From contig JAFCGA010000004.1 in NCBI GenBank assembly GCA_017608345.1, forward strand, positions 57 through 64,056: 64,000 nt of DNA, in the 5' to 3' direction. The stretch is from Candidatus Pacearchaeota archaeon (GTDB lineage Archaea; Nanobdellota; Nanobdellia; UBA10117; JAFCGA01). Position numbers and translations under genes: made by a program. Numbering within the stretch: position 1 is the first letter of the stretch; each line of letters starts with the position of its first letter. Below the pieces are notes generated by a model, which was not told where the DNA came from, ran no database searches, and saw nothing but the letters and a program-made list of their open reading frames with translations. Below are positions 1-64,000 of the stretch, piece after piece.

Positions 1-15000: not shown

Positions 15001-18000
15001 ATCTAAATAACATTCTAAATAAGAAAGAATGGTCAATCTCCCTATGGTTAAATACAATAGATGATAATGGGTTCTACTTAACTAATAGAGAATCAAACAA
15101 CAATGATGAAGTGAGATTTGCTAATGCATTTGCTTCTGCAAACATTACTATAACTTACGATGATGATACAGTGGGTGCAGTCAATGTTGTTTCATCAGTA
15201 AGTGGGAATGACAGCATCTGGCATCATGCAGTTGCTACTATTAATTCAACTACATTAAGCTTATACGTAGACGGTACATTATCTGACACGGGGGATGTTT
15301 CGGGCTCTGGAAATCTGAACCTAGATGACATAACCGTAATCGGTGCAAGAAAAGACACTGGAGGTTGGTACGCTGCAGGCCATAGTAGTTATCTTAATGG
15401 CTCAATAGATGAAGTCACCATTTGGAACCGCTCTTTATCAGCAACAGAAATCTCCGAAATCTACAACAAGTCCAGAGGAACTTTCAATACCTACTCTAAT
15501 GAAGATATCTCTTGCGCTGTCAATACTTCGTCTGACTCAGATGGGGATAATCTAACTTATATTTACAACTGGTATAAGGATTATGAGCCTTTGATGGTTG
15601 GTTACTGGTCGTTTGATACTCAATTTGATGCAACAGATAATTCAACTGCTGGCGTAACGGATTATTCTGGAAATAATAATGATGGTCGCTTGGGTAATTC
15701 AACTGCTGGGACTCAGCCGACTTGGAATGCTAATGGATATATTAGTGGGGCTTATGAGTTTGATGAGATAGATGATCATATTGTAACGGATAATGAAGCA
15801 AACTTTGATTTTGAGAGGACGGATCCATTCACTGTAGAGTGTTGGTTCAAGACGGATACAAGTGCAAGCAATGTTATTTTGGGAAAAATGGATGCAACTT
15901 CGCCTTTTCCCGGATATCAAGTCATAATCCGCAACGCGGATAATTGGCTTATGTTATACATAATCTCAGGAGCAGGTGGAGCAGGCGACAGAATTGTAGT
16001 CGAAGGAAACACAGTTGTAACTGACAATGCTTGGCATCATATGGTTGCCACATATGCTGGAAATGAGGACGCTTCTGGAGCTCTGATATATGTAGATGGA
16101 GCACTAGAAACAATGAACACAGTAACCAACGGCTTAACTGGTTCAATTTTGAATAATATACCTTTCCAAATTAGCGGAAAGGATGGGGCTGTTGATTTGT
16201 ATAAAGGTGCAATAGACGAAGTCCGTGTCTACAAATACACCCTATCCGCAGCTCAAGTCCAAGCGCTCTATCTCAACAAAACCAACACAATAGTCTCAGA
16301 AGAAACTTCTAAGGGAGAAAATTACACTTGCGAAGTCACGCCAAATGATGCTACAACCGACGGAACCTTACTAAACTCGTCTACGTTGATTATTTACAGC
16401 GCTGCACCTACTCATGCGAATCCAATCTTAAACGCTACTTCAATTAATAATTACACAACCGATAATTTGACTTGCTATAATCAATCGACAGCAGATATTG
16501 ATGGGGATTATCCAGTAAATGTATTCTCGTGGTACAAGAATGATGTTTTGAACGCTACAACTGTGTTCTTGAATGCTAGCACTGTGTTGTATATGCCTTT
16601 TGATGAAAATATTACTGGGAATTTACAGACAGTGAGAGATTATGCTTCTAATAATGATGGTGTCTTGGGTAATGTAACTGCTGGGACTGATCCGACTTGG
16701 AATGCTAGTGGGAAAGTTGGTGGAGCTTATACGTTCGACGGAGTTGATGATTATATCAATGTTGGAGATAATACTAACTTCGAATTTGCTGCGAATAGTG
16801 CTTTTGCATTATCTACTTGGATCAAAGCTAATTCAGCAGTAGTTCAAGAAAGCAGAATTATATCTAAGAGATATAATGTTGTTGGAGGAAATTCCCAATA
16901 TATGCTCAATGTCAATAGTACTGGTGCGATTAGATTCTGGTTATATGATGGTGCGGATAATTATGCAAAATATCCAAATGCAATAACTTTCGGTCAATGG
17001 CATCATGTCTTAGCACAAAGAAAGACCGATGGAACGATGGAAGTTTATGTTGATGGAGTAATTGGGAGCGTAACGGATTCTACAACTGCTACAGCGGGCG
17101 TAAACGACGGAAATCTTACGGTTGGCACTGATGAAAGGACTGCAAATCGTGAGTTCAACGGCTCAATAGACGAAGTACAAATATACAACAGAACTCTTTC
17201 AGCAGACGAGATCTCTCAATTATATCTCGGAGGCAGAGACGGTGGCAACATAAGAGATTCTTCTTCAACTGCAACGGGAGAAAATTATACTTGTGAAGTT
17301 CAGCCATTAGATTATGAAGATTGGGGAATTGCTAAGAATTCAACAAATCTAACTATTCAAAACACAGCTCCAGTAACAATCGATGCAAACGTATCTCCGT
17401 TCTCTCCGAATGCTAGTGTAGAGCTATTAGGTTACTGTAATTCATCCGATGAGGACAACGATACGATTAATTTCTACTATCAATGGTACCGCGATGGCGT
17501 CTTTAACTTAAGTGGATACAATGGCGGAGCTTTCACACAAGGTGTTGAGGTAAATGTGCATAATCTTTCAGCAGGAAACACTTCAAAAGGACAGAACTGG
17601 ACCTTTTCGTGCTTGGCTAACGATGGAGTTCTGAATGCTACCTCTTGGCAGAATGGTTCTGTGGTAATTCAGAGTACAGCTCCTACTCATGCTAATCCGA
17701 TCTTAAATGCAACTTCAATTAATAATTATACAACTGACAATTTGACTTGTTATAATCAAAGTACTGCAGATATAGATTCAGACTATGTTGTCAATAAGTA
17801 CAGTTGGTATAAAAATGATGTTTTGAACGCTACGACTGTCTTCTTGAATGCTAGCACTGTGTTGTATATGCCTTTTGAGCCGAACTTTACTGCTTCGGAT
17901 AATTCAACAGCAGGAGTTTTAGATTATGCTGGAAGTAATAATGGTCGCTTAGGTAATTCTACTGCTGGGACTCAGCCGAATTGGACTAGTGAAGGGAAAG

Positions 18001-21000
18001 TTGGGGGAGCTTATGAATTCGATGGTGTTGATGATTATATTAATTTAGATACTCATGTTAATAGTTTTGAAGGTTGGAATATTGGAGCAATTTCTGTTTG
18101 GTTTAAGGTAACTTCTGCATCTGCATGTTTATATTCCATTTCAAATAAAGCTGATACTAATGATATTATGGATTTTACTGTTGGCGTTTCAACTGGAAGT
18201 TATGGTGATGAAAGTATTCGTTTTTCTCATGTTCCAAATGGAGCAGAAACTCTTGGAATGTTTGTTAGAAATGGGCATACAGCATATACTGATGGAAATT
18301 GGCATCACGCAGTATTAACAATTGGTGGGGCAGGTAATGCAATCTATATAGATGGAGTTAGTCAAGCGATAACTTATAGAGCGGGTAATGCTGGAACAAA
18401 TGAGTTTTCTGATTTGTTTGCTGCTGACACAGTAGGCATTGGGCGTTACGCAGCAGGAGGGGTTACAAATTTTGAGATTAATGGCACAATAGATGAAGTC
18501 CAAATCTACAACCGCGCATTATCAGCAGCAGAAGTCCACCAGCTCTACCTCGGAGGAAGAGACGGTGGCAACATAAGAAATTCCTCATCAACAGCTAAAG
18601 ATGAGAGCTACATTTGTGAAGTTCAGCCATTAGATTATGAAGACCAAGGACTAGCGAAGAATTCAACTGCATTGACGGTTCTAAATACTGTGCCTACTCA
18701 GACTCAGCCGATCTTAAATGCTACTTCGGTAAATAATTATACAACTGATAATTTGACTTGTTACAACCAATCAACAGCTGATGATGATTTAGATGCGGTG
18801 ACTAATATTTATAATTGGTATAAGAATGATGCTCCGATTATGATGCTAAATATGCCTTTTGATCATGATGATTCTGGTGGAGTTAACACAACTAAAGATT
18901 ATTCAGGAAGAAACAATCATGGACAGTTAGGAACCTCAGCAGATTCAGATTCTGCTGAACCTACGTGGGATACATCTGGGAAAGTTGGAGGAACTTACAA
19001 TTTCGACGGGAGTAATGACTATATACGAATCAGCGACAGCTCTTCACTAGATCAAACAAGCGCATTTAGTATAGAAACTTGGGTAGACATAAATGGAACT
19101 GCTAAGGATAATACTATAAAATCAATAGCTAGCAAAGGAAATCTCGACAAGGAAGCTGCAGGTTATAATTTATACTGGAATGATGTATATAGTGAGAACT
19201 TCTTGAATTTCTCATGTAATGGATGGACAGCAGCACAGCCACCTACAACTTCCTACATGAAGAATTGCACGAACTTTTGGAAAGGATATGCGGAGGATAC
19301 TTACTCTGCAGTTGATAATTGTAATACTTGTACACTAAATAATAACCCGGAAGGCGCCACAGACGGTGCGTACATTGCAACAACTAATGCCGACTTGGGA
19401 CCAGTATGGATCTACAAGTCCTTCCCAACTACTCCTGGCGAAAATTTCACAGTTGATATTCGTTATAGAATAACTAAAAAAACTACTGGCGGAGGTCCGA
19501 TGAATGGCGGACTATATGTTTGGGAAGGAACAGTAGTTCCTTGTAGCGGTAATAGGCAGACTGGATCTTGTGAAGATCCGAATGGAAACACAACAGATGC
19601 AATAGCATCAGATCATACTACTTGCGATCTCGCAGGATGGTGTGCTTGGCAGGATTACACCACCACGAATATTACAAACGCGTCAACGTTTACAGTTGGG
19701 ATGTATACTTGGGATTCCTGGAACATTTGGGCAGTTTACTTAGATGTAGACTATGTAAACGTCTCAACGCTTAGTAAACGTGTGAGTTTCATGCTCGGTG
19801 ACGCAAGTAATAATATGAGCACAATATTTGCATCTAACGTGTCCGACGGTTGGAGACATATTGTTGGTACGTATGATGGCGGAACTCAGAGCTTATATGT
19901 TGATGGTGTGTTAAACACAAGCACGAGTTTTACCAATCTAATTGGTACAAATAACTTAGATTTAATCATCGGTTCCGAGCCGAATAATAATATATATCAT
20001 TATGAGGGTAAGATAGATGAAGTTCGTATATATAATCGTTCTCTATCTGCTGCTCAAGTCTATCAACGTTACTTAGAAGGCAACAACTCAATCTCAACTT
20101 CAACAATCGTTTCCGACGATACTACTGCTGGCGAAGTCTGGAACTGCTCTGTAACACCAAATGACGGCGAAGCTGACGGAACAACTCTAACTTCATTAAA
20201 TCTAACTATTCAAAACACCGCTCCAGTAACAATCGATGCAAACGTATCTCCGTTCTCACCGAATGCTAGCGTTGAGCTATTAGGTTATTGTAACTCATCA
20301 GATGAAGATAATGATACGATTAACTTCTATTACAAATGGTTCCGAGATGGCGTCTTTAACTTGAGTGGCTACAACGGCGGAGCATTTACACAAAGAGTAG
20401 AGGTAAATGTTCATAATTTATCAGCTGGAAACACTTCAAAGGGTCAGAATTGGACCTTTTCTTGTCTAGCGAATGATGGAATTCTAAATGCTAGCTCTTG
20501 GCAAAATGGATCTGTGGTGATTCAGAGTACAGCTCCTACGCATTTGAACCCTATTTTGAACTCAACATCCGTTAATAATTACACAACGGATAATTTGACT
20601 TGCTATAATCAAAGTACTGCGGATATAGATTTCGATCATGTGGTTAATAAATACGCTTGGTACAAGAATGGTGTTTTGAACGCCACAACTGTGTTCTTGA
20701 ATGCTAGCACCGTGTTGTATATGCCTTTCGAGCCGAACTTTACAGCTTCGGATAATTCAACTGCTGGCGTTTTGGATTACGCTGGAACTAATAATGGTCG
20801 CTTGGGTAATTCAACTGCTGGGACTCAGCCGAATTGGACTTTAGATGGGAAAGTGGGTGGAGCTTATGTGTTTGATGGTATTAATGACCGTATTCAAATT
20901 GCTGATAGTGCATCTCTAGATGCAATTAAAGATATTACAGTTGAAGCGTGGATTAATAGTAATGATATTACTTTACAACAAACGATAGTTGGTTTTATTG

Positions 21001-24000
21001 ATAATGTCGTATCGAAAGGACCACAGTTAATGATTAGGGCGGATGGTGGAATAATATGGGCTGTACAGAATGGAGTAGGTGCCTATCGTAGATGTTATAC
21101 CGCAATAGGTTTACTCGAAGCTAATAAGTGGTATCATATCGCTGGAACTTTTGATGATACTTCAAAGGCTCGTGCAATATATATCAACGGAGAGTCAATA
21201 GCTTTTGAGGGCGATGATCTTAATTTGGGTGTGATGGCACACGGAGATATAAGGGCGATCGGCGCTAGTTCAGTTCCCAACCCCCTCTATAATTTCAATG
21301 GATCCATAGATGAAGTCCAGATCTACAACAGAACACTTTCAGCAACAGAAATCCACCAGCTATATCTCGGAGGAAGAGACGGTGGAAACATTAGAAACTC
21401 TTCCTCAACAGCTAAGGACGAGAACTACATCTGCGAAGTTCAGCCAATGGACTATGAAGATATGGGGACTGCGAAGAATTCAACTGCATTGACAGTTCTA
21501 AATACGGTGCCTACTCAGACAGCTCCGATTCTGAATGCAACTTCAATATACAATTACACAACGGATAATTTGACTTGTTATAATCAAAGTACGTCAGATG
21601 TAGATGGAGATAGTTTAACTAATATTTATAATTGGTACAAGAATGAACAGCCGCTCATGCGATTCAATCTGCCGTTTGATCACGATGACTCAGCAGGAGC
21701 TGGAAAAACAAAAGATTACTCCGGTTCTGGAAATGATGGTCAGCTAGGCGCAGCAGCAGATGGAGATGGGGCAGAGCCGATATTCAATTCTACCGGAGCA
21801 ATTGGAGGCGCTTACGAGTTTGATGGTACAAATGATTATATCGAACTTCCAGCTACAGCAAAAGTAACTGGTGAGTTTACAATCAGTGTTTGGTTCAAGT
21901 TAGATCAAGAAATAACCGACGAGCCATCAGCCCCGGCTTTGTTTGGAGGTGCTGCAATGCGGGGGCCAGCCGAAAAAGGTGGTGCCTCATTGGCTTTCCT
22001 TATGACTACTGGAAAACTTTATTTTGATACCTATAACACCACTACTCGGGCTGCCAGCATTTCTACAACAGCAGTTTGGGGAACAACAGATTGGTATCAT
22101 GTTGTTGCAACGAGAAATTCCACTACACAAGAATTGTGGATAAATGGAATTAGAGAAGATTCCGGCGATACGGTAAAAGGTAGTTTAAGTTGGGCAGCAG
22201 GTTGGGGAGCAGCCAAAATCGGATATGCAAGTTATATATACTTTAATGGAACCATTGATGAATTTAAAATATATGATCATTCTTTAACAGCAGAACAGAT
22301 AAAAACTCTTTTTTCAAATAAAACTGATATTATCGTCTCAGACGAAACAACAGCTGGAGAAAACTGGACCTGCGAAGTTACGCCAAATGATGCTACATCC
22401 GACGGAACAACGCTAAACAGCACTACAAACATAACAATAATAGCTGCTCCAATAACTTTATACTCAAATATTACGCCAGCAGCTCCAAATGTATCTGCAG
22501 ATCTAGAAGGATTCTGTAATGGAACCACCGCTACAAATGTAAACTATTATTACAGCTGGTATAAAGATGGTGTCTTAAATATAAGCGATTACGACGGCGG
22601 AGCTTACGCTTCAAACGCAGAAATAAACATACATAACTTAACAGCAGGAAACACCTCTTACAATGAGAACTGGACTTTCTCTTGCTTAGCAAATGATGGT
22701 GTAATTAACGCTACGTCATGGCAGAATTATTCAGTAATTATCTCAGACGTGACTGAGCCAGTTGTAACATTCAACGCTCCAATAGATGGAGAAAACGTCT
22801 CAGGTTCAATAATAATCAACGCGACTATCACAAACGGCGCTTCAGGAGTAAACGCATCCAGAGTCTATTATTGGCTAGAAAATGCTACAGGAAACCAAAC
22901 AAAATGGACTAGCATGAGCAACATTACAGTGGATCTATTCAACACTTCATTTAACATAAATTCAATAGCGGACGGTTATTACAACATAACTATAAACGCT
23001 TCAGACAATGCAGGAAATATTAACGCAAGTGAAAAAGTGCAGATACAAATAGACAACACTCAGCCATCAATTATAGTAACCGCGCCAATAAATAATTCCA
23101 TACTAACTTCAGCAATACTAAACATCACCGGAACAGCCTCAGATGCAAATCCAGACAACGTCACTGCAAATAATGCTATCTTCGGCCAGAACTTAAACAC
23201 ATACACGAATTGGAATTTCTCAAACATCTCAATGGATGACGGGATTTACACAGCAATAATCACTGCAAATGATACTCTCGGAAACTCAAATTCAACTAGC
23301 GTCACGTTTACAATAGATACAACTCCACCAGCAGTTAACATAACTAATCCTTCAGATGGCGATACTGTTAGCGAAGTAATAACTATAAACAGCACAATTA
23401 CAGACGCAACGAGCGGGGTAAACGCTTCAAGAGTTTACTATTGGCTATCGAATGAAACAGGAAACCAGACTGCTTGGACATCAATGACTAACACAAGTAG
23501 CGTATTTAGTGCAAGTTTCGATACTACAACGCTGGGAATCGGAGCATATAATATAACAATTAATGCTACAGATATAGCTAACTTAGAGAACTCAACAGAA
23601 TATATCCAAATAACTATCACTGCAGATAATATCGGACCGTCAGTAACCTTAGAATCGCCGACAGATAGAACTATAACTTCGACCAGGACAATAACGTTCC
23701 TATACAGCGTAAATGATGTAGGATCAGATATTAGCAACTGCTCGATATGGACTAATCTCAACGGTACTTGGCTATTAAATGCAACTAATTCTACGCCAAT
23801 AGTTGAATCAACTTCTGGGCAAGAATTCACGATTGATAGCTTGCCGTACACTACTTTCTTATGGAATATACAGTGCTATGATACCGCACCTACACCAAAT
23901 TCCAGATTCGCAACTAATAATTACACCTTGACTATTGCTCTGTCTAGCGCGGGAGGCGAAGACGGAGTAAATGTCGGTGCAGGCGGTAGCAGGACAATAG

Positions 24001-24839
24001 ATAAGGACAAAGTGGGTAGTCTAACTGCACCTTACTCTGTCGGCCGAATGTTCGACAAAGTCAAAGCCGGCGAAACAAATACATTTGATATTTTAGATGA
24101 TGATCTCGCGGTAACAAGTATAGACTTCGAGCTAAATCAGAATGTAGAAGAATTCAAGATGTTCGCTGCATCGCTAAATAACAGACCTGAAGAGCTAATA
24201 CCGCCGCCAGACCGGATAGTATATCAATACTTAGAAATCGGTGCACCGCAGATAACTGGAAGTGCGGTAAATATGGCCTCAATATCTTTCATAGTCGATA
24301 CTGGTTGGATACTAGACAATTATGTTATAGATAACAGCATTAGACTAGAACGATACGTAGCTGGTGCTTGGGTTCCGCTAACTACTGTAAGAATAAGTGA
24401 GACTAGCTATTTGTTAAGCTTCAGAGCTGCAACTGACGGCTTCAGCTACTTTGCAATTACTGGACTGCAGGGCGATGTTCCAGAAAAAGTAGCTGCTGCA
24501 ACTGAAGAAGAAAAGAGTCCTCTCGAAGAAGTATTCTATAGCGTCCCGGACTTAAAGAAAGTAGACTCAAGTTACTTAAGATTATTGCTCGTGCTAATTC
24601 CAATAATAATGCTATTAATTTATTCTGCAATACATCGAAGGCACAAGCATATCAAAAAAGATAAAGCACCTAAAGAAATAAATAAAGATAAATCACTAGC
24701 AGAAGAACTAAAAGAGAAGCCCGTGGAAGCAGAAGCGGTAAAAGAGAGTGAGCAAATAAAAAAGAAACCTACGCAAAAGAAAAGAAAGGAAAAGCTGGAT
24801 TCCCCTTACCAGGGAAAGGTTTTTAAATTCGGAAGATAG
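3..24839 (+). CDS. Giant LamG-repeat cell-surface protein (adhesin-like, probably N-glycosylated); the 5-prime end runs off the window, and the gene contains an in-frame intein
   Basis: The 8211-aa ORF starts at 204, but the same frame has no stop back to nt 3, and residues 1-67 already read as the tail of a LamG domain (W-H-x-V ... FNGTIDEF.MYDRNLSAAEI.QLY), so the true start is upstream. There are about 30 LamG_3-type domains, each ending in the motif FNGSIDEV.IYNR.LSA.EI..LY. Ig-like domains begin at the DNTQPS / DTTPPA / DNIGPS linkers between 22740 and 23900. The C-terminus has GFSYFAITG, an acidic linker, a TM helix (LLLVLIPIIMLLIY) and a Lys-rich tail. N-x-S/T sequons are extremely dense. 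Confidence 0.85.
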   Translation, partial: SLSVRGGEIRYGRDVAGGVTNRQCYSEVGANDSAWHFVSWSSDGTKNYFSFDGSIITDGDITCSSGTMDGLWFNDQATDTNSIGVLDRLADGGYFNGTIDEFTMYDRNLSAAEIHQLYLGGRDGGNIRNSSSTAVGENYTCEVRPLDYEDWGIAKNSTNLTVLNTPPITIDANVSPFSPNASVELLGYCNSSDEDNDTINFYYKWFRDGVFNLSGYNGGAFTQGIEVNVHNLSAGNTSKGQNWTFSCLANDGTVNASSWQNGSVVIQSTAPTHLNPILNATSVNNYTTDNLTCYNQSTADIDSDYVVNKYSWYKNGALNATTVFLNASTVLYMPFEPNFTASDNSTAGVLDYASTNNGRLGNSTAGTQPNWITSGKIGGAYEFDGVDDYIDTGFTLPSGSSLMKSYEFSVAAWVKVPSTSVAADNSIVIRADTAGGTCGDWNLRLGTTGDWEFWVLQTDNGWVDGTDVATANYAATANEWVHLVGVWNGTDNLYVNGVLRDSASATGNEANEETTNIEIGAFQLGAAAGFPFNGSIDEVQIYNRTLSAAEIHQLYLGGRDGGNIRDSSSTATGENYICEVQPLDYEDQGTAKNSTALTVLNTPPITIDANVSPLTVTTSIDLQGYCNGTDVDNATINYYYRWYKDGALDLSGYNGNGFAQASEVNIHNLSAGNTSRGQNWTFSCLAYDGLSNATSWKNGSVVISNAAPTHSMPWLGAHVPFGTSVALDDGIVGYWQFEYDNGTHTMDETGVNNGSLQGPTLNESGRVGKAYSFDGGDYINTTSGPSAISSDITLSAWIKTGSDATSRAIVASREGSAPNPGWEFFVRASGNGNVLLFQNDNGGYRVGSTNVRDNAWHHVVGVRDNGVFHVYVDGANDDGANTNEGTDMSSSENTLIGLSAANVGSYFNGSIDEVTIWNRSLSAAEISEIYNKSRGTFNTYSNEDISCAVNTSSDSDGDNLTYIYNWYKDDAPMMALYMPFDHDDSGGVNTTKDYSGSENHGQLGSGADGDGAEPVWNSTGFIGGAYDFDGEDDYITLQDSSDWVLNNKFTITAWVKLAGISELYPFSQRQNDDNRMYYLLRNSNNISRLFVKSGASVIVNVEHPVQYMPNIWYHVAIVANGTNYSTFKNGILINASAEADGVPDFNGQAYIGTDQFSGGPSYSNGSIDDVRIYNYALSTNQIKALYLNKTNTIVSAETNVGENYTCEVTPNDATVDGTLLNSSTLIIYNAPPITIDANVSPLTVTTSIDLQGYCNGTDVDNATINYYYRWYKDGALDLSGYNGNGFTQGVEVNVHNLSAGNTSKGQNWTFSCLAYDGLSNATSWQNGSVVISNAAPTHSIPWLGAHVPYGTSVALDDGIVGYWQFEYDNGTHTMDETGLNNGTLVGVNLTHEGKVGKAYEFGNGTWIDTNSNDLGISDPSAIAISTWIYPIGQSESSHIVNDYNRSSIRGWILTLETDNRLHAVNINGAGIRRDSYANPLSLNQWHHIVAVIYPNTTFPVIYLDGNISHNATVSAGAPAALYRGGGNVIIGRQSAYNLGNERYFNGSIDEVTIWNRSLSAAEISEIYNKSRGTFNTYSNEDISCAVNNTADADCYDEETEILTEKGWKYFKDLTNESVLTLNPETHEQEYQEPLAYQNYNVRGDMYRITTERGDLLVSPKHKVYAKIESPSVGAVVMLESQENDDFSSLIDFVLKDKTLANMDSSLSLERIPQGFVAERILNNLAHLPLESFFQDGISTTSLINLTLTLRMNNRSIAHFNDSKNSSTELNLMKGPLFLSSISLANSSRCGSSSTGCQSIFSQNFQALFDSSPVLINSSNIVFFNASSLLNLDQLTQESSLIQCLSSSDIDNTTFAIYSLPSRTNCSNFRNCATFFSKTPLRNTGQLTSGQLSILSFISSGKDNVSVVILPLDSLDTISQNPVDTQDYKASDYELVNIVDIYENPSEKIYFLDEAGNEIFVESITKEYYSGKIYDVDVENNIVLVRRGELVTWSGNSDNLTYIYNWYKDDEPLMALYMPFDHDDSGGVNTTKDYSGSENHGQLGGVADDDAGEPTWNATGGYYGGAYDFDGEDDIINRSSFPGATSTAITVSAWFYPKQHSASLNGYFQYGVDPPAGQNYFRIYSLSSFLALRTRTSAADYRYYNITNTAEIPTNNWYHIVTVWDGTTKNVYINGVNQTLQLLNQGGADTDYTNINNNQILRIGNSYSAPANYPFNGTIDEVRIYNYSLSANQIKALYLNKTNTIVSEETNVGENYTCEVTPNDATTDGPLLNSSTLIIYNAPPITIDANVSPLTVTTAIDLQGYCNGTDVDNATINYYYRWYKDGALDLSGYNGNGFTQGVEVNVHNLSAGNTSKGQNWTFSCLANDGLSNATSWQNGSVVISNAAPTHSRPWLGAHVPFGTSVALDDGIVGYWQFEYDNGTHTMDETGVNNGSLQGPTLNESGRIGKDYSFDGNDYINTGNDNSINLTGALTLSAWVKLNSNGTVQRFISKPSQGTWGGDFARYSLLLQTNNPRFWVESNFNTVQCVDYVFPLNEWVHLAGVFDGTTDAGSLKIYVNGIENCTGASATAAVTASSQDLIIGQRHAADGGEYVDGSIDEVTIWNRSLSATEISEIYNKSRGTFNTYSNEDISCAVNTSSDSDGDNLTYIYNWYKDDAPLMALYMPFDHDDSGGVNTTKDYSGSENHGQLGGVADGDGAEPTWNSTGYVGGAYEFDGVDDYINISTSTSLSPGTSNFSISVWFRTSHPDYSGQAGDIIRNYGSDTDNLYSLTVNTDNKMLASYRDGDADDLIISAQGSAVNDGKWHHSVSVRTSLTTSALYLDGVQIGTDADAAIGNIDTSNGRDLCIGTYSDAAGCTNLEFNGSIDDVRIYNYSLSANQIQALYLNKTNTIVSEETTVGENYTCEVTPNDATTDGTLLNSSTLIIYNAPPITIDANVSPLTVTTSIDLQGYCNGTDVDNATINYYYRWYKDGALDLSGYNGAGFTQGVEVNVHNLSAGNTSKGQNWTFSCLAYDGLSNATSWQNGSVVIANAAPTHSVPWLGAHVPYATSVALDDGIVGYWQFEYDNGTHTIDETGVNNGTLYGPTLNESGRVGKAYSFNGSGDYIEIQYNAALDVTNGDYSFALWMKCNRISINDMAIDFDDPGDDDEVWVDCSRARSYDGVYSDALDFAATKNWTHIVVTKTGTTARIYQDSVLADTVGNWKSFAGAELNLGYRERTADGFFNGSIDEVTIWNRSLSAAEISEIYNKSRGTFNTYSNEDISCAVNTSSDSDGDNLTYIYNWYKDDAPLMALYMPFDHDDSGGVNTTKDYSGSGNEGQLGAGADGDAGEPTWTSEGYYSGAYSFDGTDDYITAGNDAKLQLTGALTISFWINPDNNNAFCPTDPYCGLIDKGGYTSTQGGWGFYGDDSADGSLAFYVDSDLAGGGTSGVWANTTTWTAGQWYHIVATFDGTVGADSLKIYLNGTLDNSSASATATTLGGPNLDLEIGRTSELAGHNFDGTIDDVRIYNYSLSANQIKALYLNKTNTIVSEETTVGENYTCEVTPNDATTDGTLLNSSTLIIYNAPPITIDANVSPLTVTTSIDLQGYCNGTDVDNATINYYYRWYKDGALDLSGYNGNGFTQGSEVNVHNLSAGNTSKGQNWTFSCLAYDGLSNATSWKNGSVVIANAAPTHSVPWLGAHVPYATSVALDDGIVGYWQFEYDNGTHTMDETGLNNGSLNSGVTLSEEGRIGKDYNFDGVNDYISVGTPTSYTTFSVSAWVKPTLNGVAEQAIFGGDTANGKYQPIVLVNSTGYPRAAAHQANSYTLSNTSIDANSWGYIVYVVNDKNNKIYLDGILIAESTEANSPGAWDPVHYIGKRDNEWYFNGSLDEVTIWNRSLSATEISEIYNKSRGTFNTYSNEDISCAVNTSSDSDGDNVTYIYNWYKDDEPLMALYMPFDHDDSGGVNTTKDYSGSGNNGQLGSSAEGDGAEPTWNSSCVLGGCYNFDNSSTEYIDLADDTFKYQSFSVAAWVKVGKSTTYPSIFSVANTNMYCGYAVGFIGPENRIQFITVENNGGVRDKTNSSAVNLDQWYHVAAIRNGTTGMKLYINGTEVDEDTALGTILYAGCIGGDTFYPFIGRVGTAANQRYFNGSIDDLRVYEYALSAAQIEALYLNKTNTIVSQETNVGENYTCEVTPNDATTDGTLLNSSTLIIYNAPPVTIDANVSPLTVTTAIDLMGYCNGTDVDNATINYYYRWYKDGALDLSGYNGAGFTQGVEVNVHNLSAGNTSKGQNWTFSCLANDGLSNATSWQNGSVVIANAAPTHSVPWLGAHVPYATSVALDDGIVGYWQFEYDNGTHTMDETGNYNGTLYGPAFNESGRVGKAYTFLEPNYIDAGTSSKLRPNTITGMAWIKTSDATATIFSKFPTAAGTNGYMLTLGSQGNLTVRIGGLAELQVIGLTLVNDSKWHLVAFTRDSSNDISLYVDGALDKTGNIATAFNTDVSFKIGKYIWTGTDYWEFNGSIDEVTIWNRSLSAAEISEIYNKSRGTFNTYTNEDISCAVNTSSDSDGDNLTYIYNWYKDDEPLMALYMPFDHDNSGGVNTTKDYSGFGNNGQLGAAADGDGAEPVWNSTGFIGGAYEFDGDDDYIDIGNVYDADQSAITWALWFKADITINDNGILGRGGAVSYPSIKVQNNKIYSGIRIGGVNYNNWTSFTDTTNWHHVAMTYDDADDIVRHYLDGIETNITPTAGGVAEMNFDLYIGRYHSAPFVFNGSIDDVRLYNYSLSANQIKALYLNKTNTIVSEETSVGENYTCEVTPNDATVDGTLLNSSTLIIYNAPPITIDANVSPLTVTTAIDLQGYCNGTDVDNSTINYYYRWYKDGALDLSGYNGAGFTQGVEVNVHNLSAGNTSKGQNWTFSCLANDGLSNATSWKNGSVVISNAAPTHSVPWLGAHVPFGTSVALDDGLVGYWQFEYDNGTHTMDETGINNGSLNGPILNESGRVGKAYSFDGVNDYINAGANLNNILNKKEWSISLWLNTIDDNGFYLTNRESNNNDEVRFANAFASANITITYDDDTVGAVNVVSSVSGNDSIWHHAVATINSTTLSLYVDGTLSDTGDVSGSGNLNLDDITVIGARKDTGGWYAAGHSSYLNGSIDEVTIWNRSLSATEISEIYNKSRGTFNTYSNEDISCAVNTSSDSDGDNLTYIYNWYKDYEPLMVGYWSFDTQFDATDNSTAGVTDYSGNNNDGRLGNSTAGTQPTWNANGYISGAYEFDEIDDHIVTDNEANFDFERTDPFTVECWFKTDTSASNVILGKMDATSPFPGYQVIIRNADNWLMLYIISGAGGAGDRIVVEGNTVVTDNAWHHMVATYAGNEDASGALIYVDGALETMNTVTNGLTGSILNNIPFQISGKDGAVDLYKGAIDEVRVYKYTLSAAQVQALYLNKTNTIVSEETSKGENYTCEVTPNDATTDGTLLNSSTLIIYSAAPTHANPILNATSINNYTTDNLTCYNQSTADIDGDYPVNVFSWYKNDVLNATTVFLNASTVLYMPFDENITGNLQTVRDYASNNDGVLGNVTAGTDPTWNASGKVGGAYTFDGVDDYINVGDNTNFEFAANSAFALSTWIKANSAVVQESRIISKRYNVVGGNSQYMLNVNSTGAIRFWLYDGADNYAKYPNAITFGQWHHVLAQRKTDGTMEVYVDGVIGSVTDSTTATAGVNDGNLTVGTDERTANREFNGSIDEVQIYNRTLSADEISQLYLGGRDGGNIRDSSSTATGENYTCEVQPLDYEDWGIAKNSTNLTIQNTAPVTIDANVSPFSPNASVELLGYCNSSDEDNDTINFYYQWYRDGVFNLSGYNGGAFTQGVEVNVHNLSAGNTSKGQNWTFSCLANDGVLNATSWQNGSVVIQSTAPTHANPILNATSINNYTTDNLTCYNQSTADIDSDYVVNKYSWYKNDVLNATTVFLNASTVLYMPFEPNFTASDNSTAGVLDYAGSNNGRLGNSTAGTQPNWTSEGKVGGAYEFDGVDDYINLDTHVNSFEGWNIGAISVWFKVTSASACLYSISNKADTNDIMDFTVGVSTGSYGDESIRFSHVPNGAETLGMFVRNGHTAYTDGNWHHAVLTIGGAGNAIYIDGVSQAITYRAGNAGTNEFSDLFAADTVGIGRYAAGGVTNFEINGTIDEVQIYNRALSAAEVHQLYLGGRDGGNIRNSSSTAKDESYICEVQPLDYEDQGLAKNSTALTVLNTVPTQTQPILNATSVNNYTTDNLTCYNQSTADDDLDAVTNIYNWYKNDAPIMMLNMPFDHDDSGGVNTTKDYSGRNNHGQLGTSADSDSAEPTWDTSGKVGGTYNFDGSNDYIRISDSSSLDQTSAFSIETWVDINGTAKDNTIKSIASKGNLDKEAAGYNLYWNDVYSENFLNFSCNGWTAAQPPTTSYMKNCTNFWKGYAEDTYSAVDNCNTCTLNNNPEGATDGAYIATTNADLGPVWIYKSFPTTPGENFTVDIRYRITKKTTGGGPMNGGLYVWEGTVVPCSGNRQTGSCEDPNGNTTDAIASDHTTCDLAGWCAWQDYTTTNITNASTFTVGMYTWDSWNIWAVYLDVDYVNVSTLSKRVSFMLGDASNNMSTIFASNVSDGWRHIVGTYDGGTQSLYVDGVLNTSTSFTNLIGTNNLDLIIGSEPNNNIYHYEGKIDEVRIYNRSLSAAQVYQRYLEGNNSISTSTIVSDDTTAGEVWNCSVTPNDGEADGTTLTSLNLTIQNTAPVTIDANVSPFSPNASVELLGYCNSSDEDNDTINFYYKWFRDGVFNLSGYNGGAFTQRVEVNVHNLSAGNTSKGQNWTFSCLANDGILNASSWQNGSVVIQSTAPTHLNPILNSTSVNNYTTDNLTCYNQSTADIDFDHVVNKYAWYKNGVLNATTVFLNASTVLYMPFEPNFTASDNSTAGVLDYAGTNNGRLGNSTAGTQPNWTLDGKVGGAYVFDGINDRIQIADSASLDAIKDITVEAWINSNDITLQQTIVGFIDNVVSKGPQLMIRADGGIIWAVQNGVGAYRRCYTAIGLLEANKWYHIAGTFDDTSKARAIYINGESIAFEGDDLNLGVMAHGDIRAIGASSVPNPLYNFNGSIDEVQIYNRTLSATEIHQLYLGGRDGGNIRNSSSTAKDENYICEVQPMDYEDMGTAKNSTALTVLNTVPTQTAPILNATSIYNYTTDNLTCYNQSTSDVDGDSLTNIYNWYKNEQPLMRFNLPFDHDDSAGAGKTKDYSGSGNDGQLGAAADGDGAEPIFNSTGAIGGAYEFDGTNDYIELPATAKVTGEFTISVWFKLDQEITDEPSAPALFGGAAMRGPAEKGGASLAFLMTTGKLYFDTYNTTTRAASISTTAVWGTTDWYHVVATRNSTTQELWINGIREDSGDTVKGSLSWAAGWGAAKIGYASYIYFNGTIDEFKIYDHSLTAEQIKTLFSNKTDIIVSDETTAGENWTCEVTPNDATSDGTTLNSTTNITIIAAPITLYSNITPAAPNVSADLEGFCNGTTATNVNYYYSWYKDGVLNISDYDGGAYASNAEINIHNLTAGNTSYNENWTFSCLANDGVINATSWQNYSVIISDVTEPVVTFNAPIDGENVSGSIIINATITNGASGVNASRVYYWLENATGNQTKWTSMSNITVDLFNTSFNINSIADGYYNITINASDNAGNINASEKVQIQIDNTQPSIIVTAPINNSILTSAILNITGTASDANPDNVTANNAIFGQNLNTYTNWNFSNISMDDGIYTAIITANDTLGNSNSTSVTFTIDTTPPAVNITNPSDGDTVSEVITINSTITDATSGVNASRVYYWLSNETGNQTAWTSMTNTSSVFSASFDTTTLGIGAYNITINATDIANLENSTEYIQITITADNIGPSVTLESPTDRTITSTRTITFLYSVNDVGSDISNCSIWTNLNGTWLLNATNSTPIVESTSGQEFTIDSLPYTTFLWNIQCYDTAPTPNSRFATNNYTLTIALSSAGGEDGVNVGAGGSRTIDKDKVGSLTAPYSVGRMFDKVKAGETNTFDILDDDLAVTSIDFELNQNVEEFKMFAASLNNRPEELIPPPDRIVYQYLEIGAPQITGSAVNMASISFIVDTGWILDNYVIDNSIRLERYVAGAWVPLTTVRISETSYLLSFRAATDGFSYFAITGLQGDVPEKVAAATEEEKSPLEEVFYSVPDLKKVDSSYLRLLLVLIPIIMLLIYSAIHRRHKHIKKDKAPKEINKDKSLAEELKEKPVEAEAVKESEQIKKKPTQKKRKEKLDSPYQGKVFKFGR
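5007..5276 (-). CDS. RelE/ParE-family type II toxin, encoded antisense inside the intein
   Basis: The 89-aa protein has the C-terminal motif SFVLKYEVDEARKIVIFLAFEHHDSAY, which aligns with the RelE core YRIVYQVDDENRTVYVLRVGHRKEVY, and the N-terminal NPLRYKSL is typical of RelE. Its start overlaps the upstream ORF by 4 nt (ATGA). Confidence 0.6.
   Translation of the reverse strand: MSYTSVIHPKCKREIDKACSRNPVLEKALKRKMSEIIQNPLRYKSLRYSLKGERRVHIRKSFVLKYEVDEARKIVIFLAFEHHDSAYRR
5273..5569 (-). CDS. Putative antitoxin or partner protein of unknown family, middle gene of the cassette
   Basis: The 98-aa ORF is translationally coupled on both sides: its start directly abuts the stop of the upstream ORF, and it overlaps the RelE-like gene start by 4 nt. 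The protein is charged and helical. Confidence 0.4.
   Translation of the reverse strand: MANVVLSISEELKHWIRELSWVNWSRLSREEALKKTIFDEFIKTGELSNKAWKFCEKIDWHPVDELPQREEFAKEIEERKRGPFIKFNSVDEFFESLK
5570..5752 (-). CDS. Small RHH/CopG-like DNA-binding protein, putative antitoxin or autoregulator, probably starting at Met10 (nt 5725)
   Basis: MTTLTLSFPDEIKERMD is a predicted beta-strand followed by two helices (EVNWPVFLRGVLEKKVAQLRKFEQL), which is a ribbon-helix-helix-like pattern. It is the first gene of the three-gene minus-strand operon. Confidence 0.4.
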   Translation of the reverse strand: MVSKESKGKMTTLTLSFPDEIKERMDNCPEVNWPVFLRGVLEKKVAQLRKFEQLVREGKL

Positions 24840-24863
24840 AGAAATAACATGCAAAACGGTGAG

Positions 24864-24880
24864 TATCCCTGGCAGTAGAA
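24864..24880. repeat. 17-nt direct repeat TATCCCTGGCAGTAGAA, copy 1
   Basis: It is identical to 25924..25940. It lies 25 nt after the giant-gene stop, and a GTG sits in the racemase-like frame immediately upstream (GTG AGT ATC CCT GGC AGT AGA A). Confidence 0.8.
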
Positions 24881-24884
24881 GATC

Positions 24885-25125
24885 AGAGATAATCAGAGTT
24901 ATGCAATTTTTAGGTGGTTCTCCGTGGAGCGGGAGCTATCTACAAAACACGGGGTCATAGCATAAATTGTTCTGCTAGCAAAGCAGTACTTGTGCAACCC
25001 GGCAGTGCGGCGGGTTCCAGACCCGTCGATGGGGGTTCAAAGCGAGCCCTTTTCTTTCGCGAAAGAAAAGGTTTCGCCGCATCCCAAAAGAAAGGCATTT
25101 TACTACGCGACTTCGTCGCTTCGAA
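24885..25125. other. GC-rich, hairpin-rich non-coding region, a candidate structured RNA or leader
   Basis: GC is locally much higher than the flanks, and there are mutually overlapping stop-free ORFs on both strands (24955..25206 minus, 24990..25202 plus). There is a perfect palindrome CCTTTTCTTTCGCGAAAGAAAAGG (25048-25071) and a hairpin CAACCCGgcagtgcggCGGGTTc (24984-25006). I found no tRNA cloverleaf. Confidence 0.2.
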
Positions 25126-25126
25126 T

Positions 25127-25912
25127 ATGCCTTTGGCAACTTTTGAGATGTCGGCACTTGAAAATCCCTCTGACCCCATTTTTATTCCAATGGAAAGGGT
25201 GAACACTTTAATCGGGTACTACTTGCTCATAAAGAAGCTTACGATAGCGCATAAGCTCCATGCCGAAGAGATAGGCACGAGTGTAGAAAATAATCCGCTA
25301 ATCTTGCTCAGAAAAGGTCCAAAAAATAATAAAAGCATTTTTATTGAGTTCGGCTGTCATGGCAATGAAATATATCGAGTCAGGGAGCTTCTATCTTTTC
25401 CAGAAACGCTTAGTAAGATAAAGGATACTTATACTTACTATTTTATCTTGACTAATCCGGATGGACTAATATTAAATACTCGAGAAAATGCTCGCGGAAA
25501 GGATATAAACCGAGATTTCATTAAATTTACTACGCCAGAAGCGAGAGCGTTAAATAAATTCATTACTGCTAATAAAAAGAATATAAAAGCAACATTATCG
25601 ATTCATGGTGCTCGGCTCGGCTCAAAACTAATACATATGGGAAAAGGGCACAAGCTAGCAAAGAGCATTAAGCGAGCGCTGAGATCTGCTGAATTGGATT
25701 ATCCTCATCCATACATGAATGAAATTGAAGAAGAGCCAGGAATATTTGGAATGATAAATCCGAATAAAAAATTCGGAACATTTTCAGAATATGCTGAATC
25801 ACTAGGAATACCCTCTTGCGCAGTTGAAATGCATAAAGATGCAATAGATAAGCATCTTTTCTTAATGGAAATGCTAGTGGGGACTAAGAAGTATTTGGAG
25901 AATAAAAAATGA
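25127..25912 (+). CDS. Zinc hydrolase of the succinylglutamate desuccinylase/aspartoacylase (AstE/AspA, M14-like) family
   Basis: The GCHGNE motif (GxHGxE zinc site) and a downstream IHGAR motif support the family. The ORF track starts at 24914, but the first 71 codons lie in the GC-rich non-coding-like region, so the start is more plausibly the Met at 25127 (MPLATFEM). Confidence 0.55.
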   Translation: MPLATFEMSALENPSDPIFIPMERVNTLIGYYLLIKKLTIAHKLHAEEIGTSVENNPLILLRKGPKNNKSIFIEFGCHGNEIYRVRELLSFPETLSKIKDTYTYYFILTNPDGLILNTRENARGKDINRDFIKFTTPEARALNKFITANKKNIKATLSIHGARLGSKLIHMGKGHKLAKSIKRALRSAELDYPHPYMNEIEEEPGIFGMINPNKKFGTFSEYAESLGIPSCAVEMHKDAIDKHLFLMEMLVGTKKYLENKK

Positions 25913-25923
25913 CTTCGGGACAA

Positions 25924-25940
25924 TATCCCTGGCAGTAGAA
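25924..25940. repeat. 17-nt direct repeat TATCCCTGGCAGTAGAA, copy 2
   Basis: It lies 12 nt after the TGA stop of the hydrolase gene and overlaps the first codons (IPGSR) of the racemase reading frame. Confidence 0.8.
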
Positions 25941-26602
25941 TAGGTATACTTGGAGGAATTGGACCAGAAGCTACGGGAGAGTTTTATCTTAAACTCATCA
26001 GTAAATTACAGGCCAGTGGTCGCATTAAAAGTAATACAGATTTCCCTAAAATAATCATTAATAGCATTCCCGCACCAGAATTAGTATCTGAAAAAATTAC
26101 TGATTTTGATTTAGAAGAATACGTTATTGGACTAAAAGAGCTAGAGAAATTATCGGTTGATTTTATTGTTATGGTTTGTAATACTATACACTTGTACCAT
26201 GGCGAATTACAAAAGCAAATATCTATACCCATCATCGATCTAAGAGCAGGAGTCGAGCAAGAATTAATAAAACGAAATATCAAAGAAATTACTGTTCTTG
26301 GTACTCCTGAGACTGCAAAGAGATTATATAACTTCAGAAACATCTCGATTCGACTTCCAAGTACTTTGGATCAACAGAGAATAGCTAATACCATTGAGAA
26401 TTTCAATAAAGGGGCGAATAAAGCTAAGCAAGTCTCCAATCTCCGCGAAGTAGCTCTTAGATATGAGAATATAATGCTTAGCTGTACTGAAGTTTCTTTA
26501 ATGGCAAAAGATTTATCAGCAATTGACACTTTTAATGTTCTTATTGAAATGGTATTGGAAAAGCTTAATAAAATCCATAGCGAGGTAAATAACAATGGCT
26601 AA
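25940..26602 (+). CDS. Aspartate/glutamate racemase family protein. It has no canonical start codon and is in frame with the upstream gene across one TGA
   Basis: Translation gives IGILGGIGPEATGEFY (the N-terminal catalytic-Cys region motif of Asp racemases) and VMVCNTIH (second catalytic Cys, CNTAH). The frame is open from 25913, but there is no ATG, GTG or TTG before the first ATG at 26171. The stop overlaps the trpS start (ATGGCTAA). Confidence 0.55.
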   Translation: MGILGGIGPEATGEFYLKLISKLQASGRIKSNTDFPKIIINSIPAPELVSEKITDFDLEEYVIGLKELEKLSVDFIVMVCNTIHLYHGELQKQISIPIIDLRAGVEQELIKRNIKEITVLGTPETAKRLYNFRNISIRLPSTLDQQRIANTIENFNKGANKAKQVSNLREVALRYENIMLSCTEVSLMAKDLSAIDTFNVLIEMVLEKLNKIHSEVNNNG

Positions 26603-27683
26603 CTTCAAAATAACACCCTACGAAGTAAAGGGAGAAATTGACTATGATAAAGTTGTCTCCAGATTTGGGGCGCAGAAAGTTACCAAGCAGCTCATCAAGA
26701 AAATGAAAGCTCTTCCGATGATCATGCGTAGAGGCTACATCTATGCGCACAGAGATTTTGACAAGATACTAGCCAAGAAGAAATTTGCTATTGTCTCCGG
26801 CCGAGGAGTATCAAACAAGATCCAACTCGGACATTTAACCACCCTTAGATTCGTCAAAGAATTGCAGGATATTTATGGCTGTTATGTATTCATACCTTTC
26901 TCAGATGATGAGAAGTACATGTATAAACGAGACCTCAGCTTCGAGAAATTAAAAGAGTTAACTTATGAGAATATTTTAGATATAATTGCTCTGGGGTTCG
27001 ACCCGAAGAAAACTGACTTTGTAGTAGATACTCAAAATATGAATCAGGAGATATATAATTTAGCAGTTCGCTGCGCAAAACGAATAACTTTCAGTACCGT
27101 TAAGGCGACTTTCGGGTTCACAAATGAAAACAATATTGGCATAACTTTCTACCCAGCTATGCAGGCAGCACATATACTCTACCCGACAGTTAAGAAAGGA
27201 CTTCCGGTGGTTGTTCCAGTAGGAATTGATCAAGATCCGTTCATTAAACTGTCTCGAGATGTTGCTTACAAATTGAAATTAACTAAACCGGGCGGAGTTT
27301 ATTGTACCTACGTTCCGGGACTAAAGGGCGGCGGCAAGATGTCTGCCACTGATCCAGACAGCACGATTTACACAACAGATACGCCTAAAGAAGTTGAGAA
27401 AAAGATCAAAAAGTATGCATTTTCCGGAGGACAACCAACAATTAAAGAGCATAGAGAAAAAGGTGGTAATCCGGATGTGGATGTATCTTATCAATATCTA
27501 ACTTTCTTTATGGAAGATGATAAAAAGCTGAAAAAGATTTATGCTGATTATAAATCTGGCAAGATGTTGACATCTGAGTTAAAACAAATTTGCATTGACA
27601 CAATTAATAGCTTCTTAAAAGAGCACCAGAAGAAGCGAGAAGCTGCAAAAAAGAACATCGAGAAGTTCATGTTGAGAGACTAA
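26595..27683 (+). CDS. trpS: Tryptophanyl-tRNA synthetase (archaeal/eukaryotic type class I aaRS)
   Basis: It has a HIGH-like motif (KIQLGHL) and KMSATDP (KMSAS-type), it is 362 aa, and its architecture fits TrpRS better than TyrRS. Confidence 0.65.
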   Translation: MANFKITPYEVKGEIDYDKVVSRFGAQKVTKQLIKKMKALPMIMRRGYIYAHRDFDKILAKKKFAIVSGRGVSNKIQLGHLTTLRFVKELQDIYGCYVFIPFSDDEKYMYKRDLSFEKLKELTYENILDIIALGFDPKKTDFVVDTQNMNQEIYNLAVRCAKRITFSTVKATFGFTNENNIGITFYPAMQAAHILYPTVKKGLPVVVPVGIDQDPFIKLSRDVAYKLKLTKPGGVYCTYVPGLKGGGKMSATDPDSTIYTTDTPKEVEKKIKKYAFSGGQPTIKEHREKGGNPDVDVSYQYLTFFMEDDKKLKKIYADYKSGKMLTSELKQICIDTINSFLKEHQKKREAAKKNIEKFMLRD

Positions 27684-28012
27684 TCGCAAAGTAATCCTGA
27701 CGTCTTACTGACTGCGATTTTAGTATTTTTTACTTTCTCTTCTAAAGTTTTAAACAACTTAACACTCTGAACGTTTAGTTCTCTTCTCAGTTCACTAACA
27801 CTCGAACCTGTTGGTACGCTGATAGTAAAACTCTCAAACGGAGTCCCCTGCGGAGTTACTTCTATTTGCTCGAAACCGCTCCACCAAGAATAAACTATTT
27901 TCCCAATGCCACTTATTTCTAACGATGCCGTCTGATCAGAATATCCATCTGCGAGCTCAGCACCTTTGTCTCGAAAATATATCCCGATTGGAGTAGCATA
28001 TTTCAATTCCAT
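27680..28012 (-). CDS. Hypothetical protein
   Basis: This 110-aa ORF is convergent with trpS and overlaps it by 4 nt. I recognise no motifs. Confidence 0.35.
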   Translation of the reverse strand: MELKYATPIGIYFRDKGAELADGYSDQTASLEISGIGKIVYSWWSGFEQIEVTPQGTPFESFTISVPTGSSVSELRRELNVQSVKLFKTLEEKVKNTKIAVSKTSGLLCD

Positions 28013-28143
28013 ACTAAAACAAAGAGGGAACTCTTTAAAAAGTATTATACACGGAAAACTATTTATTCTAGAGAATAGTTACTTAGTTATGGACGGAGGA
28101 GCGAAGCGACGGATGGAGGCTTACGGGGGGTACGGCCCGTAAT

Positions 28144-28446
28144 ATGCTATTCATATTGCTGCTAGTATTTCTAGGAATTCTTTGGTTCCTAGATGAGGTA
28201 CTCACAGCGATTGAAGTCCAGCGGCACGGAATATTGAGTGAGCGGAATCCGGTTGTTCGTAAATTTATTAAGAAAGGCGGACATATATTCTTCTATTTCA
28301 AAGTAATTACTTTCGCTGTATTCTGCGCGATTTCGATATTAGCATATTCAATAAGCCAAGTTGCATTCTACATCTTAGTTACAATTGCAATAATAATTTA
28401 TGGAATAATAGATATACGGAACTTAGATGTTCTGAGAAAAGGCTAG
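28144..28446 (+). CDS. Small integral membrane protein
   Basis: The 100-aa protein has three predicted TM helices. Confidence 0.45.
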   Translation: MLFILLLVFLGILWFLDEVLTAIEVQRHGILSERNPVVRKFIKKGGHIFFYFKVITFAVFCAISILAYSISQVAFYILVTIAIIIYGIIDIRNLDVLRKG

Positions 28447-29450
28447 CTAGTAAATGAATCTAAATTCGCTTGCTGTTGCTGCTTATTGCTCTTTCTCAAT
28501 CGATTCAGTGCTAAATTAATGCGCTTTTCTGAGAATTCATGCTTATCACAGAGTATTTTCTTAATCTTATCCTCGTCGAAAGGTTTCCATTTTAGAGAAT
28601 AATTTGTAGTAATTGCGGGTCTTAAGAATAGGTTCATTACGCTCTCCGCTCGAGGAATTTCAGGTGCATATTTATCAAACTTTCCTTCCTGGACAATTTT
28701 CAAAGCAGTCTTAGGCCCAACTCCCTTAACTCCTGCGTTGAAATCAGTTCCGATTAGTATCGCAACTTTAACGAGTCCGCCAAGATCTATCTTAAGATAA
28801 TTAAGCGTATCTGCCAAGCTAACTATCTCTGGCTTAACTTCTACATATTTTCTTGCTCCAGGTACTTTTTTCTTCTCTGAAATTGTGAGATTCCGAACCA
28901 AGTAAGGTGTTCCAAACAAAAGCGAGTCATAATCCTGAGAAGCAACTGCAAAAACCTGCCCTTTGATTGCCATATATGAAGCCTGAGCCTCACCATCTCC
29001 CATAGCTTGTACGGTTGGAAGTCCCATCGCCGCGATCAATTGCTTAGATTCCTTAACCATCTCTGGCGTTAATCTCGAAGTTTGCTGAGCATATTTTCTA
29101 GCTTCCTCTATTTTTCCTGCTTTTTTTGCTATCAAGTACTTTTTTCTAGCTGCTTCCTTGATTAATCTTCTTTGTTGCTGCGTCTCTGCTTTTAGTGCTG
29201 GTGCCTCGCCATCAAATACAAAGCAAGGCTTAATACCGCCTTCTAAGAGCTTAGCAGTTCTACTGAATAATCCAATAAGATGAGAAGTGACGTTTCCCTT
29301 AGAATCCATTAGCGACGTGCCATCTCTTTGTCTTATTGCTGCTAAAAATTGATAGAGTATATTGTAGGTGTCGATTGCTAATTTCTTGTTAGCTAGCTCG
29401 CTGATAGAAATTGGCTGCTTTTGGACTAAGTCTCTGAGATTTACACCCAT
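28443..29450 (-). CDS. fen: Flap endonuclease 1 (FEN-1)
   Basis: The N-terminus MGVNLRDLV...KKLAIDTYNILYQFL, GIKPCFVFDG, the helix-3-turn-helix region GIGPKTALKI, and the 335-aa length are typical of archaeal FEN-1. Confidence 0.9.
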   Translation of the reverse strand: MGVNLRDLVQKQPISISELANKKLAIDTYNILYQFLAAIRQRDGTSLMDSKGNVTSHLIGLFSRTAKLLEGGIKPCFVFDGEAPALKAETQQQRRLIKEAARKKYLIAKKAGKIEEARKYAQQTSRLTPEMVKESKQLIAAMGLPTVQAMGDGEAQASYMAIKGQVFAVASQDYDSLLFGTPYLVRNLTISEKKKVPGARKYVEVKPEIVSLADTLNYLKIDLGGLVKVAILIGTDFNAGVKGVGPKTALKIVQEGKFDKYAPEIPRAESVMNLFLRPAITTNYSLKWKPFDEDKIKKILCDKHEFSEKRINLALNRLRKSNKQQQQANLDSFTS

Positions 29451-29663
29451 GAATTAGATAGAGATTCTAGAGATAAAAAAGATTGTTATTCTCCAAAGAT
29501 TAGAATTTAGACTTCTTTTTACGCTTGTTCTTCAATAGTCTGTACTTGGTATGCTGCCCACCGCGAGCAGTCTTTCTTCTTGACTTCGCCACTATAAATA
29601 CCTCAATTAAGGTGTTAATGCATAATAGCAGTGCTTTTTAAATCTAACTATCTTACTATAAAC

Positions 29664-30347
29664 ATGGTACTCAAGCTAGATTTACACGTACATTCAATTC
29701 ATTCTCCTAAAGATGGCTTCGTCCCAGTAGAAGAGCTAGCTAAGCGAGCTAAGGAGCTAGGATTAGATGGATTCGCGCTAACTGACCATGACACAATAGC
29801 AGGGCACGAGGAAGCTAAAAAGCTAGCTGAAAAATATGATTTAATAATAATTCCGGGAGTAGAAATAAAAACGAACGCGGGAGACTTAGTCGGACTAGGA
29901 ATAAATAAACCAATAAAATCGCGAATTTCTCCTGAAGAAGCAATCGAAGAAGTGCATAAGCAGGGAGGGATTGCTATCGCACCTCATCCGTTTGGAATGC
30001 TGGCTCACCCTTGCGCACTACGAAAACGCATCTTTAACTTAAAATTAGACGCAATAGAAGTAATAAATGGGAGAAACAGCTATCAAGGGAACCGAAGGGC
30101 AGAGCGGGCTGCAAGAAAATTAGAGCTTTCTAGAACCGCTAGCAGTGACGCTCATTTACTAGAAGAACTTGGTCGCTGTTATACAGAAGTAGATGCTGAG
30201 CCGAACGTAGACTCAATTTTAAAAGCTATTAAAGCAGGAAAAACAAGGGTTCATGGAAAATCAGCTAATTTTAGAATATTAGCTAAACATGCGCGATTAA
30301 TACTAAAAAGACGGATTAAAAAGCGGAAGGATAATCATAAACGATAA
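29664..30347 (+). CDS. PHP-domain metal-dependent phosphoesterase
   Basis: LDLHVHSIHSPKDG, DGFALTDHDT and later His/Asp motifs fit the PHP family. The likely start is the Met at 29664 rather than the ORF-track start at 29631. Confidence 0.7.
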   Translation: MVLKLDLHVHSIHSPKDGFVPVEELAKRAKELGLDGFALTDHDTIAGHEEAKKLAEKYDLIIIPGVEIKTNAGDLVGLGINKPIKSRISPEEAIEEVHKQGGIAIAPHPFGMLAHPCALRKRIFNLKLDAIEVINGRNSYQGNRRAERAARKLELSRTASSDAHLLEELGRCYTEVDAEPNVDSILKAIKAGKTRVHGKSANFRILAKHARLILKRRIKKRKDNHKR

Positions 30348-30865
30348 TGTTTCTTGATTTTCTTAGCAACTTCTTTTGCAGATAATTTTGTATTATCTAT
30401 TTCTAGGCTTTTTACAAAGAGAATCGGCTCCATCAGGTTCTTCTCCTTAAGTACCTCCTCTAATCGTCTAGAAGAAGTAATTTTCTTGTGCTTCTTACGA
30501 GAGCTAAGACATACTCTCAGTATAAGAGTTTCTTTCGAACAAACTAATCGAACAAAGTGAACCGTTCCCCCATGCTTTTCTACCTTACGAATTATCATTT
30601 TTAGTGCCTTATCTCCTTTCTTAAAATGATAGCAACAAGTAAAAATCAAGCCCGGAAGGTTCTGCTTTGCAGCTAACTCAATGATCGATGCACGAATATT
30701 CGCCATAACCTCCCGAAACCCTTTTGATCCAAATTCAAAGAACTCCAACATTAGATCGATAATCATTTGACCATGAAATACTTTTAGTGGAGTTATCTTA
30801 GCTAGTTCATTCGCCACAGTTAACTTTCCGATTGCAGGAGGACCATAGATAAAAATTAGTTTCAT
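30335..30865 (-). CDS. P-loop NTPase or small kinase-like protein
   Basis: A Walker A motif (GPPAIGKLT) is at the N-terminus of a 176-aa protein. It overlaps the PHP gene 3-prime end by 13 nt in convergent orientation. Confidence 0.55.
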   Translation of the reverse strand: MKLIFIYGPPAIGKLTVANELAKITPLKVFHGQMIIDLMLEFFEFGSKGFREVMANIRASIIELAAKQNLPGLIFTCCYHFKKGDKALKMIIRKVEKHGGTVHFVRLVCSKETLILRVCLSSRKKHKKITSSRRLEEVLKEKNLMEPILFVKSLEIDNTKLSAKEVAKKIKKHYRL

Positions 30866-30896
30866 ATTTGTGAACTGTAGAAGAACTATAAAACAA

Positions 30897-32054
30897 TTAT
30901 GGCCTGCCAGCGCGGCCAGTCATTTGATGATACTCTAAAACCGGTATCCAATCCGAGCCCCAGCGGCCAGAATATCGTTTCAGAGAGCTCATTATTGCTC
31001 TAAAAGCAGGCAAATTAACACCCATAGCCAAAGTAGGAGTGCAGCAAATTATCCTTATGTCCTCCCTTCTAAAAGCATCTTCGATCAGCTCTTTTTGTTT
31101 AGCAACTAATCCAGCATGATGAAAAGCTACTCCCTTTTCCAAGCAGCCAGCTAATCGATTGCATTGCTTAGTTGGTCTGGATAACGCCTTCAGGGCTTTC
31201 TCGGAGAGTTTCTCTAATCGAGGCGCCCCCACCTTGATTAGTCTACTCAATTTATCTGCGGTATTTTCAGCTGTTCTCTTAGTTGAGCAAAATATTAGCG
31301 CTTGCCTACCGAGTTTAATTGTATCTAGCGCTAGCCGGAGTGTCGGATCAGAAATAGCTCTATTTATTGCTAGATTCTCTTTTGTTTCGAAAAAATCAAT
31401 TTCTTCATCAGAAAAAATACCCTGAAATAACTGCACCGGACGCCACGTATCAGTTACTAATTCCGCACCGAGCCAATCACTTAATTCTTCTGGGTTACCA
31501 ACTGTCGCGGAGAGCGCGACGATTTGCAGCTTTTTAATTAGCTTCCGCAATAGCGTAATTACTATCTCTAGCGTCGGTCCGCGTCGGGGATCGTTCAACA
31601 AATGAATCTCATCAACAATCAGAAGACCAACTTTAGATATCCAAGACGCGCCGTGGCGAATCAAGCTATCTAGCTTCTCATTTGAGCAAATAATTACATC
31701 ATACTTTTCTAGCCAAGGATCTGCGCTGTCTAGATCACCAATACTTAATGCGACCCTCACGCCATGTTTCTCGTACTTTTTCTTAAAGTCCTTAAACTTT
31801 TCAGACGCTAGCGATTTCAGGGGAGCAGCATAAATTACTTTAGCTTTCCGAGTGAAAATCATATTAAGCAGAGCTAGCTCAGCCACCAAAGTCTTTCCCG
31901 AAGCAGTAGGAGTACAAATCAGCATACTCTTAAGCTCTAGCAAGCCAGCGTCAATTGCTTTAGATTGACAGGGGCGGAATTCCTTAATTTTCTGCTCAGA
32001 AAGAATACTCCCTAGCTTCCCAGATAATAGCATACTTCTTTCTAAGCAAGTCAA
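30897..32054 (-). CDS. Hel308/Ski2-like helicase, N-terminal RecA1-RecA2 core only; it stops right after motif VI
   Basis: It has the Q-motif/motif I region (CTPTASGKTLVAELALL), DEIH (motif II), SAT (motif III) and QMTGRAGRP (motif VI), with the stop codon immediately after. No ratchet, WH or HhH domains are encoded here. Confidence 0.8.
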   Translation of the reverse strand: MTCLERSMLLSGKLGSILSEQKIKEFRPCQSKAIDAGLLELKSMLICTPTASGKTLVAELALLNMIFTRKAKVIYAAPLKSLASEKFKDFKKKYEKHGVRVALSIGDLDSADPWLEKYDVIICSNEKLDSLIRHGASWISKVGLLIVDEIHLLNDPRRGPTLEIVITLLRKLIKKLQIVALSATVGNPEELSDWLGAELVTDTWRPVQLFQGIFSDEEIDFFETKENLAINRAISDPTLRLALDTIKLGRQALIFCSTKRTAENTADKLSRLIKVGAPRLEKLSEKALKALSRPTKQCNRLAGCLEKGVAFHHAGLVAKQKELIEDAFRREDIRIICCTPTLAMGVNLPAFRAIMSSLKRYSGRWGSDWIPVLEYHQMTGRAGRP

Positions 32055-32065
32055 TTTAAAATAAT

Positions 32066-32422
32066 TTAGTAGATATAGCCCTCAAATTCCAAGTCATTCG
32101 AAGTAAAATTAATAGAATAATTTCCTCTAAAGCCATTATAATTAACAATAGCGCATGCTAGTCCGATTCCTTGCTGAGAATACACGCTCTTAAGATGCGG
32201 GCACAAATCTGATTGCTGTGCATTAGCAACCGACCAAGTATTACGGTCTTGAATTGAGTTTTGAATATTTTTAAAATCCAAGTAGCTCGATTTTGTGAAT
32301 AACGTAACTGCAGCAGTATCAGTTGTCCTAAAAAAGCTAAACAGGACAAACATCGATAACGCTAGAAGCATTATCGCAACCATAAAAAACTGTGATTTTT
32401 TAGACTTCATAATTTCTCCCAT
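32066..32422 (-). CDS. Small pilin-like protein (putative class III signal peptide)
   Basis: MGEIMKSKKSQ is followed by a hydrophobic helix (FFMVAIMLLALSMFVLFSFF). It is the last gene of the minus-strand pilus-like cluster. Confidence 0.45.
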   Translation of the reverse strand: MGEIMKSKKSQFFMVAIMLLALSMFVLFSFFRTTDTAAVTLFTKSSYLDFKNIQNSIQDRNTWSVANAQQSDLCPHLKSVYSQQGIGLACAIVNYNGFRGNYSINFTSNDLEFEGYIY

Positions 32423-32527
32423 AAATATAATTTATATGATTCGTCCCAATCAGCCCTTTTATTTTTGCGAGTCTGTAACATAACTAATCCGTCCAAAAGC
32501 GTTGGCGGAAAATTTATAACTTCCATT
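32407..32527 (-). pseudogene. Remnant duplicate of the 3-prime end of the pilin-LamG gene
   Basis: The block TCTCCCATAAATATAATTTATATGATTCGT (32410-32440) recurs at 32535-32565 with a decaying match beyond. It encodes the same C-terminal peptide ...ESYKLYLWEKL* as gene 32528..33658. Confidence 0.4.
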
Positions 32528-33658
32528 TTAGAGCTTCTCCCATAAATATAATTTATATGATTCGTTCCATTGGCTGTTTCCGCGAGTGTAAGTAGTACTG
32601 ATAATATCATTATTAGTCGTTGCAGTAATAGCGGGACAATTAATACCTTGATTAACTAATCCGCTGTAATCTCGCCAAATCTCATCTGCAGTCAGAGCGC
32701 GATCAAATACCCAGAGCTCATCAAGAGTGCCATTTAGTGTAATCAACGACGCGTTATTATATCTGCCAATCATAAACGGCGCTGTATTCGTCAGACGTGG
32801 CCCGACAAAGGTATCATTTTCTCGCTCAATCCCATTAACATATATTCTAATATCTGTCCCAGATACAGTTCCCGCAACATGGCGCCATTCATTATATGGA
32901 AAATCAATTGAGCTCTGCGCAAAGTTACTCCCGCTCGCTGTCCCATTTCCTAAAAATAGCAGCGGCTTTTGAGGATCAGCCCATGAGCCTTGCGCAAAAT
33001 AATAAGGAGTTTGAGGAAATACTCCTGTGCCTTTAGAAATAATTGACGGTGAATACACCGCGCCCTTTCCTTTATCTCTTATCCATGCTACAAAACTAAG
33101 ATCTCCGACAAAATCAAAATCAGGATCATTAGTGCAATTAATCCAATCATCTACGCCATCAAAGTCTGCTCCGGAGTTAAATTTCCCCGAGCTTGTAAAC
33201 GAAGCACCATTAACAAAAGTACAATTATGTCCATTCCCAGAGGAATCACAGATATCTTTTCCATCCGCACAAGAATTGTCTGCTCCTTCATCCATATTCC
33301 ACATAGCCACAGTATTTGCATCCATCACTAACCCTGCGGAGGAATTTATAATATAGCAATCAGAATCACGATAGTATTGTACTTCGAAGCCAACTGTGTT
33401 TGGTAAGCTAGCTTTAAGATGCTCGTCTAGCTCTTCGAATGCCCTTCCGTCAGTCATTATCCTATCGAGAGCTCCACTCGCATCGAGATTGTTGAGTATA
33501 TTCCACGCTTCGTCACGTAGCGTAGTTAATTCGCTCTTTGTGTCTGTGGCTTGATCAGAATACAAGAACCCAACAACAAACACCAATACAATTATCGCAG
33601 TAATAATTATCTCGATGAAATACACGAACCCGGTCTTATCTTCAAACATCCTTACCAT
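32528..33658 (-). CDS. Pilin-like protein fused to a LamG/concanavalin-like domain
   Basis: The N-terminal TM segment (FVYFIEIIITAIIVLVFVVGFLY) is followed by a LamG domain (NEWRHVAGTVSG...LNGTLDELWVFDRALTADEIW). Confidence 0.6.
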   Translation of the reverse strand: MVRMFEDKTGFVYFIEIIITAIIVLVFVVGFLYSDQATDTKSELTTLRDEAWNILNNLDASGALDRIMTDGRAFEELDEHLKASLPNTVGFEVQYYRDSDCYIINSSAGLVMDANTVAMWNMDEGADNSCADGKDICDSSGNGHNCTFVNGASFTSSGKFNSGADFDGVDDWINCTNDPDFDFVGDLSFVAWIRDKGKGAVYSPSIISKGTGVFPQTPYYFAQGSWADPQKPLLFLGNGTASGSNFAQSSIDFPYNEWRHVAGTVSGTDIRIYVNGIERENDTFVGPRLTNTAPFMIGRYNNASLITLNGTLDELWVFDRALTADEIWRDYSGLVNQGINCPAITATTNNDIISTTYTRGNSQWNESYKLYLWEKL

Positions 33659-34524
33659 ACTTTAAGATTAATTTCCGCGGGGAAAGCCTCCGAATTGCTA
33701 TAAATAATTCTTCTCCGAGATACTCCGCAAAGCGGCTTGCTCAACAAATGCTCTGTCGATCCAAATGTGGAATATACATCAGTATGATTTCCAAAATATA
33801 AAGGATAAGTTTTACCAGTGTCTAATCCGATTTGATTAACTGCAAGTATATAGATTAATGAGGAAGCATTAATCGATGAAATGGACGCGCAATCATGGTC
33901 TCCGCTGCTAAAAGTCCAATTAAGAGAAACTTCTGCACCTCCGCTTGTGTTTTTTATTCCAAGTGCTTCTCCAGCTTCAAGAGCGCCTGCCGGACAGTTA
34001 GAAATCACTGGATTCGCGTATGGAAAAAACAAAGTCAGCTTAAGTTTAGATAAAGTATCTGCACTTCCAGCAGAAATATTAATCGCGTCTGAGGATCGAA
34101 CAATAAAAACTTTTGGAGAGCTGTCATTTGGATATTGCGGAACAGGATCAGTAGTTAAATTAAAAGCGTAAATATTATACGCTAAATTAAATGATCGATT
34201 AAGCGCGATTGCGGTGGAAATATTATAATAACCTCTCGTAGTCATTGCTTGCCACTTTGAATAATTTACACCTGCGCTTGAAGAGTCAGAGCTAGCCAGC
34301 CCCAATCGCCTTAGCGATCCCGCAGATTCCCACGTGCTAGGATCTCCGGGAAAATCTAAAAAGGCAAGAGCTGCGCTTTCAGCTTCAGAACATAATTCCA
34401 ATTCTCTAGTGCTAGAAATCTCCTCAGGAAGCCTATCGAAATAAGCGAACAAAAGATACATTACGATTATCACAAATAGAAGTATAGCAATTATATATTC
34501 AACTAAGGATTGTGCACGCTTCAT
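33652..34524 (-). CDS. Type IV pilin-like protein (class III signal peptide)
   Basis: MKRAQSLVEYIIAILLFVIIVMYLLF is a prepilin-like N-terminus with Glu at about +5. Confidence 0.55.
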   Translation of the reverse strand: MKRAQSLVEYIIAILLFVIIVMYLLFAYFDRLPEEISSTRELELCSEAESAALAFLDFPGDPSTWESAGSLRRLGLASSDSSSAGVNYSKWQAMTTRGYYNISTAIALNRSFNLAYNIYAFNLTTDPVPQYPNDSSPKVFIVRSSDAINISAGSADTLSKLKLTLFFPYANPVISNCPAGALEAGEALGIKNTSGGAEVSLNWTFSSGDHDCASISSINASSLIYILAVNQIGLDTGKTYPLYFGNHTDVYSTFGSTEHLLSKPLCGVSRRRIIYSNSEAFPAEINLKVW

Positions 34525-34558
34525 AGATTAATAATAGCCTCAGAGATAAAAAAGATTA

Positions 34559-36589
34559 TTATTTTCTAGACTTTTTTGCTTGCTTATTTTGCTTCTTTGG
34601 TCTCATTTGCCCGTAGATTATGAACAGGATTGCCGCTAAGCTGATGAGAATTAAAGCAATATTTAATGGCGTGAAGAATGACTTCTTACGAATAGTCTGC
34701 TGGACTATTGATTCTGGCTCGTGGGTTAGTTCTGGAGCTACTGCTATCTCTTCTTCTCCAGTTATTGCAAAGTAACTAAAGCCTTCGGTGTTAGCTTCGA
34801 AAGTTAGGTGTTCTTCATCCTCAATTACTATGCTCGTTCTTAGAGCAGTCCATTGATTATTTACATATCTATACATAAGGATTGAATCCTTATTTACGTT
34901 GTTTTGGGAGAGCCAGGAAGCTGGAACCTTGAAAGTGATTTTTCCGTTTTGGATGTTAGTTGTTGCTAGATTGTTAGTTGATATGCTTAAGTATTGGTAT
35001 ACTTTTCCTTCAAGAACTTGGACTGCTTCGGGCTTACCTGAAAGACTTCTTACAGTAATCATAGCGTTCTTTGCAGCTTCCCTTGTTGTGATTTCTACAT
35101 TTGAGACAGCTATTTCAGGATCTTTTAGATTTATGGAGACTGGTGTGTTGCCGGAGACAGTTCCTAAGATTTGTGAAGTTTCTGCGATGGTTGTTACATC
35201 TGAATCTGAGATTTTGGAGGTAGCGCTGCTTCTGCCGCCCGAGTGGACTACTGTAGTGGGTGTGGTGTCCACATATAGCGTTTGTGCGGTTGTAGTAGCT
35301 CTGTTTCCGTATTGATCTGTACAATTAATGTACCAATGGTAAGTCATATCATCGAATAAACCTACTTGTGTGAAAGTTTGGGTTGTTGACTTAGTGATTG
35401 AGGTGTCTGTTTGTTCGATATTGTTATCGATTATTAGAGAGCAGTTTGAGACAGTTGAATCGTCGGTTACTGAGTAAGTGAAGCTAACTGTTGAGGAGGT
35501 TTCTGTTGCTAGGTTTGCTGGGGTGAGAAGGGTTACTATCGGATCCGTAGATTCAGAAGCTGCTGCTATTCCTGTACCTAGCTGATAAACATAACCATCA
35601 TCACTGCCTATATATACAAAGCCGCCAGCTACTGCTGGAGAAGGAAATACATTACTACCGGTGGAGAAGTTAGCGATCAGTTGAGAAACATTGGAGGCAT
35701 TTAATTGATAAACTTGGTCATCGAAGCTGCCGATATATACAAAGCCGCCAGCTACTGCTGGAGAAGAATGCACATTATTACCTGTGGAGAAATTAGCAAT
35801 CTTCTGAGAAATATTAGAGGCATTTAATTGATACACTTGATCATCATCACTGCCTATATATACGAAGCCTCCAGCTACTGCTGGAGAAGACAGTACATTA
35901 TTGCCTGTGGAGAAGTTGGCTATTTTTTGAGAGATATTAGAAGCATTTAGTTGATACACTTGATCATCTCGACTGCCGATATATACGAAGCCTCCAGCTA
36001 CTGCTGGAGAAGACTGCACACGATCGCCGGTGGAGAAGTTGGCTATTTTTTGAGAGATATTAGAAGCATTTAGTTGATACACTTGATTATCATCACTGCC
36101 GATATATACGAAGCCTCCAGCTACTGCTGGAGAAGAACGCACATCATCGCCGGTGGAGAAGTTGGCTATTTTTTGAGAGATATTAGAAGCATTTAGTTGA
36201 TACACTTGATTATCCCAGCTGCCAATGTATACAAAGCCGCCAGCTACTGCAGGAGAAGACTGCACATCGTTACCTGTAGCAAAATTAGCAAACTGAATAC
36301 TAATATTGCTCGGAGCTGTATTATTAGTATACCCTGTATTATTTAAGTCATAGCGGAACATAGTCCAATTTTCAGCACTACTACTTGCCATTACTCCAAA
36401 CCTCTGTTCAGAAGTTTCGAAAGATCGATCAACAGCGATCCTAACTGGCACACTAGGCCTAAACTCCGCTTCCGACTTAGCAAACATGCCAGTAATATGA
36501 CCTACAGTTGAGAATAAGATAATTGCAATAGTTAATACTAAAGTAATAACTAAAATTTGATCAGTTTTGAGCTGCTTGCGCCGAGCCAT
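34559..36589 (-). CDS. Membrane-anchored surface protein with PQQ-like beta-propeller repeats and Ig-like domains. It shares the C-terminal anchor module of the giant protein
   Basis: There are six or more repeats of SSPAVAGGFVYIGS.D.QVYQLNASNISQKIANFSTG. The C-terminus reads RYVNNQWTALRTS...EGFSYFAITG, then an acidic linker, a TM helix and a Lys/Arg-rich tail. Confidence 0.7.
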   Translation of the reverse strand: MARRKQLKTDQILVITLVLTIAIILFSTVGHITGMFAKSEAEFRPSVPVRIAVDRSFETSEQRFGVMASSSAENWTMFRYDLNNTGYTNNTAPSNISIQFANFATGNDVQSSPAVAGGFVYIGSWDNQVYQLNASNISQKIANFSTGDDVRSSPAVAGGFVYIGSDDNQVYQLNASNISQKIANFSTGDRVQSSPAVAGGFVYIGSRDDQVYQLNASNISQKIANFSTGNNVLSSPAVAGGFVYIGSDDDQVYQLNASNISQKIANFSTGNNVHSSPAVAGGFVYIGSFDDQVYQLNASNVSQLIANFSTGSNVFPSPAVAGGFVYIGSDDGYVYQLGTGIAAASESTDPIVTLLTPANLATETSSTVSFTYSVTDDSTVSNCSLIIDNNIEQTDTSITKSTTQTFTQVGLFDDMTYHWYINCTDQYGNRATTTAQTLYVDTTPTTVVHSGGRSSATSKISDSDVTTIAETSQILGTVSGNTPVSINLKDPEIAVSNVEITTREAAKNAMITVRSLSGKPEAVQVLEGKVYQYLSISTNNLATTNIQNGKITFKVPASWLSQNNVNKDSILMYRYVNNQWTALRTSIVIEDEEHLTFEANTEGFSYFAITGEEEIAVAPELTHEPESIVQQTIRKKSFFTPLNIALILISLAAILFIIYGQMRPKKQNKQAKKSRK

Positions 36590-36630
36590 AAGAATAAATT
36601 GCTGAGCTAGTATTTAACAATTACTACTCG

Positions 36631-37806
36631 CTATTTAACAATTATATCTTCGGTTACTGTCTCTGTTTCTTTCTTATATGTAGCAGTTATTATTATACTA
36701 TATTTCCCGCCAGTCATCGGAGCTTCGATTATGTCTTTAAACTCTCCAACATTATCCGTGAATAGCTTATGCGTTTCGCCAGTTGGAGTGAGTATATCCA
36801 CGGTTGCGCCTACTGCTGCTGAAGATTCAAAGAATACTTTTCCAGCAATATTTATCTTCGCACCGGGATTCGGGCTCGGTGGATATATTGCTACCTCCAG
36901 ATTCAGCTGAGACGGGATTATGAATATTGAGAAGAAGAAAATGCCTACTGCAAACATGACTACGATGTGCTTTACACCGGCGATTAATTTCTCCTCTGCA
37001 ATTACTCCGGCAATCAATCCTGCGCAAATTGACTCTACAATAGTCATAATTAAAAACAGATTCTTAAAGTAGCCGACAGTCATTTGACCGCCTTCAATCC
37101 CCTGAAGCGATATTCCGCTAAATATACCTAGCTTTTGGATGAAAATAATCGGAGCGAGGATTTTATAGACACCAATTATTACACCAATAAAAATAAAGTA
37201 GATTAAGTACATTACAATTATTTGCTGATGCATAATTGATTTTTTCTCAGCCTCTAATTGTTTTAATATGCTAACATTATCAGATAACGATCCTAGAGTA
37301 GTTTTAATATCGCCGCCGCTGTGATATGCTTCAAGAATAATATTGTTTATTCGCGTTATTAATGCACTCCGAGACAGAGTTTTAGTAAATCTATTCCACG
37401 CTTTTGGGAAGGGCACATCCCAAGATAACCAAATATTTAATTTGTCAACATAACTCGATAATACATTGTATTTTGTCTTAGCACAGGTATCAACTGCTTG
37501 CGGAATCGTCATCCCAGCAGATACAGACTGCGACATATCTCTCAAGAAATTAGGATAATTATTCTCAGCTTTCTTTATCTCCTGAAATTCTAAGAAATTA
37601 AAAATCAGATAAGGAAGAGCAACAATAATTAGCCCCAGTGCAAATAGAGTAATTATTACTGTTGTGTTAACTTCTAGCACATACGAAATTATTGCAGTTA
37701 TAAATGGTATTGGGAGGGTTAGAAGTAGCACAAATACTTTCCTTTTTCTAAGCCCAAGTACTTCTTTTTCCCAAAATGATTTCTTGAATATATCTATTCC
37801 GACCAT
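36631..37806 (-). CDS. TadC/FlaJ-like (GspF-family) polytopic membrane protein with an extra C-terminal extracellular beta-sandwich domain
   Basis: It has multiple TM helices and a T2SS-F-like organisation. It overlaps the upstream paralog by 13 nt. Confidence 0.6.
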   Translation of the reverse strand: MVGIDIFKKSFWEKEVLGLRKRKVFVLLLTLPIPFITAIISYVLEVNTTVIITLFALGLIIVALPYLIFNFLEFQEIKKAENNYPNFLRDMSQSVSAGMTIPQAVDTCAKTKYNVLSSYVDKLNIWLSWDVPFPKAWNRFTKTLSRSALITRINNIILEAYHSGGDIKTTLGSLSDNVSILKQLEAEKKSIMHQQIIVMYLIYFIFIGVIIGVYKILAPIIFIQKLGIFSGISLQGIEGGQMTVGYFKNLFLIMTIVESICAGLIAGVIAEEKLIAGVKHIVVMFAVGIFFFSIFIIPSQLNLEVAIYPPSPNPGAKINIAGKVFFESSAAVGATVDILTPTGETHKLFTDNVGEFKDIIEAPMTGGKYSIIITATYKKETETVTEDIIVK

Positions 37807-38711
37807 GGTGATAAACTCTTAATTAATATTATGAATAGGGCAGTTAAGCCAGGAAGCCCGGCAAAGATGACGAGGTATTGTATAAATTTAACCATTGCTA
37901 CGGACATGCCACCCACAGTTACCATTAATGAGGAGATTATTATAAAAAAGACTATTCCGACTATAACTAAAGTAATATACATATTCATAAATAGCGAGAG
38001 GATATTACTGAAATCTGAGAGTTTTCGCTTATAATCTGCGATGAATCCTTTTGATTTCTCTTCCAAGTACTTTCCAATATCTCCGCCAGCAGTTATTGAG
38101 TTTTTTAGACCCGCTAGCAATTCAGTCCAGTTTAATGATGGTGAGCGTTTCATGGCTCGCTCTAGTGCAGATGGCAAATCTAATCCAAGAACATGAATAT
38201 CACTGCTGATTTTATCTGCTTCTTCAGATACAACGTTATAATGCTTAAATCGAGATAGCATCTTAAACATTGTTTGCGGCGGTAATCCTGAACGAATAAT
38301 AGTGGATAAGTATAAAGTCGCAAAAGCAAGACTATTGTCTAATTTAGCGCGGCGGTCGCTAATCATAAAATTAGGATATAAATAAATAATTACTCCAACA
38401 AGTATGCTAACTAAAATTGCTATCATTAGATAGACAAATATGAGGTGTGCTTTGATTCCATAAATTGCTGATCCGAAAGCTAACAGAAAAACAAACGTTA
38501 CAAATAAAGTCAGAAATGAGGAAAATATAATGAATGAGCCATACTTAATTCCAGTGGTACTTATTCGCGCTATCCTTAACTTCTTGTCGAAATTATCATA
38601 AATCGGGAGCTTTTTAGCAACCGAAGAAAATATAGCATTTGAGAAAGAATAGATATCTTGCCCTTCGAATTTCTTTACATCCTTGTCTTTCTTTTTTTTA
38701 GCTGCCTTCAT
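37794..38711 (-). CDS. TadB/FlaJ-like (GspF-family) polytopic membrane protein
   Basis: It has TM helices flanking a cytoplasmic domain and lies immediately downstream of the secretion ATPase. Confidence 0.6.
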   Translation of the reverse strand: MKAAKKKKDKDVKKFEGQDIYSFSNAIFSSVAKKLPIYDNFDKKLRIARISTTGIKYGSFIIFSSFLTLFVTFVFLLAFGSAIYGIKAHLIFVYLMIAILVSILVGVIIYLYPNFMISDRRAKLDNSLAFATLYLSTIIRSGLPPQTMFKMLSRFKHYNVVSEEADKISSDIHVLGLDLPSALERAMKRSPSLNWTELLAGLKNSITAGGDIGKYLEEKSKGFIADYKRKLSDFSNILSLFMNMYITLVIVGIVFFIIISSLMVTVGGMSVAMVKFIQYLVIFAGLPGLTALFIILIKSLSPWSE

Positions 38712-38712
38712 A

Positions 38713-40428
38713 TCATTTTCCCATATAATTCGCTAGCTGCCTAGGATTACGATAGTACATATTAATAAACTGAGCAACTTGGCTGAACTGGTAGTTTCCT
38801 TTTGATTTTAGCCAATCTAAAATATTTACTCTTCTTAGAATTTCATCTTGTACATCTTTATCATTCCATCCTTGCCGCTCTGCTAACTGCTTAAGTATAT
38901 AACTATCTGCAGGAATAAATGTATCCTTAACTGGGTCTCTCTTGAATACAACGTGAGTATTAAGTGACTTATTTTTGTTATTATAGCCCTCTATTTCAAT
39001 GACACTGCCAACACGTCGGATAAACTTGCCTTCCTTCTTAACTTTCTCAAGAAATACAATAATATCGAGATTCTCCAGCAAGGATAACGGTAAATTTATT
39101 GGTCGTGTAGTAAGACGATCAATAATCGCTCCAACAGTATCTGCGTGCAAGGTTGATAATCCCGGATGTCCTGTACTCATTGCATGGAAAAGTACGTTTG
39201 CTTCTCTGCCCCTAACCTCGCCGACAATTAGATAATCTGGACGCTGCCTAAGTGCAGCTTTAAGGAGGGTATCCATATCCACTTGACCGTATCCGCCAGG
39301 GCCTACGCCAGCTCTCGTTACTTGTGGCATCCAATTTATATTCATAAGTTGAATTTCCGCGGTGTCTTCGATAGAAACTATCTTCAGATTTGGGTCAATG
39401 AACATCGCTAGCACATTTAGAAAAGTCGTTTTACCTGTAGCAGTTGTTCCAGAGATTAGGATGGATTTCTCCTTCTCAATAGCAAGCCAGAGGTATGCAA
39501 GTATCATCGAATCAACAGTTCCAAAGTTCATAAGATCAACAGGAGTAAGCGGAGTTCTGAAGAATTTTCTTATTGTAAAATTAGATCCCTTACGCGCGAT
39601 GTCTGTGCCATAAGTTATCTGAACTCTTGATCCGTCAGGTAAGCTACCATCCATTAGCGGCTCTGCAACGGAAATAGTCCGCTTGCATTTCTGAGCTAAT
39701 TTAATTGCAAAGGAATCTAGGTCTTCTCGCTCCGTGAATTTTACATTTGTCGGGATTTCTCCATATATGGGGTTTCTATGAAACACAAATATTGGTAAAT
39801 TTACGCCGTCACAAGAAATATCCTCGATGTTTGGATCATGAACTAGCGCATCTATTTGATCAAGTCCGATTACCCGCCGAAATATATAATATTTTGCGGT
39901 TAATATTTCCTGATTTGTGAGTCTTGCACCGAGTTCTTTCCATATTTTCTCTATTTTTTTATCAATATAAGTGTATACTGCATCTTTCGCGCGTAATTTA
40001 TTAAAGTTAATTTCTAAGCTATCATGAAGTTCCTCAAGCGTTCGGTGAATCAGTTTTTGCAGTTTCGGACTTATCTGCGGCTCAATTAGATTATAAATCA
40101 ATTGATTATTCCGAGCATCGAATTTGATTCTAGCATGGGCTAGCGGAATTAGCTGATCTTTAACACGCAGAGTAGTCAAAGGATAAGTTTCATCAACAGT
40201 TCTTAATTTCTCATGATAGTCAATCTTACTAGATACTACTCCTTCTCGACTAGCTGGAATCGCGATTCTAGAAACTACCTGAGTGGTATTTTCTTCGACA
40301 GGTGGAGCAGTCTTGACTACCCTCTGCTTGGGTTGCTCTTCTTTTTTCGGCGGCGCTTCTAACTTAGGACTATCTGATAACTTATTTAATTTCGATTTTA
40401 TTTGCTTGAGAAATTCTTTTCTACGCAT
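38713..40428 (-). CDS. FlaI/TadA/VirB11-family type IV pilus/archaellum assembly ATPase
   Basis: Walker A (GTTATGKTT), Walker B and the His box are present, and the 571-aa protein has an N-terminal extension. Confidence 0.9.
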   Translation of the reverse strand: MRRKEFLKQIKSKLNKLSDSPKLEAPPKKEEQPKQRVVKTAPPVEENTTQVVSRIAIPASREGVVSSKIDYHEKLRTVDETYPLTTLRVKDQLIPLAHARIKFDARNNQLIYNLIEPQISPKLQKLIHRTLEELHDSLEINFNKLRAKDAVYTYIDKKIEKIWKELGARLTNQEILTAKYYIFRRVIGLDQIDALVHDPNIEDISCDGVNLPIFVFHRNPIYGEIPTNVKFTEREDLDSFAIKLAQKCKRTISVAEPLMDGSLPDGSRVQITYGTDIARKGSNFTIRKFFRTPLTPVDLMNFGTVDSMILAYLWLAIEKEKSILISGTTATGKTTFLNVLAMFIDPNLKIVSIEDTAEIQLMNINWMPQVTRAGVGPGGYGQVDMDTLLKAALRQRPDYLIVGEVRGREANVLFHAMSTGHPGLSTLHADTVGAIIDRLTTRPINLPLSLLENLDIIVFLEKVKKEGKFIRRVGSVIEIEGYNNKNKSLNTHVVFKRDPVKDTFIPADSYILKQLAERQGWNDKDVQDEILRRVNILDWLKSKGNYQFSQVAQFINMYYRNPRQLANYMGK

Positions 40429-40469
40429 AAAAATAGTAATGCTTAACTTATTTATAAGGTTTATAGCTG

Positions 40470-40937
40470 TTAGGAGATTCTTATTGTATTATTCGCGGGT
40501 AAATAAGTCAGCTCGCATTCTCCAGCACTGGATTGAACCTGACCGTCGACGCTTATGTTCCACCAGTAAACTGGCACAGTTATCACTTCAGAATCTGATC
40601 CGAAAGTTTGGAAAACCAGATCGTTGCTATTTCCATAGATTATATATTCATTCGGGCCTAATCTCGAAGGGAGCTTTAGCTTTCGAGTTAATGTGCTAGT
40701 TGTAGTATTGCTTGCTTCGACAATCGCTCGAATCTCAAGAATCTTAGTTTTCATGCTAGCTGCGATTGCATTTACATGATACTGGTTAAATTCAGTAGTG
40801 CTGTCTTCAAGAATATGATTAGATAGCGTGTATATCGCAAAAAGAAACACTAGGCTAAATAACGCGAGAAAGCTAAAGTAAAGTACACTTACTTGTGCAT
40901 TTCTCTGTTTTGTGCGTTGTATTGTAGAATTTTGCAT
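40470..40937 (-). CDS. Pilin-like protein
   Basis: The N-terminus ...KQRNAQVSVLYFSFLALFSLVFLFAIY is a class-III-like signal and TM segment. Confidence 0.5.
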   Translation of the reverse strand: MQNSTIQRTKQRNAQVSVLYFSFLALFSLVFLFAIYTLSNHILEDSTTEFNQYHVNAIAASMKTKILEIRAIVEASNTTTSTLTRKLKLPSRLGPNEYIIYGNSNDLVFQTFGSDSEVITVPVYWWNISVDGQVQSSAGECELTYLPANNTIRIS

Positions 40938-40938
40938 C

Positions 40939-41547
40939 TTAATTCATGTCTACAGTTATGATTTGTCGGTAACTCGTTGTGCAGCTTCCGATTGCAGAGG
41001 TATTTGTCTCTTTGAAAGTTAAAAGTACCGTATGACTCCCAGAACCGACCATCGCATTATCTCCTGGTGTTAAGAAAATACCATGACACTCATTATTAGC
41101 TGTGTCATTAAGGTTTATGTATTTCAGTTCTAATTCTATGCTGCCTTTCTCAATTAAACAACCTGCTTCATCAGTTCCAAGAGTTCCGAACAGTGTCGAA
41201 TCCATGCAAGGTCCGGATTCATTTTTATTGCCTGCTAATACTCTTTCACTACTTACTAATTGATCTGGCAAGTCCATATATGCGGAATAAGTTATTGTTC
41301 GATCATTTGCTAAATATAATTGTCCCTTCTTAATGTCAAAAGGAACAGTTCTCTGAGATTTCTCATTTGCTACATCTCGAATAGCATTGTTTAAAGCTAA
41401 CATTCTGTTTTCTATTCTTTTAACTTCAGCCACGTTGTTAATTTTATCTATCTGCGGCTTAGCCCAGAAGAAGCTTATGCTGACGATTGCTATTACAATT
41501 AATGTTAATAAGACGAATCCGACTACTTCTGCCTGGGCTTTTCTCAT
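40939..41547 (-). CDS. Pilin-like protein
   Basis: MRKAQAEVVGFVLLTLIVIAIVSISFFW is a class III signal peptide-like N-terminus. Confidence 0.55.
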   Translation of the reverse strand: MRKAQAEVVGFVLLTLIVIAIVSISFFWAKPQIDKINNVAEVKRIENRMLALNNAIRDVANEKSQRTVPFDIKKGQLYLANDRTITYSAYMDLPDQLVSSERVLAGNKNESGPCMDSTLFGTLGTDEAGCLIEKGSIELELKYINLNDTANNECHGIFLTPGDNAMVGSGSHTVLLTFKETNTSAIGSCTTSYRQIITVDMN

Positions 41548-41582
41548 GACTAATTAAAAGAAGTTGTAGTATATAAAATTGA

Positions 41583-43055
41583 TTAAGAGAGAATCCACGT
41601 TTCTCCATTACGACTACTTGCGTCTTGACCACCAAATAAAAGTATTTTATTGGTATTCTGTATAGACGCCATTGAATGAAAATACCTTCCGTCAGGTAAA
41701 TTCGATAGTTTTATTTCAGTCCAGCCATTAGAACTAACATCATATAGCCAAGTGTCATCGGCATAAGTTCCACTAGCATCTCCGCCAAATACTACTATTT
41801 TATCTGTATTGGATATAGTAGCTAATTGATGACCTTGCCTTTCAGTAACTGAGTATGCGGGATTTTTGTTGACCCAGATATTATCACTTAAGTCATATAT
41901 CCACGTCTCAGCATCATAACCCCAACTATCTATACCGCCAAATAACAAAATCTTATCCTCAGAATATATTACTGACATTGCATGTGCATATCTAGCTCCA
42001 GGACTTGTACTTGGAGCCATATTAGTCCAGATGTTGTCGCTCAAGTCATATATCCACGTGCCATTACAGCTATTTGAACCTGAACCGTCGCAGTTGCCGC
42101 TTCCATCTGAGCCGCCAAAAAGAATTATTTTGTCATCGCCGTAAACCGTCGCAAGCGCGGATCCCCCTCTAGCAGTTAGACCGATAGCGGTGGTTCCTTG
42201 AGTCCAGGTGTTGTCGCTTAAGTCATATATCCAAGTTCCATTACATCGACTATTTCCTGAACCGTCGCAGTTGCCGCTTCCATCTCGTCCCCCGAAGAAA
42301 AGTAATTTATCTGTTGAGTAAATATTTGCCGCAGCACCTTGGTATCTTGCACTAAATCCAACAGCAGTAGTTCCTTGGGTCCAGGCATTATCACTTAAAT
42401 CATAAATCCAAGTTCCATTACATAGACTACTTCCTGAGCCATCGCAGTTGCCGCTTGCGTCATCCCCACCAAATAACACTATTTTATCATCAGCAGACAT
42501 TGAAGCCATTGAATGATACATTCTAGCGCTAGGTTTAGTTGCGATAATCTTCTCTTCCCAAACATTCGATTGTATACCTGCAATAAATGCCGTATACACA
42601 GAATCATCGCCAAATGCGAAGTAGGCATCATATTTCATACCTTTTTCTAAATTAGCGCAATCTGTACCACCCAAATCAAGATTGATTAATTTAATTTCTC
42701 CCACAGATAAGTCAAACGGACAATTATCACACGTATCGCTATTGAACGAAGCCGTACATGAACCGCCCTGATTGGAAAGTATAACCAAATCGCCAATGTC
42801 CCCAAGAGCTTTTAATTCTCTGGTTCCCGCGTTCTGAATAACGATCTCCAAAGTAGCAAGCTTTAACTTGTGCTCTATTGTTTTTATCTCAATATTCCCT
42901 GCAGCTTTATCTAGCACTTGAGAATGAGATCTCTCGGTGCTCGCTTGAAGCTCACCTTGAACTTTTATTGCCCAATAATAAGCCGCAGTAGCTATAGCAA
43001 TAGTAATCATAATTACTAAGATTAGCGCAAGAATAAGACTTACTCCTTTCTTCAT
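41583..43055 (-). CDS. Type IV pilin fused to a Kelch-type beta-propeller (paralog 4)
   Basis: MKKGVSLILALILVIMITIAIATAAYYWAIKVQGELQ (KG cleavage-site-like) is followed by six to seven repeats of FGG.DGSGNCDGSG...CNGTWIYDLSDN.WT. Confidence 0.75.
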   Translation of the reverse strand: MKKGVSLILALILVIMITIAIATAAYYWAIKVQGELQASTERSHSQVLDKAAGNIEIKTIEHKLKLATLEIVIQNAGTRELKALGDIGDLVILSNQGGSCTASFNSDTCDNCPFDLSVGEIKLINLDLGGTDCANLEKGMKYDAYFAFGDDSVYTAFIAGIQSNVWEEKIIATKPSARMYHSMASMSADDKIVLFGGDDASGNCDGSGSSLCNGTWIYDLSDNAWTQGTTAVGFSARYQGAAANIYSTDKLLFFGGRDGSGNCDGSGNSRCNGTWIYDLSDNTWTQGTTAIGLTARGGSALATVYGDDKIILFGGSDGSGNCDGSGSNSCNGTWIYDLSDNIWTNMAPSTSPGARYAHAMSVIYSEDKILLFGGIDSWGYDAETWIYDLSDNIWVNKNPAYSVTERQGHQLATISNTDKIVVFGGDASGTYADDTWLYDVSSNGWTEIKLSNLPDGRYFHSMASIQNTNKILLFGGQDASSRNGETWILS

Positions 43056-43095
43056 AATTAAATTAGAGAATACATATATATAAAACTACTCCGGG

Positions 43096-44526
43096 TCAAT
43101 AATATATCCAAGTATCATTTATGTCCTCGATGATATATTTGCCGCCAAAAAATAGTACTTGCTCTGAGTCGCCGATTTCAGTTAGAGAATGACTATCCCT
43201 ATTGCTAGGGCTATTTATGGGTGATTTCTTTGTCCAAGTATTATCACTTAAGTCGTAAATCCAGGTTCCACCTTCGAATTGCTCGGTATATCTCCCGCAA
43301 AACATAACTATTTTATCTGTACTGTAAAGTGAAGCCATATCATGCTCATAAATTGGTCCAGGCCCATGGCTTAGCTTTCGTGTCCAAGTATCATCGCTAA
43401 GATCATAGACCCAAGTATCTTGATAAATTCCTGCGCCATAGCCACCGTGTAAAAGAACCTTATCCTCGCTAGACATAAAAGTCATAGCGTGATCCGTTCT
43501 AGCAATTAAAGAAGTAGGAGTAGTTCCTTGGATCCACGTATTGTCGCTTAGATCATATATCCAAGTTCCATTGCAATAATTACTCCCCGAGCCATCACAA
43601 TTGCCACTAACAAAATCCTCTCCACCAAATAACAAGACTTTATCTGTATTGTATATCCTTGCCATAGAGTGCCCTCGCCTAGCTCCGGGATTTACTCCTG
43701 GAAGCATATTTGTCCAGGTGTTGTCGCTTAGATCATATATCCAAGTTTCTGCATTTAGCGTACCGTCCCAGCCACCAAACATTAAAACTTTATCATTATC
43801 ATAAATCATTGCACTTGCGTGTTTCGAGCGATTAGATGGCGAAGTGGTTACATTCTTCTGAGTCCAACTATCTTCGCTTAGATCATACATCCAAGTATCT
43901 TGGTAATAAGGACTTCCAGCACAATTACTACAATCTCCACCAAAAAGAACGACCTTATCTGTTCGATATATATTTGCAAAACTATGGTCGCTTCTAATCG
44001 AGGGAGCATTAGCTGGATTCTTTTTTTCCCAAACATTAGTTTTTGAGATCGGAACAAAATTAGTCTGAGCATGTACTTCAGAGGATCCAAAATAAATAGA
44101 ATATTCCGTTCCTATTTCTAAGTTAGCGCAATCAGTACCGCCAAATAATAGATTCATAGTAATTATCTCATTAACATCTAAAGCTATAGGGCAAACATCG
44201 CAAGTAGAAGAATTAAACGGGAGACTACAAGAAAAGCTGCCTGAAGAGATAACTAATGTATCTCCAGCATCACCAATCTGCTCAATCTTTCTGCCTCCAG
44301 AATTTTCAAGGACTATTTTAACATTGTCAGTATTAATATTATAATTAATATTAACTATATTTAATTCTCCAACTACTCTATCTGAAAATTTATCCTGACT
44401 TTCATCACCGGCTCCTTGCATCTGTCCTTGAATCTTCATTATCCAATAAAAAGCTGATGCGGAGATAGCTAGAGTCATCATAATTATCAAAACCAATGCA
44501 ATAACATTACTTATAGCTCGCTTCAT
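43096..44526 (-). CDS. Type IV pilin fused to a Kelch-type beta-propeller (paralog 3)
   Basis: The N-terminus is MKRAISNVIALVLIIMMTLAISASAFYWIMKIQGQMQ, followed by repeats of VLLFGG...TWIYDLSDNTWT. Confidence 0.75.
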   Translation of the reverse strand: MKRAISNVIALVLIIMMTLAISASAFYWIMKIQGQMQGAGDESQDKFSDRVVGELNIVNINYNINTDNVKIVLENSGGRKIEQIGDAGDTLVISSGSFSCSLPFNSSTCDVCPIALDVNEIITMNLLFGGTDCANLEIGTEYSIYFGSSEVHAQTNFVPISKTNVWEKKNPANAPSIRSDHSFANIYRTDKVVLFGGDCSNCAGSPYYQDTWMYDLSEDSWTQKNVTTSPSNRSKHASAMIYDNDKVLMFGGWDGTLNAETWIYDLSDNTWTNMLPGVNPGARRGHSMARIYNTDKVLLFGGEDFVSGNCDGSGSNYCNGTWIYDLSDNTWIQGTTPTSLIARTDHAMTFMSSEDKVLLHGGYGAGIYQDTWVYDLSDDTWTRKLSHGPGPIYEHDMASLYSTDKIVMFCGRYTEQFEGGTWIYDLSDNTWTKKSPINSPSNRDSHSLTEIGDSEQVLFFGGKYIIEDINDTWIYY

Positions 44527-44558
44527 AGTTTAAATATAATTCAAAGATATTTAAGGGT

Positions 44559-45995
44559 TTAGGAATAAATCCAAGTGTCGTCAGTTCTACCTGCAGCAGT
44601 CTGCCCGCCAAATAATAAAATACTCTCTGTTTCGTCGATTGTAGCCATTGCATGGCTGTACCTTGCAAGAGGATACTTAGGGATACTCTTTCGAGTCCAA
44701 TAATTACGACTATAATCATAGATCCAAGTCTCACTATTACTAGGACCATCCCATCCCCCAAAGAGCATATTTTCATCTGCTCCATCGATTGTAGCCATTG
44801 AATAATCTAATCTTGCACTTGGACTACTTGGGGGGATCATTTGCGTCCATGCATTATCGCTATAGTCATACACCCACGTAAACCCACAAAGATTAGATCC
44901 AGAGCCCTCACAGGGGAAAGTACCAAATCCGCCAAGTAGTAAGATTTTGTCGGTTCCATCGATTGTAGCCATTGCATGTCGCTCTCTCGCAATTGGACTA
45001 CTCGCAGGAGTTATATTTATCCAAAAATTATCGCTATAGTCATAAATCCAAGTTTCATCATCCAACGCACCATCATTTCCACCGAATAATACAAATTTAT
45101 CAGTTTTATATATTGCAGTTAGAGCAGGGTAATTTCTTGCACTCGGACTACTCGCGGGATTCATTTGTGTCCATGCATTATCGCTATAGTCATAAATCCA
45201 AGTCTCATTATTCCGCGTGCCATTATAACCACCAAATAATAATACTTTATCTGTATTATATAACTTAGAACTTGCGAATTGGTCTCGTGCAGTAGGATGA
45301 ACTGCTGGATTCATATTTATCCAATTATTATCACTTACATCAAATACCCACGTTCCACTGCAGAAGCTACTTAATGAACCATCACAATTACCGCTTCCAT
45401 CCCATCCCCCAAATAGAACGACTTTATGGATTCCACTTATCGTCGCCATTGAGTGGCGTATTCTGGCACTAGGCTTATTCGGTGGATTCAGTTGTACCCA
45501 TTGATTACTTTTCGTATCTGCTACAAACGAAGTATATACTCTATCTGAACCTAATGAGAAGTAAGCATTATATTGCATTCCTCGCCTTAAATCCTGACAA
45601 GCAGACCCATCAAAATCAATAGTTATAGATTTTACTGCACCCACACCAAGGTCAAAGGGGCATTCCGCGCAATAAGTAGAATTAAAACCAAGCGTGCAAG
45701 AATGCACATCGCTAGCAATTGTAAGCAAATCTCCGATATCTCCGATTCCTTTGAGCTCTCTAGTACCAATATTTTGAATAACTAGCTGAATATTTGTAAG
45801 AGTTGAACTATGTTTTAGACTTTTTACTTCAATTTCTCCACTGACGTCAGATAGTGTCTCTATTTGAGATCGCTCTGCTCCTGCTTGAACTTCTCCCTGA
45901 ATCTTTATACTCCAATAATAAGTCGAGGCGGCTACTACAATTACTATCATTATTACTAAAACCATCGCAAGAATTATACTTACACCCCGCTTCAT
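44559..45995 (-). CDS. Type IV pilin fused to a Kelch-type beta-propeller (paralog 2)
   Basis: The N-terminus is MKRGVSIILAMVLVIMIVIVVAASTYYWSIKIQGEVQ, followed by repeats of LLFGG...ETWIYDYSDN.WT. Confidence 0.75.
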   Translation of the reverse strand: MKRGVSIILAMVLVIMIVIVVAASTYYWSIKIQGEVQAGAERSQIETLSDVSGEIEVKSLKHSSTLTNIQLVIQNIGTRELKGIGDIGDLLTIASDVHSCTLGFNSTYCAECPFDLGVGAVKSITIDFDGSACQDLRRGMQYNAYFSLGSDRVYTSFVADTKSNQWVQLNPPNKPSARIRHSMATISGIHKVVLFGGWDGSGNCDGSLSSFCSGTWVFDVSDNNWINMNPAVHPTARDQFASSKLYNTDKVLLFGGYNGTRNNETWIYDYSDNAWTQMNPASSPSARNYPALTAIYKTDKFVLFGGNDGALDDETWIYDYSDNFWINITPASSPIARERHAMATIDGTDKILLLGGFGTFPCEGSGSNLCGFTWVYDYSDNAWTQMIPPSSPSARLDYSMATIDGADENMLFGGWDGPSNSETWIYDYSRNYWTRKSIPKYPLARYSHAMATIDETESILLFGGQTAAGRTDDTWIYS

Positions 45996-46042
45996 AATTT
46001 AGTTAGGTTCTAGAATTATTTAAGAGTTGCTCTTCACCGATA

Positions 46043-47473
46043 TCAAACATAGATCCAAGTTTCATCACTCTTATTCCCAGTATATCCGCCGAAGAGTAGA
46101 ACTTTATCTGTTCCATCAATAGAAGTCATAGCATGAAGTTCTCTATCTTTTGGTTTGTCTCTCGGAACCTTTAGACTCCAGGTAGAACCACTATAATCAT
46201 ATAGCCAGGTCTCATCATCTCGAGTATTTCCAGAAAGTCCACTGAAAAGTAAGATTTTGTCTGTTCCGTCGATTGTAGCCATTGCATGATTTTGTCTACC
46301 TCTCGGCCGGATAGCTGTATTGACTTGAGTCCATGTATTGTCACTTAAATCATATACCCACGTTTCATCTAAATATCCGGAAGCAGGACCATTTCCGCCA
46401 AATAAGAGTATTTTATCTGTTCCGTCGATTGTGGCCATTGCATGGGCTTGTCTAGCACTTGGGCTAATTGCGGGAGTTACATTATACCAATTATTATCTG
46501 TATAATTATAAACCCAAGTCTCATCATTCTCAGTAAACCCTGGGTTCTGTCCGCCGAAGAGCAATATTTTATCTGTTCCGTCGATTGTGGCCATTGCATG
46601 GTAATCTCGTATACTTGGACTGCTTGCTGGAATCATTAAATTCCACGTATTAGCACTTAAATCATATAACCAGGTACCGTTGCAGTAAGAATTACCAGAT
46701 CCATCACAGTTTCCGCTTCCATCGAATCCGCCGAAGAGCAATATTTTATCTATCCCGTCAATTGTAGCTATCGAATGACCATACCGAAGACTAGGAGCTA
46801 CTAAGAGTGATAGATTTGTCCAGTTATTTTCACTGTGATCATATATCCACGTCTCATTAACGTAAGACGCACCAGGATTACCACCAAATAAAAGAACTTT
46901 ATCTGTTCCATCTATTGCAGCCATTTTATGTGTATATCTTCCCGTAGGACTATTGCGCGGAGTCATTAAAGTCCAGGAATCATAAATAGCAACCGGAACA
47001 AACGAGGTTTTAGCACTACTATCAGATAAAGCAAAGTATGCACTATACTCAAATCCTTCCCGTAAATTAGAACAGTCAGAACCAATAAAATCTAAGCTTA
47101 GTTTTCTAATCTCTCCAACTTCTAAATCAAACGGACAACTATCACAAGCTGAGGAATCAAAAGAAATATCACAAGAGAATCCTGGCTTAGAAATAACAAT
47201 TGTATCTCCAACAGAGCCGATCCGCTCTATTAATCTACTCCCTGAATTTTCCATGACTATTCTAGCAGTATCAGTATTAACATTATACTGAATATCAACG
47301 ATACTTAGCTCTCCAGTCACCTGCCTTCTTATCCCCGCTTGAGCCTCACTGCTACCCGCATACATCTGCCCCTGAATCTTCATTATCCAATAAAACGCTG
47401 ACGCCGCAATTGCTAGCGTCATCATTATGATAAGAACTAAAGAAATAACCATACTAACTCCGCGTTTATTCAT
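46043..47473 (-). CDS. Type IV pilin fused to a Kelch-type beta-propeller (paralog 1)
   Basis: The N-terminus is MNKRGVSMVISLVLIIMMTLAIAASAFYWIMKIQGQMY, followed by repeats of AMATIDGTDKILLFGG...ETWVYD.SDN.W. Confidence 0.75.
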   Translation of the reverse strand: MNKRGVSMVISLVLIIMMTLAIAASAFYWIMKIQGQMYAGSSEAQAGIRRQVTGELSIVDIQYNVNTDTARIVMENSGSRLIERIGSVGDTIVISKPGFSCDISFDSSACDSCPFDLEVGEIRKLSLDFIGSDCSNLREGFEYSAYFALSDSSAKTSFVPVAIYDSWTLMTPRNSPTGRYTHKMAAIDGTDKVLLFGGNPGASYVNETWIYDHSENNWTNLSLLVAPSLRYGHSIATIDGIDKILLFGGFDGSGNCDGSGNSYCNGTWLYDLSANTWNLMIPASSPSIRDYHAMATIDGTDKILLFGGQNPGFTENDETWVYNYTDNNWYNVTPAISPSARQAHAMATIDGTDKILLFGGNGPASGYLDETWVYDLSDNTWTQVNTAIRPRGRQNHAMATIDGTDKILLFSGLSGNTRDDETWLYDYSGSTWSLKVPRDKPKDRELHAMTSIDGTDKVLLFGGYTGNKSDETWIYV

Positions 47474-47520
47474 ACTATCCTTTCACCACAGAAATATATA
47501 AGATTTTGCTTAGAATAGTT

Positions 47521-47626
47521 CTGAAGCGGAGCCGAGCGGAGCTCGGACCAGAAGCTAGCGCTTCTGGTCTTCAGCTAAAATTTTCTTTGGGAGTCCTAGA
47601 ACCTTTCTTAACAAGAAAGGGTCTAG
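47521..47626. repeat. Cluster of nested and tandem perfect palindromic hairpins
   Basis: CTGAAGCGGAG-CCGAGCggaGCTCGG-ACCAGAAGCtagcGCTTCTGGT-CTTCAG (47521-47574) and CTAGAACCTTTCTTaacaAGAAAGGGTCTAG (47596-47626). The cluster lies between the pilin cluster start and gene 47666. Confidence 0.6.
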
Positions 47627-47665
47627 AGCGAAACCTTTTTTAGCATTAGCACTAAACTAACAGCT

Positions 47666-48319
47666 ATGAGGAAGAAAGACAGCAAAAAGACAACTAAACT
47701 TATGGGAATATTTATTGTCGTAATCATGGCTGGCTCGATATTAGGAGTAATTGTATATAATTTAGGCGAAGATAAAGAAGAAAAATTACCAGATAATGCT
47801 TTCAAATACGAAGGCTACACATTTCATGAAACTTCTGATGGTTTCTTCGGAACTTTTGCGATGATTAATGGAAAAGAAACTCCGGTGTTATTCAGAGCAG
47901 ATCCTAGAAATTTATCAGACATATATGTAACCCCTGATGCAGTTAAACGACTTCTAGACTCAAAAAAAGCTTACGTATCATTTAATCCAAATCAAGAAGA
48001 TCTAAGCAAAGTTGGAATTGCTGCATTTCAGATATCTAGATTACTAAATACACTCGGAATTCCTACTACTGGCGCATATTCTGAAGATGCTGATCCAGTT
48101 GATGAAAATGTGCCGATTCGCAGGTGTAAAGATTCGCTGGAGCAGAGACCGGTTATTATGCTAGAAATCGGAGAAGAAACTAGAATAACTTCTGGTGATT
48201 GTATCTACGTCAGAGGTAAAGATTATGCTGAATTAATTCTAGCTGCTGACAAACTCGGAATGCACTTGGTCGGAATCAAGATCGGAGAAGAAAATAAAAC
48301 ATTACAGATACAAATTTAA
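47666..48319 (+). CDS. Hypothetical N-terminally anchored protein
   Basis: The 217-aa ORF has an N-terminal TM helix after a Lys-rich segment. Confidence 0.5.
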   Translation: MRKKDSKKTTKLMGIFIVVIMAGSILGVIVYNLGEDKEEKLPDNAFKYEGYTFHETSDGFFGTFAMINGKETPVLFRADPRNLSDIYVTPDAVKRLLDSKKAYVSFNPNQEDLSKVGIAAFQISRLLNTLGIPTTGAYSEDADPVDENVPIRRCKDSLEQRPVIMLEIGEETRITSGDCIYVRGKDYAELILAADKLGMHLVGIKIGEENKTLQIQI

Positions 48320-48360
48320 TATACATAATATTTTAAATAACGCTAGCGTTATCAAATTCT

Positions 48361-49596
48361 ATGCTTAGGGAATTATTAATTTACATTGCTTCTTACATTG
48401 GATTATTTACTGCAATTTTTTATGTGCTTGGATTACGGCGGCGAAGAGAAAAAAAGATACCGAAATTTCCAGAGCATAACCCTCCAAAAGTGTCTATAAT
48501 TATTCCGGCGTATAACGAAGAAAAAGGAATTGCGGCGACTATAAAATCTGCGTTAAGCGCAGATTATCCGCGAGATAAATTTGAGATAATTGTAGTAGAT
48601 GATGGAAGTACAGATAATACTTACAAAATAGCTGAGAAGTTTAAGAGCAAGCTTGTTCGATTATTTCACAAAGAAAATGGTGGCAAGGGTTCTGCATTGA
48701 ACCTTGGAATAAGCAAATCCAATGGCGAATTCATTTTCACAATGGATGCGGACAGTATCATCAAACCAAATTCAGTAAAAAATCAAATTGCCTATTTCGA
48801 TAAACCTAAGGTAATGTCTGTCGCTCCAATTATTGCAATTTATAAGCCGCGCAATATCCTCGAGAGAGTTCAGCAGATAGAGTATCTATTGGGCGTTTTC
48901 TTAAGAGAAGCGTTTGCTAGTCTTAATGCAATACACGTAACGCCCGGTGCATTTTCATCATATCGGAGATCATTTTTTGATAAATATGGTGGATTTAAGG
49001 AGAATGAACTTGTTGAGGATCTTGAGATGGCGCTGAGAATACAAGCAAAAGGGTATATAATTGAAAATTGTATGACGGCGATAGTGTATACCCATCCTCC
49101 GAGAAAATTTAGGGAACTTGCAATACAACGACGGCGTTGGTTTGTGGGTCTGCTACGAAATATCGCAAAGTATAAGGAGCTTTTCTCCAGAAAAACTGCG
49201 CTAGGAGCAATTGTCTTACCAATCGCCGTTGCTGCAATAATTATATCTTTAGCACTTACAAGTGTCGCAGTGGTCAGAGCATTAATTAACCTTAGAAAAG
49301 AATTGCTAATGTTAAACAGCATTAATTTTAATTTTCTAAGTCTGATAGATTTTAATAAATACTCAGTTGGTCTATTTCTATTTAGCTTTTTCAGCAGTCC
49401 GATTACAATACTCGCAATAGTATTTGTTATTATTGTCATCGGATACCTATACTTTGCTAAAAGCAAGGTTAAAGAACACTCCCAAATCGCGATAAGTCTC
49501 CCATTGTTCTTAGTACTCTATTCATTTCTGTTCGCATTTTGGTGGGTTGTTGCCTTTTTGTACTCCTTCCTAGATAAAACTGTTTCCTGGAGATAG
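48361..49596 (+). CDS. Family 2 glycosyltransferase (membrane-embedded, polymer-synthase-like)
   Basis: IIIPAYNEEKGI, VVDDGSTDNT, DAD and a QRRRW-like motif (QRRRWFVG) are present, with a C-terminal TM domain. Confidence 0.8.
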   Translation: MLRELLIYIASYIGLFTAIFYVLGLRRRREKKIPKFPEHNPPKVSIIIPAYNEEKGIAATIKSALSADYPRDKFEIIVVDDGSTDNTYKIAEKFKSKLVRLFHKENGGKGSALNLGISKSNGEFIFTMDADSIIKPNSVKNQIAYFDKPKVMSVAPIIAIYKPRNILERVQQIEYLLGVFLREAFASLNAIHVTPGAFSSYRRSFFDKYGGFKENELVEDLEMALRIQAKGYIIENCMTAIVYTHPPRKFRELAIQRRRWFVGLLRNIAKYKELFSRKTALGAIVLPIAVAAIIISLALTSVAVVRALINLRKELLMLNSINFNFLSLIDFNKYSVGLFLFSFFSSPITILAIVFVIIVIGYLYFAKSKVKEHSQIAISLPLFLVLYSFLFAFWWVVAFLYSFLDKTVSWR

Positions 49597-49726
49597 AACA
49601 AGTTGTCAAGGACCACTAGTCAGTAGATCAATAGTATTCCCAACATATAAAAATAGCGGCTGCTCATTAAAATTATAACCAAAAATCCATGCATCTCACT
49701 AAGTTAAAGGATACCAACGATTTACA

Positions 49727-50410
49727 ATGAAGAAAAAAACCGAAGCAAATCAAGAGGATAAAGACGTAAAAGTACCTTATCTTAGAAAGATGGTTCTCGC
49801 ATTTGTTTTAGCCACAATAATCTTAGTTGGAGTTTTTTTCGCGGGATATAGTATGTCTCACTATAAATACCGTGAGGTTACTCAATCCCAGGAAGGGTTA
49901 AGATACAGCCTACTTAGCTTTGAAATAGAAAGAGAGCTTGCGGAAGACAGCTGTGAAGCGTTTGATCCGTATTTATTTACTGAAGAGATGGATAATATGG
50001 GGAGCGTTATAGGGATACTGGAAAACCGGTTGGGGAAAAGAAATCAAGCAATACTAAATCAGAAGCGGACTTATTCTCTGCTAGAAGCACGCCATCTTAT
50101 TTACGTGAGAGACCACAATAACCGCTGCGATAATAAAGTTCCAATAATTATCTTCTTTTATTCAAATATCAAACCGTATCAAGAAGAAAGTGAACGACTT
50201 GGATTTATGCTATCAACTTTAAAGAAAAGTGAGAACGTAATGATATATTCTTTTGACTCGGATTTAGAGGCTAGCTTTCTCTCGATATTAAAGAAAAAGT
50301 ACGGAGTAGAAGAGCCAAATACGCTAATTGTAAATAAAAAACTGCTAACTTCTCCTCCAAAGAATATTGACGAGCTAAAAGCAATTCTCGCGGATAATCA
50401 GATCCAATGA
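49727..50410 (+). CDS. Hypothetical membrane-anchored protein
   Basis: The 227-aa ORF has one N-terminal TM helix. Confidence 0.45.
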   Translation: MKKKTEANQEDKDVKVPYLRKMVLAFVLATIILVGVFFAGYSMSHYKYREVTQSQEGLRYSLLSFEIERELAEDSCEAFDPYLFTEEMDNMGSVIGILENRLGKRNQAILNQKRTYSLLEARHLIYVRDHNNRCDNKVPIIIFFYSNIKPYQEESERLGFMLSTLKKSENVMIYSFDSDLEASFLSILKKKYGVEEPNTLIVNKKLLTSPPKNIDELKAILADNQIQ

Positions 50411-51267
50411 ATTAGTCCAGTTATTAATATAAATACAAATAGTGCTACTTGAATTAGACTATGAAATTTCTTTAACCGGCTTTTCTTTAAGAAACTCATT
50501 GTTCTATCGAAGAATATTCCTGATAATCCAGCAAGAGAGATAAATAAATAAAACAACCCTATTCGAGTTGGAAGAATATTAATAGATAATAAAAAGAACA
50601 TAACTCCGGCTGAACTAACGAATATTAGGGATTGACTAATATTATTTTTAATTCCATAGTATGCTCCGGCTACTCCGAAGAGTATTGGTCGGGTACCAAC
50701 CAATGTGAATAAAGTGGCAATGCTCACATATGTGCTAGTATTCTTGCTGGGCATTCCGAATAGAGACATACCGAGAATTAAACTTGCAAGTATGCTAAAT
50801 ATTAAAAATCTAACTTCCCGCTTTTCCAGTACATCATGTTCTAATGCTAGCAAAACAATATATATGGTAAAAATTGGTACGAGAATTATTGAAGAAAAGT
50901 GAATTATAGCTGCCAGAATCGGTAGTGGATAGATTAACAGCCTGTTTATTTTATTGCTCTTTTTCCTAAGAGATACTGCTGCAGCTAGCGTAAGAAAAAA
51001 GAATATTGCTGAGATTGCCCAGAGATAGCTATCAAATTCTAAGGGCATGACTGCGGCTATAGCTAAAGCAAATAGAGCTGAATATTTATCAGTAGTTAGT
51101 TTTCTAAAAACAAAATAAGCGATTAGTAGAACAATAATTGTGAGTGTTGAAAGGATTATCGAGTGCAAACTAAGGAAATTAGTAAAATAATTCTTAGCTA
51201 TTCGAATTGAAAGCGCAAGAGCCAAGATTAGCGCAACAGGGATTATTTGCTTCTTATCAAATCTCAT
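50398..51267 (-). CDS. Polytopic membrane protein, unknown function
   Basis: The 289-aa protein has about eight predicted TM helices. Confidence 0.5.
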   Translation of the reverse strand: MRFDKKQIIPVALILALALSIRIAKNYFTNFLSLHSIILSTLTIIVLLIAYFVFRKLTTDKYSALFALAIAAVMPLEFDSYLWAISAIFFFLTLAAAVSLRKKSNKINRLLIYPLPILAAIIHFSSIILVPIFTIYIVLLALEHDVLEKREVRFLIFSILASLILGMSLFGMPSKNTSTYVSIATLFTLVGTRPILFGVAGAYYGIKNNISQSLIFVSSAGVMFFLLSINILPTRIGLFYLFISLAGLSGIFFDRTMSFLKKSRLKKFHSLIQVALFVFILITGLIHWI

Positions 51268-52414
51268 TTTTGAATAACGCCATTAATACAACAGTTGCAT
51301 AACTACCCTTGCCAAGATCGAATTTAAGTTTTATGGAAAAATCAAGTTTCTCGTTTTTTGTTACATTGCTTTTGTCCAGAAGCTCTAGCTGCAGTTTACT
51401 GATTTTGATGAACGGCTCTCTTATAGCGCCTTCGGAAGCTAGCTTCGGCATTCGTTTTACTCGGAAATCATCGGAGGATAGCTTATCCTTTTTGAGCAGC
51501 TCGCTTAAGTTCTGAGAGAAAATATCCTTTCGTATTCGCATTTTAGTTCCGGGAATTATGAATTTCGAGTCGGAAGTATCTACTTTCTGCCTCGGGAAAG
51601 CTAGCTTTGTGTTTAGGAATTTTATCTTATCGCATTTTGTTTTGCTCTCGAGATATTTGGAAAGAGCGATATTAAATATCCAAGACTGATAAGCATGAAT
51701 AAATAAACGGCGGATAGGTTTGGGCGTTGTTCGCAATGCTCCGGCAAAGTCAGTTGGGTTTCTGATTAGCCAATTTAAAACTGATTTCTCTAAACCAAGG
51801 AAGTCCGGGCAGTGCTTAATAATTTCTTTCCATGAGCCCCAGTTCTTTTTAGCAAAGTTTGAATATTTCTTTGATAATTCGTTATCTGCTGTTCCAGTAA
51901 GAAACTCCTTTGCAGCGCCTTCTAGCTCGCCTTTCAAGAGGTGCTTACCGATTAGATGTGTATTCTGCGACGTGCTAAATCTTTGGGGACCGAAATAATC
52001 AGGAATGCAATCCTTGAGTTTTACTCTTTCTTTTGCAAGATCAACTTCGCGCTTCGTAAGACCCCTTACTACGATATCGAATTTATTGCCTTTGTGGTAT
52101 CCTAAGCAAATTCGCTCTTCGTCCTTGCCAATAATTTTGATATTTATATCCTTAAGCTCGATTCGCTCCAACTGTTGTGGCTCTATTTTCCAAGCAGAAA
52201 TCACCTGTTTTGTCTGAGCATATTTATCTTTGTTCCCAGAAAATCCAAATCTTGTTCTCGAGACTCTTAGATTTCTAGCAATCTGCATGAGGGCTCTAGT
52301 TGTTGTATAGTTTGTTTTTTCTAGCCAAAACCACGTGTAATCCCCTTTCCCAGATGGCTTTCTAAGGGGGAGTTCTTCTACGAGGAAGTCTTCAGGAGAT
52401 TGTTTTATTTTCAT
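51257..52414 (-). CDS. truD: tRNA pseudouridine synthase TruD/Pus7 family
   Basis: The N-terminal SPEDFLVEE motif, FGFSGNKDKYAQTKQ (TruD catalytic-Asp region) and the 385-aa length fit the family. Confidence 0.7.
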   Translation of the reverse strand: MKIKQSPEDFLVEELPLRKPSGKGDYTWFWLEKTNYTTTRALMQIARNLRVSRTRFGFSGNKDKYAQTKQVISAWKIEPQQLERIELKDINIKIIGKDEERICLGYHKGNKFDIVVRGLTKREVDLAKERVKLKDCIPDYFGPQRFSTSQNTHLIGKHLLKGELEGAAKEFLTGTADNELSKKYSNFAKKNWGSWKEIIKHCPDFLGLEKSVLNWLIRNPTDFAGALRTTPKPIRRLFIHAYQSWIFNIALSKYLESKTKCDKIKFLNTKLAFPRQKVDTSDSKFIIPGTKMRIRKDIFSQNLSELLKKDKLSSDDFRVKRMPKLASEGAIREPFIKISKLQLELLDKSNVTKNEKLDFSIKLKFDLGKGSYATVVLMALFKNEI

Positions 52415-53073
52415 CGTTTCTCCATAAATAGATAATTTCCCCTATGCTCTACCTTTCCTGCTGGAAGTTTGATCAGCTTAGCTTCAATTATTTTGAAATA
52501 TGGTTCAAATAATCCTTTTAGCTCTCCTAATGAAGAAAAGTATATTTGAATTCCTGCAGATATCGCCCCACCGATTGGTACTGTCCTAAGTTTCTTGCCA
52601 GTTTCATCTTGCGAAGCTACACTTAATTGAGGAGTGTTATCATTAAAACAGACCGACAAGTACTTCCCACCACTTTTTAAAATTCTGCTAATATCTTTCG
52701 CATATTTCTGCCGCTGTGGCGGCAGAATGTGATGGAGAAGTGCCCATTCGAAAACAAAATCAAACTTTTCAGACAGATTCGATAAATCAGCAATATCCAT
52801 TGATTCAAACTTAGCTTTAGATCTTACCGTTCTCGCGTATTCTTTCGAACGTTGGATTGCAGTCTCAGAAAGGTCAATACCTAGCACATCGAAGCCTTTC
52901 TTAGCTAAGTAAACGGAGTAACGGCCCTCGCCACAACCAACATCAATAACTTTACACGGCTTGATCTTACCTTCTTTAATTAATTTTACGAGTTCAGTAG
53001 GTGGTTTTTGTGAAGTCCATACTGCGCGGGGCTTTTCATACGCTTTCTCAAAAAGTGCTTTATCTTTGTTCAT
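52411..53073 (-). CDS. Class I SAM-dependent methyltransferase
   Basis: Motif I is VIDVGCGEGRYSVYLAKKGFDVLGIDLSE. Confidence 0.75.
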   Translation of the reverse strand: MNKDKALFEKAYEKPRAVWTSQKPPTELVKLIKEGKIKPCKVIDVGCGEGRYSVYLAKKGFDVLGIDLSETAIQRSKEYARTVRSKAKFESMDIADLSNLSEKFDFVFEWALLHHILPPQRQKYAKDISRILKSGGKYLSVCFNDNTPQLSVASQDETGKKLRTVPIGGAISAGIQIYFSSLGELKGLFEPYFKIIEAKLIKLPAGKVEHRGNYLFMEKR

Positions 53074-53117
53074 TGTAACTCTTTGATTTGCAGTTCCAAA
53101 AATCCGTAGATTTCTAG

Positions 53118-53582
53118 TTATAGCAGCAAACTAATCAATCCTTCAATAGCTGCCTTAACTCCATACGCGCTTAAAAATACTACGCAACCGGCGATAACTA
53201 CTCCAATTGCTATGATTAACTTAGCTTTACGGGGCTTCATTTTTAGAACTGCGGCTAATATCGAGCCAGTCCAAGCTCCGGTTCCGGGAAATGGGATCGC
53301 TACGAAGAAAAGAAGTGCTAATTCTTCATATATCTCGAATTTTTCTCTGTTTTTTGTGATTAAATTCGCTATTCTCTTGCCGAGAATTCGATGTACTAAG
53401 TTGATAATTCTAGCTTTTCTCAGAAACCAGAAAAGGGGGTAAATAGCAATTATGTTAAATATAATCGCAACAGGTAAGAATATTAGCGGTGAAATTCCCG
53501 TGGCGAGGCCATATATAATAGCGCCACGGTTCTCTGATACTGGCGCCATTGATAGCAGAATAAGAATAAGGTAGTTTAGCAT
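53118..53582 (-). CDS. Small multi-pass membrane protein, putative small-multidrug-export-like
   Basis: It has four TM helices and the motif AIPFPGTGAWTGSILAAVL. The start is taken at the internal Met at 53582, because the ORF-track start at 53657 would overlap the divergent Zn-ribbon gene. Confidence 0.5.
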   Translation of the reverse strand: MLNYLILILLSMAPVSENRGAIIYGLATGISPLIFLPVAIIFNIIAIYPLFWFLRKARIINLVHRILGKRIANLITKNREKFEIYEELALLFFVAIPFPGTGAWTGSILAAVLKMKPRKAKLIIAIGVVIAGCVVFLSAYGVKAAIEGLISLLL

Positions 53583-53635
53583 GGATCTAGCTTCTGCACA
53601 ACCTTTATAAACTCTTTTTCGAATGCTTACGTAAT

Positions 53636-53803
53636 ATGGTTCAGAAGAAATGCACATCCTGTAATAGACTAATAACTAACGATCGCAGTTCTACTACTTT
53701 TCCGTGTCCCGAATGTGGGAAGGAAGAAATCGTTAGATGCAGCCACTGCAGGAAAAGAGGTGTAGGTTATATTTGCAACAAATGCAAATTTGAAGGTCCT
53801 TAA
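53636..53803 (+). CDS. Zn-ribbon protein (four CxxC pairs), COG2888-like, the usual archaeal neighbour of aEF-1beta. It is not in the ORF track because it is shorter than 60 aa
   Basis: Manual translation gives MVQKKCTSCNRLITNDRSSTTFPCPECGKEEIVRCSHCRKRGVGYICNKCKFEGP (55 aa). Its stop lies 8 nt upstream of the aEF-1beta start. Confidence 0.55.
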   Translation: MVQKKCTSCNRLITNDRSSTTFPCPECGKEEIVRCSHCRKRGVGYICNKCKFEGP

Positions 53804-53811
53804 TCAGAAAT

Positions 53812-54087
53812 ATGGCTACGGTACTTGTAAAACTTAAGATTTTCCCAAAAGTTGTAGAAACTGACTTTGATAAGCTAGCTAGCGATTGCTCAGCTAAAAT
53901 CGAGGCGTTCGGCGGCAAGGTTCTGAAAACTGAAAAGGAGCCGATAGCATTCGGAATGAATGCGTTGATAATTTATTTTAGTACGGACGAATCTAAGGGT
54001 GGTACTGATCCACTTGAAGCTCAGCTAGCGGAAATCGAGGAAATAAGTTCAGTCACTGTAGAGGACGTCAGAAGAGCTATCGGATAG
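53812..54087 (+). CDS. Translation elongation factor aEF-1 beta
   Basis: The 91-aa protein has MATVLVKLKIFPKVVETDFDKL...EPIAFGMNALIIYF...EISSVTVEDVRRAIG, the typical aEF1B pattern. Confidence 0.8.
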   Translation: MATVLVKLKIFPKVVETDFDKLASDCSAKIEAFGGKVLKTEKEPIAFGMNALIIYFSTDESKGGTDPLEAQLAEIEEISSVTVEDVRRAIG

Positions 54088-54099
54088 CCATTTTTCTTT

Positions 54100-54148
54100 C
54101 CAGAGCGGAACTAGTTCCGCTTGGCCAAGAGAACATTCGTTCTCTCTG
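54100..54148. repeat. Twin CCA...TGG palindromic hairpins, possible terminator or regulatory RNA element
   Basis: CCAGAGCGGAACtagTTCCGCTTGG followed by CCAAGAGAACattcGTTCTCTCTGG. A near-identical architecture occurs at 57981-58027. Confidence 0.6.
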
Positions 54149-54241
54149 GCTTTCCAAAGAAAGAAAACTAGGCGTCCAAAAGAAAGAAAGGATTTTTCTG
54201 ATACGTTAATCATTTAAGTCTAACGATCCATACAACGCAAT

Positions 54242-54589
54242 ATGGGAATCTTTCATCCAGCGAGAATTCTAGAGGTTTACTCTCCGAAAGACGCTAATGT
54301 ACTTAGTGCAGATAGTATTACTCTAGCAACTATTGAGACGTGGGATGGATTCCAATTTACGTTGCCTGCAGAGGCGGAAATTGCTAAAGATATCAAAAAT
54401 GGTGACATTGTACTAATCGATTATACTTCAAAAGCACCGACAGCGCCGATTCCACGCCAGATAATCGTCAAGGTTCTACGCGGAGATAAAGCGAAGAAGA
54501 TTTGGAAACTATATTCTGATTACCACAAAAGAAAGAAATCTGCGCCAAAACACCCGCAACAACAAGCTACTCCGGGATATTTTGGGTAA
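54242..54589 (+). CDS. Hypothetical protein
   Basis: This 115-aa ORF has no recognised motifs. Confidence 0.4.
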   Translation: MGIFHPARILEVYSPKDANVLSADSITLATIETWDGFQFTLPAEAEIAKDIKNGDIVLIDYTSKAPTAPIPRQIIVKVLRGDKAKKIWKLYSDYHKRKKSAPKHPQQQATPGYFG

Positions 54590-54600
54590 TCATAACTAAA

Positions 54601-54675
54601 AGTCTGCTAGAGCAGACCAAAGAAAAACGCACAACGTTTTTCTTGGCCAAGAAAAATCCAAAGGATTTTTCTCTG
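54601..54675. repeat. Three tandem palindromic hairpins downstream of gene 54242..54589
   Basis: GTCTGCtagaGCAGAC, CCAAAGAAAAACGcacaaCGTTTTTCTTGG and CCAAGAAAAATCCaaaGGATTTTTCTCTGG. Confidence 0.6.
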
Positions 54676-54763
54676 GTTTTCGGAATTGTATATCGCACGG
54701 AAGAGACGCTGGAACTTGCGATCCACAACAAAACTTATAAGCAACTCTTGAATTATCTATCAC

Positions 54764-55120
54764 ATGCCGAATAAAAATTCTCTGAAGGAATTAAAATTGA
54801 AAGTAGCTGCTCAAAGAGTATTTTTCATCTCTATGATCTTAGCATTATTACTTGGTGCAGTATTTCCTGGAAACAAAATTGCCACCGCTCTCTTAATTAT
54901 CCTCGGGCTTGTGATCGGAGCGCTAAATATCACTGCCAAAGAAGTTAAGATGTTCTTGCTAGCCGCTGCAGTCTTAGTGCTAACATTTAGTACTTTTTAT
55001 GCTCTACCTCTCGGCGGAGCATTTATCAAAGGAATCTTAGAAAATATTTTATACTTAGTCTCTCCAGCTGCAGCATTGGTTGCATTTGGTGTTTTTTATG
55101 AACTTGCATCGAGCAGATAA
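54764..55120 (+). CDS. Small membrane protein
   Basis: The 118-aa protein has three TM helices. Confidence 0.45.
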   Translation: MPNKNSLKELKLKVAAQRVFFISMILALLLGAVFPGNKIATALLIILGLVIGALNITAKEVKMFLLAAAVLVLTFSTFYALPLGGAFIKGILENILYLVSPAAALVAFGVFYELASSR

Positions 55121-55166
55121 ATGCCCCAAAGCATAGTCTTTTATCTTTTACCAACGAGAGATATTT

Positions 55167-56459
55167 ATGAGTTTCCTAGCTAAGCTAAGGCAAAAACTAA
55201 AAGAAGCTCTAAACTCGGCAGAACCTGCTCCGAGAGAAGAGAAGAAAATAAAGCTATCTGAACTCGGAGAATTTGTTCACTCGAGTATTAAGACTGCGCG
55301 GGATAATGATCAGCAGAGAGCTCTACAGATCTCACAAGAGATTATTTCTAGCTTTAAAGAAATCGGAAATATTTCAGATCTACTTACAAATAAAGAACCA
55401 TATACAAAAGGCAAATTTCCTAGCCAGATTATTAGCTCTGGTCGCTCAAGCAAAGATTTTCTCTGCAGGCAAGTAGACATGATCTCTACGAAGATTACCT
55501 CGCCAGACAAAAAATATGAATCATTAGTCAAATTTAAGAAAACAGCATTCGACGCAATAATTCAGCTAAATCTCGACCCCAAGAAAGCTGAGTTGTTTAT
55601 GTTCTGCTTTGAAAAAGAAGCTGGACTAATAAGAAACAAACTCATTGATATTAAGAAAAACGTAGACCTCCTCGATGGGCTCTTGAACAAAAAGTCTGCT
55701 TTATTTAAATCAAATAAGCTGCAGATCAAACTCAATGAAGCGATTAAGATAGAAGGTGAGCTAAAAGAAGTTAGTAATAATTTAGATAGATTCTCTGATA
55801 AGCTAAATGTATTGGAAGAAAACAAGGAAAAGATTGAACAGAAAATTGGGAAATTAAGTGTAAGTCGTAAAGCAGAAGGATTAACTGCAGAGATTAGTTC
55901 CGCCCAGCAGAATAAAAAAGACTTGCTAAATAAACTATCAAATGAGTTTACGATTCTTAGGAAAGCTCTTAAGAAATATCAGCACGACGAGCCAAAGTCC
56001 ACTCGATCGAGATTAGCTAAATACATCGATGACTTCGCAGAAACATTGCTCGACGATTCTGAAATAAAGATATTTAGCGTAATAAATGAGCTTAGCACTG
56101 CAATAATTGAAAACAATATTTCATTAGATCTAAAATCAAAAGAGAAAGTGCTAGCCCTCATTAAATTGCTAACTAAAGACTATGTTAAGAACTTGCAAAA
56201 ACAATATACTGAAATAGTAGAAAAGCTAGATAAATTAGAACAACAAAAGAAGGATCTGTTAGCTCCAATTAAAACTAAACGAACTGAGCTAGAAAAACAG
56301 TTAAGAGAAACTTATGCTCAAGTTGTAGAACTCGCGCCGAAAATTAAAGCGAGGACAAAGCAAAAAGAAAGTAGAAATAACGAATTATCACAATTAAAAT
56401 CCGATGTTGAGAAGATAGCAAGTGATTTAACGCGAAGAAAAGTAATTTTGCTAAAATAG
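55167..56459 (+). CDS. Coiled-coil protein, unknown function
   Basis: The 430-aa protein is Lys/Glu-rich with heptad-like periodicity throughout. Confidence 0.5.
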   Translation: MSFLAKLRQKLKEALNSAEPAPREEKKIKLSELGEFVHSSIKTARDNDQQRALQISQEIISSFKEIGNISDLLTNKEPYTKGKFPSQIISSGRSSKDFLCRQVDMISTKITSPDKKYESLVKFKKTAFDAIIQLNLDPKKAELFMFCFEKEAGLIRNKLIDIKKNVDLLDGLLNKKSALFKSNKLQIKLNEAIKIEGELKEVSNNLDRFSDKLNVLEENKEKIEQKIGKLSVSRKAEGLTAEISSAQQNKKDLLNKLSNEFTILRKALKKYQHDEPKSTRSRLAKYIDDFAETLLDDSEIKIFSVINELSTAIIENNISLDLKSKEKVLALIKLLTKDYVKNLQKQYTEIVEKLDKLEQQKKDLLAPIKTKRTELEKQLRETYAQVVELAPKIKARTKQKESRNNELSQLKSDVEKIASDLTRRKVILLK

Positions 56460-56502
56460 CTAAATTAGAAACCCTTTTAAGATTATTCTACTTCAAAGTA
56501 GT

Positions 56503-56841
56503 ATGCAAGTAGCTATTTTAACTAAGCTGGAAGACGGTTCGTTTAAACCGCAAAAAGTAGAAATTGAGAGTGAATTATCTGCAAGAACTATGTTGACCTC
56601 TCCTGAGAAATTCTTTGTGTGTACAAAATCGTGTAACGGAACGTATCATCCAGTATTTAGCGAACTTTCGGGTATTTTAGCTGAACATAAAAAGCAGCCG
56701 AATGGACTATCACGAACAATAATTAACAAGCTTGGACTAGATGAAGATCTGCACGGAAAGCGGTTTGTTGTTTTCGCTAACGGAAAAGAAGTGCACTTAC
56801 TCGGCGATGTGGTCACTGCGTCTAAGAAGCTAAGTAAGTGA
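56503..56841 (+). CDS. Hypothetical protein
   Basis: This 112-aa ORF has no recognised motifs. Confidence 0.4.
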   Translation: MQVAILTKLEDGSFKPQKVEIESELSARTMLTSPEKFFVCTKSCNGTYHPVFSELSGILAEHKKQPNGLSRTIINKLGLDEDLHGKRFVVFANGKEVHLLGDVVTASKKLSK

Positions 56842-56888
56842 CTTTGTTCTGAACAATTCTTTTTATACGCTATCCTTCGAATAATTAT

Positions 56889-57953
56889 ATGACTGAAAAG
56901 TATGGCGAAGCTATCTCCATAGCAAAAAGCGAGAGCGAAAAAAAGTTCATCTATGAGCATTATATCTGTGGAGAGCCAGAGGAGATTGTTTCTAAGCTAG
57001 CTGTTGAGCCGGTGCTTCGTTCTGCGATTTTATCTTTAATATCTGCTGGATTTGTTCGAACGGAAGCGGAATTGTTAGAATTCTTTGAGTCTACGTTCTA
57101 CGGCCATCAGTACAAAGATGATTTTGGCTTGATGGTTAAGATCTCCGATGTTGTTAAGTTGCTTGCGCTTTACGAATTTATTCTGGTTGTTGGCAAAAAG
57201 CTAGAGCCGACGCGGTTGGGTAAAAGAGTCTCTGAACTTTATTTAGATCCAAATTCAGCATTTCATATGATTCGGCACTTTAAGAAAGCAACTAGCGGAG
57301 GTGAGGTTTTCTCTTATTTAAATCTGATTTCAAATACTGTTGAGATGCGTCCGTTGCTTAGACTCCGCAAGGGAGATGGGGACTGGATCCAAGAGGAGCT
57401 GGCGGAAAAGGAAGATATTATTTTTGAGAGGATTCCGAAAGAGTGGGAGGTTGAATTTGGAGAATTTATCAATTCTTTCAAGACTGCATTGCTTTTGGAG
57501 GATTGGATAAGCGAAAAATCAGAGGAGTTTATCTTAGATAAATACGACCTCCGACCGGGCGGAGTTCACGTTAAGATTGCTAATGCTAAATGGCTGCTTT
57601 ATTCTGCGTCTGAGCTGGCTAGGCTTTTAGAGCTGCGAGAAGTTCAGAACAAAGTTAGGGAAACGCTAGTTAGAGTTCAGCATGGAATCAGAACTGAATT
57701 ACTTGCTCTGGTTAAATTGCGAGGAATCGGTAGATGGCGAGCTAGGAAGCTGTTTTCTAAAGGATTTAAGACGATCAAAGATCTAAAAGCTGCAGATGTT
57801 TCAGAATTAGCGCAGCTAATTGGTTCTAAGAATGCTATTAATGTTAAAGAACAGCTCGGGCAGAAGGTTAAAAACATTAGAACGGTTAAGAAGATTATTG
57901 AGAAGAAAGAAATGGTTAAAAAGGGACAAGTTGACTTAACTGCGTGGAGTTAA
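56889..57953 (+). CDS. Hel308-type helicase C-terminal domains (WH, ratchet and helix-hairpin-helix) encoded as a stand-alone gene
   Basis: LEPTRLGKRVSELYLDP matches the Sec63/ratchet motif (TELGR..S.LYIDP), and LVKLRGIGRWRARKLFSKGFKTIKDLKAADVSEL is a near-canonical Hel308 domain-5 HhH (GIGRVRARKLYEAGF...). Confidence 0.6.
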   Translation: MTEKYGEAISIAKSESEKKFIYEHYICGEPEEIVSKLAVEPVLRSAILSLISAGFVRTEAELLEFFESTFYGHQYKDDFGLMVKISDVVKLLALYEFILVVGKKLEPTRLGKRVSELYLDPNSAFHMIRHFKKATSGGEVFSYLNLISNTVEMRPLLRLRKGDGDWIQEELAEKEDIIFERIPKEWEVEFGEFINSFKTALLLEDWISEKSEEFILDKYDLRPGGVHVKIANAKWLLYSASELARLLELREVQNKVRETLVRVQHGIRTELLALVKLRGIGRWRARKLFSKGFKTIKDLKAADVSELAQLIGSKNAINVKEQLGQKVKNIRTVKKIIEKKEMVKKGQVDLTAWS

Positions 57954-57954
57954 A

Positions 57955-58027
57955 GCGAATCAAAATTCGCTTTCTCTCAACCAAATCGGAACTAGTTCCG
58001 ATTGGCCACGCGAACAAAGTTCGCTTG
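57955..58027. repeat. Palindromic hairpin cluster, homologous to the 54100-54148 twin hairpins
   Basis: AGCGAATcaaaATTCGCT, CCAAATCGGAACtagTTCCGATTGG and CCACGCGAACaaaGTTCGCTTGG. Confidence 0.6.
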
Positions 58028-58048
58028 GTCACAAGTGATTAAGATAAG

Positions 58049-58942
58049 ATGGAAAAAGAGATTCTAGATAAGTACATCAAAGCAGGCAACATAGTTAAAA
58101 AAGTCAAAGAATATGCTAAAACGCTTGTTAAAGATGGAGCGCTAGCTGTTGATGTTGCTGATAAAGTTGATGCGAAGATTGTAGAGCTAGGCGGAAAGCC
58201 AGCTTTTCCAGCCGACATTTCAATAAACGAGATTGCTGCTCACTATTGCCCAAGATTTAAGGATAAGCTAGTTATCAAAAGCGGAGACTTGGTTAAGGTA
58301 GATTTAGGAGTTCATATTGATGGTTATTTAGTTGACACTGCGATATCCATCTCGGCGGGCAAGAATGCTGGGAATGAAGAATTAATAGCGGCTGCGCATG
58401 CTGCTTTATCTATTGGGATTAAAACTGCTAAGCCAGGCGTGCAAGTAAGAGAGATTGGCAAAGCCATTCAGGAAGAGATTTCTCGGCGCGGCTTTCAAAC
58501 TATTCGCAACTTATCGGGCCACGGCGTAGATCAATGGGTCGTACACACCTCGCCGACAATCCCTAACTTTGACAATGGCGACAAACGCGAGCTAAAAGAA
58601 GGGGACATAATTGCTATCGAGCCTTTTCCGTCAACTGGCGAGGGCATTGTAGTCGAGGGCAAGGATTCTGAAGTCTACGAAGTAGTCAGCGAAGGCAACA
58701 TAAGAACTGGCCGAGATGTTTTGGAATATGTTTTCGAAGAATTTGAAACTCTACCCTTCTGCAAAAGACAATTAATAAATAAGTTCGGCGCTCTGAAGGC
58801 TCCGCTAGCGATTAAGCAGATGCTTTCTTCAGGGATTATTAAAGAATTTAAAGTATTGAGAGAGAAAAATCAAAATAGTAAGGTTGCTCAAGCTGAGCAC
58901 ACTTTAATAATACAAGAAAAAGGAAATAAAATACTAACGTAG
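58049..58942 (+). CDS. map: Methionine aminopeptidase, type 2 (archaeal)
   Basis: The 297-aa protein has the pita-bread fold motifs (DLGVHIDGY, ISGHGV, EPF), and its length is typical of archaeal MetAP2. Confidence 0.85.
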   Translation: MEKEILDKYIKAGNIVKKVKEYAKTLVKDGALAVDVADKVDAKIVELGGKPAFPADISINEIAAHYCPRFKDKLVIKSGDLVKVDLGVHIDGYLVDTAISISAGKNAGNEELIAAAHAALSIGIKTAKPGVQVREIGKAIQEEISRRGFQTIRNLSGHGVDQWVVHTSPTIPNFDNGDKRELKEGDIIAIEPFPSTGEGIVVEGKDSEVYEVVSEGNIRTGRDVLEYVFEEFETLPFCKRQLINKFGALKAPLAIKQMLSSGIIKEFKVLREKNQNSKVAQAEHTLIIQEKGNKILT

Positions 58943-59875
58943 TCTAGGAAACTCAATTCTTTCAAAGTAGCTTAGTATTCTATTTATTATTCCCACAACG
59001 TCATGGCATTTACTATTTGAGCAGAAGTTAGATTTGCATTCATAATTATTATCGCAATCCTTTCTCGTATCTTTTTGACTATGCCAGTCGCTATCTATTC
59101 CGCAATAGGCTTTTTTATCTTCGCGAGTAGCTCTCATTCCTTGTGCTACGCAGTTGCCATCCAGTAAGCAGCCCTTAGCCTCACAAGCTTGTTCCGCTAG
59201 AGGTTCTGGTGCTATATATTTTAAGCAAACTTGAGTAGAATCTCTACCTGCCAGGTATTCCCCTTCTTCCATCTCTAATATTTCATCCAAGCAAATCCGC
59301 AGGTCAAGGACAATATCAGACTCGCCTTCTGCTAGAGGTCTAGTAAATTCAGTTTCTCCTTCAGAACTAACTTCGAATATTGCCGTATCATAATCTATTA
59401 ACGTCGATTCTACCCTCCACTCGATACCGTCAATTGTAAAAGTCCTAGCTTCAGATTCATATCCAACGCATGAATTCTCTGCATACAATCCTTCCCTAAG
59501 ATCACAATCAGTACAATCGCTCCCACTAACGCTTAGAAAAATAGGAAGATCACTAGAAGTTATAGTATCATGTGGCTCACTTACTGCATACATATCTAAA
59601 TTTAATCCTTCAGTTAAGGCCGAGGTGGTTGTAGTAGTTGAGGCATACTCACAACCCGGATCTTCCGCAATCGGTCCAGGAAGATTAGTAAGTACACACG
59701 TTGTCTCAGGATGCGGAGAGCAATATATACTCATCTCGCACGCTTGTTGATCATATGCTAAATCACTACAAAGCTGCGAATATTTAGTAAGATCTGTATC
59801 TGCGCTAACACTAGCAGCACTCAATCCAATCATCAGCGTAATCAAAATTCCTAAAAAAACTAATTTGATTTTCAT
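58934..59875 (-). CDS. Secreted Cys-rich protein, unknown function
   Basis: It has an N-terminal signal peptide (MKIKLVFLGILITLMIGLSAASVSA) and more than 20 Cys. Confidence 0.5.
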   Translation of the reverse strand: MKIKLVFLGILITLMIGLSAASVSADTDLTKYSQLCSDLAYDQQACEMSIYCSPHPETTCVLTNLPGPIAEDPGCEYASTTTTTSALTEGLNLDMYAVSEPHDTITSSDLPIFLSVSGSDCTDCDLREGLYAENSCVGYESEARTFTIDGIEWRVESTLIDYDTAIFEVSSEGETEFTRPLAEGESDIVLDLRICLDEILEMEEGEYLAGRDSTQVCLKYIAPEPLAEQACEAKGCLLDGNCVAQGMRATREDKKAYCGIDSDWHSQKDTRKDCDNNYECKSNFCSNSKCHDVVGIINRILSYFERIEFPRLR

Positions 59876-59929
59876 GTACTACTAACGCAAGCAAAACTTA
59901 AAAGCCTATTTCTAATCTGAGAACTCGAC

Positions 59930-60079
59930 GGCTGCAGTAAGCAGCCTTATTTCCGAGCGTAGCGAGCTATAATCCTGTAGCGAACTGTCCAGTGAGCGTC
60001 TATTTCGAAGCTCCGAAGGAGCTGAGCAAGACGCTTTTCTTTCTTGGACACCTAGTTCTTTCTTTTCGCAAAAGAAAGA
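59930..60079. repeat. Palindromic hairpin cluster
   Basis: GGCTGCagtaaGCAGCC, the nested AGCGTCT...AGCTCCgaaGGAGCT...AGACGCT, and TTCTTTCTTTTcgCAAAAGAAAGAA. Confidence 0.6.
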
Positions 60080-60089
60080 AATGGTTGGA

Positions 60090-62369
60090 TCAACCCATAT
60101 ACTCGGGAACAATAGCTCCGCCACATTTAGCAGCTTTCATCGCTGCCTGATACTTCGCTAGATCTCCATTACAAATAGAAGACTTAACTTCTTTCATAGC
60201 TGCATCAAAGTGCTTTTTCTTAACCTCTTTAGCGCTCATGTTTTCGCGAAGAGCTCTCATTGCTGCTTCTCGGCAAAGTCCTTCAATATCTGCACCTGAA
60301 AAGTTCACGGTTTTATTAGCTAAGTCCATTAATTTAACATCTTTTGTCAGCGGCATCGAATCAGTATGAACCTTAAACACAGCTAGCCGCGCCTTCTGAT
60401 CTGGAGGCATAATTAATACTTGCCGATCAAACCGTCCCGGGCGAAGGAGAGCTGGATCAACTAGCTCTGGCCGATTTGTAGCTGCAATTACAACCACGTC
60501 AGTTAGTTCTTCAAGACCATCCATCTCGGAAAGAATCTGATTAACAACTTTCTCATTAACTTTTGATCCATCCATTCCTCCTCGCGCAGATGCAATCGAA
60601 TCTATCTCATCAAAAAATACTATCGCTGGTGAAACTTGCCTAGCTTTCTCAAAGATCTTTCTAATAGCTTTCTCTGATTCTCCAACCCACTTTGAGAAGA
60701 CTTCGGGACCTTTTACTGAAATAAAATTAGCATTAGATTCTGTAGCTACGGCTCTAGCTAAAAGTGTCTTACCGCATCCAGGGGGACCATATAATAGAAC
60801 TCCTTTTGGTGGTCTGATTCCCAGTCTGCTAAAACTATCTGGGTTTTTCAGCGGCCATTCAACAGCTTCCTTTAATTCTTGCTTGGCTTTTGCTAAACCG
60901 CCGACGGAGTCCCAAGGAACCTTCGGAGCCTCAACTAGCACCTCTCGCATAGCAGAGGGTCTAACGGTTTTCAGACCTTCCTTGAAGTCCCGCTTTCTAA
61001 CTGTCAGTTTCGCTAGGAATTCTTCTGGAATCTTTTCTTCTTCCTTAAATTTGAAACCAGAAATGTTCTTACGTAATACGCTCATTGCAGCTTCCTTGCA
61101 TAGCGCTTCTAGATCTGCTCCGACAAATCCGTGGGTAATCTCAGCTAGCTCTTTCAAATTAACGTCTTTAGCTAAAGGCATATTTCGAGTATGAATCTTA
61201 AGAATATCTAATCTACCTTCCTTGTTAGGTATACCAATCTCTATTTCTCGATCAAATCTTCCACCTCTTCGAAGAGCAGGATCAAGAGCATCTGGTCGAT
61301 TAGTAGCTGCGATAACAATGACTTTTTCTCTGCTCTTTAAACCATCCATTAAAGCTAGCAACTGAGCTACAACTCTGCGCTCAACTTCACCATAGGACTC
61401 CTCTCGCTTAGGTGCTATTGAATCGATCTCGTCTATGAAAATTATCGAGGGTGAATTCTTTTCAGCATCTTCAAAAAGCTGACGGAGTTTCTTTTCAGCT
61501 TCACCATAAAATTTATTCATAATAGCTGGAGCATCTAAGTGGATAAAATGTGCTTGAGTTTCATTAGCCACGGCCTTTGCTAGAAGAGTTTTACCGGTAC
61601 CTGGCGGTCCGAATAATAGAATTCCCTTAGGGGGTTTTATACCTAATCGCTGGAAAATCTCTGGGTGCTTTAGCGGAAGCTCGATTATCTCTCGAACTTT
61701 CTTGACTTCTTCTTCTAAACCACCAATGTCCTCGTAGGCCACTTCTGGAACAACTTCCTCTTTTAATTCTACAGGTTCTGATTTTATGTCTAGCTTTGTG
61801 TCTTCAGTTATTATTACAGCTTCCTTCGGAGTTGTATTTACAACTTGAAATTTTAATCCACCAAAACCAAACGAGCCCATATTTGCTCCAAGATCCCCTT
61901 CTCCAAAAGCCATCCTGAAAATATCATCAAACGAACCCATCGACATAGTCTGTCTACGTCTGCGCGTTCCGCCCAGTGAAATTATATCCCGCTTTGAGAC
62001 TGCGCGACCCAATAGAGAACGTTTAAAGATATCCTTGCCACCGGAAATCATAATTTTCGCACCAATTGGAGCAATAGTTACTTGCTTAGCAGGCCTTATT
62101 TCAGCTTTTCTAACAGATACTTTCTCACCAATAGATGTACTTGCATTACGTCGGGTTAGCGAATCGGCACGTATTATTGCCAAACCCATATCTGCAGGAA
62201 ATGCTCTCCCAGCAATAGCAACCGTCTTTTTTTCACCCTGAATTTCGACGATCTCACCTTGCTGGATACCGATTTTCCGCATAATTTGAGAATCTATTCT
62301 AACAATACCTTTGTTAACATCATCTTGCTGCGCTTCTGCAACTTTTAGTGATAATTCTGGAATTGCCAT
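60090..62369 (-). CDS. cdc48: CDC48/VCP-like AAA+ ATPase (two AAA domains)
   Basis: There are two Walker A motifs (GPPGTGKT and GPPGCGKT), second-region-of-homology motifs, the N-terminal double-psi barrel region, and 759 aa. Confidence 0.9.
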
Positions 62370-62554
62370 CTTGGTTTCCTTTCCTAGACTGTATCTAGGA
62401 AACTAAGACACAAGGAAGCTTTGCTTCCGACGTGTGAACTATACAAACTAAGTAATCAAAAGGTTAAAAAGGTTGAGAGTGGAAGCTCTTACTTAACGAT
62501 TATCACTCCTACTGAGCGAAGAAATCCTTTTTAATCTTGCTTTGTTGCGATCTA

Positions 62555-64000
62555 CATGGTGAAAATTCTACACCAAGCAATTGGTCCCAATTGCTTAGTT
62601 CCGGGCTTACCTTACGATTCAGATACTTCAACATTTATTGAATCTAAAATACTCGATGATGTTCCTACGCGTAATGAGATGTATGACTTATTAAAAAAAT
62701 CCCGCGAAGATACTATGACTATCGCATGGACAAAGCATGTTCTTCAAGGATTTAAAATATATGTGCCTTCCACGTTTAAAATGACTACCTATAATATGCC
62801 TGCGAGCCTGACTGAAAACTTATTTAATACAGCTACAGATTGGATACCCGAGAACACGCGCATGCTTTTGCAGATACAGGCAGAAATTGAAACTAAATTT
62901 GCTACTCTAGATGCTGCGGTGATTAATCGGAGAAAGACTCCGGGAAATTTAGGAACAATAACCAATAAAGCACATACTGCGAATAGAATTTATAATATTG
63001 GAAGAATATATAATCATCTTAAGGAACGCGAGACACCACTGCTATTCGGCCTAACTAGAGATATTGCTACATGGGATGCGGCGTTATTGGAAATTAAATT
63101 ACTTGCTATAGAATTCACTAAAGAAGTCCCAACGGGTCCAAGAGAATACAATCATTCGACAACACAGGCAGAATTAACGGATAAAATAATAAGCAGAGAC
63201 TATCCTTATGTAGATTGGCTAGAAAATAAATTAAAAGACAATTTAGTCAGAATATTATTATATGGCTCAGCTGCGAGAACAAATGATCCAAGCCTTTTTG
63301 GTGACTTTGATAATTGGGTTGTAGTAGATGATATCAGTGCAGCGTATGAAGTATTAACTAGAACTGCTCCAGCAGTAAGAATTCTCGGTGACGGTACGCG
63401 GAAAGTAATTGAGGGCTGCTTTGATCCAGATCCAAAAGATAAAAACCTAAAACCTGTCGGGATTCATGTACTATTAAACGATCACGATTATGAAGAACGA
63501 CATATTCGGGCGTTACATGATTCTGAAGAATTTAGAATGCACACAAAGCCACTCCGCGGAGAATTTGTCTTCCCAAAAGTAGCCTTAGATGAATTAACTA
63601 ACAGAGGACTGTGTCAATCGCATATCAAACTTAAAACTGGATCGGGAGGAGCAAGCTGGGCGTATAATTCTCCGGAGAAAATATTAGGGAAAGAACCACT
63701 ATTTGCATTTTTTGCAAAAATTCCACGTTTCGCGCTACAGCACGGTCTTACTGCAATGGAAGGTCCGGGATTTAGAGATAAACAAGAACTAGACCGACGA
63801 CTTGCAGAAAAAGGCATATTTATTCCAAAGTATAAAGCTGATGCAGATTATATTCGACGCTCATTAATAGACTCTACTGTGGCAAGCTTCATAGTACAGA
63901 AAGAGATAATAGAACATGGTATAGAGCCTTCTTTTGATTTCTTAAGCCATCACAGTAAGCTACTTGAAACAGACTTAAACTGGGCAGAATTAGATGTATT
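62555..64000 (+). CDS. Nucleotidyltransferase-domain (Pol-beta superfamily) protein, 3-prime end runs off the window. It is absent from the ORF track
   Basis: The frame has no stop from the ATG at 62555 to the window end (about 482 aa). The motif ILLYGSAARTNDPSLFGDFDNWVVVDD is a GS...D.D minimal NTase signature at about aa 235. Confidence 0.5.

Follow-up and report, generated by a model that had tools for sequence, protein, structure and literature searches.

A repeated nine-codon ORF with a single tryptophan codon beside tRNA-Trp and a startless racemase in a DPANN archaeon: a possible case of tryptophan-sensing recoding

The described systems closest to the locus reported here are the +1 autoregulation of bacterial prfB (RF2) and the very short leader ORFs trpL of E. 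coli and rtpLP of the B. subtilis anti-TRAP operon. Attenuation by leader peptides is, to our knowledge, not an established mechanism in Archaea. Recoding in Archaea is nearly unexplored; no cellular +1 frameshift has been demonstrated there, and one proven -1 case is listed in a 2021 review (PMC8211752). Here we describe a locus of a DPANN archaeon which, judged from its genes and their order, is organised around tryptophan decoding. It lies in a contiguous stretch of 64 kb that was analysed as a whole and is called the window below. The order in the window is a nine-codon ORF (mini-ORF 1), an intron-bearing tRNA-Trp gene, an M14-family peptidase gene, a second nine-codon ORF (mini-ORF 2) overlapping an amino-acid racemase ORF, and the gene of tryptophanyl-tRNA synthetase (TrpRS) (Table 1).

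Table 1. Features of the tRNA-Trp, racemase and TrpRS locus, in window coordinates
Feature	Position	Strand	Basis or remark
TATA-like box TTTTTAAATT	24820..24829	+	within the giant ORF, at its 3' end; ~21-29 nt 5' of ATG 24849
Mini-ORF 1, ATG CAA AAC GGT GAG TAT CCC TGG CAG TAG (MQNGEYPWQ, stop)	24849..24878	+	
17-mer copy 1	24864..24880	+	TAT CCC TGG CAG TAG AA in the mini-ORF frame
Hairpin	24911..24942	+	from fold; between mini-ORF 1 and the tRNA; preceded by T5 tract 24906-24910
tRNA-Trp(CCA) gene with inserts	24951..25178	+	ARAGORN on forms spliced in silico
Intron, 123 nt, at tRNA position 59/60 in the T loop	25042..25164	+	bulge-helix-bulge motif
M14-family (MpaA/AstE-like) zinc peptidase gene	25190..25912	+	stop TGA 25910-12
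Mini-ORF 2, ATG ACT TCG GGA CAA TAT CCC TGG CAG TAG (MTSGQYPWQ, stop)	25909..25938	+	
Asp/Glu-type amino-acid racemase ORF	25913..26602	+	no canonical start 5' of IGILGG
17-mer copy 2	25924..25940	+	within mini-ORF 2
Proposed +1 shift site CCC-UGG	25927..25932	+	hypothetical; from sequence logic
Conserved TrpRS leader/TATA-like segment TTAATAAAATCCATAGCGAGGTAA	26550..26594	+	also encodes the racemase C-terminal tail here
Archaeal-type TrpRS	26595..27683	+	start overlaps the racemase end by 8 nt

The two mini-ORFs share a direct repeat. The 17-mer TATCCCTGGCAGTAGAA has two exact matches in the 64-kb window, at the sites that an earlier note on this DNA had given, and the search for further copies which that note had proposed returned none in the window at up to two mismatches and none in 100 shuffles. 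The other exact repeats of at least 15 nt in the window, internally repetitive genes aside, were a 31-nt repeat at 32414/32535 and a few AT-rich 15-16-mers. Each copy makes up the 3' two-thirds of a nine-codon ORF of the form M-x-x-G-(Q/E)-Y-P-W-Q-stop, the eighth codon of which is its single Trp codon, UGG. The flanks of the two copies are unrelated apart from an ATG at offset -15 in each, and the common Gly codon of the mini-ORFs differs synonymously (GGT vs GGA). Seventeen identical nucleotides between unrelated flanks are also what a short segment duplicated recently, or the scar of a recombination, would leave. In public metagenomes, the 17-mer gave 56 single matches with unrelated flanks, which is about the number expected by chance.

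Mini-ORF 1 lies in the frame of the preceding giant ORF, three codons past its TAG, and its in-frame extension reads RNNMQNGEYPWQ. The TATA-like box upstream is a promoter candidate for a leaderless transcript running from the start of mini-ORF 1 into tRNA-Trp, and the hairpin between them may act as a terminator or attenuator; no alternative terminator/antiterminator pairing was identified at mini-ORF 1, where only the T5 tract and the hairpin (24906-24942) were found. The ATG of mini-ORF 2 overlaps the stop codon of the M14 gene (ATGA), and mini-ORF 2 overlaps the 5' end of the racemase, in the -1 frame relative to it.

The comparison with other genomes covered relatives with a TrpRS up to 76% identical to that of the window, the identity being 75% for locus L007 and 66% for L038, L039 and L040. 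Among GTDB species representatives, TrpRS was at most 54% identical, and no tRNA-Trp, M14 or racemase gene adjoined it. The orthologous TrpRS is adjoined by tRNA-Trp in L097 and L099 (in L099 with its 5' half aside) and by the M14 gene in L007; thus, the DNA between the two 17-mer copies is native to the window locus. None of the five nearest TrpRS contexts (L007, L037, L097, L098 and L099) has the racemase, which by this comparison is the variable gene of the TrpRS locus. The leader of TrpRS is kept in L007, L099, L098 and L097 beneath unrelated upstream ORFs.

L097, which has no racemase, contains CAATATCGGTGGCAATAGAAC, a 17/21-nt match to the repeat, 5' of its tRNA-Trp. Its positions 353-385 encode the peptide MATASQYRWQ followed by a stop, with a change from CAG to CAA relative to the window that is synonymous, and a TATA box, TTTATAAA, stands ~21 nt 5' of this mini-ORF's ATG, at the same spacing as in the window. 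The T5 tract and hairpin of the window have no comparable counterpart in L097. Since L097 has the repeat match and lacks the racemase, copy 1 is more than a stranded racemase start. There are thus three mini-ORFs (two in the window and one in L097) of 9-10 codons, each with one UGG and each placed 5' of tRNA-Trp or of the racemase-TrpRS pair. That the 17-mer pair is a chance repeat or an assembly artefact is very improbable. The expected number of such pairs within 1.1 kb in 64 kb is ~0.004 by estimate, against 0 in the shuffles, and the probability of the L097 match by chance is estimated at ~1e-3. The contig is metagenome-derived, which would suit an artefact, but common assemblers require an overlap of at least 20 nt, above the length of the repeat.

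Between the two copies, the earlier note had seen a GC-rich structured region carried in by an insertion. The structure holds, while the arrival by insertion is poorly supported: the region is a tRNA-Trp(CCA) gene with inserts. ARAGORN found no tRNA in the unspliced sequence and only a spurious tRNA-Thr with its intron options. When three inserts were removed in silico, it called tRNA-Trp(cca) for 1890 of 1920 boundary variants. The proposed exons are 24951-24973, 24991-24997, 25011-25041 and 25165-25178. The spliced tRNA of 75 nt folds into a canonical cloverleaf, is 66% identical to the tRNA-Trp of L097, and has both G1-C72 and A73, as in the identity rules for tRNA-Trp that were applied (PMC5370408). 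The 59/60 intron forms an hBHB motif with outer helix GGGGG/CCCUC, which is the T stem, central helix UUCA/UGAA and bulges AAG and AAU, and it encloses a core of ~95 nt with two hairpins. The two 5' inserts, with approximate bounds 24974-24990 and 24998-25010 and ~30 nt together, have only relaxed or ambiguous bulge-helix-bulge (BHB) motifs. A paralogue of the intron core, with compensatory changes, lies at 59990-60090 on the minus strand; it was the sole nhmmer match of the RNA region among all retrieved loci. Rfam had no family in the window at gathering thresholds, and nothing relevant in 24700-25400 at E up to 10. Two subunits of the tRNA-splicing endonuclease are encoded by the relative L038, and a heterotetramer of two subunit types is one of the two enzyme types for which cleavage of non-canonical introns has been reported (PMC5829648). 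The gene resembles tRNA genes of Thermoproteales and ARMAN/DPANN archaea that bear multiple or non-canonical BHB introns: its 59/60 BHB has the T stem as outer helix, it holds several inserts, standard tRNA finders miss it, and an intron-like core occurs elsewhere in the genome; by comparison with these, its intron is long (123 nt), its splicing is predicted, and its 5' insert bounds are approximate.

The M14 gene that follows most likely starts at ATG 25190 and not at GTG 24914, because of its alignment to the homologue P0125 and because the tRNA gene ends just before it. Its product scored 40.9 bits with PF00246 (cut-off 21.6) and 27.9 with PF24827 (cut-off 25) and matched MpaA in NCBIfam and PDB; the translation has HxxE (HGNE), NRDF, the second His (SIHG) and the Glu of VEM. 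Among 1.8 billion representatives, the only closer homologue was P0125 (E 4e-22, 34-37% identity), which lies directly 5' of TrpRS in L007 and is there a natural in-frame fusion with a downstream enzyme domain.

The racemase has no start of its own. As the earlier note had read, its frame contains no ATG, GTG or TTG ahead of IGILGG, and the TGA at 25910-12 is all that separates it from the M14 ORF in the same frame. After this TGA it reads LRDNIPGSRIGILGG, and the earliest canonical start is ATG 26171, which is residue 87, while the racemase models of Pfam and NCBIfam begin at residues 10-13. The ORF of 229 codons is undamaged and keeps both catalytic cysteines; it scored 68.7 bits with PF01177 and aligned to 1JFL over residues 3-222, with VCNTIH and SCTEVS at the Cys motifs. 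Its closest homologues, 50-54% identical, occur without synteny in CPR bacteria and DPANN archaea. In the window, TGA serves as an ordinary stop at the end of 11 of 38 ORFs, and no other TGA there is followed by a coding extension; a global reassignment of TGA was ruled out on these grounds.

A racemase of the same kind was found in L038, L039 and L040, where it has no start 5' of the conserved NIGVLGG strand and follows an in-frame TGA. The order, identical across the three assemblies, is a wHTH ORF, the TGA and EGNAFGKKNIGVLGG; in L038, an ATG overlaps the TGA of the wHTH ORF (ATGA), as at mini-ORF 2 of the window. No duplication like that of the window is present at these three loci. Because these racemases are also startless after an in-frame TGA and have no duplication, the startless racemase is, by this comparison, a shared design and not collateral damage. 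The racemase ORF of L038 is intact, like that of the window. The racemases of the window and of L038 are only 32% identical, so that common descent of the startless design remains unproven.

These comparisons bear on the insertion that the earlier note had proposed. To the note, the repeat looked like the 17-bp target duplication of a 1.06-kb insertion, or like the mark of a repeat-mediated rearrangement, by which the racemase had been decapitated. Spelled out, a 1,043-bp segment with tRNA-Trp and the M14 gene would have entered codon 8 of a racemase once starting at GTG 24859, 17 bp would have been duplicated or recombined in the event, and the present racemase would be a recent pseudogene or incidentally rescued. 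The GTG is indeed there, 5' of copy 1 in the racemase-equivalent frame as the note had stated, and the rebuilt V-SIPGSR-IGILGG resembles homologue N-termini such as MVAGGRIGVLGG, but an in-frame start one to three codons 5' of copy 1 has a chance of roughly 0.05-0.15. Like transposon or integrase insertions with target-site or att duplication, the window has an exact direct repeat with unrelated flanks around a discrete segment. It differs from them in that this segment (24881-25923) holds only the tRNA and M14 genes, without a transposase, an integrase or another recombinase, and in that terminal inverted repeats were sought in the segment and not found. The supposed cargo is syntenic with TrpRS in L097, L099 and L007 and hence native, and it is the racemase that is missing in the five nearest contexts. 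A homologue of the repeat is present in a relative that lacks the arrangement of the window; in the racemase-equivalent frame this L097 element reads NIGGNR, which is like a racemase N-terminus and could have been left behind by the same event after a later deletion. The junction expected at an empty site, which the note had proposed to look for, had 0 matches in public metagenomes, a collection without the contig of the window. A duplication of 17 bp is longer than those made by any transposase known to us, which also counts against insertion. With the racemase ORF intact and a startless racemase after an in-frame TGA in L038-L040 without any such repeat, the decapitation was not borne out, and we consider the insertion unlikely. 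Thus, the sequence facts of the note stand, its fallback of recoding or read-through is still alive, and the idea of an insertion is poorly supported. In separate scans, a removal of 1,060 nt from mRNA by the tRNA endonuclease was rejected, the junction duplex (-20.2 kcal/mol) being no better than shuffled ones (-16.0 ± 3.5 kcal/mol); scans of viral contigs gave chance coding matches only and no TrpRS relatives, and sigma-70 promoter and terminator scans gave nothing informative.

The reading that we prefer, and to which we give somewhat less than an even chance, is that the 17-mer pair is a duplicated Trp-sensing leader cassette combined with recoding of the racemase. Two copies would exist because one cassette serves twice. 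Copy 1 would stand at the head of the transcript into tRNA-Trp, as does its homologue in L097, and mini-ORF 2 would be translationally coupled to M14 through the ATG/TGA overlap. The startless racemase is probably made by recoding, possibly by a +1 frameshift at the Trp codon. In such a shift, with UGG in the A site awaiting Trp-tRNA-Trp, the peptidyl-tRNA-Pro would leave CCC and re-pair with CCU, and the next codon would be GGC in the racemase frame. The racemase would then arise only from ribosomes shifting +1 on mini-ORF 2, with MTSGQYP-GSRIGILGG... as the product, and with abundant Trp-tRNA translation would run through W-Q and end at UAG. The logic would match prfB autoregulation in bacteria, except that a sense codon would do the sensing. 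We infer the translation of the mini-ORFs, the occurrence of the frameshift and the response to Trp from these sequence features, with two lineages for the frameshift design and two genomes for the mini-ORF.

Several features are consistent with the proposed shift. In the window as well as in L038, L039 and L040, the main ORF is startless and lies +1 to an overlapping short ORF. The L038 equivalent reads ATG AGA GGG GAA UGC CUU|U GGC AAG, and +1 at CUU-U gives the racemase frame with UGG in the A site. In both lineages, UGG comes directly after a shift-prone codon (window, CCC-U|GG; L038, CUU-U|GG), slow decoding of UGG being assumed, and the predicted racemase N-termini are equal in both, with 10 residues ahead of the first Ile of the conserved strand. 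In the overlap region, the mini-ORF frame (G-[QE]-x-x-W-Q) is more conserved than the racemase frame. No Pro codon is rarer than CCC, and in the 19,845 annotated codons of the window CCC-TGG occurs 0 times. A Shine-Dalgarno (SD)-like element precedes the shift codon by 5 nt in L038 (GAGGGG) and by 3 nt at copy 1 (GGUGAG). At copy 2, which is the one relevant to the racemase, it is only CGGGA, 6 nt upstream, and copy 1, despite its better stimulator, is followed only by a meaningless +1 frame of 30 codons. In the L097 element, UGG is preceded by CGG, a codon that is not shift-prone, so that this element, if functional, must act differently. A feedback loop onto TrpRS is doubtful, since TrpRS has its own conserved TATA-like leader.

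Two other explanations leave the racemase start to a different mechanism. In the first, UGA at 25910-12 is read through, so that the racemase is fused to M14 in the window and to the wHTH protein in L038, and the mini-ORFs are by-products. UGA read-through is classically by near-cognate tRNA-Trp, and a context of the type AAA-UGA-C, with adenines 5' and C at +4 as in the window, is leaky in other systems. In its favour, too, the M14 homologue of L007 is naturally fused in frame to a downstream enzyme domain. The upstream ORF and the racemase share one frame in both organisms, but an ATGA overlap with a +1 shift by itself entails a shared frame as well. Against read-through, the window uses TGA as a normal stop and has no other TGA with a coding extension behind it, a 78-aa wHTH protein fused to a racemase is functionally implausible, and the 17-mer repeat, the L097 element and the shift-prone codon with UGG would be left unexplained; we give this explanation only a small chance. 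In the second, the 17-mer is an untranslated, duplicated cis-regulatory DNA or RNA element, for instance the site of a Trp-responsive regulator, and the racemase starts at a non-canonical codon such as ATA 25940 or ATC 25925. Its conservation 5' of tRNA-Trp in L097 would fit such an element, as would the ATA GGT found at the first Ile of the conserved strand in both racemases. AUA initiation is, however, very inefficient in the systems tested, and no SD-like sequence lies 5' of the ATA. The element shows no visible dyad symmetry, an in-frame ATG 15-18 nt 5' and a TAG stop are preserved in each of the three elements, and one difference from L097 (CAG to CAA) as well as that in the Gly codon shared by the window copies (GGT vs GGA) is synonymous in the mini-ORF frame; we give an untranslated element the same small chance.

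The Trp-sensing cassette with recoding can also be stated for a whole family: a DPANN lineage in which a startless racemase is made through a programmed +1 shift in a coupled nine-codon ORF, reporting on charged tRNA-Trp, and in which the same mini-ORF heads the tRNA-Trp transcript. In this extended form, it is a speculative proposal that we regard as rather unlikely. If true, Archaea would have their first case of cellular +1 frameshifting, and RF2 autoregulation an analogue that works through a sense codon; a hungry Trp codon that gates a +1 shift would also give cells a new means of sensing the supply of aminoacyl-tRNA. The locus also illustrates how DPANN genomes are mis-annotated. The intron-rich tRNA-Trp was missed and its DNA over-called as the N-terminus of the peptidase, and the complete racemase was annotated as a 136-aa fragment. 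A tRNA-Trp scored as absent leads to wrong estimates of genome completeness and decoding capacity.

Set beside the known sensing systems, the locus shares features with two kinds of them. Like the leaders trpL and rtpLP, the mini-ORFs are very short, have a Trp codon near the stop and stand ahead of Trp-related genes, a position suited to sensing charged tRNA-Trp; as in rtpLP, which has 10 codons, the stop of mini-ORF 2 sits on the start region of the next gene. They differ from these leaders in having a single Trp codon and no identified alternative terminator/antiterminator pair, and in what lies downstream, namely a tRNA gene and a startless ORF. The likeness to prfB (RF2) is in a short 5' ORF followed by a startless main ORF in the +1 frame, a shift-prone P-site codon (CUU-U in L038, which is the codon of prfB itself, and CCC-U in the window), an SD-like element a few nucleotides upstream in L038 and at copy 1, a nearby zero-frame stop, and an A-site codon read by the factor whose abundance would be sensed. 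The differences are that sensing would here fall to a sense codon (UGG) and not to a stop, that the product is a racemase and not the decoding factor itself, and that the organism is an archaeon, in which the shift is predicted from sequence.

The 17-mer TATCCCTGGCAGTAGAA was found exactly twice in the window, copy 1 and copy 2 forming the ends of two short ORFs named here mini-ORF 1 and mini-ORF 2; no third copy was found at up to 2 mismatches in the window and none in shuffled sequence. The number of 17-mer pairs expected by chance within 1.1 kb in 64 kb is ~0.004 (estimate), and the search of public metagenomes returned 56 matches, all of them single copies in unrelated contexts. Internally repetitive genes aside, the only other exact repeats of at least 15 nt were a 31-nt repeat and a few AT-rich 15-16-mers. 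The 31-nt direct repeat, ACGAATCATATAAATTATATTTATGGGAGAA, has copies 121 nt apart among genes of the minus strand, one forming the 3' end of ORF 32528-33658 and the other the TATA-like region and ATG of ORF 32066-32422, and is a further short repeat duplicating a gene-start region. The giant ORF preceding mini-ORF 1 is built of repeated modules of LamG-like and adhesin-like type; a Hint/intein-like insert within it (CYDEETEILTEKGW...VLVRRGELVTWSGN|S) has a long middle part of low complexity.

Coordinates of the features in the window and in relatives' loci carrying a TrpRS orthologue
Feature	Coordinates	TrpRS (%)	Description
Giant ORF	204-24839		8,211 aa
Mini-ORF 1	24849-24878		ATG CAA AAC GGT GAG TAT CCC TGG CAG TAG; MQNGEYPWQ, stop
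GTG before copy 1	24859		frame equivalent to racemase
17-mer, copy 1	24864-24880
M14, public call P0121	24914-25912		start GTG 24914
tRNA-Trp, short 5' inserts	~24974-24990, ~24998-25010		motifs ambiguous only
tRNA-Trp, largest insert	25042-25164		123 nt, between positions 59 and 60; bulge-helix-bulge frame
M14 start	25190		ATG, 12 nt past tRNA end
Mini-ORF 2	25909-25938		ATG ACT TCG GGA CAA TAT CCC TGG CAG TAG; MTSGQYPWQ, stop
TGA before racemase	25910-25912
17-mer, copy 2	25924-25940
First ATG/GTG/TTG of racemase	26171		residue 87
Racemase, public call P0001	26192-26602		136 aa
TrpRS leader	26550-26594		~45 nt
31-nt repeat	32414-32444, 32535-32565		ORFs 32066-32422 and 32528-33658
Paralogue of intron core	59990-60090		minus strand
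CDC48 gene	60090-62369
L007		75	unknown ORF, M14-AAA_18 in-frame fusion (871-2124), TrpRS; leader 2075-2116
L097		71	mini-ORF (ATG GCA ACA GCT AGC CAA TAT CGG TGG CAA TAG; MATASQYRWQ, stop), tRNA-Trp, TrpRS
L099	1-135 (tRNA-Trp-like)	74	tRNA-Trp-like 3' half, two small ORFs, TrpRS
L037, L098, L100		76, 72, 61	other genes 5' of TrpRS
L038, L039, L040		66	78-aa wHTH ORF, racemase, 59-aa ORF, TrpRS

The GC-rich region between the repeats gave no match with Rfam or ARAGORN, and it folds much better than its shuffles (z = -4.8). The clues to a tRNA were the closing helix GGGGTCA...TGACCCC followed by A, the stem-loop CGGG-TTCCAGA-CCCG and the pair GGGGG...CCCTC, and all three match the tRNA-Trp located directly 5' of TrpRS in L097. 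When three inserts were removed in silico, ARAGORN called tRNA-Trp(cca) in 1890 of the 1920 boundary variants, and one 75-nt spliced version, 66% identical to the L097 tRNA, formed a canonical cloverleaf that bears the identity elements of archaeal tRNA-Trp, G1-C72 and A73 (PMC5370408). In the motif that frames the largest insert, the T stem GGGGG/CCCUC serves as outer helix around a 4-bp central helix UUCA/UGAA and 3-nt bulges AAG and AAU. Archaeal tRNAs are known to carry non-canonical as well as multiple introns, which reportedly require (αβ)2 or ε2 endonucleases (PMC4090602, PMC5829648, PMC3239211); the L038 genome encodes two endonuclease subunits. The excision of the whole inter-repeat segment at RNA level by the splicing endonuclease was also considered and was unsupported.

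Because the tRNA-Trp gene was identified there, the M14 peptidase cannot start at the GTG of the public call, which spans the entire tRNA gene, and its start was placed by alignment with its one real homologue. The protein contains the HxxE, NRDF, His and Glu motifs, and its closest solved relative is MpaA. The public call of the racemase is likewise cut short. This hidden, intron-rich tRNA-Trp gene and the corrected gene models are counted among the firm results.

The ~95-nt two-hairpin core of the 59/60 intron has a paralogue that begins at the stop codon of the CDC48 gene and is followed by a 313-aa secreted ORF. The two differ by compensatory changes in both stems (GCGAC/GTCGC vs GCTCC/GGAGC and GGCAT/ATGCC vs GCGTCT/AGACGC), and no tRNA exons were recognised around the paralogue; it may be an RNA in its own right or a remnant left by intron mobility. 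In L099, an anticodon arm, T arm and 3' acceptor strand are tRNA-Trp-like, no 5' acceptor strand is recognisable and ACTGCCCC is present twice, 77 nt apart; this tRNA gene may be split, permuted or intron-rich.

The TrpRS gene was used as the query handle for finding the loci of relatives. Among 1.8 billion representatives, the only good homologue of the window M14 was the M14 domain of L007, which shares one ORF with an AAA_18 P-loop kinase domain. The kinase domain opens with its own Met (MPNILFIGGATGVGKST) right after an SD-like GAGGA, which suggests that two genes were joined through stop-codon loss. The leader 5' of the TrpRS ATG, containing a TATA-like TTAATAAAA and GAGGTAA, is kept in all but one (L037) of the six close relatives that were aligned. 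It also encodes the C-terminal ends of unrelated ORFs, that of the racemase in the window (...NKIHSEVNNNG, stop) and that of the kinase in L007 (...NKTNSEVSKDG, stop), and upstream genes seem to have been swapped in ahead of this fixed leader. The contexts in relatives therefore indicate that tRNA-Trp and M14 are native to the TrpRS neighbourhood, and the exchangeable part of the locus is the gene immediately 5' of the leader. The window racemase has no relative above 54%, and those relatives sit in unrelated contexts.

The racemase frame opens directly after the TGA, reading LRDNIPGSRIGILGG. The Pfam and NCBIfam racemase models start at residue 10-13, and homologues begin 5-9 residues ahead of IG[IV]LGG, for example MVAGGRIGVLGG and MSMNRKIGILGG. 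The L038 racemase also has no ATG or GTG 5' of its conserved NIGVLGG strand, the nearby in-frame start candidates lying only within the motif (TTG at the Leu of VLGG and the gene caller's ATG). It shares its frame with the upstream ORF across one TGA, whose distance to the Ile, exactly 10 codons, equals that in the window; this start region is identical across three independent assemblies. Thus, the recurrence in two lineages of a racemase that lacks a start and follows an in-frame UGA is a firm result, and the missing start is a recurring design and not damage by the 1.06-kb segment.

Both 17-mer copies form the ends of 9-codon ORFs, read in a frame that lies one base 5' of that of the racemase. 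The surrounding sequences are unrelated, save an ATG 15 nt 5' of each copy; a recent short duplication or a recombination scar remains an alternative here, which would likewise yield 17 identical bases between unrelated flanks. In L097, CAATATCGGTGGCAATAGAAC is located 37 nt 5' of tRNA-Trp and is identical to CAATATCCCTGGCAGTAGAAT at 17 of 21 positions (chance ~1e-3 for that intergenic region, an estimate). Mini-ORF 1, mini-ORF 2 and the L097 element have in common an ATG, a lone Trp codon followed by Gln, and TAG; the GGT/GGA change between the mini-ORFs and the CAG/CAA change in L097 are synonymous in the mini-ORF frame. An untranslated regulatory site, with the racemase initiating at ATA, is possible, but it suits the conserved ATG, TAG and synonymous changes less well. 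A TATA-like box stands ~21 nt 5' of the ATG in copy 1 and in L097, which fits leaderless transcripts continuing into tRNA-Trp. No such box precedes copy 2, whose ATG overlaps the M14 stop codon (ATGA), the usual mark of translational coupling.

The earlier note had proposed that an insertion with a 17-bp target duplication decapitated the racemase. The exact repeat, the startless racemase and the GTG before copy 1 on which it drew are all present. The insertion itself is largely unsupported in view of the synteny of tRNA-Trp and M14, the startless L038 racemase and L097, where the racemase is absent although the repeat-like element stands 5' of tRNA-Trp. In addition, the inter-repeat segment has neither inverted terminal repeats nor a recombinase, and the junction predicted for an empty site is absent from public metagenomes.

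The note's aside on recoding is worth keeping, though in a form different from its read-through of the TGA. UGA read-through making the racemase as a fusion remains a rival, accounting for the shared frame and favoured by AAA-UGA-C, a leaky stop context; however, it leaves the repeat, the L097 element and the shift-prone codon followed by UGG unexplained, would entail a peculiar fusion of wHTH protein and racemase in L038, and TGA is a normal stop elsewhere in the window. In the +1 frameshift proposed instead, peptidyl-tRNA-Pro at UAU CCC UGG of mini-ORF 2 would slip from CCC to CCU, GGC AGU AGA AUA GGU would then enter the A site, and the product would be MTSGQYP-GSRIGILGG.... Among the Pro codons of the window, CCC is used least (2.8 per 1000). 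The pair CCC-TGG is missing from the 19,845 annotated codons, where 0.9 occurrences would be expected; this absence is not significant. Where mini-ORF and racemase overlap, window and L038 agree better in the mini-ORF frame (G-[QE]-x-x-W-Q) than in that of the racemase.

Since a ribosome stalled for Trp-tRNA-Trp at UGG represents the classical "hungry-codon" shifting condition, racemase synthesis would be linked to Trp-tRNA supply, and such a sensor would share its locus with tRNA-Trp, TrpRS and a carboxypeptidase-like enzyme. TrpRS retains a conserved promoter-like leader of its own, which makes feedback onto TrpRS itself doubtful. We consider the frameshift sensor a tentative but specific and cheaply testable hypothesis, in which translation, the shift and the Trp dependence are hypothetical and drawn from sequence. 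In L038, an ATG likewise overlaps the upstream TGA, and the sequence from it reads ATG AGA GGG GAA UGC CUU UGG, giving CUU-U, with the A site again occupied by UGG; GAGGGG precedes the shift codon by 5 nt. Slippage by +1 at this point would yield MRGECL-GKKNIGVLGG..., with 10 residues ahead of the conserved Ile as in the predicted window product, and CUU-U is the same shift codon as that of bacterial prfB.

Follow-up and report, generated by a model that had tools for sequence, protein, structure and literature searches.

A Hel308 Gene Split in Two

The window, meaning the whole 64-kb stretch of DNA that was analyzed, carries Hel308 as two ORFs, one at 30897..32054 on the minus strand and one at 56889..57953 on the plus strand, with a gap of 24.8 kb between them. 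This bears out a sequence-only reading of the same DNA, which had recognized a Hel308 divided into two genes some 25 kb apart on opposite strands. The minus-strand gene (hereafter the N-half) encodes RecA1 and most of RecA2. Its product is 385 aa long if translation begins at TTG 32054 and 378 aa if it begins at ATG 32033; the ATG is preferred by databases and by relatives, the annotated form being P0121, and is likely the true start. All the expected motifs are present, namely I (PTASGKT), II (DEIH), III (SAT), IVa (FHHAGL), V (TPTLAMGVNLPA) and VI (QMTGRAGRP), and the C-terminus, ...EYHQMTGRAGRP, is followed by TAA at 30897-30899, immediately after motif VI. The plus-strand gene (hereafter the C-half) encodes a protein of 354 aa made up of the terminal strand and helix of RecA2 and the winged-helix, ratchet (domain 4) and HhH (domain 5) domains. 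It contains both EPTRLGKRVSELYLDP and GIGRWRARKLF, the two motifs from which it had been taken to be the missing C-terminal part.

Profile and structure-based alignments agree on how the two products fit together. In the 739-position NCBIfam model of Hel308, PRK02362, the N-half accounts for positions 8-382 (E 3e-131) and the C-half for 386-720 (E 1e-85), and on Pyrococcus furiosus Hjm (PDB 2zj2) they cover residues 10-372 (E 1.6e-97) and 376-704 (E 1.8e-48), with 38-39% identity to solved Hel308/Hjm proteins. By both alignments the halves are exactly complementary parts of one Hel308: no residue is missing, repeated or extra, and no other family gives the C-half a better match. Their summed length of 732-739 aa agrees with the figure of about 739 given earlier, and tblastn found no further Hel308-like sequence within the 64-kb window. 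Pfam assigns DEAD (RecA1, E 4.4e-33) and Helicase_C (RecA2, E 2e-11) to the N-half, and to the C-half PF21280 Helicase_dom4_arc, the seven-helix bundle of the ratchet (E 6e-32, profile positions 2-125 of 125), and HHH_5 (domain 5, E 5.3e-9, residues 273-323). The match of HTH_61 to the winged helix is weak (E 3.5e-4, 21.3 bits against a cut-off of 24.3); this region also aligns to 2zj2, is modelled with pLDDT >90 and matches the solved structures.

Taken together, the pair has RecA1, RecA2, winged helix, ratchet and HhH in the domain order of Hel308. The equivalog cut-off of PRK02362 is 887 bits, and at 439 bits (N-half) and 289 bits (C-half) neither half nor their sum reaches it; where the family has a single chain of ~700 aa scoring at that level, the window has two genes. 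Membership of the Hel308/Hjm family holds for the pair only, as a two-chain version, with 3′-5′ DNA helicase and ATPase activity predicted from the sequence. A TATA-like box (TTTTTATA, 56860..56867, plus strand) lies ~25 nt 5′ of the C-half ATG and after the stop codon of the upstream ORF (56839-56841). This placement suggests an independent, near-leaderless transcription unit, and on the evidence of the TATA-like hexamer the C-half gene appears to have a separate promoter; in L001, a related locus, the box and the ATG have homologs. Rfam and tRNA scans of the window gave no matches.

The Break Falls Within RecA2

In P. furiosus Hjm, RecA2 is domain 2 and occupies residues 198-399; the winged-helix domain starts at residue 400 (PMC2636818). 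The break in the window maps to Hjm 372|376, ~27 residues short of the end of RecA2, and because this position lies within domain 2 the RecA2 fold is divided between two proteins. Its last strand and helix, ~27-38 residues, are encoded on the C-half, whose first ~39 codons (56889..57005, plus strand) align to Hjm 376-399 plus the linker. The earlier description of the N-half as two RecA domains ending directly after motif VI is thus correct as to the stop, which follows GRAGRP, but not as to the domains, since RecA2 is incomplete without the start of the C-half.

The N-half (from M8) was joined to the C-half and modelled with AF2; the resulting model has a pLDDT of 89.8 and a pTM of 0.85, and superposes on 2zj2, 2zj8, 2p6r and 2va8, over the full length of these structures, with TM scores of 0.84-0.93. 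Its junction, 378|379, falls in the loop that connects the motif-VI helix to a β-strand. This strand (residues 383-389, YGEAISI of the C-half) and the helix that follows (393-404) are modelled with pLDDT 90-94, and the winged helix begins at ~418. For the C-half modelled alone, confidence is high from residue ~40 onward, but residues 1-40 drop to pLDDT 45-74 and no longer form the strand. The RecA2 segment is nevertheless among the most conserved parts of the C-half, with G6, E7, A8, A12, Y25, G28 and E31 invariant. As the joined model was built on an alignment of fused homologs, it indicates compatibility with fold complementation and is not proof of assembly.

Conservation of the Break in Relatives

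The same break, after motif VI (hereafter type B), recurs in about 10 protein clusters per half, drawn from independent NCBI, JGI, ENA and Logan assemblies of Woesearchaeota and Nanoarchaeota. Relatives of the C-half (P0002-P0011; 336-346 aa, 46-78% identity) all begin with a sequence resembling M(x)EKYGEAISIA, and every type B C-half start follows the pattern M(x)1-5(K/R)(Y/F/H)GEA. Relatives of the N-half (P0122-P0125 and P0127-P0130; 371-380 aa, 59-75% identity) all end with GRAGRP and a stop codon. Two of the clusters, P0125 and P0006, were each found on 3 contigs from different projects. The DPANN affiliation proposed for the window from its sequence matches these sources, and DPANN archaea are known to have split protein genes (PMC6349945).

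Both halves are under constraint. In the pair L002 and L003, where synonymous sites are unsaturated, dN/dS is 0.062 for the N-half and 0.058 for the C-half. Between the window and L001 pS is saturated, and pN is 0.18 (N-half) and 0.15 (C-half), similar to the neighbouring M24 (0.18) and CDC48 (0.11) genes. Judged from these substitution rates, purifying selection is acting on both halves. The two occur together in 5/5 assessable genomes or contigs, namely the window, L001, L002, L003 and the MAG GCA_964528765.1 (contigs L010 and L086). Three features by which split genes are recognized in DPANN genomes are found here: complementary parts of a gene that is fused elsewhere, a conserved split, and purifying selection on both parts. 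A further one, physical assembly of the parts into an active enzyme, is predicted, with indirect evidence from the models.

Arrangement of the Halves in Related Genomes

In L001, whose proteins are about 75% identical to those of the window, the halves lie on one strand 298 bp apart, in the gene order a-b-c-N-(30-aa ORF)-C-M24...CDC48. In the window, the genes upstream of the N-half (118, 376 and 290 aa; 32066..34524, minus strand) keep the order of genes c, b and a of L001. Directly 3′ of the C-half is an M24 methionine-aminopeptidase-like gene (58049..58942, plus strand), which is its neighbour in L001 also (69% identity), and CDC48 (82% identity) lies downstream of M24 in both. Because M24 and then CDC48 are shared, the C-half block is syntenic with that of L001. 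The window thus retains the blocks a-b-c-N and C-M24...CDC48, inverted relative to each other by comparison with L001. A conserved, highly basic micro-ORF of 30 aa (MAKSRRKTARGGQHTKYRLLKNKRKKKSKF; 29500..29592, minus strand) has a homolog at 2927-3019 of L001 with 24/30 residues identical. It lies between the Hel308 halves in L001 and on the N-half side in the window, and since it stayed with the N-half the rearrangement breakpoint can be placed between the micro-ORF and the C-half promoter. Neither the micro-ORF nor the 112-aa and 118-aa neighbours have a match in Pfam; the micro-ORF could be an unannotated small ribosomal-type protein.

Other relatives show different spacing. In L002 and in L003, a 919-kb Woesearchaeota chromosome, four genes separate the halves, encoding CTP_transf_1-like, CDP-OH_P_transf (CDP-alcohol phosphatidyltransferase), PHP and CarS-like proteins, the last two on the opposite strand. 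A PHP gene also adjoins the N-half of the window, as one lies near the N-half in L002 and L003. In GCA_964528765.1 the N-half (L010) and the C-half (L086) are on separate contigs. The relatives thereby provide a dated series of split-gene drift, from adjacent to interrupted to inverted and dispersed.

Several further features of these loci were observed. The L001 spacer contains, at 3030-3200, a 40-aa ORF (MEKYGEAISIAKSEAEKKLIYEKYI...) that repeats the promoter, start codon and 25 initial codons of the C-half before diverging; the full C-half, whose ATG is at 3193, lacks its own TATA-like box. This repeat is either a true duplication or an assembly quirk. In L002 a free-standing 181-aa LAGLIDADG_3 ORF (5194-5739) lies directly 3′ of the C-half and is absent from that position in L003, a locus 90% identical. 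A link between it and the endonucleases of the motif V inteins of Hel308 was rejected: its match to the L068 intein is weak (E 1.8e-4), too little to give the ORF a part in the fission. The 25 kb between the halves of the window holds ordinary chromosomal genes, including a glycosyltransferase, TruD and a type-IV-pilus-like cluster with a T2SSE ATPase (38713-40428), two T2SSF proteins (36631-38711) and a DUF7289 pilin-like protein (40939-41547), beside which are four tandem Kelch-repeat β-propeller paralogs of 476-490 aa (41583-47473, minus strand). Elsewhere in the window, 204-24839 on the plus strand is a single ORF of 8211 aa with many repeated matches of ~30% to a Laminin_G_3/Disaggr_repeat protein of 4936 aa or more, encoded on the Woesearchaeota contig L004.

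Fused and Split States Within One Phylum

To survey the architecture of Hel308, species-representative genomes were scanned and then classed with tblastn and ORF extension. The gene is fused, at 706-744 aa, in the nearest Woesearchaeota, Nanoarchaeota and Pacearchaeota (L006-L009 and L011-L019; 54-63% identity), and every other archaeal phylum in the sample has the fused form too, making 60+ archaeal species representatives. The sequence-only reading had asked whether related genomes have the fused gene or the same split, and both states occur. Among the species representatives the type B break was found in L010. A second and far commoner fission, type A (>100 clusters per half against about 10), leaves RecA1 alone (~220 aa) and a RecA2-winged helix-ratchet-HhH protein (~505-550 aa), with the break in the short variable linker after RecA1. 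RecA1-only genes were found at L075, L076, L081, L083 and L084 and in >100 clusters (P0242-P0354), and proteins running from the start of RecA2 to the HhH domain in >100 clusters (P0012-P0120); L004 and L005 are further type A loci. Such pieces are labelled only “DEAD/DEAH box helicase” or “helicase-related protein”. The partner piece was not found within 10 kb at 7/7 type A loci, and the records of P0344 and P0098 share no genome; from matching taxonomy, abundance and complementary boundaries we infer that the two pieces co-occur in a genome. L075 and L081, which carry RecA1-only Hel308 of Woesearchaeota type (62-63% identical to the window), are titled “uncultured Methanosarcinales archaeon”, and these bins are probably mislabelled or contaminated.

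Trees were built by crude neighbour-joining with bootstraps (own numpy implementation), and their deep nodes are weak (20-65%). The window groups with L001 and P0123 (100%), L002 and L003 with P0127-P0130 (100%), and both groups together at 53-65%. Type A C-parts form a separate group (69%), so that types A and B look like independent fissions. The type B pair L010/L086 groups with the fused genes L006 and L007 (100%; 69-72% identity), so that either the break after motif VI has more than one origin or re-fusion has occurred. The fused genes nearest to the split clade (L006, L007, L017, L019 and P0126) have an atypical linker, GRAGRP-G(R/K)xxxEG(L/Y)A, where P-(K/D)(Y/F)Dxx-GEA is usual, and in those closest to L010/L086 the junction reads GRAGRP-GRGVEEGLA in place of the usual P-KYDxxGEA. 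This linker would fit a secondary re-fusion of formerly separate halves.

A broader proposal can be drawn from these patterns, in which Woesearchaeota Hel308 is a modular helicase that has been broken at two or more places and has repeatedly passed between fused and split forms at one intra-domain site. As a general account it is doubtful. If it were true, the site after motif VI would be a naturally permissive point of fold complementation in SF2 helicases, and separate expression of the N (motor) and C (ratchet/brake) subunits could regulate the helicase through subunit stoichiometry.

A Probable Two-Subunit Helicase

With a motor domain divided between two chains, how would a working helicase be obtained? 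The cut lies inside one motor domain, and the two proteins therefore most likely must associate to work. The window probably encodes a two-subunit Hel308 (Hjm) that arose by gene fission and is assembled non-covalently after translation, assembly and helicase activity being predicted from sequence and models. Fission would have occurred in an ancestor within the Woesearchaeota, of which relatives still have the fused gene; the halves would initially have lain close together on one strand, with insertions and an inversion later producing the 25-kb, opposite-strand layout. Start and stop codons are present in each gene separately, and the two chains would bind non-covalently once translated. Subunit N (378-385 aa) would be the ATPase motor, comprising RecA1 and RecA2 through motif VI, and subunit C (354 aa) would supply the final RecA2 strand and helix and then the winged-helix, ratchet and HhH domains. 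With its first ~38 residues, subunit C would complete the RecA2 fold of subunit N, and its winged helix and ratchet would pack on both RecA domains to form a closed ring through which single-stranded DNA is pulled.

The products might instead be functionally independent: the N-half would then be a minimal two-RecA motor, acting by itself or with a different partner, and the C-half a stand-alone DNA-binding, ratchet or brake factor. In the window the genes are indeed unlinked, sit on opposite strands and are probably transcribed separately, and several genomes have the halves dispersed; moreover, the winged helix, ratchet and HhH are modelled confidently without the N-half, and domain 5 of Hel308 has been described as a deletable autoinhibitory brake (PMC2636818; PMC13623763). 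However, the N-half has an incomplete RecA2, and the ~38-residue piece that it lacks is carried by the C-half, strongly conserved and confidently structured only beside the N-half. The halves also co-occur in every genome that could be assessed, their dN/dS values are equal and low, and neither has gained a new domain. Independent action, which the sequence-only reading had offered for the C-terminal protein, is for these reasons disfavoured and quite improbable.

Association of two separate subunits also has to be weighed against covalent rejoining, whether by a split intein, as in the DNA polymerase of Nanoarchaeum equitans, or by RNA trans-splicing, as in its tRNA halves. Inteins do occur in Hel308 of close relatives: a LAGLIDADG intein is inserted in motif V in the Woesearchaeota proteins P0132 and P0134, and in a Micrarchaeota genome (L068, about 10990-12370). 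Trans-spliced tRNAs, for their part, are known from DPANN archaea (PMC3655853). However, motif V (TPTL|C...HN|S), where the relatives have their inteins, is ~45 residues upstream of the break. At the break itself there are no extra residues: the N-half ends GRAGRP, and in the C-half 4 residues precede the conserved YGEA. Pfam gives no intein match for either half, and a split intein was rejected on these three counts. Trans-splicing through complementary flanks was rejected likewise, as the duplex energy between the 3′ flank of the N-half and the 5′ flank of the C-half is no better than that of shuffled sequences in five genomes (z -1.0 to +1.05). Covalent rejoining is thus highly improbable. 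An assembly or sequencing artefact (frameshift or misjoin) or a decaying pseudogene, which the metagenome-assembled origin of the contig and the odd partial repeat of the C-half 5′ end in the L001 spacer might suggest, is effectively refuted, because the identical stop after GRAGRP and the identical start recur in about 10 clusters from independent assemblies, the ORFs are intact with all motifs and a dN/dS of about 0.06, and a one-base frameshift would not account for the presence of a stop codon, an ATG and intergenic sequence with a TATA-like box.

Significance and Comparison with Known Systems

The two natural cuts, one within RecA2 and one in the RecA1/RecA2 linker of sister lineages, offer a natural test of which breaks an SF2 helicase tolerates and of the cohesion of its domains, and the split bears on the separate supply of motor and regulatory modules. 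Hel308/HELQ, a conserved repair helicase, serves both as a structural model for Pol-theta and as a nanopore motor. For DPANN genomics, a widespread split gene is recognized whose parts are annotated “DEAD/DEAH box helicase”, “helicase-related protein” or “hypothetical protein”, and annotation and completeness estimates should count both halves as one Hel308.

Split genes are already known in DPANN archaea, and Hel308 is an apparently undescribed example. A split Hel308 is not described in a survey of the archaeal Ski2-like family (PMC10946056), a survey of archaeal gene fusion and fission (PMC11237513), a 2026 review of HELQ/Hel308 (PMC13623763) or a 2026 preprint on complete Nanobdellota genomes (bioRxiv 10.64898/2026.05.13.725050), nor was one found in full-text literature searches. 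What is distinctive is that the cut lies inside a RecA domain, and that two types of fission occur together with fused genes within one phylum.

Compared with archaeal Hel308/Hjm proteins of solved structure (2ZJ2/2ZJ8, 2P6R and 2VA8), the window version has the same five domains and motifs in the same order, but is encoded by two unlinked genes, with the chain cut inside domain 2 after motif VI. Type A fission also concerns Hel308 in this phylum, again with dispersed halves, and differs in its break site, the RecA1/RecA2 linker. The nearest precedents, Lhr and reverse gyrase, are both listed in PMC3655853, Table 1. In the Nanoarchaeota, Lhr (“large helicase-related protein”) is split into NEQ003/NEQ409 in N. 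equitans and Nst1_172/239 in Nst1, at sites that differ between the two (PMC3655853, Table 1). Like Hel308 it is an SF2 repair helicase made from two DPANN genes, and its differing split sites parallel types A and B. Lhr belongs, however, to another helicase family and its split is found in hyperthermophilic Nanoarchaeota, whereas the split Hel308 is from Woesearchaeota. In the reverse gyrase of N. equitans the split separates whole functional modules, one helicase-like and one topoisomerase. This enzyme (NEQ318/NEQ434), the halves of which are thought to be assembled post-translationally (PMC3655853, PMC6349945), is another nucleic-acid enzyme that includes a helicase-like module and is split in nature. 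In the Hel308 of the window, by contrast, the cut passes through a RecA domain.

Follow-up and report, generated by a model that had tools for sequence, protein, structure and literature searches.

DPANN archaea depend on physical contact with host cells, and to our knowledge the way in which they recognise and hold these hosts is largely unknown. The locus described here lies in a 64-kb stretch of DNA (the window, taken at its full length) and encodes a pilus-assembly machinery together with four proteins in which a pilin is joined to a Kelch-type beta-propeller. The question which it raises is whether these proteins are parts of a filament and what their propellers do there. Our answer, which we hold to be reasonably probable, is that the cluster encodes a DPANN type IV pilus, that all four genes in the pilin slots code for Kelch-modular pilins, and that the propellers are exposed as binding modules. 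The Kelch grafts probably make the filament a ligand-binding fibre.

The cluster occupies positions 32066-47473 and consists of 13 genes, all on the minus strand and in one direction, and the distance between neighbours is -13 to +105 nt. Encoded are four Kelch-fused pilins, two small pilin-like proteins, an ATPase of the FlaI/PilB type, two T2SSF proteins, a PQQ-propeller protein and three further pilin-like proteins, one of them with a LamG domain. An earlier note on this DNA had described a co-directional minus-strand cluster here, and 13 of 13 ORFs were found in place. The genes are as follows (a slash marks the putative cleavage point):

46043..47473, minus strand: K1, modular pilin, signal MNKRG/VS; Kelch (Pfam) 2e-57, TIGR02537 22.0 bits, profile A3 4e-50
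44559..45995, minus strand: K2, modular pilin, signal MKRG/VS; Kelch 6e-43, profile A3 2e-48
43096..44526, minus strand: K3, modular pilin, signal MKRA/IS; Kelch 1e-48, TIGR02537 25.2 bits, profile A3 9e-51
41583..43055, minus strand: K4, modular pilin, signal MKKG/VS; Kelch 2e-48, TIGR02537 20.5 bits
40939..41547, minus strand: S5, minor-pilin-like, MRKA/QAEVV ... FFWAKPQIDK, in the slot between pilins and ATPase
40470..40937, minus strand: S6, small protein with class III-like QRNA/QVSV, placed by position and N-terminus only
38713..40428, minus strand: assembly ATPase of the FlaI/PilB/VirB11 secretion ATPase family; T2SSE 1.4e-33 and PilB3_C (Pfam)
37794..38711, minus strand: platform protein 1, T2SSF/TadB-like, polytopic; T2SSF 4e-14 (Pfam)
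36631..37806, minus strand: platform protein 2, T2SSF/TadC-like; T2SSF 3.5e-12 (Pfam)
34559..36589, minus strand: PQQ-type beta-propeller surface protein; PQQ_2 2e-17
33652..34524, minus strand: P290, minor-pilin-like, MKRA/QSLVEY with Q at +1 and E at +5, first slot past the platform genes
32528..33658, minus strand: LamG minor-pilin-like protein, DKTG/FVYFIE; Laminin_G_3 6e-24, second slot past the platform genes
32066..32422, minus strand: S118, short 'QFF'-class member, KSKKS/QFFMV, third slot past the platform genes

On its sequence the locus is a type IV pilus cluster in which a single FlaI/PilB-type ATPase goes with a platform made up of two T2SSF genes. The parts by which type IV filament systems are recognised, namely a PilB/FlaI/VirB11 ATPase, a T2SSF platform and class III signals, are present, and the FlaI/TadA ATPase and the TadB/TadC-like pair proposed in the earlier note are borne out by the Pfam matches given above. 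The ATPase is matched by 37 NCBIfam secretion-ATPase models, and its best relatives (50-59% identity) are from DPANN archaea. Platform protein 1 has 5 TM-like segments and 69 homologues which adjoin ATPases; platform protein 2 has 6 such segments, 66 homologues and a beta-rich C-terminal extension of ~90 aa. Among 84 related ATPase loci the closest ones are DPANN, and the gene order pilins - S5-like - ATPase - T2SSF - T2SSF - three pilin-like is common to type IV pilus loci across DPANN phyla, in which the N-terminal motif at each position is likewise kept.

Two other archaeal filaments were tried and rejected. For an archaellum the FlaI model reaches 422 bits, below its cutoff of 550, ArlF, with a cutoff of 110, is matched at only 15-23 bits, the platform consists of two genes and not of a single FlaJ, and no FlaH or Arch_flagellin match is above threshold. 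For Tafi, the Tat-dependent haloarchaeal fimbriae, the TafC model gives 49 bits against a cutoff of 410; this match is in the LamG protein and confined to its LamG-type domain.

The locus had also been called complete. The ATPase, the platform and the pilins are indeed present, but the word is too strong because the window holds neither a prepilin peptidase nor a stand-alone pilin of the K-protein family. As had been claimed, no prepilin peptidase (Peptidase_A24, i.e. PibD/FlaK/EppA, or another family) was matched by ORFs of at least 150 aa in the 64-kb window, and no multi-TM peptidase candidate was found within it.

In 7 of the 13 genes a TATA-like box begins 29-31 nt before the ATG; an 8-mer of this kind occurs at that position in 1.1% of random sites. 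All four Kelch-pilin genes are among the seven, with the box at -29/-30. These putative promoter elements are:

47495-47502, minus strand: TATA-like box of K1
46017-46024, minus strand: TATA-like box of K2
44548-44555, minus strand: TATA-like box of K3
43078-43085, minus strand: TATA-like box of K4
41571-41578, minus strand: TATA-like box of S5
40451-40458, minus strand: TATA-like box of the ATPase
34546-34553, minus strand: TATA-like box of P290

Each Kelch protein is, in its predicted structure, a complete archaeal pilin followed by a six-bladed Kelch propeller. In K1 an alpha1 helix and a beta-sandwich with 4 Cys make up aa 1-165 and the propeller aa 166-476. The AF2 model of full-length K4 (pLDDT 90.7) has a helix at 2-49, a sandwich at 55-158 and the propeller at 166-490, so that a linker of ~7 residues separates the pilin module from the propeller. 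The best matches to the predicted fold of the N-domain are solved archaeal pilins and archaellins, and Foldseek matches the propeller to the Kelch domains of LZTR1 and KLHDC2 with a target TM-score of about 0.8 (0.8-0.85). All four proteins have six blades of 47-60 aa each, and a Cys loop, GSGNCDGSG..CNGTW, is found on 1-3 blades per protein, in K4 on three. The pilin module has its full size, and its four Cys are all kept. The paralogues have diverged from one another, their DNA repeats being 60-83% identical. Four pilin-Kelch fusions had been postulated, with the propeller fold named beforehand as the point to check; the Kelch families are matched in all four proteins (E 6e-43 to 2e-57), and the fold came out as a propeller.

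The N-termini had been taken as class III signals and not as ordinary Sec signals or TM anchors. TIGR02537, the class III signal model with a curated cutoff of 20 bits, is passed by three of the four (K1, K3, K4); K2 is not reported, and its class III assignment rests on paralogy with the other three. Together with the family-wide conservation of [KR]-[GA] this agrees with the assignment. Pfam Pilin_N (PF07790) gives 10.8 bits for K1 and 11.3 bits for K3 and does not match K2 and K4; because the scores are below the gathering threshold of 25.2, the Kelch-pilins are not filed under this family. The N-domains are below threshold for Pfam Arch_flagellin as well. The layout of the modular pilins of Raynaud et al. 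(2021) fits, with the pilin module at aa 1-~160 and Kelch from aa 166 to the end. It should be noted that a modular pilin is called here from the archaeal TIGR02537, whereas the operational definition of Raynaud et al. uses the bacterial motif IPR012902.

A word-indexed search with the 169-aa N-domain returned nothing, the query itself included; an exhaustive profile search then recovered the family. The profile of the four N-domains has 325 relatives among 1.84 billion representatives, mostly of 140-190 aa and with the N-terminus KKGITPIIA...W....Q; the putative cleavage site, [KR]-[GA] before a hydrophobic helix, is kept throughout. Family members are named 'archaellin/type IV pilin N-terminal domain-containing protein' by NCBI, and the homology of residues 1-165 to stand-alone pilins goes down to E 1e-61. 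Stand-alone members lie directly upstream of an S5-like gene and the ATPase in L002, L013 and other loci. In metagenome_contigs, N-domain profiles with narrow patterns gave no relative.

The Kelch fusion itself is rare, with three other representatives among the 1.84 billion. Four diverged paralogues in one locus and Kelch-pilins on three contigs of other samples indicate that the fusion is real and maintained. Two of these contigs, L081 and L082, retain a stand-alone pilin beside the Kelch-pilins. In the tree fused and stand-alone pilins are interleaved; for K2 and K4 the N-domain falls among stand-alone pilins (L081c and L082b), apart from the other Kelch-pilins. Large grafts or inserts occur in other family members too. 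The nearest relatives of the Kelch domain are uncharacterised secreted proteins, and relatives are annotated 'N-acetylneuraminic acid mutarotase' by sources. The Kelch-domain tree, non-pilin Kelch proteins included, is star-like at 42-53% identity, and the origin of the graft is therefore not readable from it.

Nine proteins of the cluster begin with basic residues and continue with a hydrophobic stretch, a pattern shown elsewhere in the 64 kb by only a few unrelated ORFs. In the five without Kelch domains the motif depends on the position and is kept among DPANN loci; it is Q at +1, or an acidic residue at +5/+6, or QFF. The earlier note had counted at least nine prepilin-type proteins, and these are recovered as four K proteins plus these five. 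S5 has 20 homologues at the same position in DPANN loci (6e-50 for the one in L083) and a weak match to DUF7289. S6 has no family match; its slot is filled in several DPANN loci by 'KGQ' proteins of ~140-150 aa. The 8 homologues of P290 in DPANN loci keep the motif [KR][AG]Q...[ED] at the position. The pilin-LamG fusion of the earlier note stands, as this protein has a C-terminal Laminin_G_3 lectin-type domain and an N-terminal motif, [GA]/[FY]....E, kept at its position; LamG grafts on pilin-like proteins are also seen in the DPANN loci L079 and L011. The N-terminal motif of S118 is position-conserved, with a homologue in L011 (5e-9) and counterparts of 128-1337 aa elsewhere.

We propose that the precursors are inserted into the membrane and would be cut after [KR]-[GA] by a prepilin peptidase of the PibD/EppA type encoded outside the window, after which the ATPase and the two platform proteins would polymerise the alpha1 helices into a filament. 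The propellers displayed on this filament may bind a ligand, glycan or protein, on host cells or particles, and the binding face is probably formed by the variable, partly disulfide-stapled propeller loops. The four paralogues, each with its own putative promoter, could provide alternative specificities. The five other class III-type proteins may be the priming or tip set of minor pilins, to which one of them would add a lectin-type LamG domain. As to the position of the Kelch-pilins we slightly favour that they are tip-located or interspersed and that the bulk of the filament consists of a stand-alone pilin whose gene lies elsewhere.

The Kelch-pilins might instead be the major subunits, with a propeller on every subunit, so that the pilus is sheathed into a polyvalent binding fibre in which the four paralogues are interchangeable or mixed. 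We regard this as a possibility to be taken seriously, if a rather unlikely one. All four genes in the slots of stand-alone pilins are Kelch-fused, with the stand-alone member absent from the 64 kb, and the kinship of K2 and K4 with L081c and L082b, the full-size module with its four Cys, the putative promoter of each gene and the large grafts tolerated elsewhere in the family all point the same way. At variance with it are the stand-alone pilins retained on L081 and L082 and the frequent encoding of archaeal major pilins away from the machinery locus (PMC4858521). The linker is moreover short, and when Streptococcus sanguinis PilB was modelled in the filament body its bulky module, which also has a short linker, came into steric conflict with the neighbours (PMC8179133). 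Were the filament sheathed, an ultra-small episymbiotic archaeon could switch or broaden the host surface which it grips, and the interleaved tree would mean rapid gain and loss of grafts on the major subunit itself.

A device like the bindosome (Bas) of the Sulfolobales would place the Kelch domains on a short pseudopilus near the cell, where they capture a nutrient, e.g. a sugar, and are not adhesins of a long pilus. DPANN archaea scavenge metabolites, and this together with the mutarotase annotation of the Kelch relatives speaks for such a device. In Sulfolobales it is established that functional binding proteins can carry class III signals, and a wide occurrence of this has been proposed (10.64898/2026.04.22.720090). 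We nevertheless think it improbable: the BasE model gives 199 bits against a cutoff of 1000, neither the cluster nor its surroundings contain an ABC transporter or a solute-binding-protein family, the part fused to Kelch comprises an entire pilin, beta-sandwich included, and not a mere signal and helix, and the locus is syntenic with loci of ordinary pilins. It is very improbable that the Kelch proteins are common surface proteins, anchored in the membrane or secreted by Sec, whose hydrophobic N-terminus is no more than an anchor and which lie next to a pilus locus by chance. The Pilin_N scores below threshold and a window without peptidase would suit that, but it is contradicted by TIGR02537 above cutoff in three of four, by the homology to stand-alone pilins, by fold matches to archaeal pilins and archaellins, and by the slot kept in syntenic loci.

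With the Kelch-pilins read as modular pilins carrying exposed binding modules, the locus supplies candidate adhesins, namely the four propellers and one LamG domain, which are physically linked to the machinery of a pilus. Since the propellers can be expressed alone, binding screens would test the idea directly. It would also extend the strategy of placing a binding module on a pilin from bacteria to archaeal pilins; the design is already known from bacteria and its archaeal version is rare. That every pilin-slot gene is grafted is unusual, and it is relevant to the question whether a type IV filament tolerates a large domain on each of its subunits.

In bacteria, modular pilins serve as adhesins (Raynaud et al., 2021, PMC8179133), e.g. 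in S. sanguinis, where PilB is a pilin with a vWA domain and PilC a pilin with a concanavalin A-like lectin. They share with the K proteins the class III pilin module, the short linker and an added domain which is not specific to pilus biology; there the added domain mediates binding, and the LamG protein of the window parallels PilC. The carrier is different, being archaeal here (TIGR02537 signal, archaellin-like beta-sandwich) and of the IPR012902 type there, and here a full-size pilin module is used and all four slot genes are fused, against one minor pilin there. Kelch-pilin fusions had been put forward as an uncharacterised class. This holds in so far as no bacterial Kelch example has been studied, and the literature search gave no paper that combines Kelch with 'class III signal peptide'; the architecture, however, was already catalogued, as three proteins with the bacterial pilin motif and Kelch repeats, IPR012902-PF13418-PF13418-PF13415 (PMC8179133), and modular pilins are established in bacteria.

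The closest archaeal systems are the pili with two platform genes, clade 1 of Makarova et al. (2016, PMC4858521) and System 1 of Sivabalasarma & Albers (2026, preprint 10.64898/2026.04.22.720090), e.g. the Epd pilus of Methanococcus maripaludis; the latter preprint finds this kind in DPANN. Common to them and the present locus are one ATPase, two TadC/T2SSF proteins and several minor pilins with class III signals, of which many have Q at +1; adhesin-like proteins, either of the lectin type or with DUF2341, are encoded in the locus as well. Unlike the Epd locus, the present one lacks the EppA/EpdA peptidase and the MinD/FleN ATPase, and its pilins have a globular beta-sandwich, which the Epd major pilin of ~70 aa does not; a short pilin of the Epd type is not seen in it. 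The PilY1/PilC tip adhesins of bacterial type IVa pili likewise present an adhesive beta-propeller with variable added modules on a pilus; PilY1, however, is not a pilin but sits on the minor-pilin complex, and its propeller, of family IPR008707, has no relationship to Kelch, whereas the propeller here is a covalent part of the pilin. In the bindosome, too, a class III signal delivers functional extracellular domains to a type IV filament machinery, and archaeal functional proteins with such signals have been proposed to functionalise these machineries (10.64898/2026.04.22.720090). The cargo of Bas is the solute-binding proteins of ABC transporters, encoded beside the transporters; in the present case it is a Kelch propeller which sits on a complete pilin and whose gene belongs to the machinery locus itself.

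The PQQ protein is, from its occurrence, a lineage-specific insert, with a homologue in 1 of 80 related loci. It has an N-terminal signal or anchor and a C-terminal module with a TM anchor; because of this anchor, and as it does not match the conserved pilin-like classes, we take it for a surface protein and not a pilin. Its C-terminal 336 aa match residues 7803-8157 of an 8211-aa ORF (27% identity, E 3e-24), in accordance with the anchor module which the two had been said to share; this giant ORF carries at least 21 Laminin_G_3 domains.

The 13 ORFs which fill positions 32066-47473 of the window are all on the minus strand, with gaps between them of -13 to +105 nt.

Genes of the cluster, in transcription order
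46043-47473 (-): K1, first in the order, about 480 aa, Kelch propeller family (Pfam)
44559-45995 (-): K2, about 480 aa, Kelch propeller family (Pfam)
43096-44526 (-): K3, about 480 aa, Kelch propeller family (Pfam)
41583-43055 (-): K4, about 480 aa, Kelch propeller family (Pfam)
40939-41547 (-): S5, small protein
40470-40937 (-): S6, small protein
38713-40428 (-): ATPase, Pfam T2SSE, 1.4e-33
37794-38711 (-): membrane protein 1, Pfam T2SSF
36631-37806 (-): membrane protein 2, Pfam T2SSF
34559-36589 (-): PQQ protein, 676 aa, Pfam PQQ_2
33652-34524 (-): P290, first of three proteins after the platform
32528-33658 (-): LamG protein, 376 aa, Pfam Laminin_G_3
32066-32422 (-): S118, last of the cluster

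The genes flanking the cluster are archaeal (FEN-1, TruD, Hel308 domain 4, Cdc48) and the G+C content is about 39%; neither a tRNA gene nor an Rfam family at gathering score is found in the 64 kb.

One genome per species was scanned, and 84 loci with a related ATPase were found. The closest ATPases (50-59% identical) all come from DPANN, namely Woese-, Pace-, Parv-, Undin-, Nano-, Aenigm- and Micrarchaeota, Haiyanarchaeum and Altiarchaeota. The gene order kept in the related loci begins with one to three pilins (125-190 aa), followed by an S5-like gene and sometimes a 'KGQ' protein of about 145 aa, and ends with the ATPase, two T2SSF genes and three proteins of three fixed N-terminal classes. 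The window's locus matches this order gene for gene, and its nearest relative among species representatives, judged by the similarity of six cluster proteins, is in the Pacearchaeota MAG L011. One ATPase with a split platform is the arrangement of clade 1, and in part clade 2, of Makarova et al. 2016 (PMC4858521), and of System 1 of Sivabalasarma and Albers 2026 (preprint 10.64898/2026.04.22.720090), which these authors report in methanogens, Thermococcales and DPANN. On this arrangement we call the locus System-1-like only. An archaellum was rejected: on the FlaI equivalog model the ATPase reaches 422 bits, under the cutoff of 550, and no FlaH, FlaF/G or archaellin was found among the cluster genes with Pfam and NCBIfam.

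Some details of the machinery should be recorded. The last 90 or so residues of the second platform protein (36631-37806, -) form a beta-rich extension (...GKVFFESSAAVGATVDILTPTGETHKLFTDNVGEF...), probably extracellular, which may be conserved given the similar lengths (366-385 aa) of the DPANN homologues. The orthologous ATPase in L011 (JAFCGI010000001.1, 9944-12919) has 991 aa and carries an intein-like insertion of some 430 aa between the equivalents of residues 407-419 of the window's ATPase. L011 also has, at 7129-8872 and beside archaeal-type pilins, three tandem genes for proteins of about 170-180 aa with bacterial-style prepilin N-termini (KKAFT[IL][IM]EL, Glu at +5 if cut before Phe). 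Many DPANN loci encode just upstream of the pilins a conserved cytosolic protein of about 150-180 aa with the motif EEFEIIPVNPIRRLEK (L003, L010, L013, L014, L017, L080). In L010, L017 and L080 its gene is directly preceded by a thermosome-like gene, which is at the equivalent position in L002 and L011; neither gene adjoins the window's locus.

By signal model, homology and position, K1-K4 each contain a complete archaeal pilin in their first 165 residues. K1, K3 and K4 score 22.0, 25.2 and 20.5 bits on TIGR02537, the NCBIfam class III signal model (curated cutoff 20); no match is reported for K2, which is a clear paralogue. The N-domains reach about 11 bits on Pfam Pilin_N, far under the threshold of 25.2, and for this reason K1-K4 are not filed under that family. 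A profile of the four N-domains, run exhaustively on 1.84 billion representative proteins, found 325 relatives at E <= 1e-3, and most of the best 150 of these are 140-190 aa long; among the best 120 matches of a broader family profile the lengths run from 103 to 188 aa. The window proteins align in register with the family consensus N-terminus, M..KKGITPIIAVILLLMMTVAAAGAAFFW....Q. Members named by NCBI, from Nanohaloarchaea, Aenigmarchaeota or unclassified archaea, are called 'archaellin/type IV pilin N-terminal domain-containing protein'. In syntenic loci the place immediately before the S5-like gene and the ATPase is taken by stand-alone members; L002, for instance, has a tandem of three (7040-8551). 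The family is modular as a whole, and other members bear other grafts (P0035, P0052, P0064, P0119, P0009-P0013): DUF2341, a BNR-like propeller placed inside the pilin domain and followed by a long Cys-rich tail (571- and 816-aa proteins), and, in a group of proteins of about 290 aa, an Ig-like domain of about 130 aa rich in Cys and N-x-T.

In K1-K4 the C-terminal 310 residues make up a Kelch propeller; the Pfam Kelch families match with E-values of 6e-43 to 2e-57. The full-length model of K4 (pLDDT 90.7, pTM 0.73) has a helix at 2-49, a sandwich at 55-158, a linker of about seven residues, and strands in six repeating groups at 166-490. With Foldseek it finds the Kelch domains of LZTR1 and KLHDC2 (E about 1e-21, target TM-scores 0.8-0.85). 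The Kelch-type propeller proposed in the earlier note has six blades of 47-60 aa in each protein, and the Cys-rich repeat loop described there was found as a two-Cys loop in one blade of K1, two each of K2 and K3, and three of K4. In Kelch propellers generally, the loop after the 'FGG' strand is on the ligand-binding face; these loops are the most variable segments of K1-K4. With 60-83% identity in DNA, blades and paralogues are old, diverged copies rather than an assembly artefact.

The Kelch graft is rare. Of the best 150 of the 325 family members, none but the window's own proteins and P0005, P0006 and P0007 are fused to Kelch, and a search with full-length K4 gave whole-protein coverage by these same proteins only; the remaining Kelch matches cover about two thirds, the propeller part only. 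The three relatives are encoded on short contigs of other samples: L081 has two Kelch-pilins and then a 165-aa stand-alone pilin, L082 one Kelch-pilin and then a 169-aa stand-alone pilin, and L083 two Kelch-pilins followed, as in the window, by an S5 homologue (E 6e-50). A neighbour-joining tree of N-domains, its support not assessed, has three subclades with fused and stand-alone forms interleaved, and K2 and K4 cluster with the stand-alone L081c and L082b. Because of this interleaving the graft would seem to have been gained or lost more than once in a small clade.

The class of system is known, and so in principle is the grafting of a functional domain onto a pilin; LamG grafts are common. 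Kelch-pilin fusions had been thought to be an uncharacterised class. Our literature search found no paper joining Kelch with 'class III signal peptide'; the catalogue of Raynaud et al. contains a bacterial pilin-Kelch architecture with three proteins, uncharacterised (PMC8179133). The 2026 survey of archaeal systems (preprint 10.64898/2026.04.22.720090) makes no mention of Kelch or propellers. In contrast to the bacterial proteins the carrier in the window is an archaeal pilin scaffold, and what is new is the Kelch graft on this scaffold, on every gene of the pilin slot, with patchy gain and loss.

Besides K1-K4, five proteins are of class III type: S5, S6, P290, the LamG protein and S118. Every one of them has a short leader of basic character and a hydrophobic stretch, and for most no family matched. 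The decisive evidence is an N-terminal motif conserved by position across DPANN loci.

N-termini and the motif at the same position (slash, cut)
S5: MRKA/QAEVV...FFWAKPQIDK; motif K[GAS]/Q..VV...W[GA].P.I[QD]K
P290, first after the platform: KRA/QSLVE; motif [KR][AG]/Q...[ED], acidic residue at +5
LamG protein, second after the platform: KTG/FVYFIE; motif [GA]/[FY]....E
S118, third after the platform: KKS/QFF; motif [AS]/QFF

These motifs make the earlier count of nine class III-type proteins a fair one. In other loci the counterparts of S118 vary in length between 128 and 1337 aa. Minor-pilin-like proteins with LamG grafts also occur in L079 (one of 717 aa bearing two LamG domains, another of 843 aa bearing DUF2341 and LamG) and L011 (a 552-aa LamG protein), in keeping with the DUF2341 'PilY-like' adhesins known from loci of this kind (PMC4858521).

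The PQQ protein has TM segments at both ends, fits none of the conserved pilin-like classes and has a homologue in only one of 80 related loci. Over its last 336 aa it resembles the C-terminus of the 8211-aa protein (E 3e-24), as expected from the anchor module which the two had been said to share. We take it for a surface protein that is specific to the lineage, anchored at its C-terminus and inserted into the locus. The giant ORF (204-24839, +) has at least 21 Laminin_G_3 domains and ends in a module of about 350 aa, a TM helix and a basic tail, also present in the PQQ protein; its true start may be upstream, because its N-terminus resembles the end of a LamG domain. With adjacency as the sole basis, the two proteins fit a region devoted to surface interactions.

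TATA-like 8-mers start 29-31 nt upstream of the ATG of K1, K2, K3, K4, S5, the ATPase and P290, a match that occurs at 1.1% of random positions. These boxes point to leaderless transcripts and to a separate promoter for each of the Kelch-pilin genes.

The comparisons establish which parts are present, in what order and with what folds, and that the carrier is homologous to pilins; how the pilus works can be sketched from type IV filament biology. The precursors would be inserted in the membrane and lose a short leader to a prepilin peptidase encoded outside the window (family searches of the window's ORFs of 150 aa or more found none), the helices would be polymerised into a filament by the ATPase and platform, and minor pilin-like proteins would prime or cap it. 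By analogy with the bacterial modular pilins PilB and PilC of S. sanguinis (PMC8179133), the propellers and the LamG domain would be binding modules. We consider it probable that the pilus displays these modular pilins for adhesion. A bindosome-like capture device is improbable, the BasE model scoring far under its cutoff and no transporter being nearby, and plain membrane anchoring of the Kelch proteins is more improbable still.

Where in an adhesive pilus the Kelch-pilins would be placed is a separate matter. Each of the four genes in the pilin slot carries the fusion, their pilin module is full-size, K2 and K4 group with stand-alone pilins and each gene has its own putative promoter, which speaks for the filament body. 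Incorporation at the tip only or sparsely is favoured by the stand-alone pilins kept in L081 and L082, by archaeal major pilins often being encoded elsewhere (PMC4858521), and by PilB, whose bulky module and short linker were compatible with the tip only (PMC8179133). We consider a propeller-sheathed pilus rather unlikely.

Each of K1-K4 has three to seven N-x-S/T sequons, almost all within the propeller, and a GT2 glycosyltransferase gene (48361-49596, +, with its own TATA-like box) is divergent from K1 together with a gene for a single-TM protein (47666-48319, +); from the sequons and the GT2 gene, pilin glycosylation is possible. A Hel308-type helicase is encoded in two halves, on opposite strands and separated by about 25 kb. 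The N half (30897-32054, -; DEAD and Helicase_C) stops ...HQMTGRAGRP directly past motif VI, and the C half (56889-57953, +) begins MTEKYGEAISIA... and contains HhH as well as the archaeal helicase domain 4; a TATA-like box of its own lies at -29.
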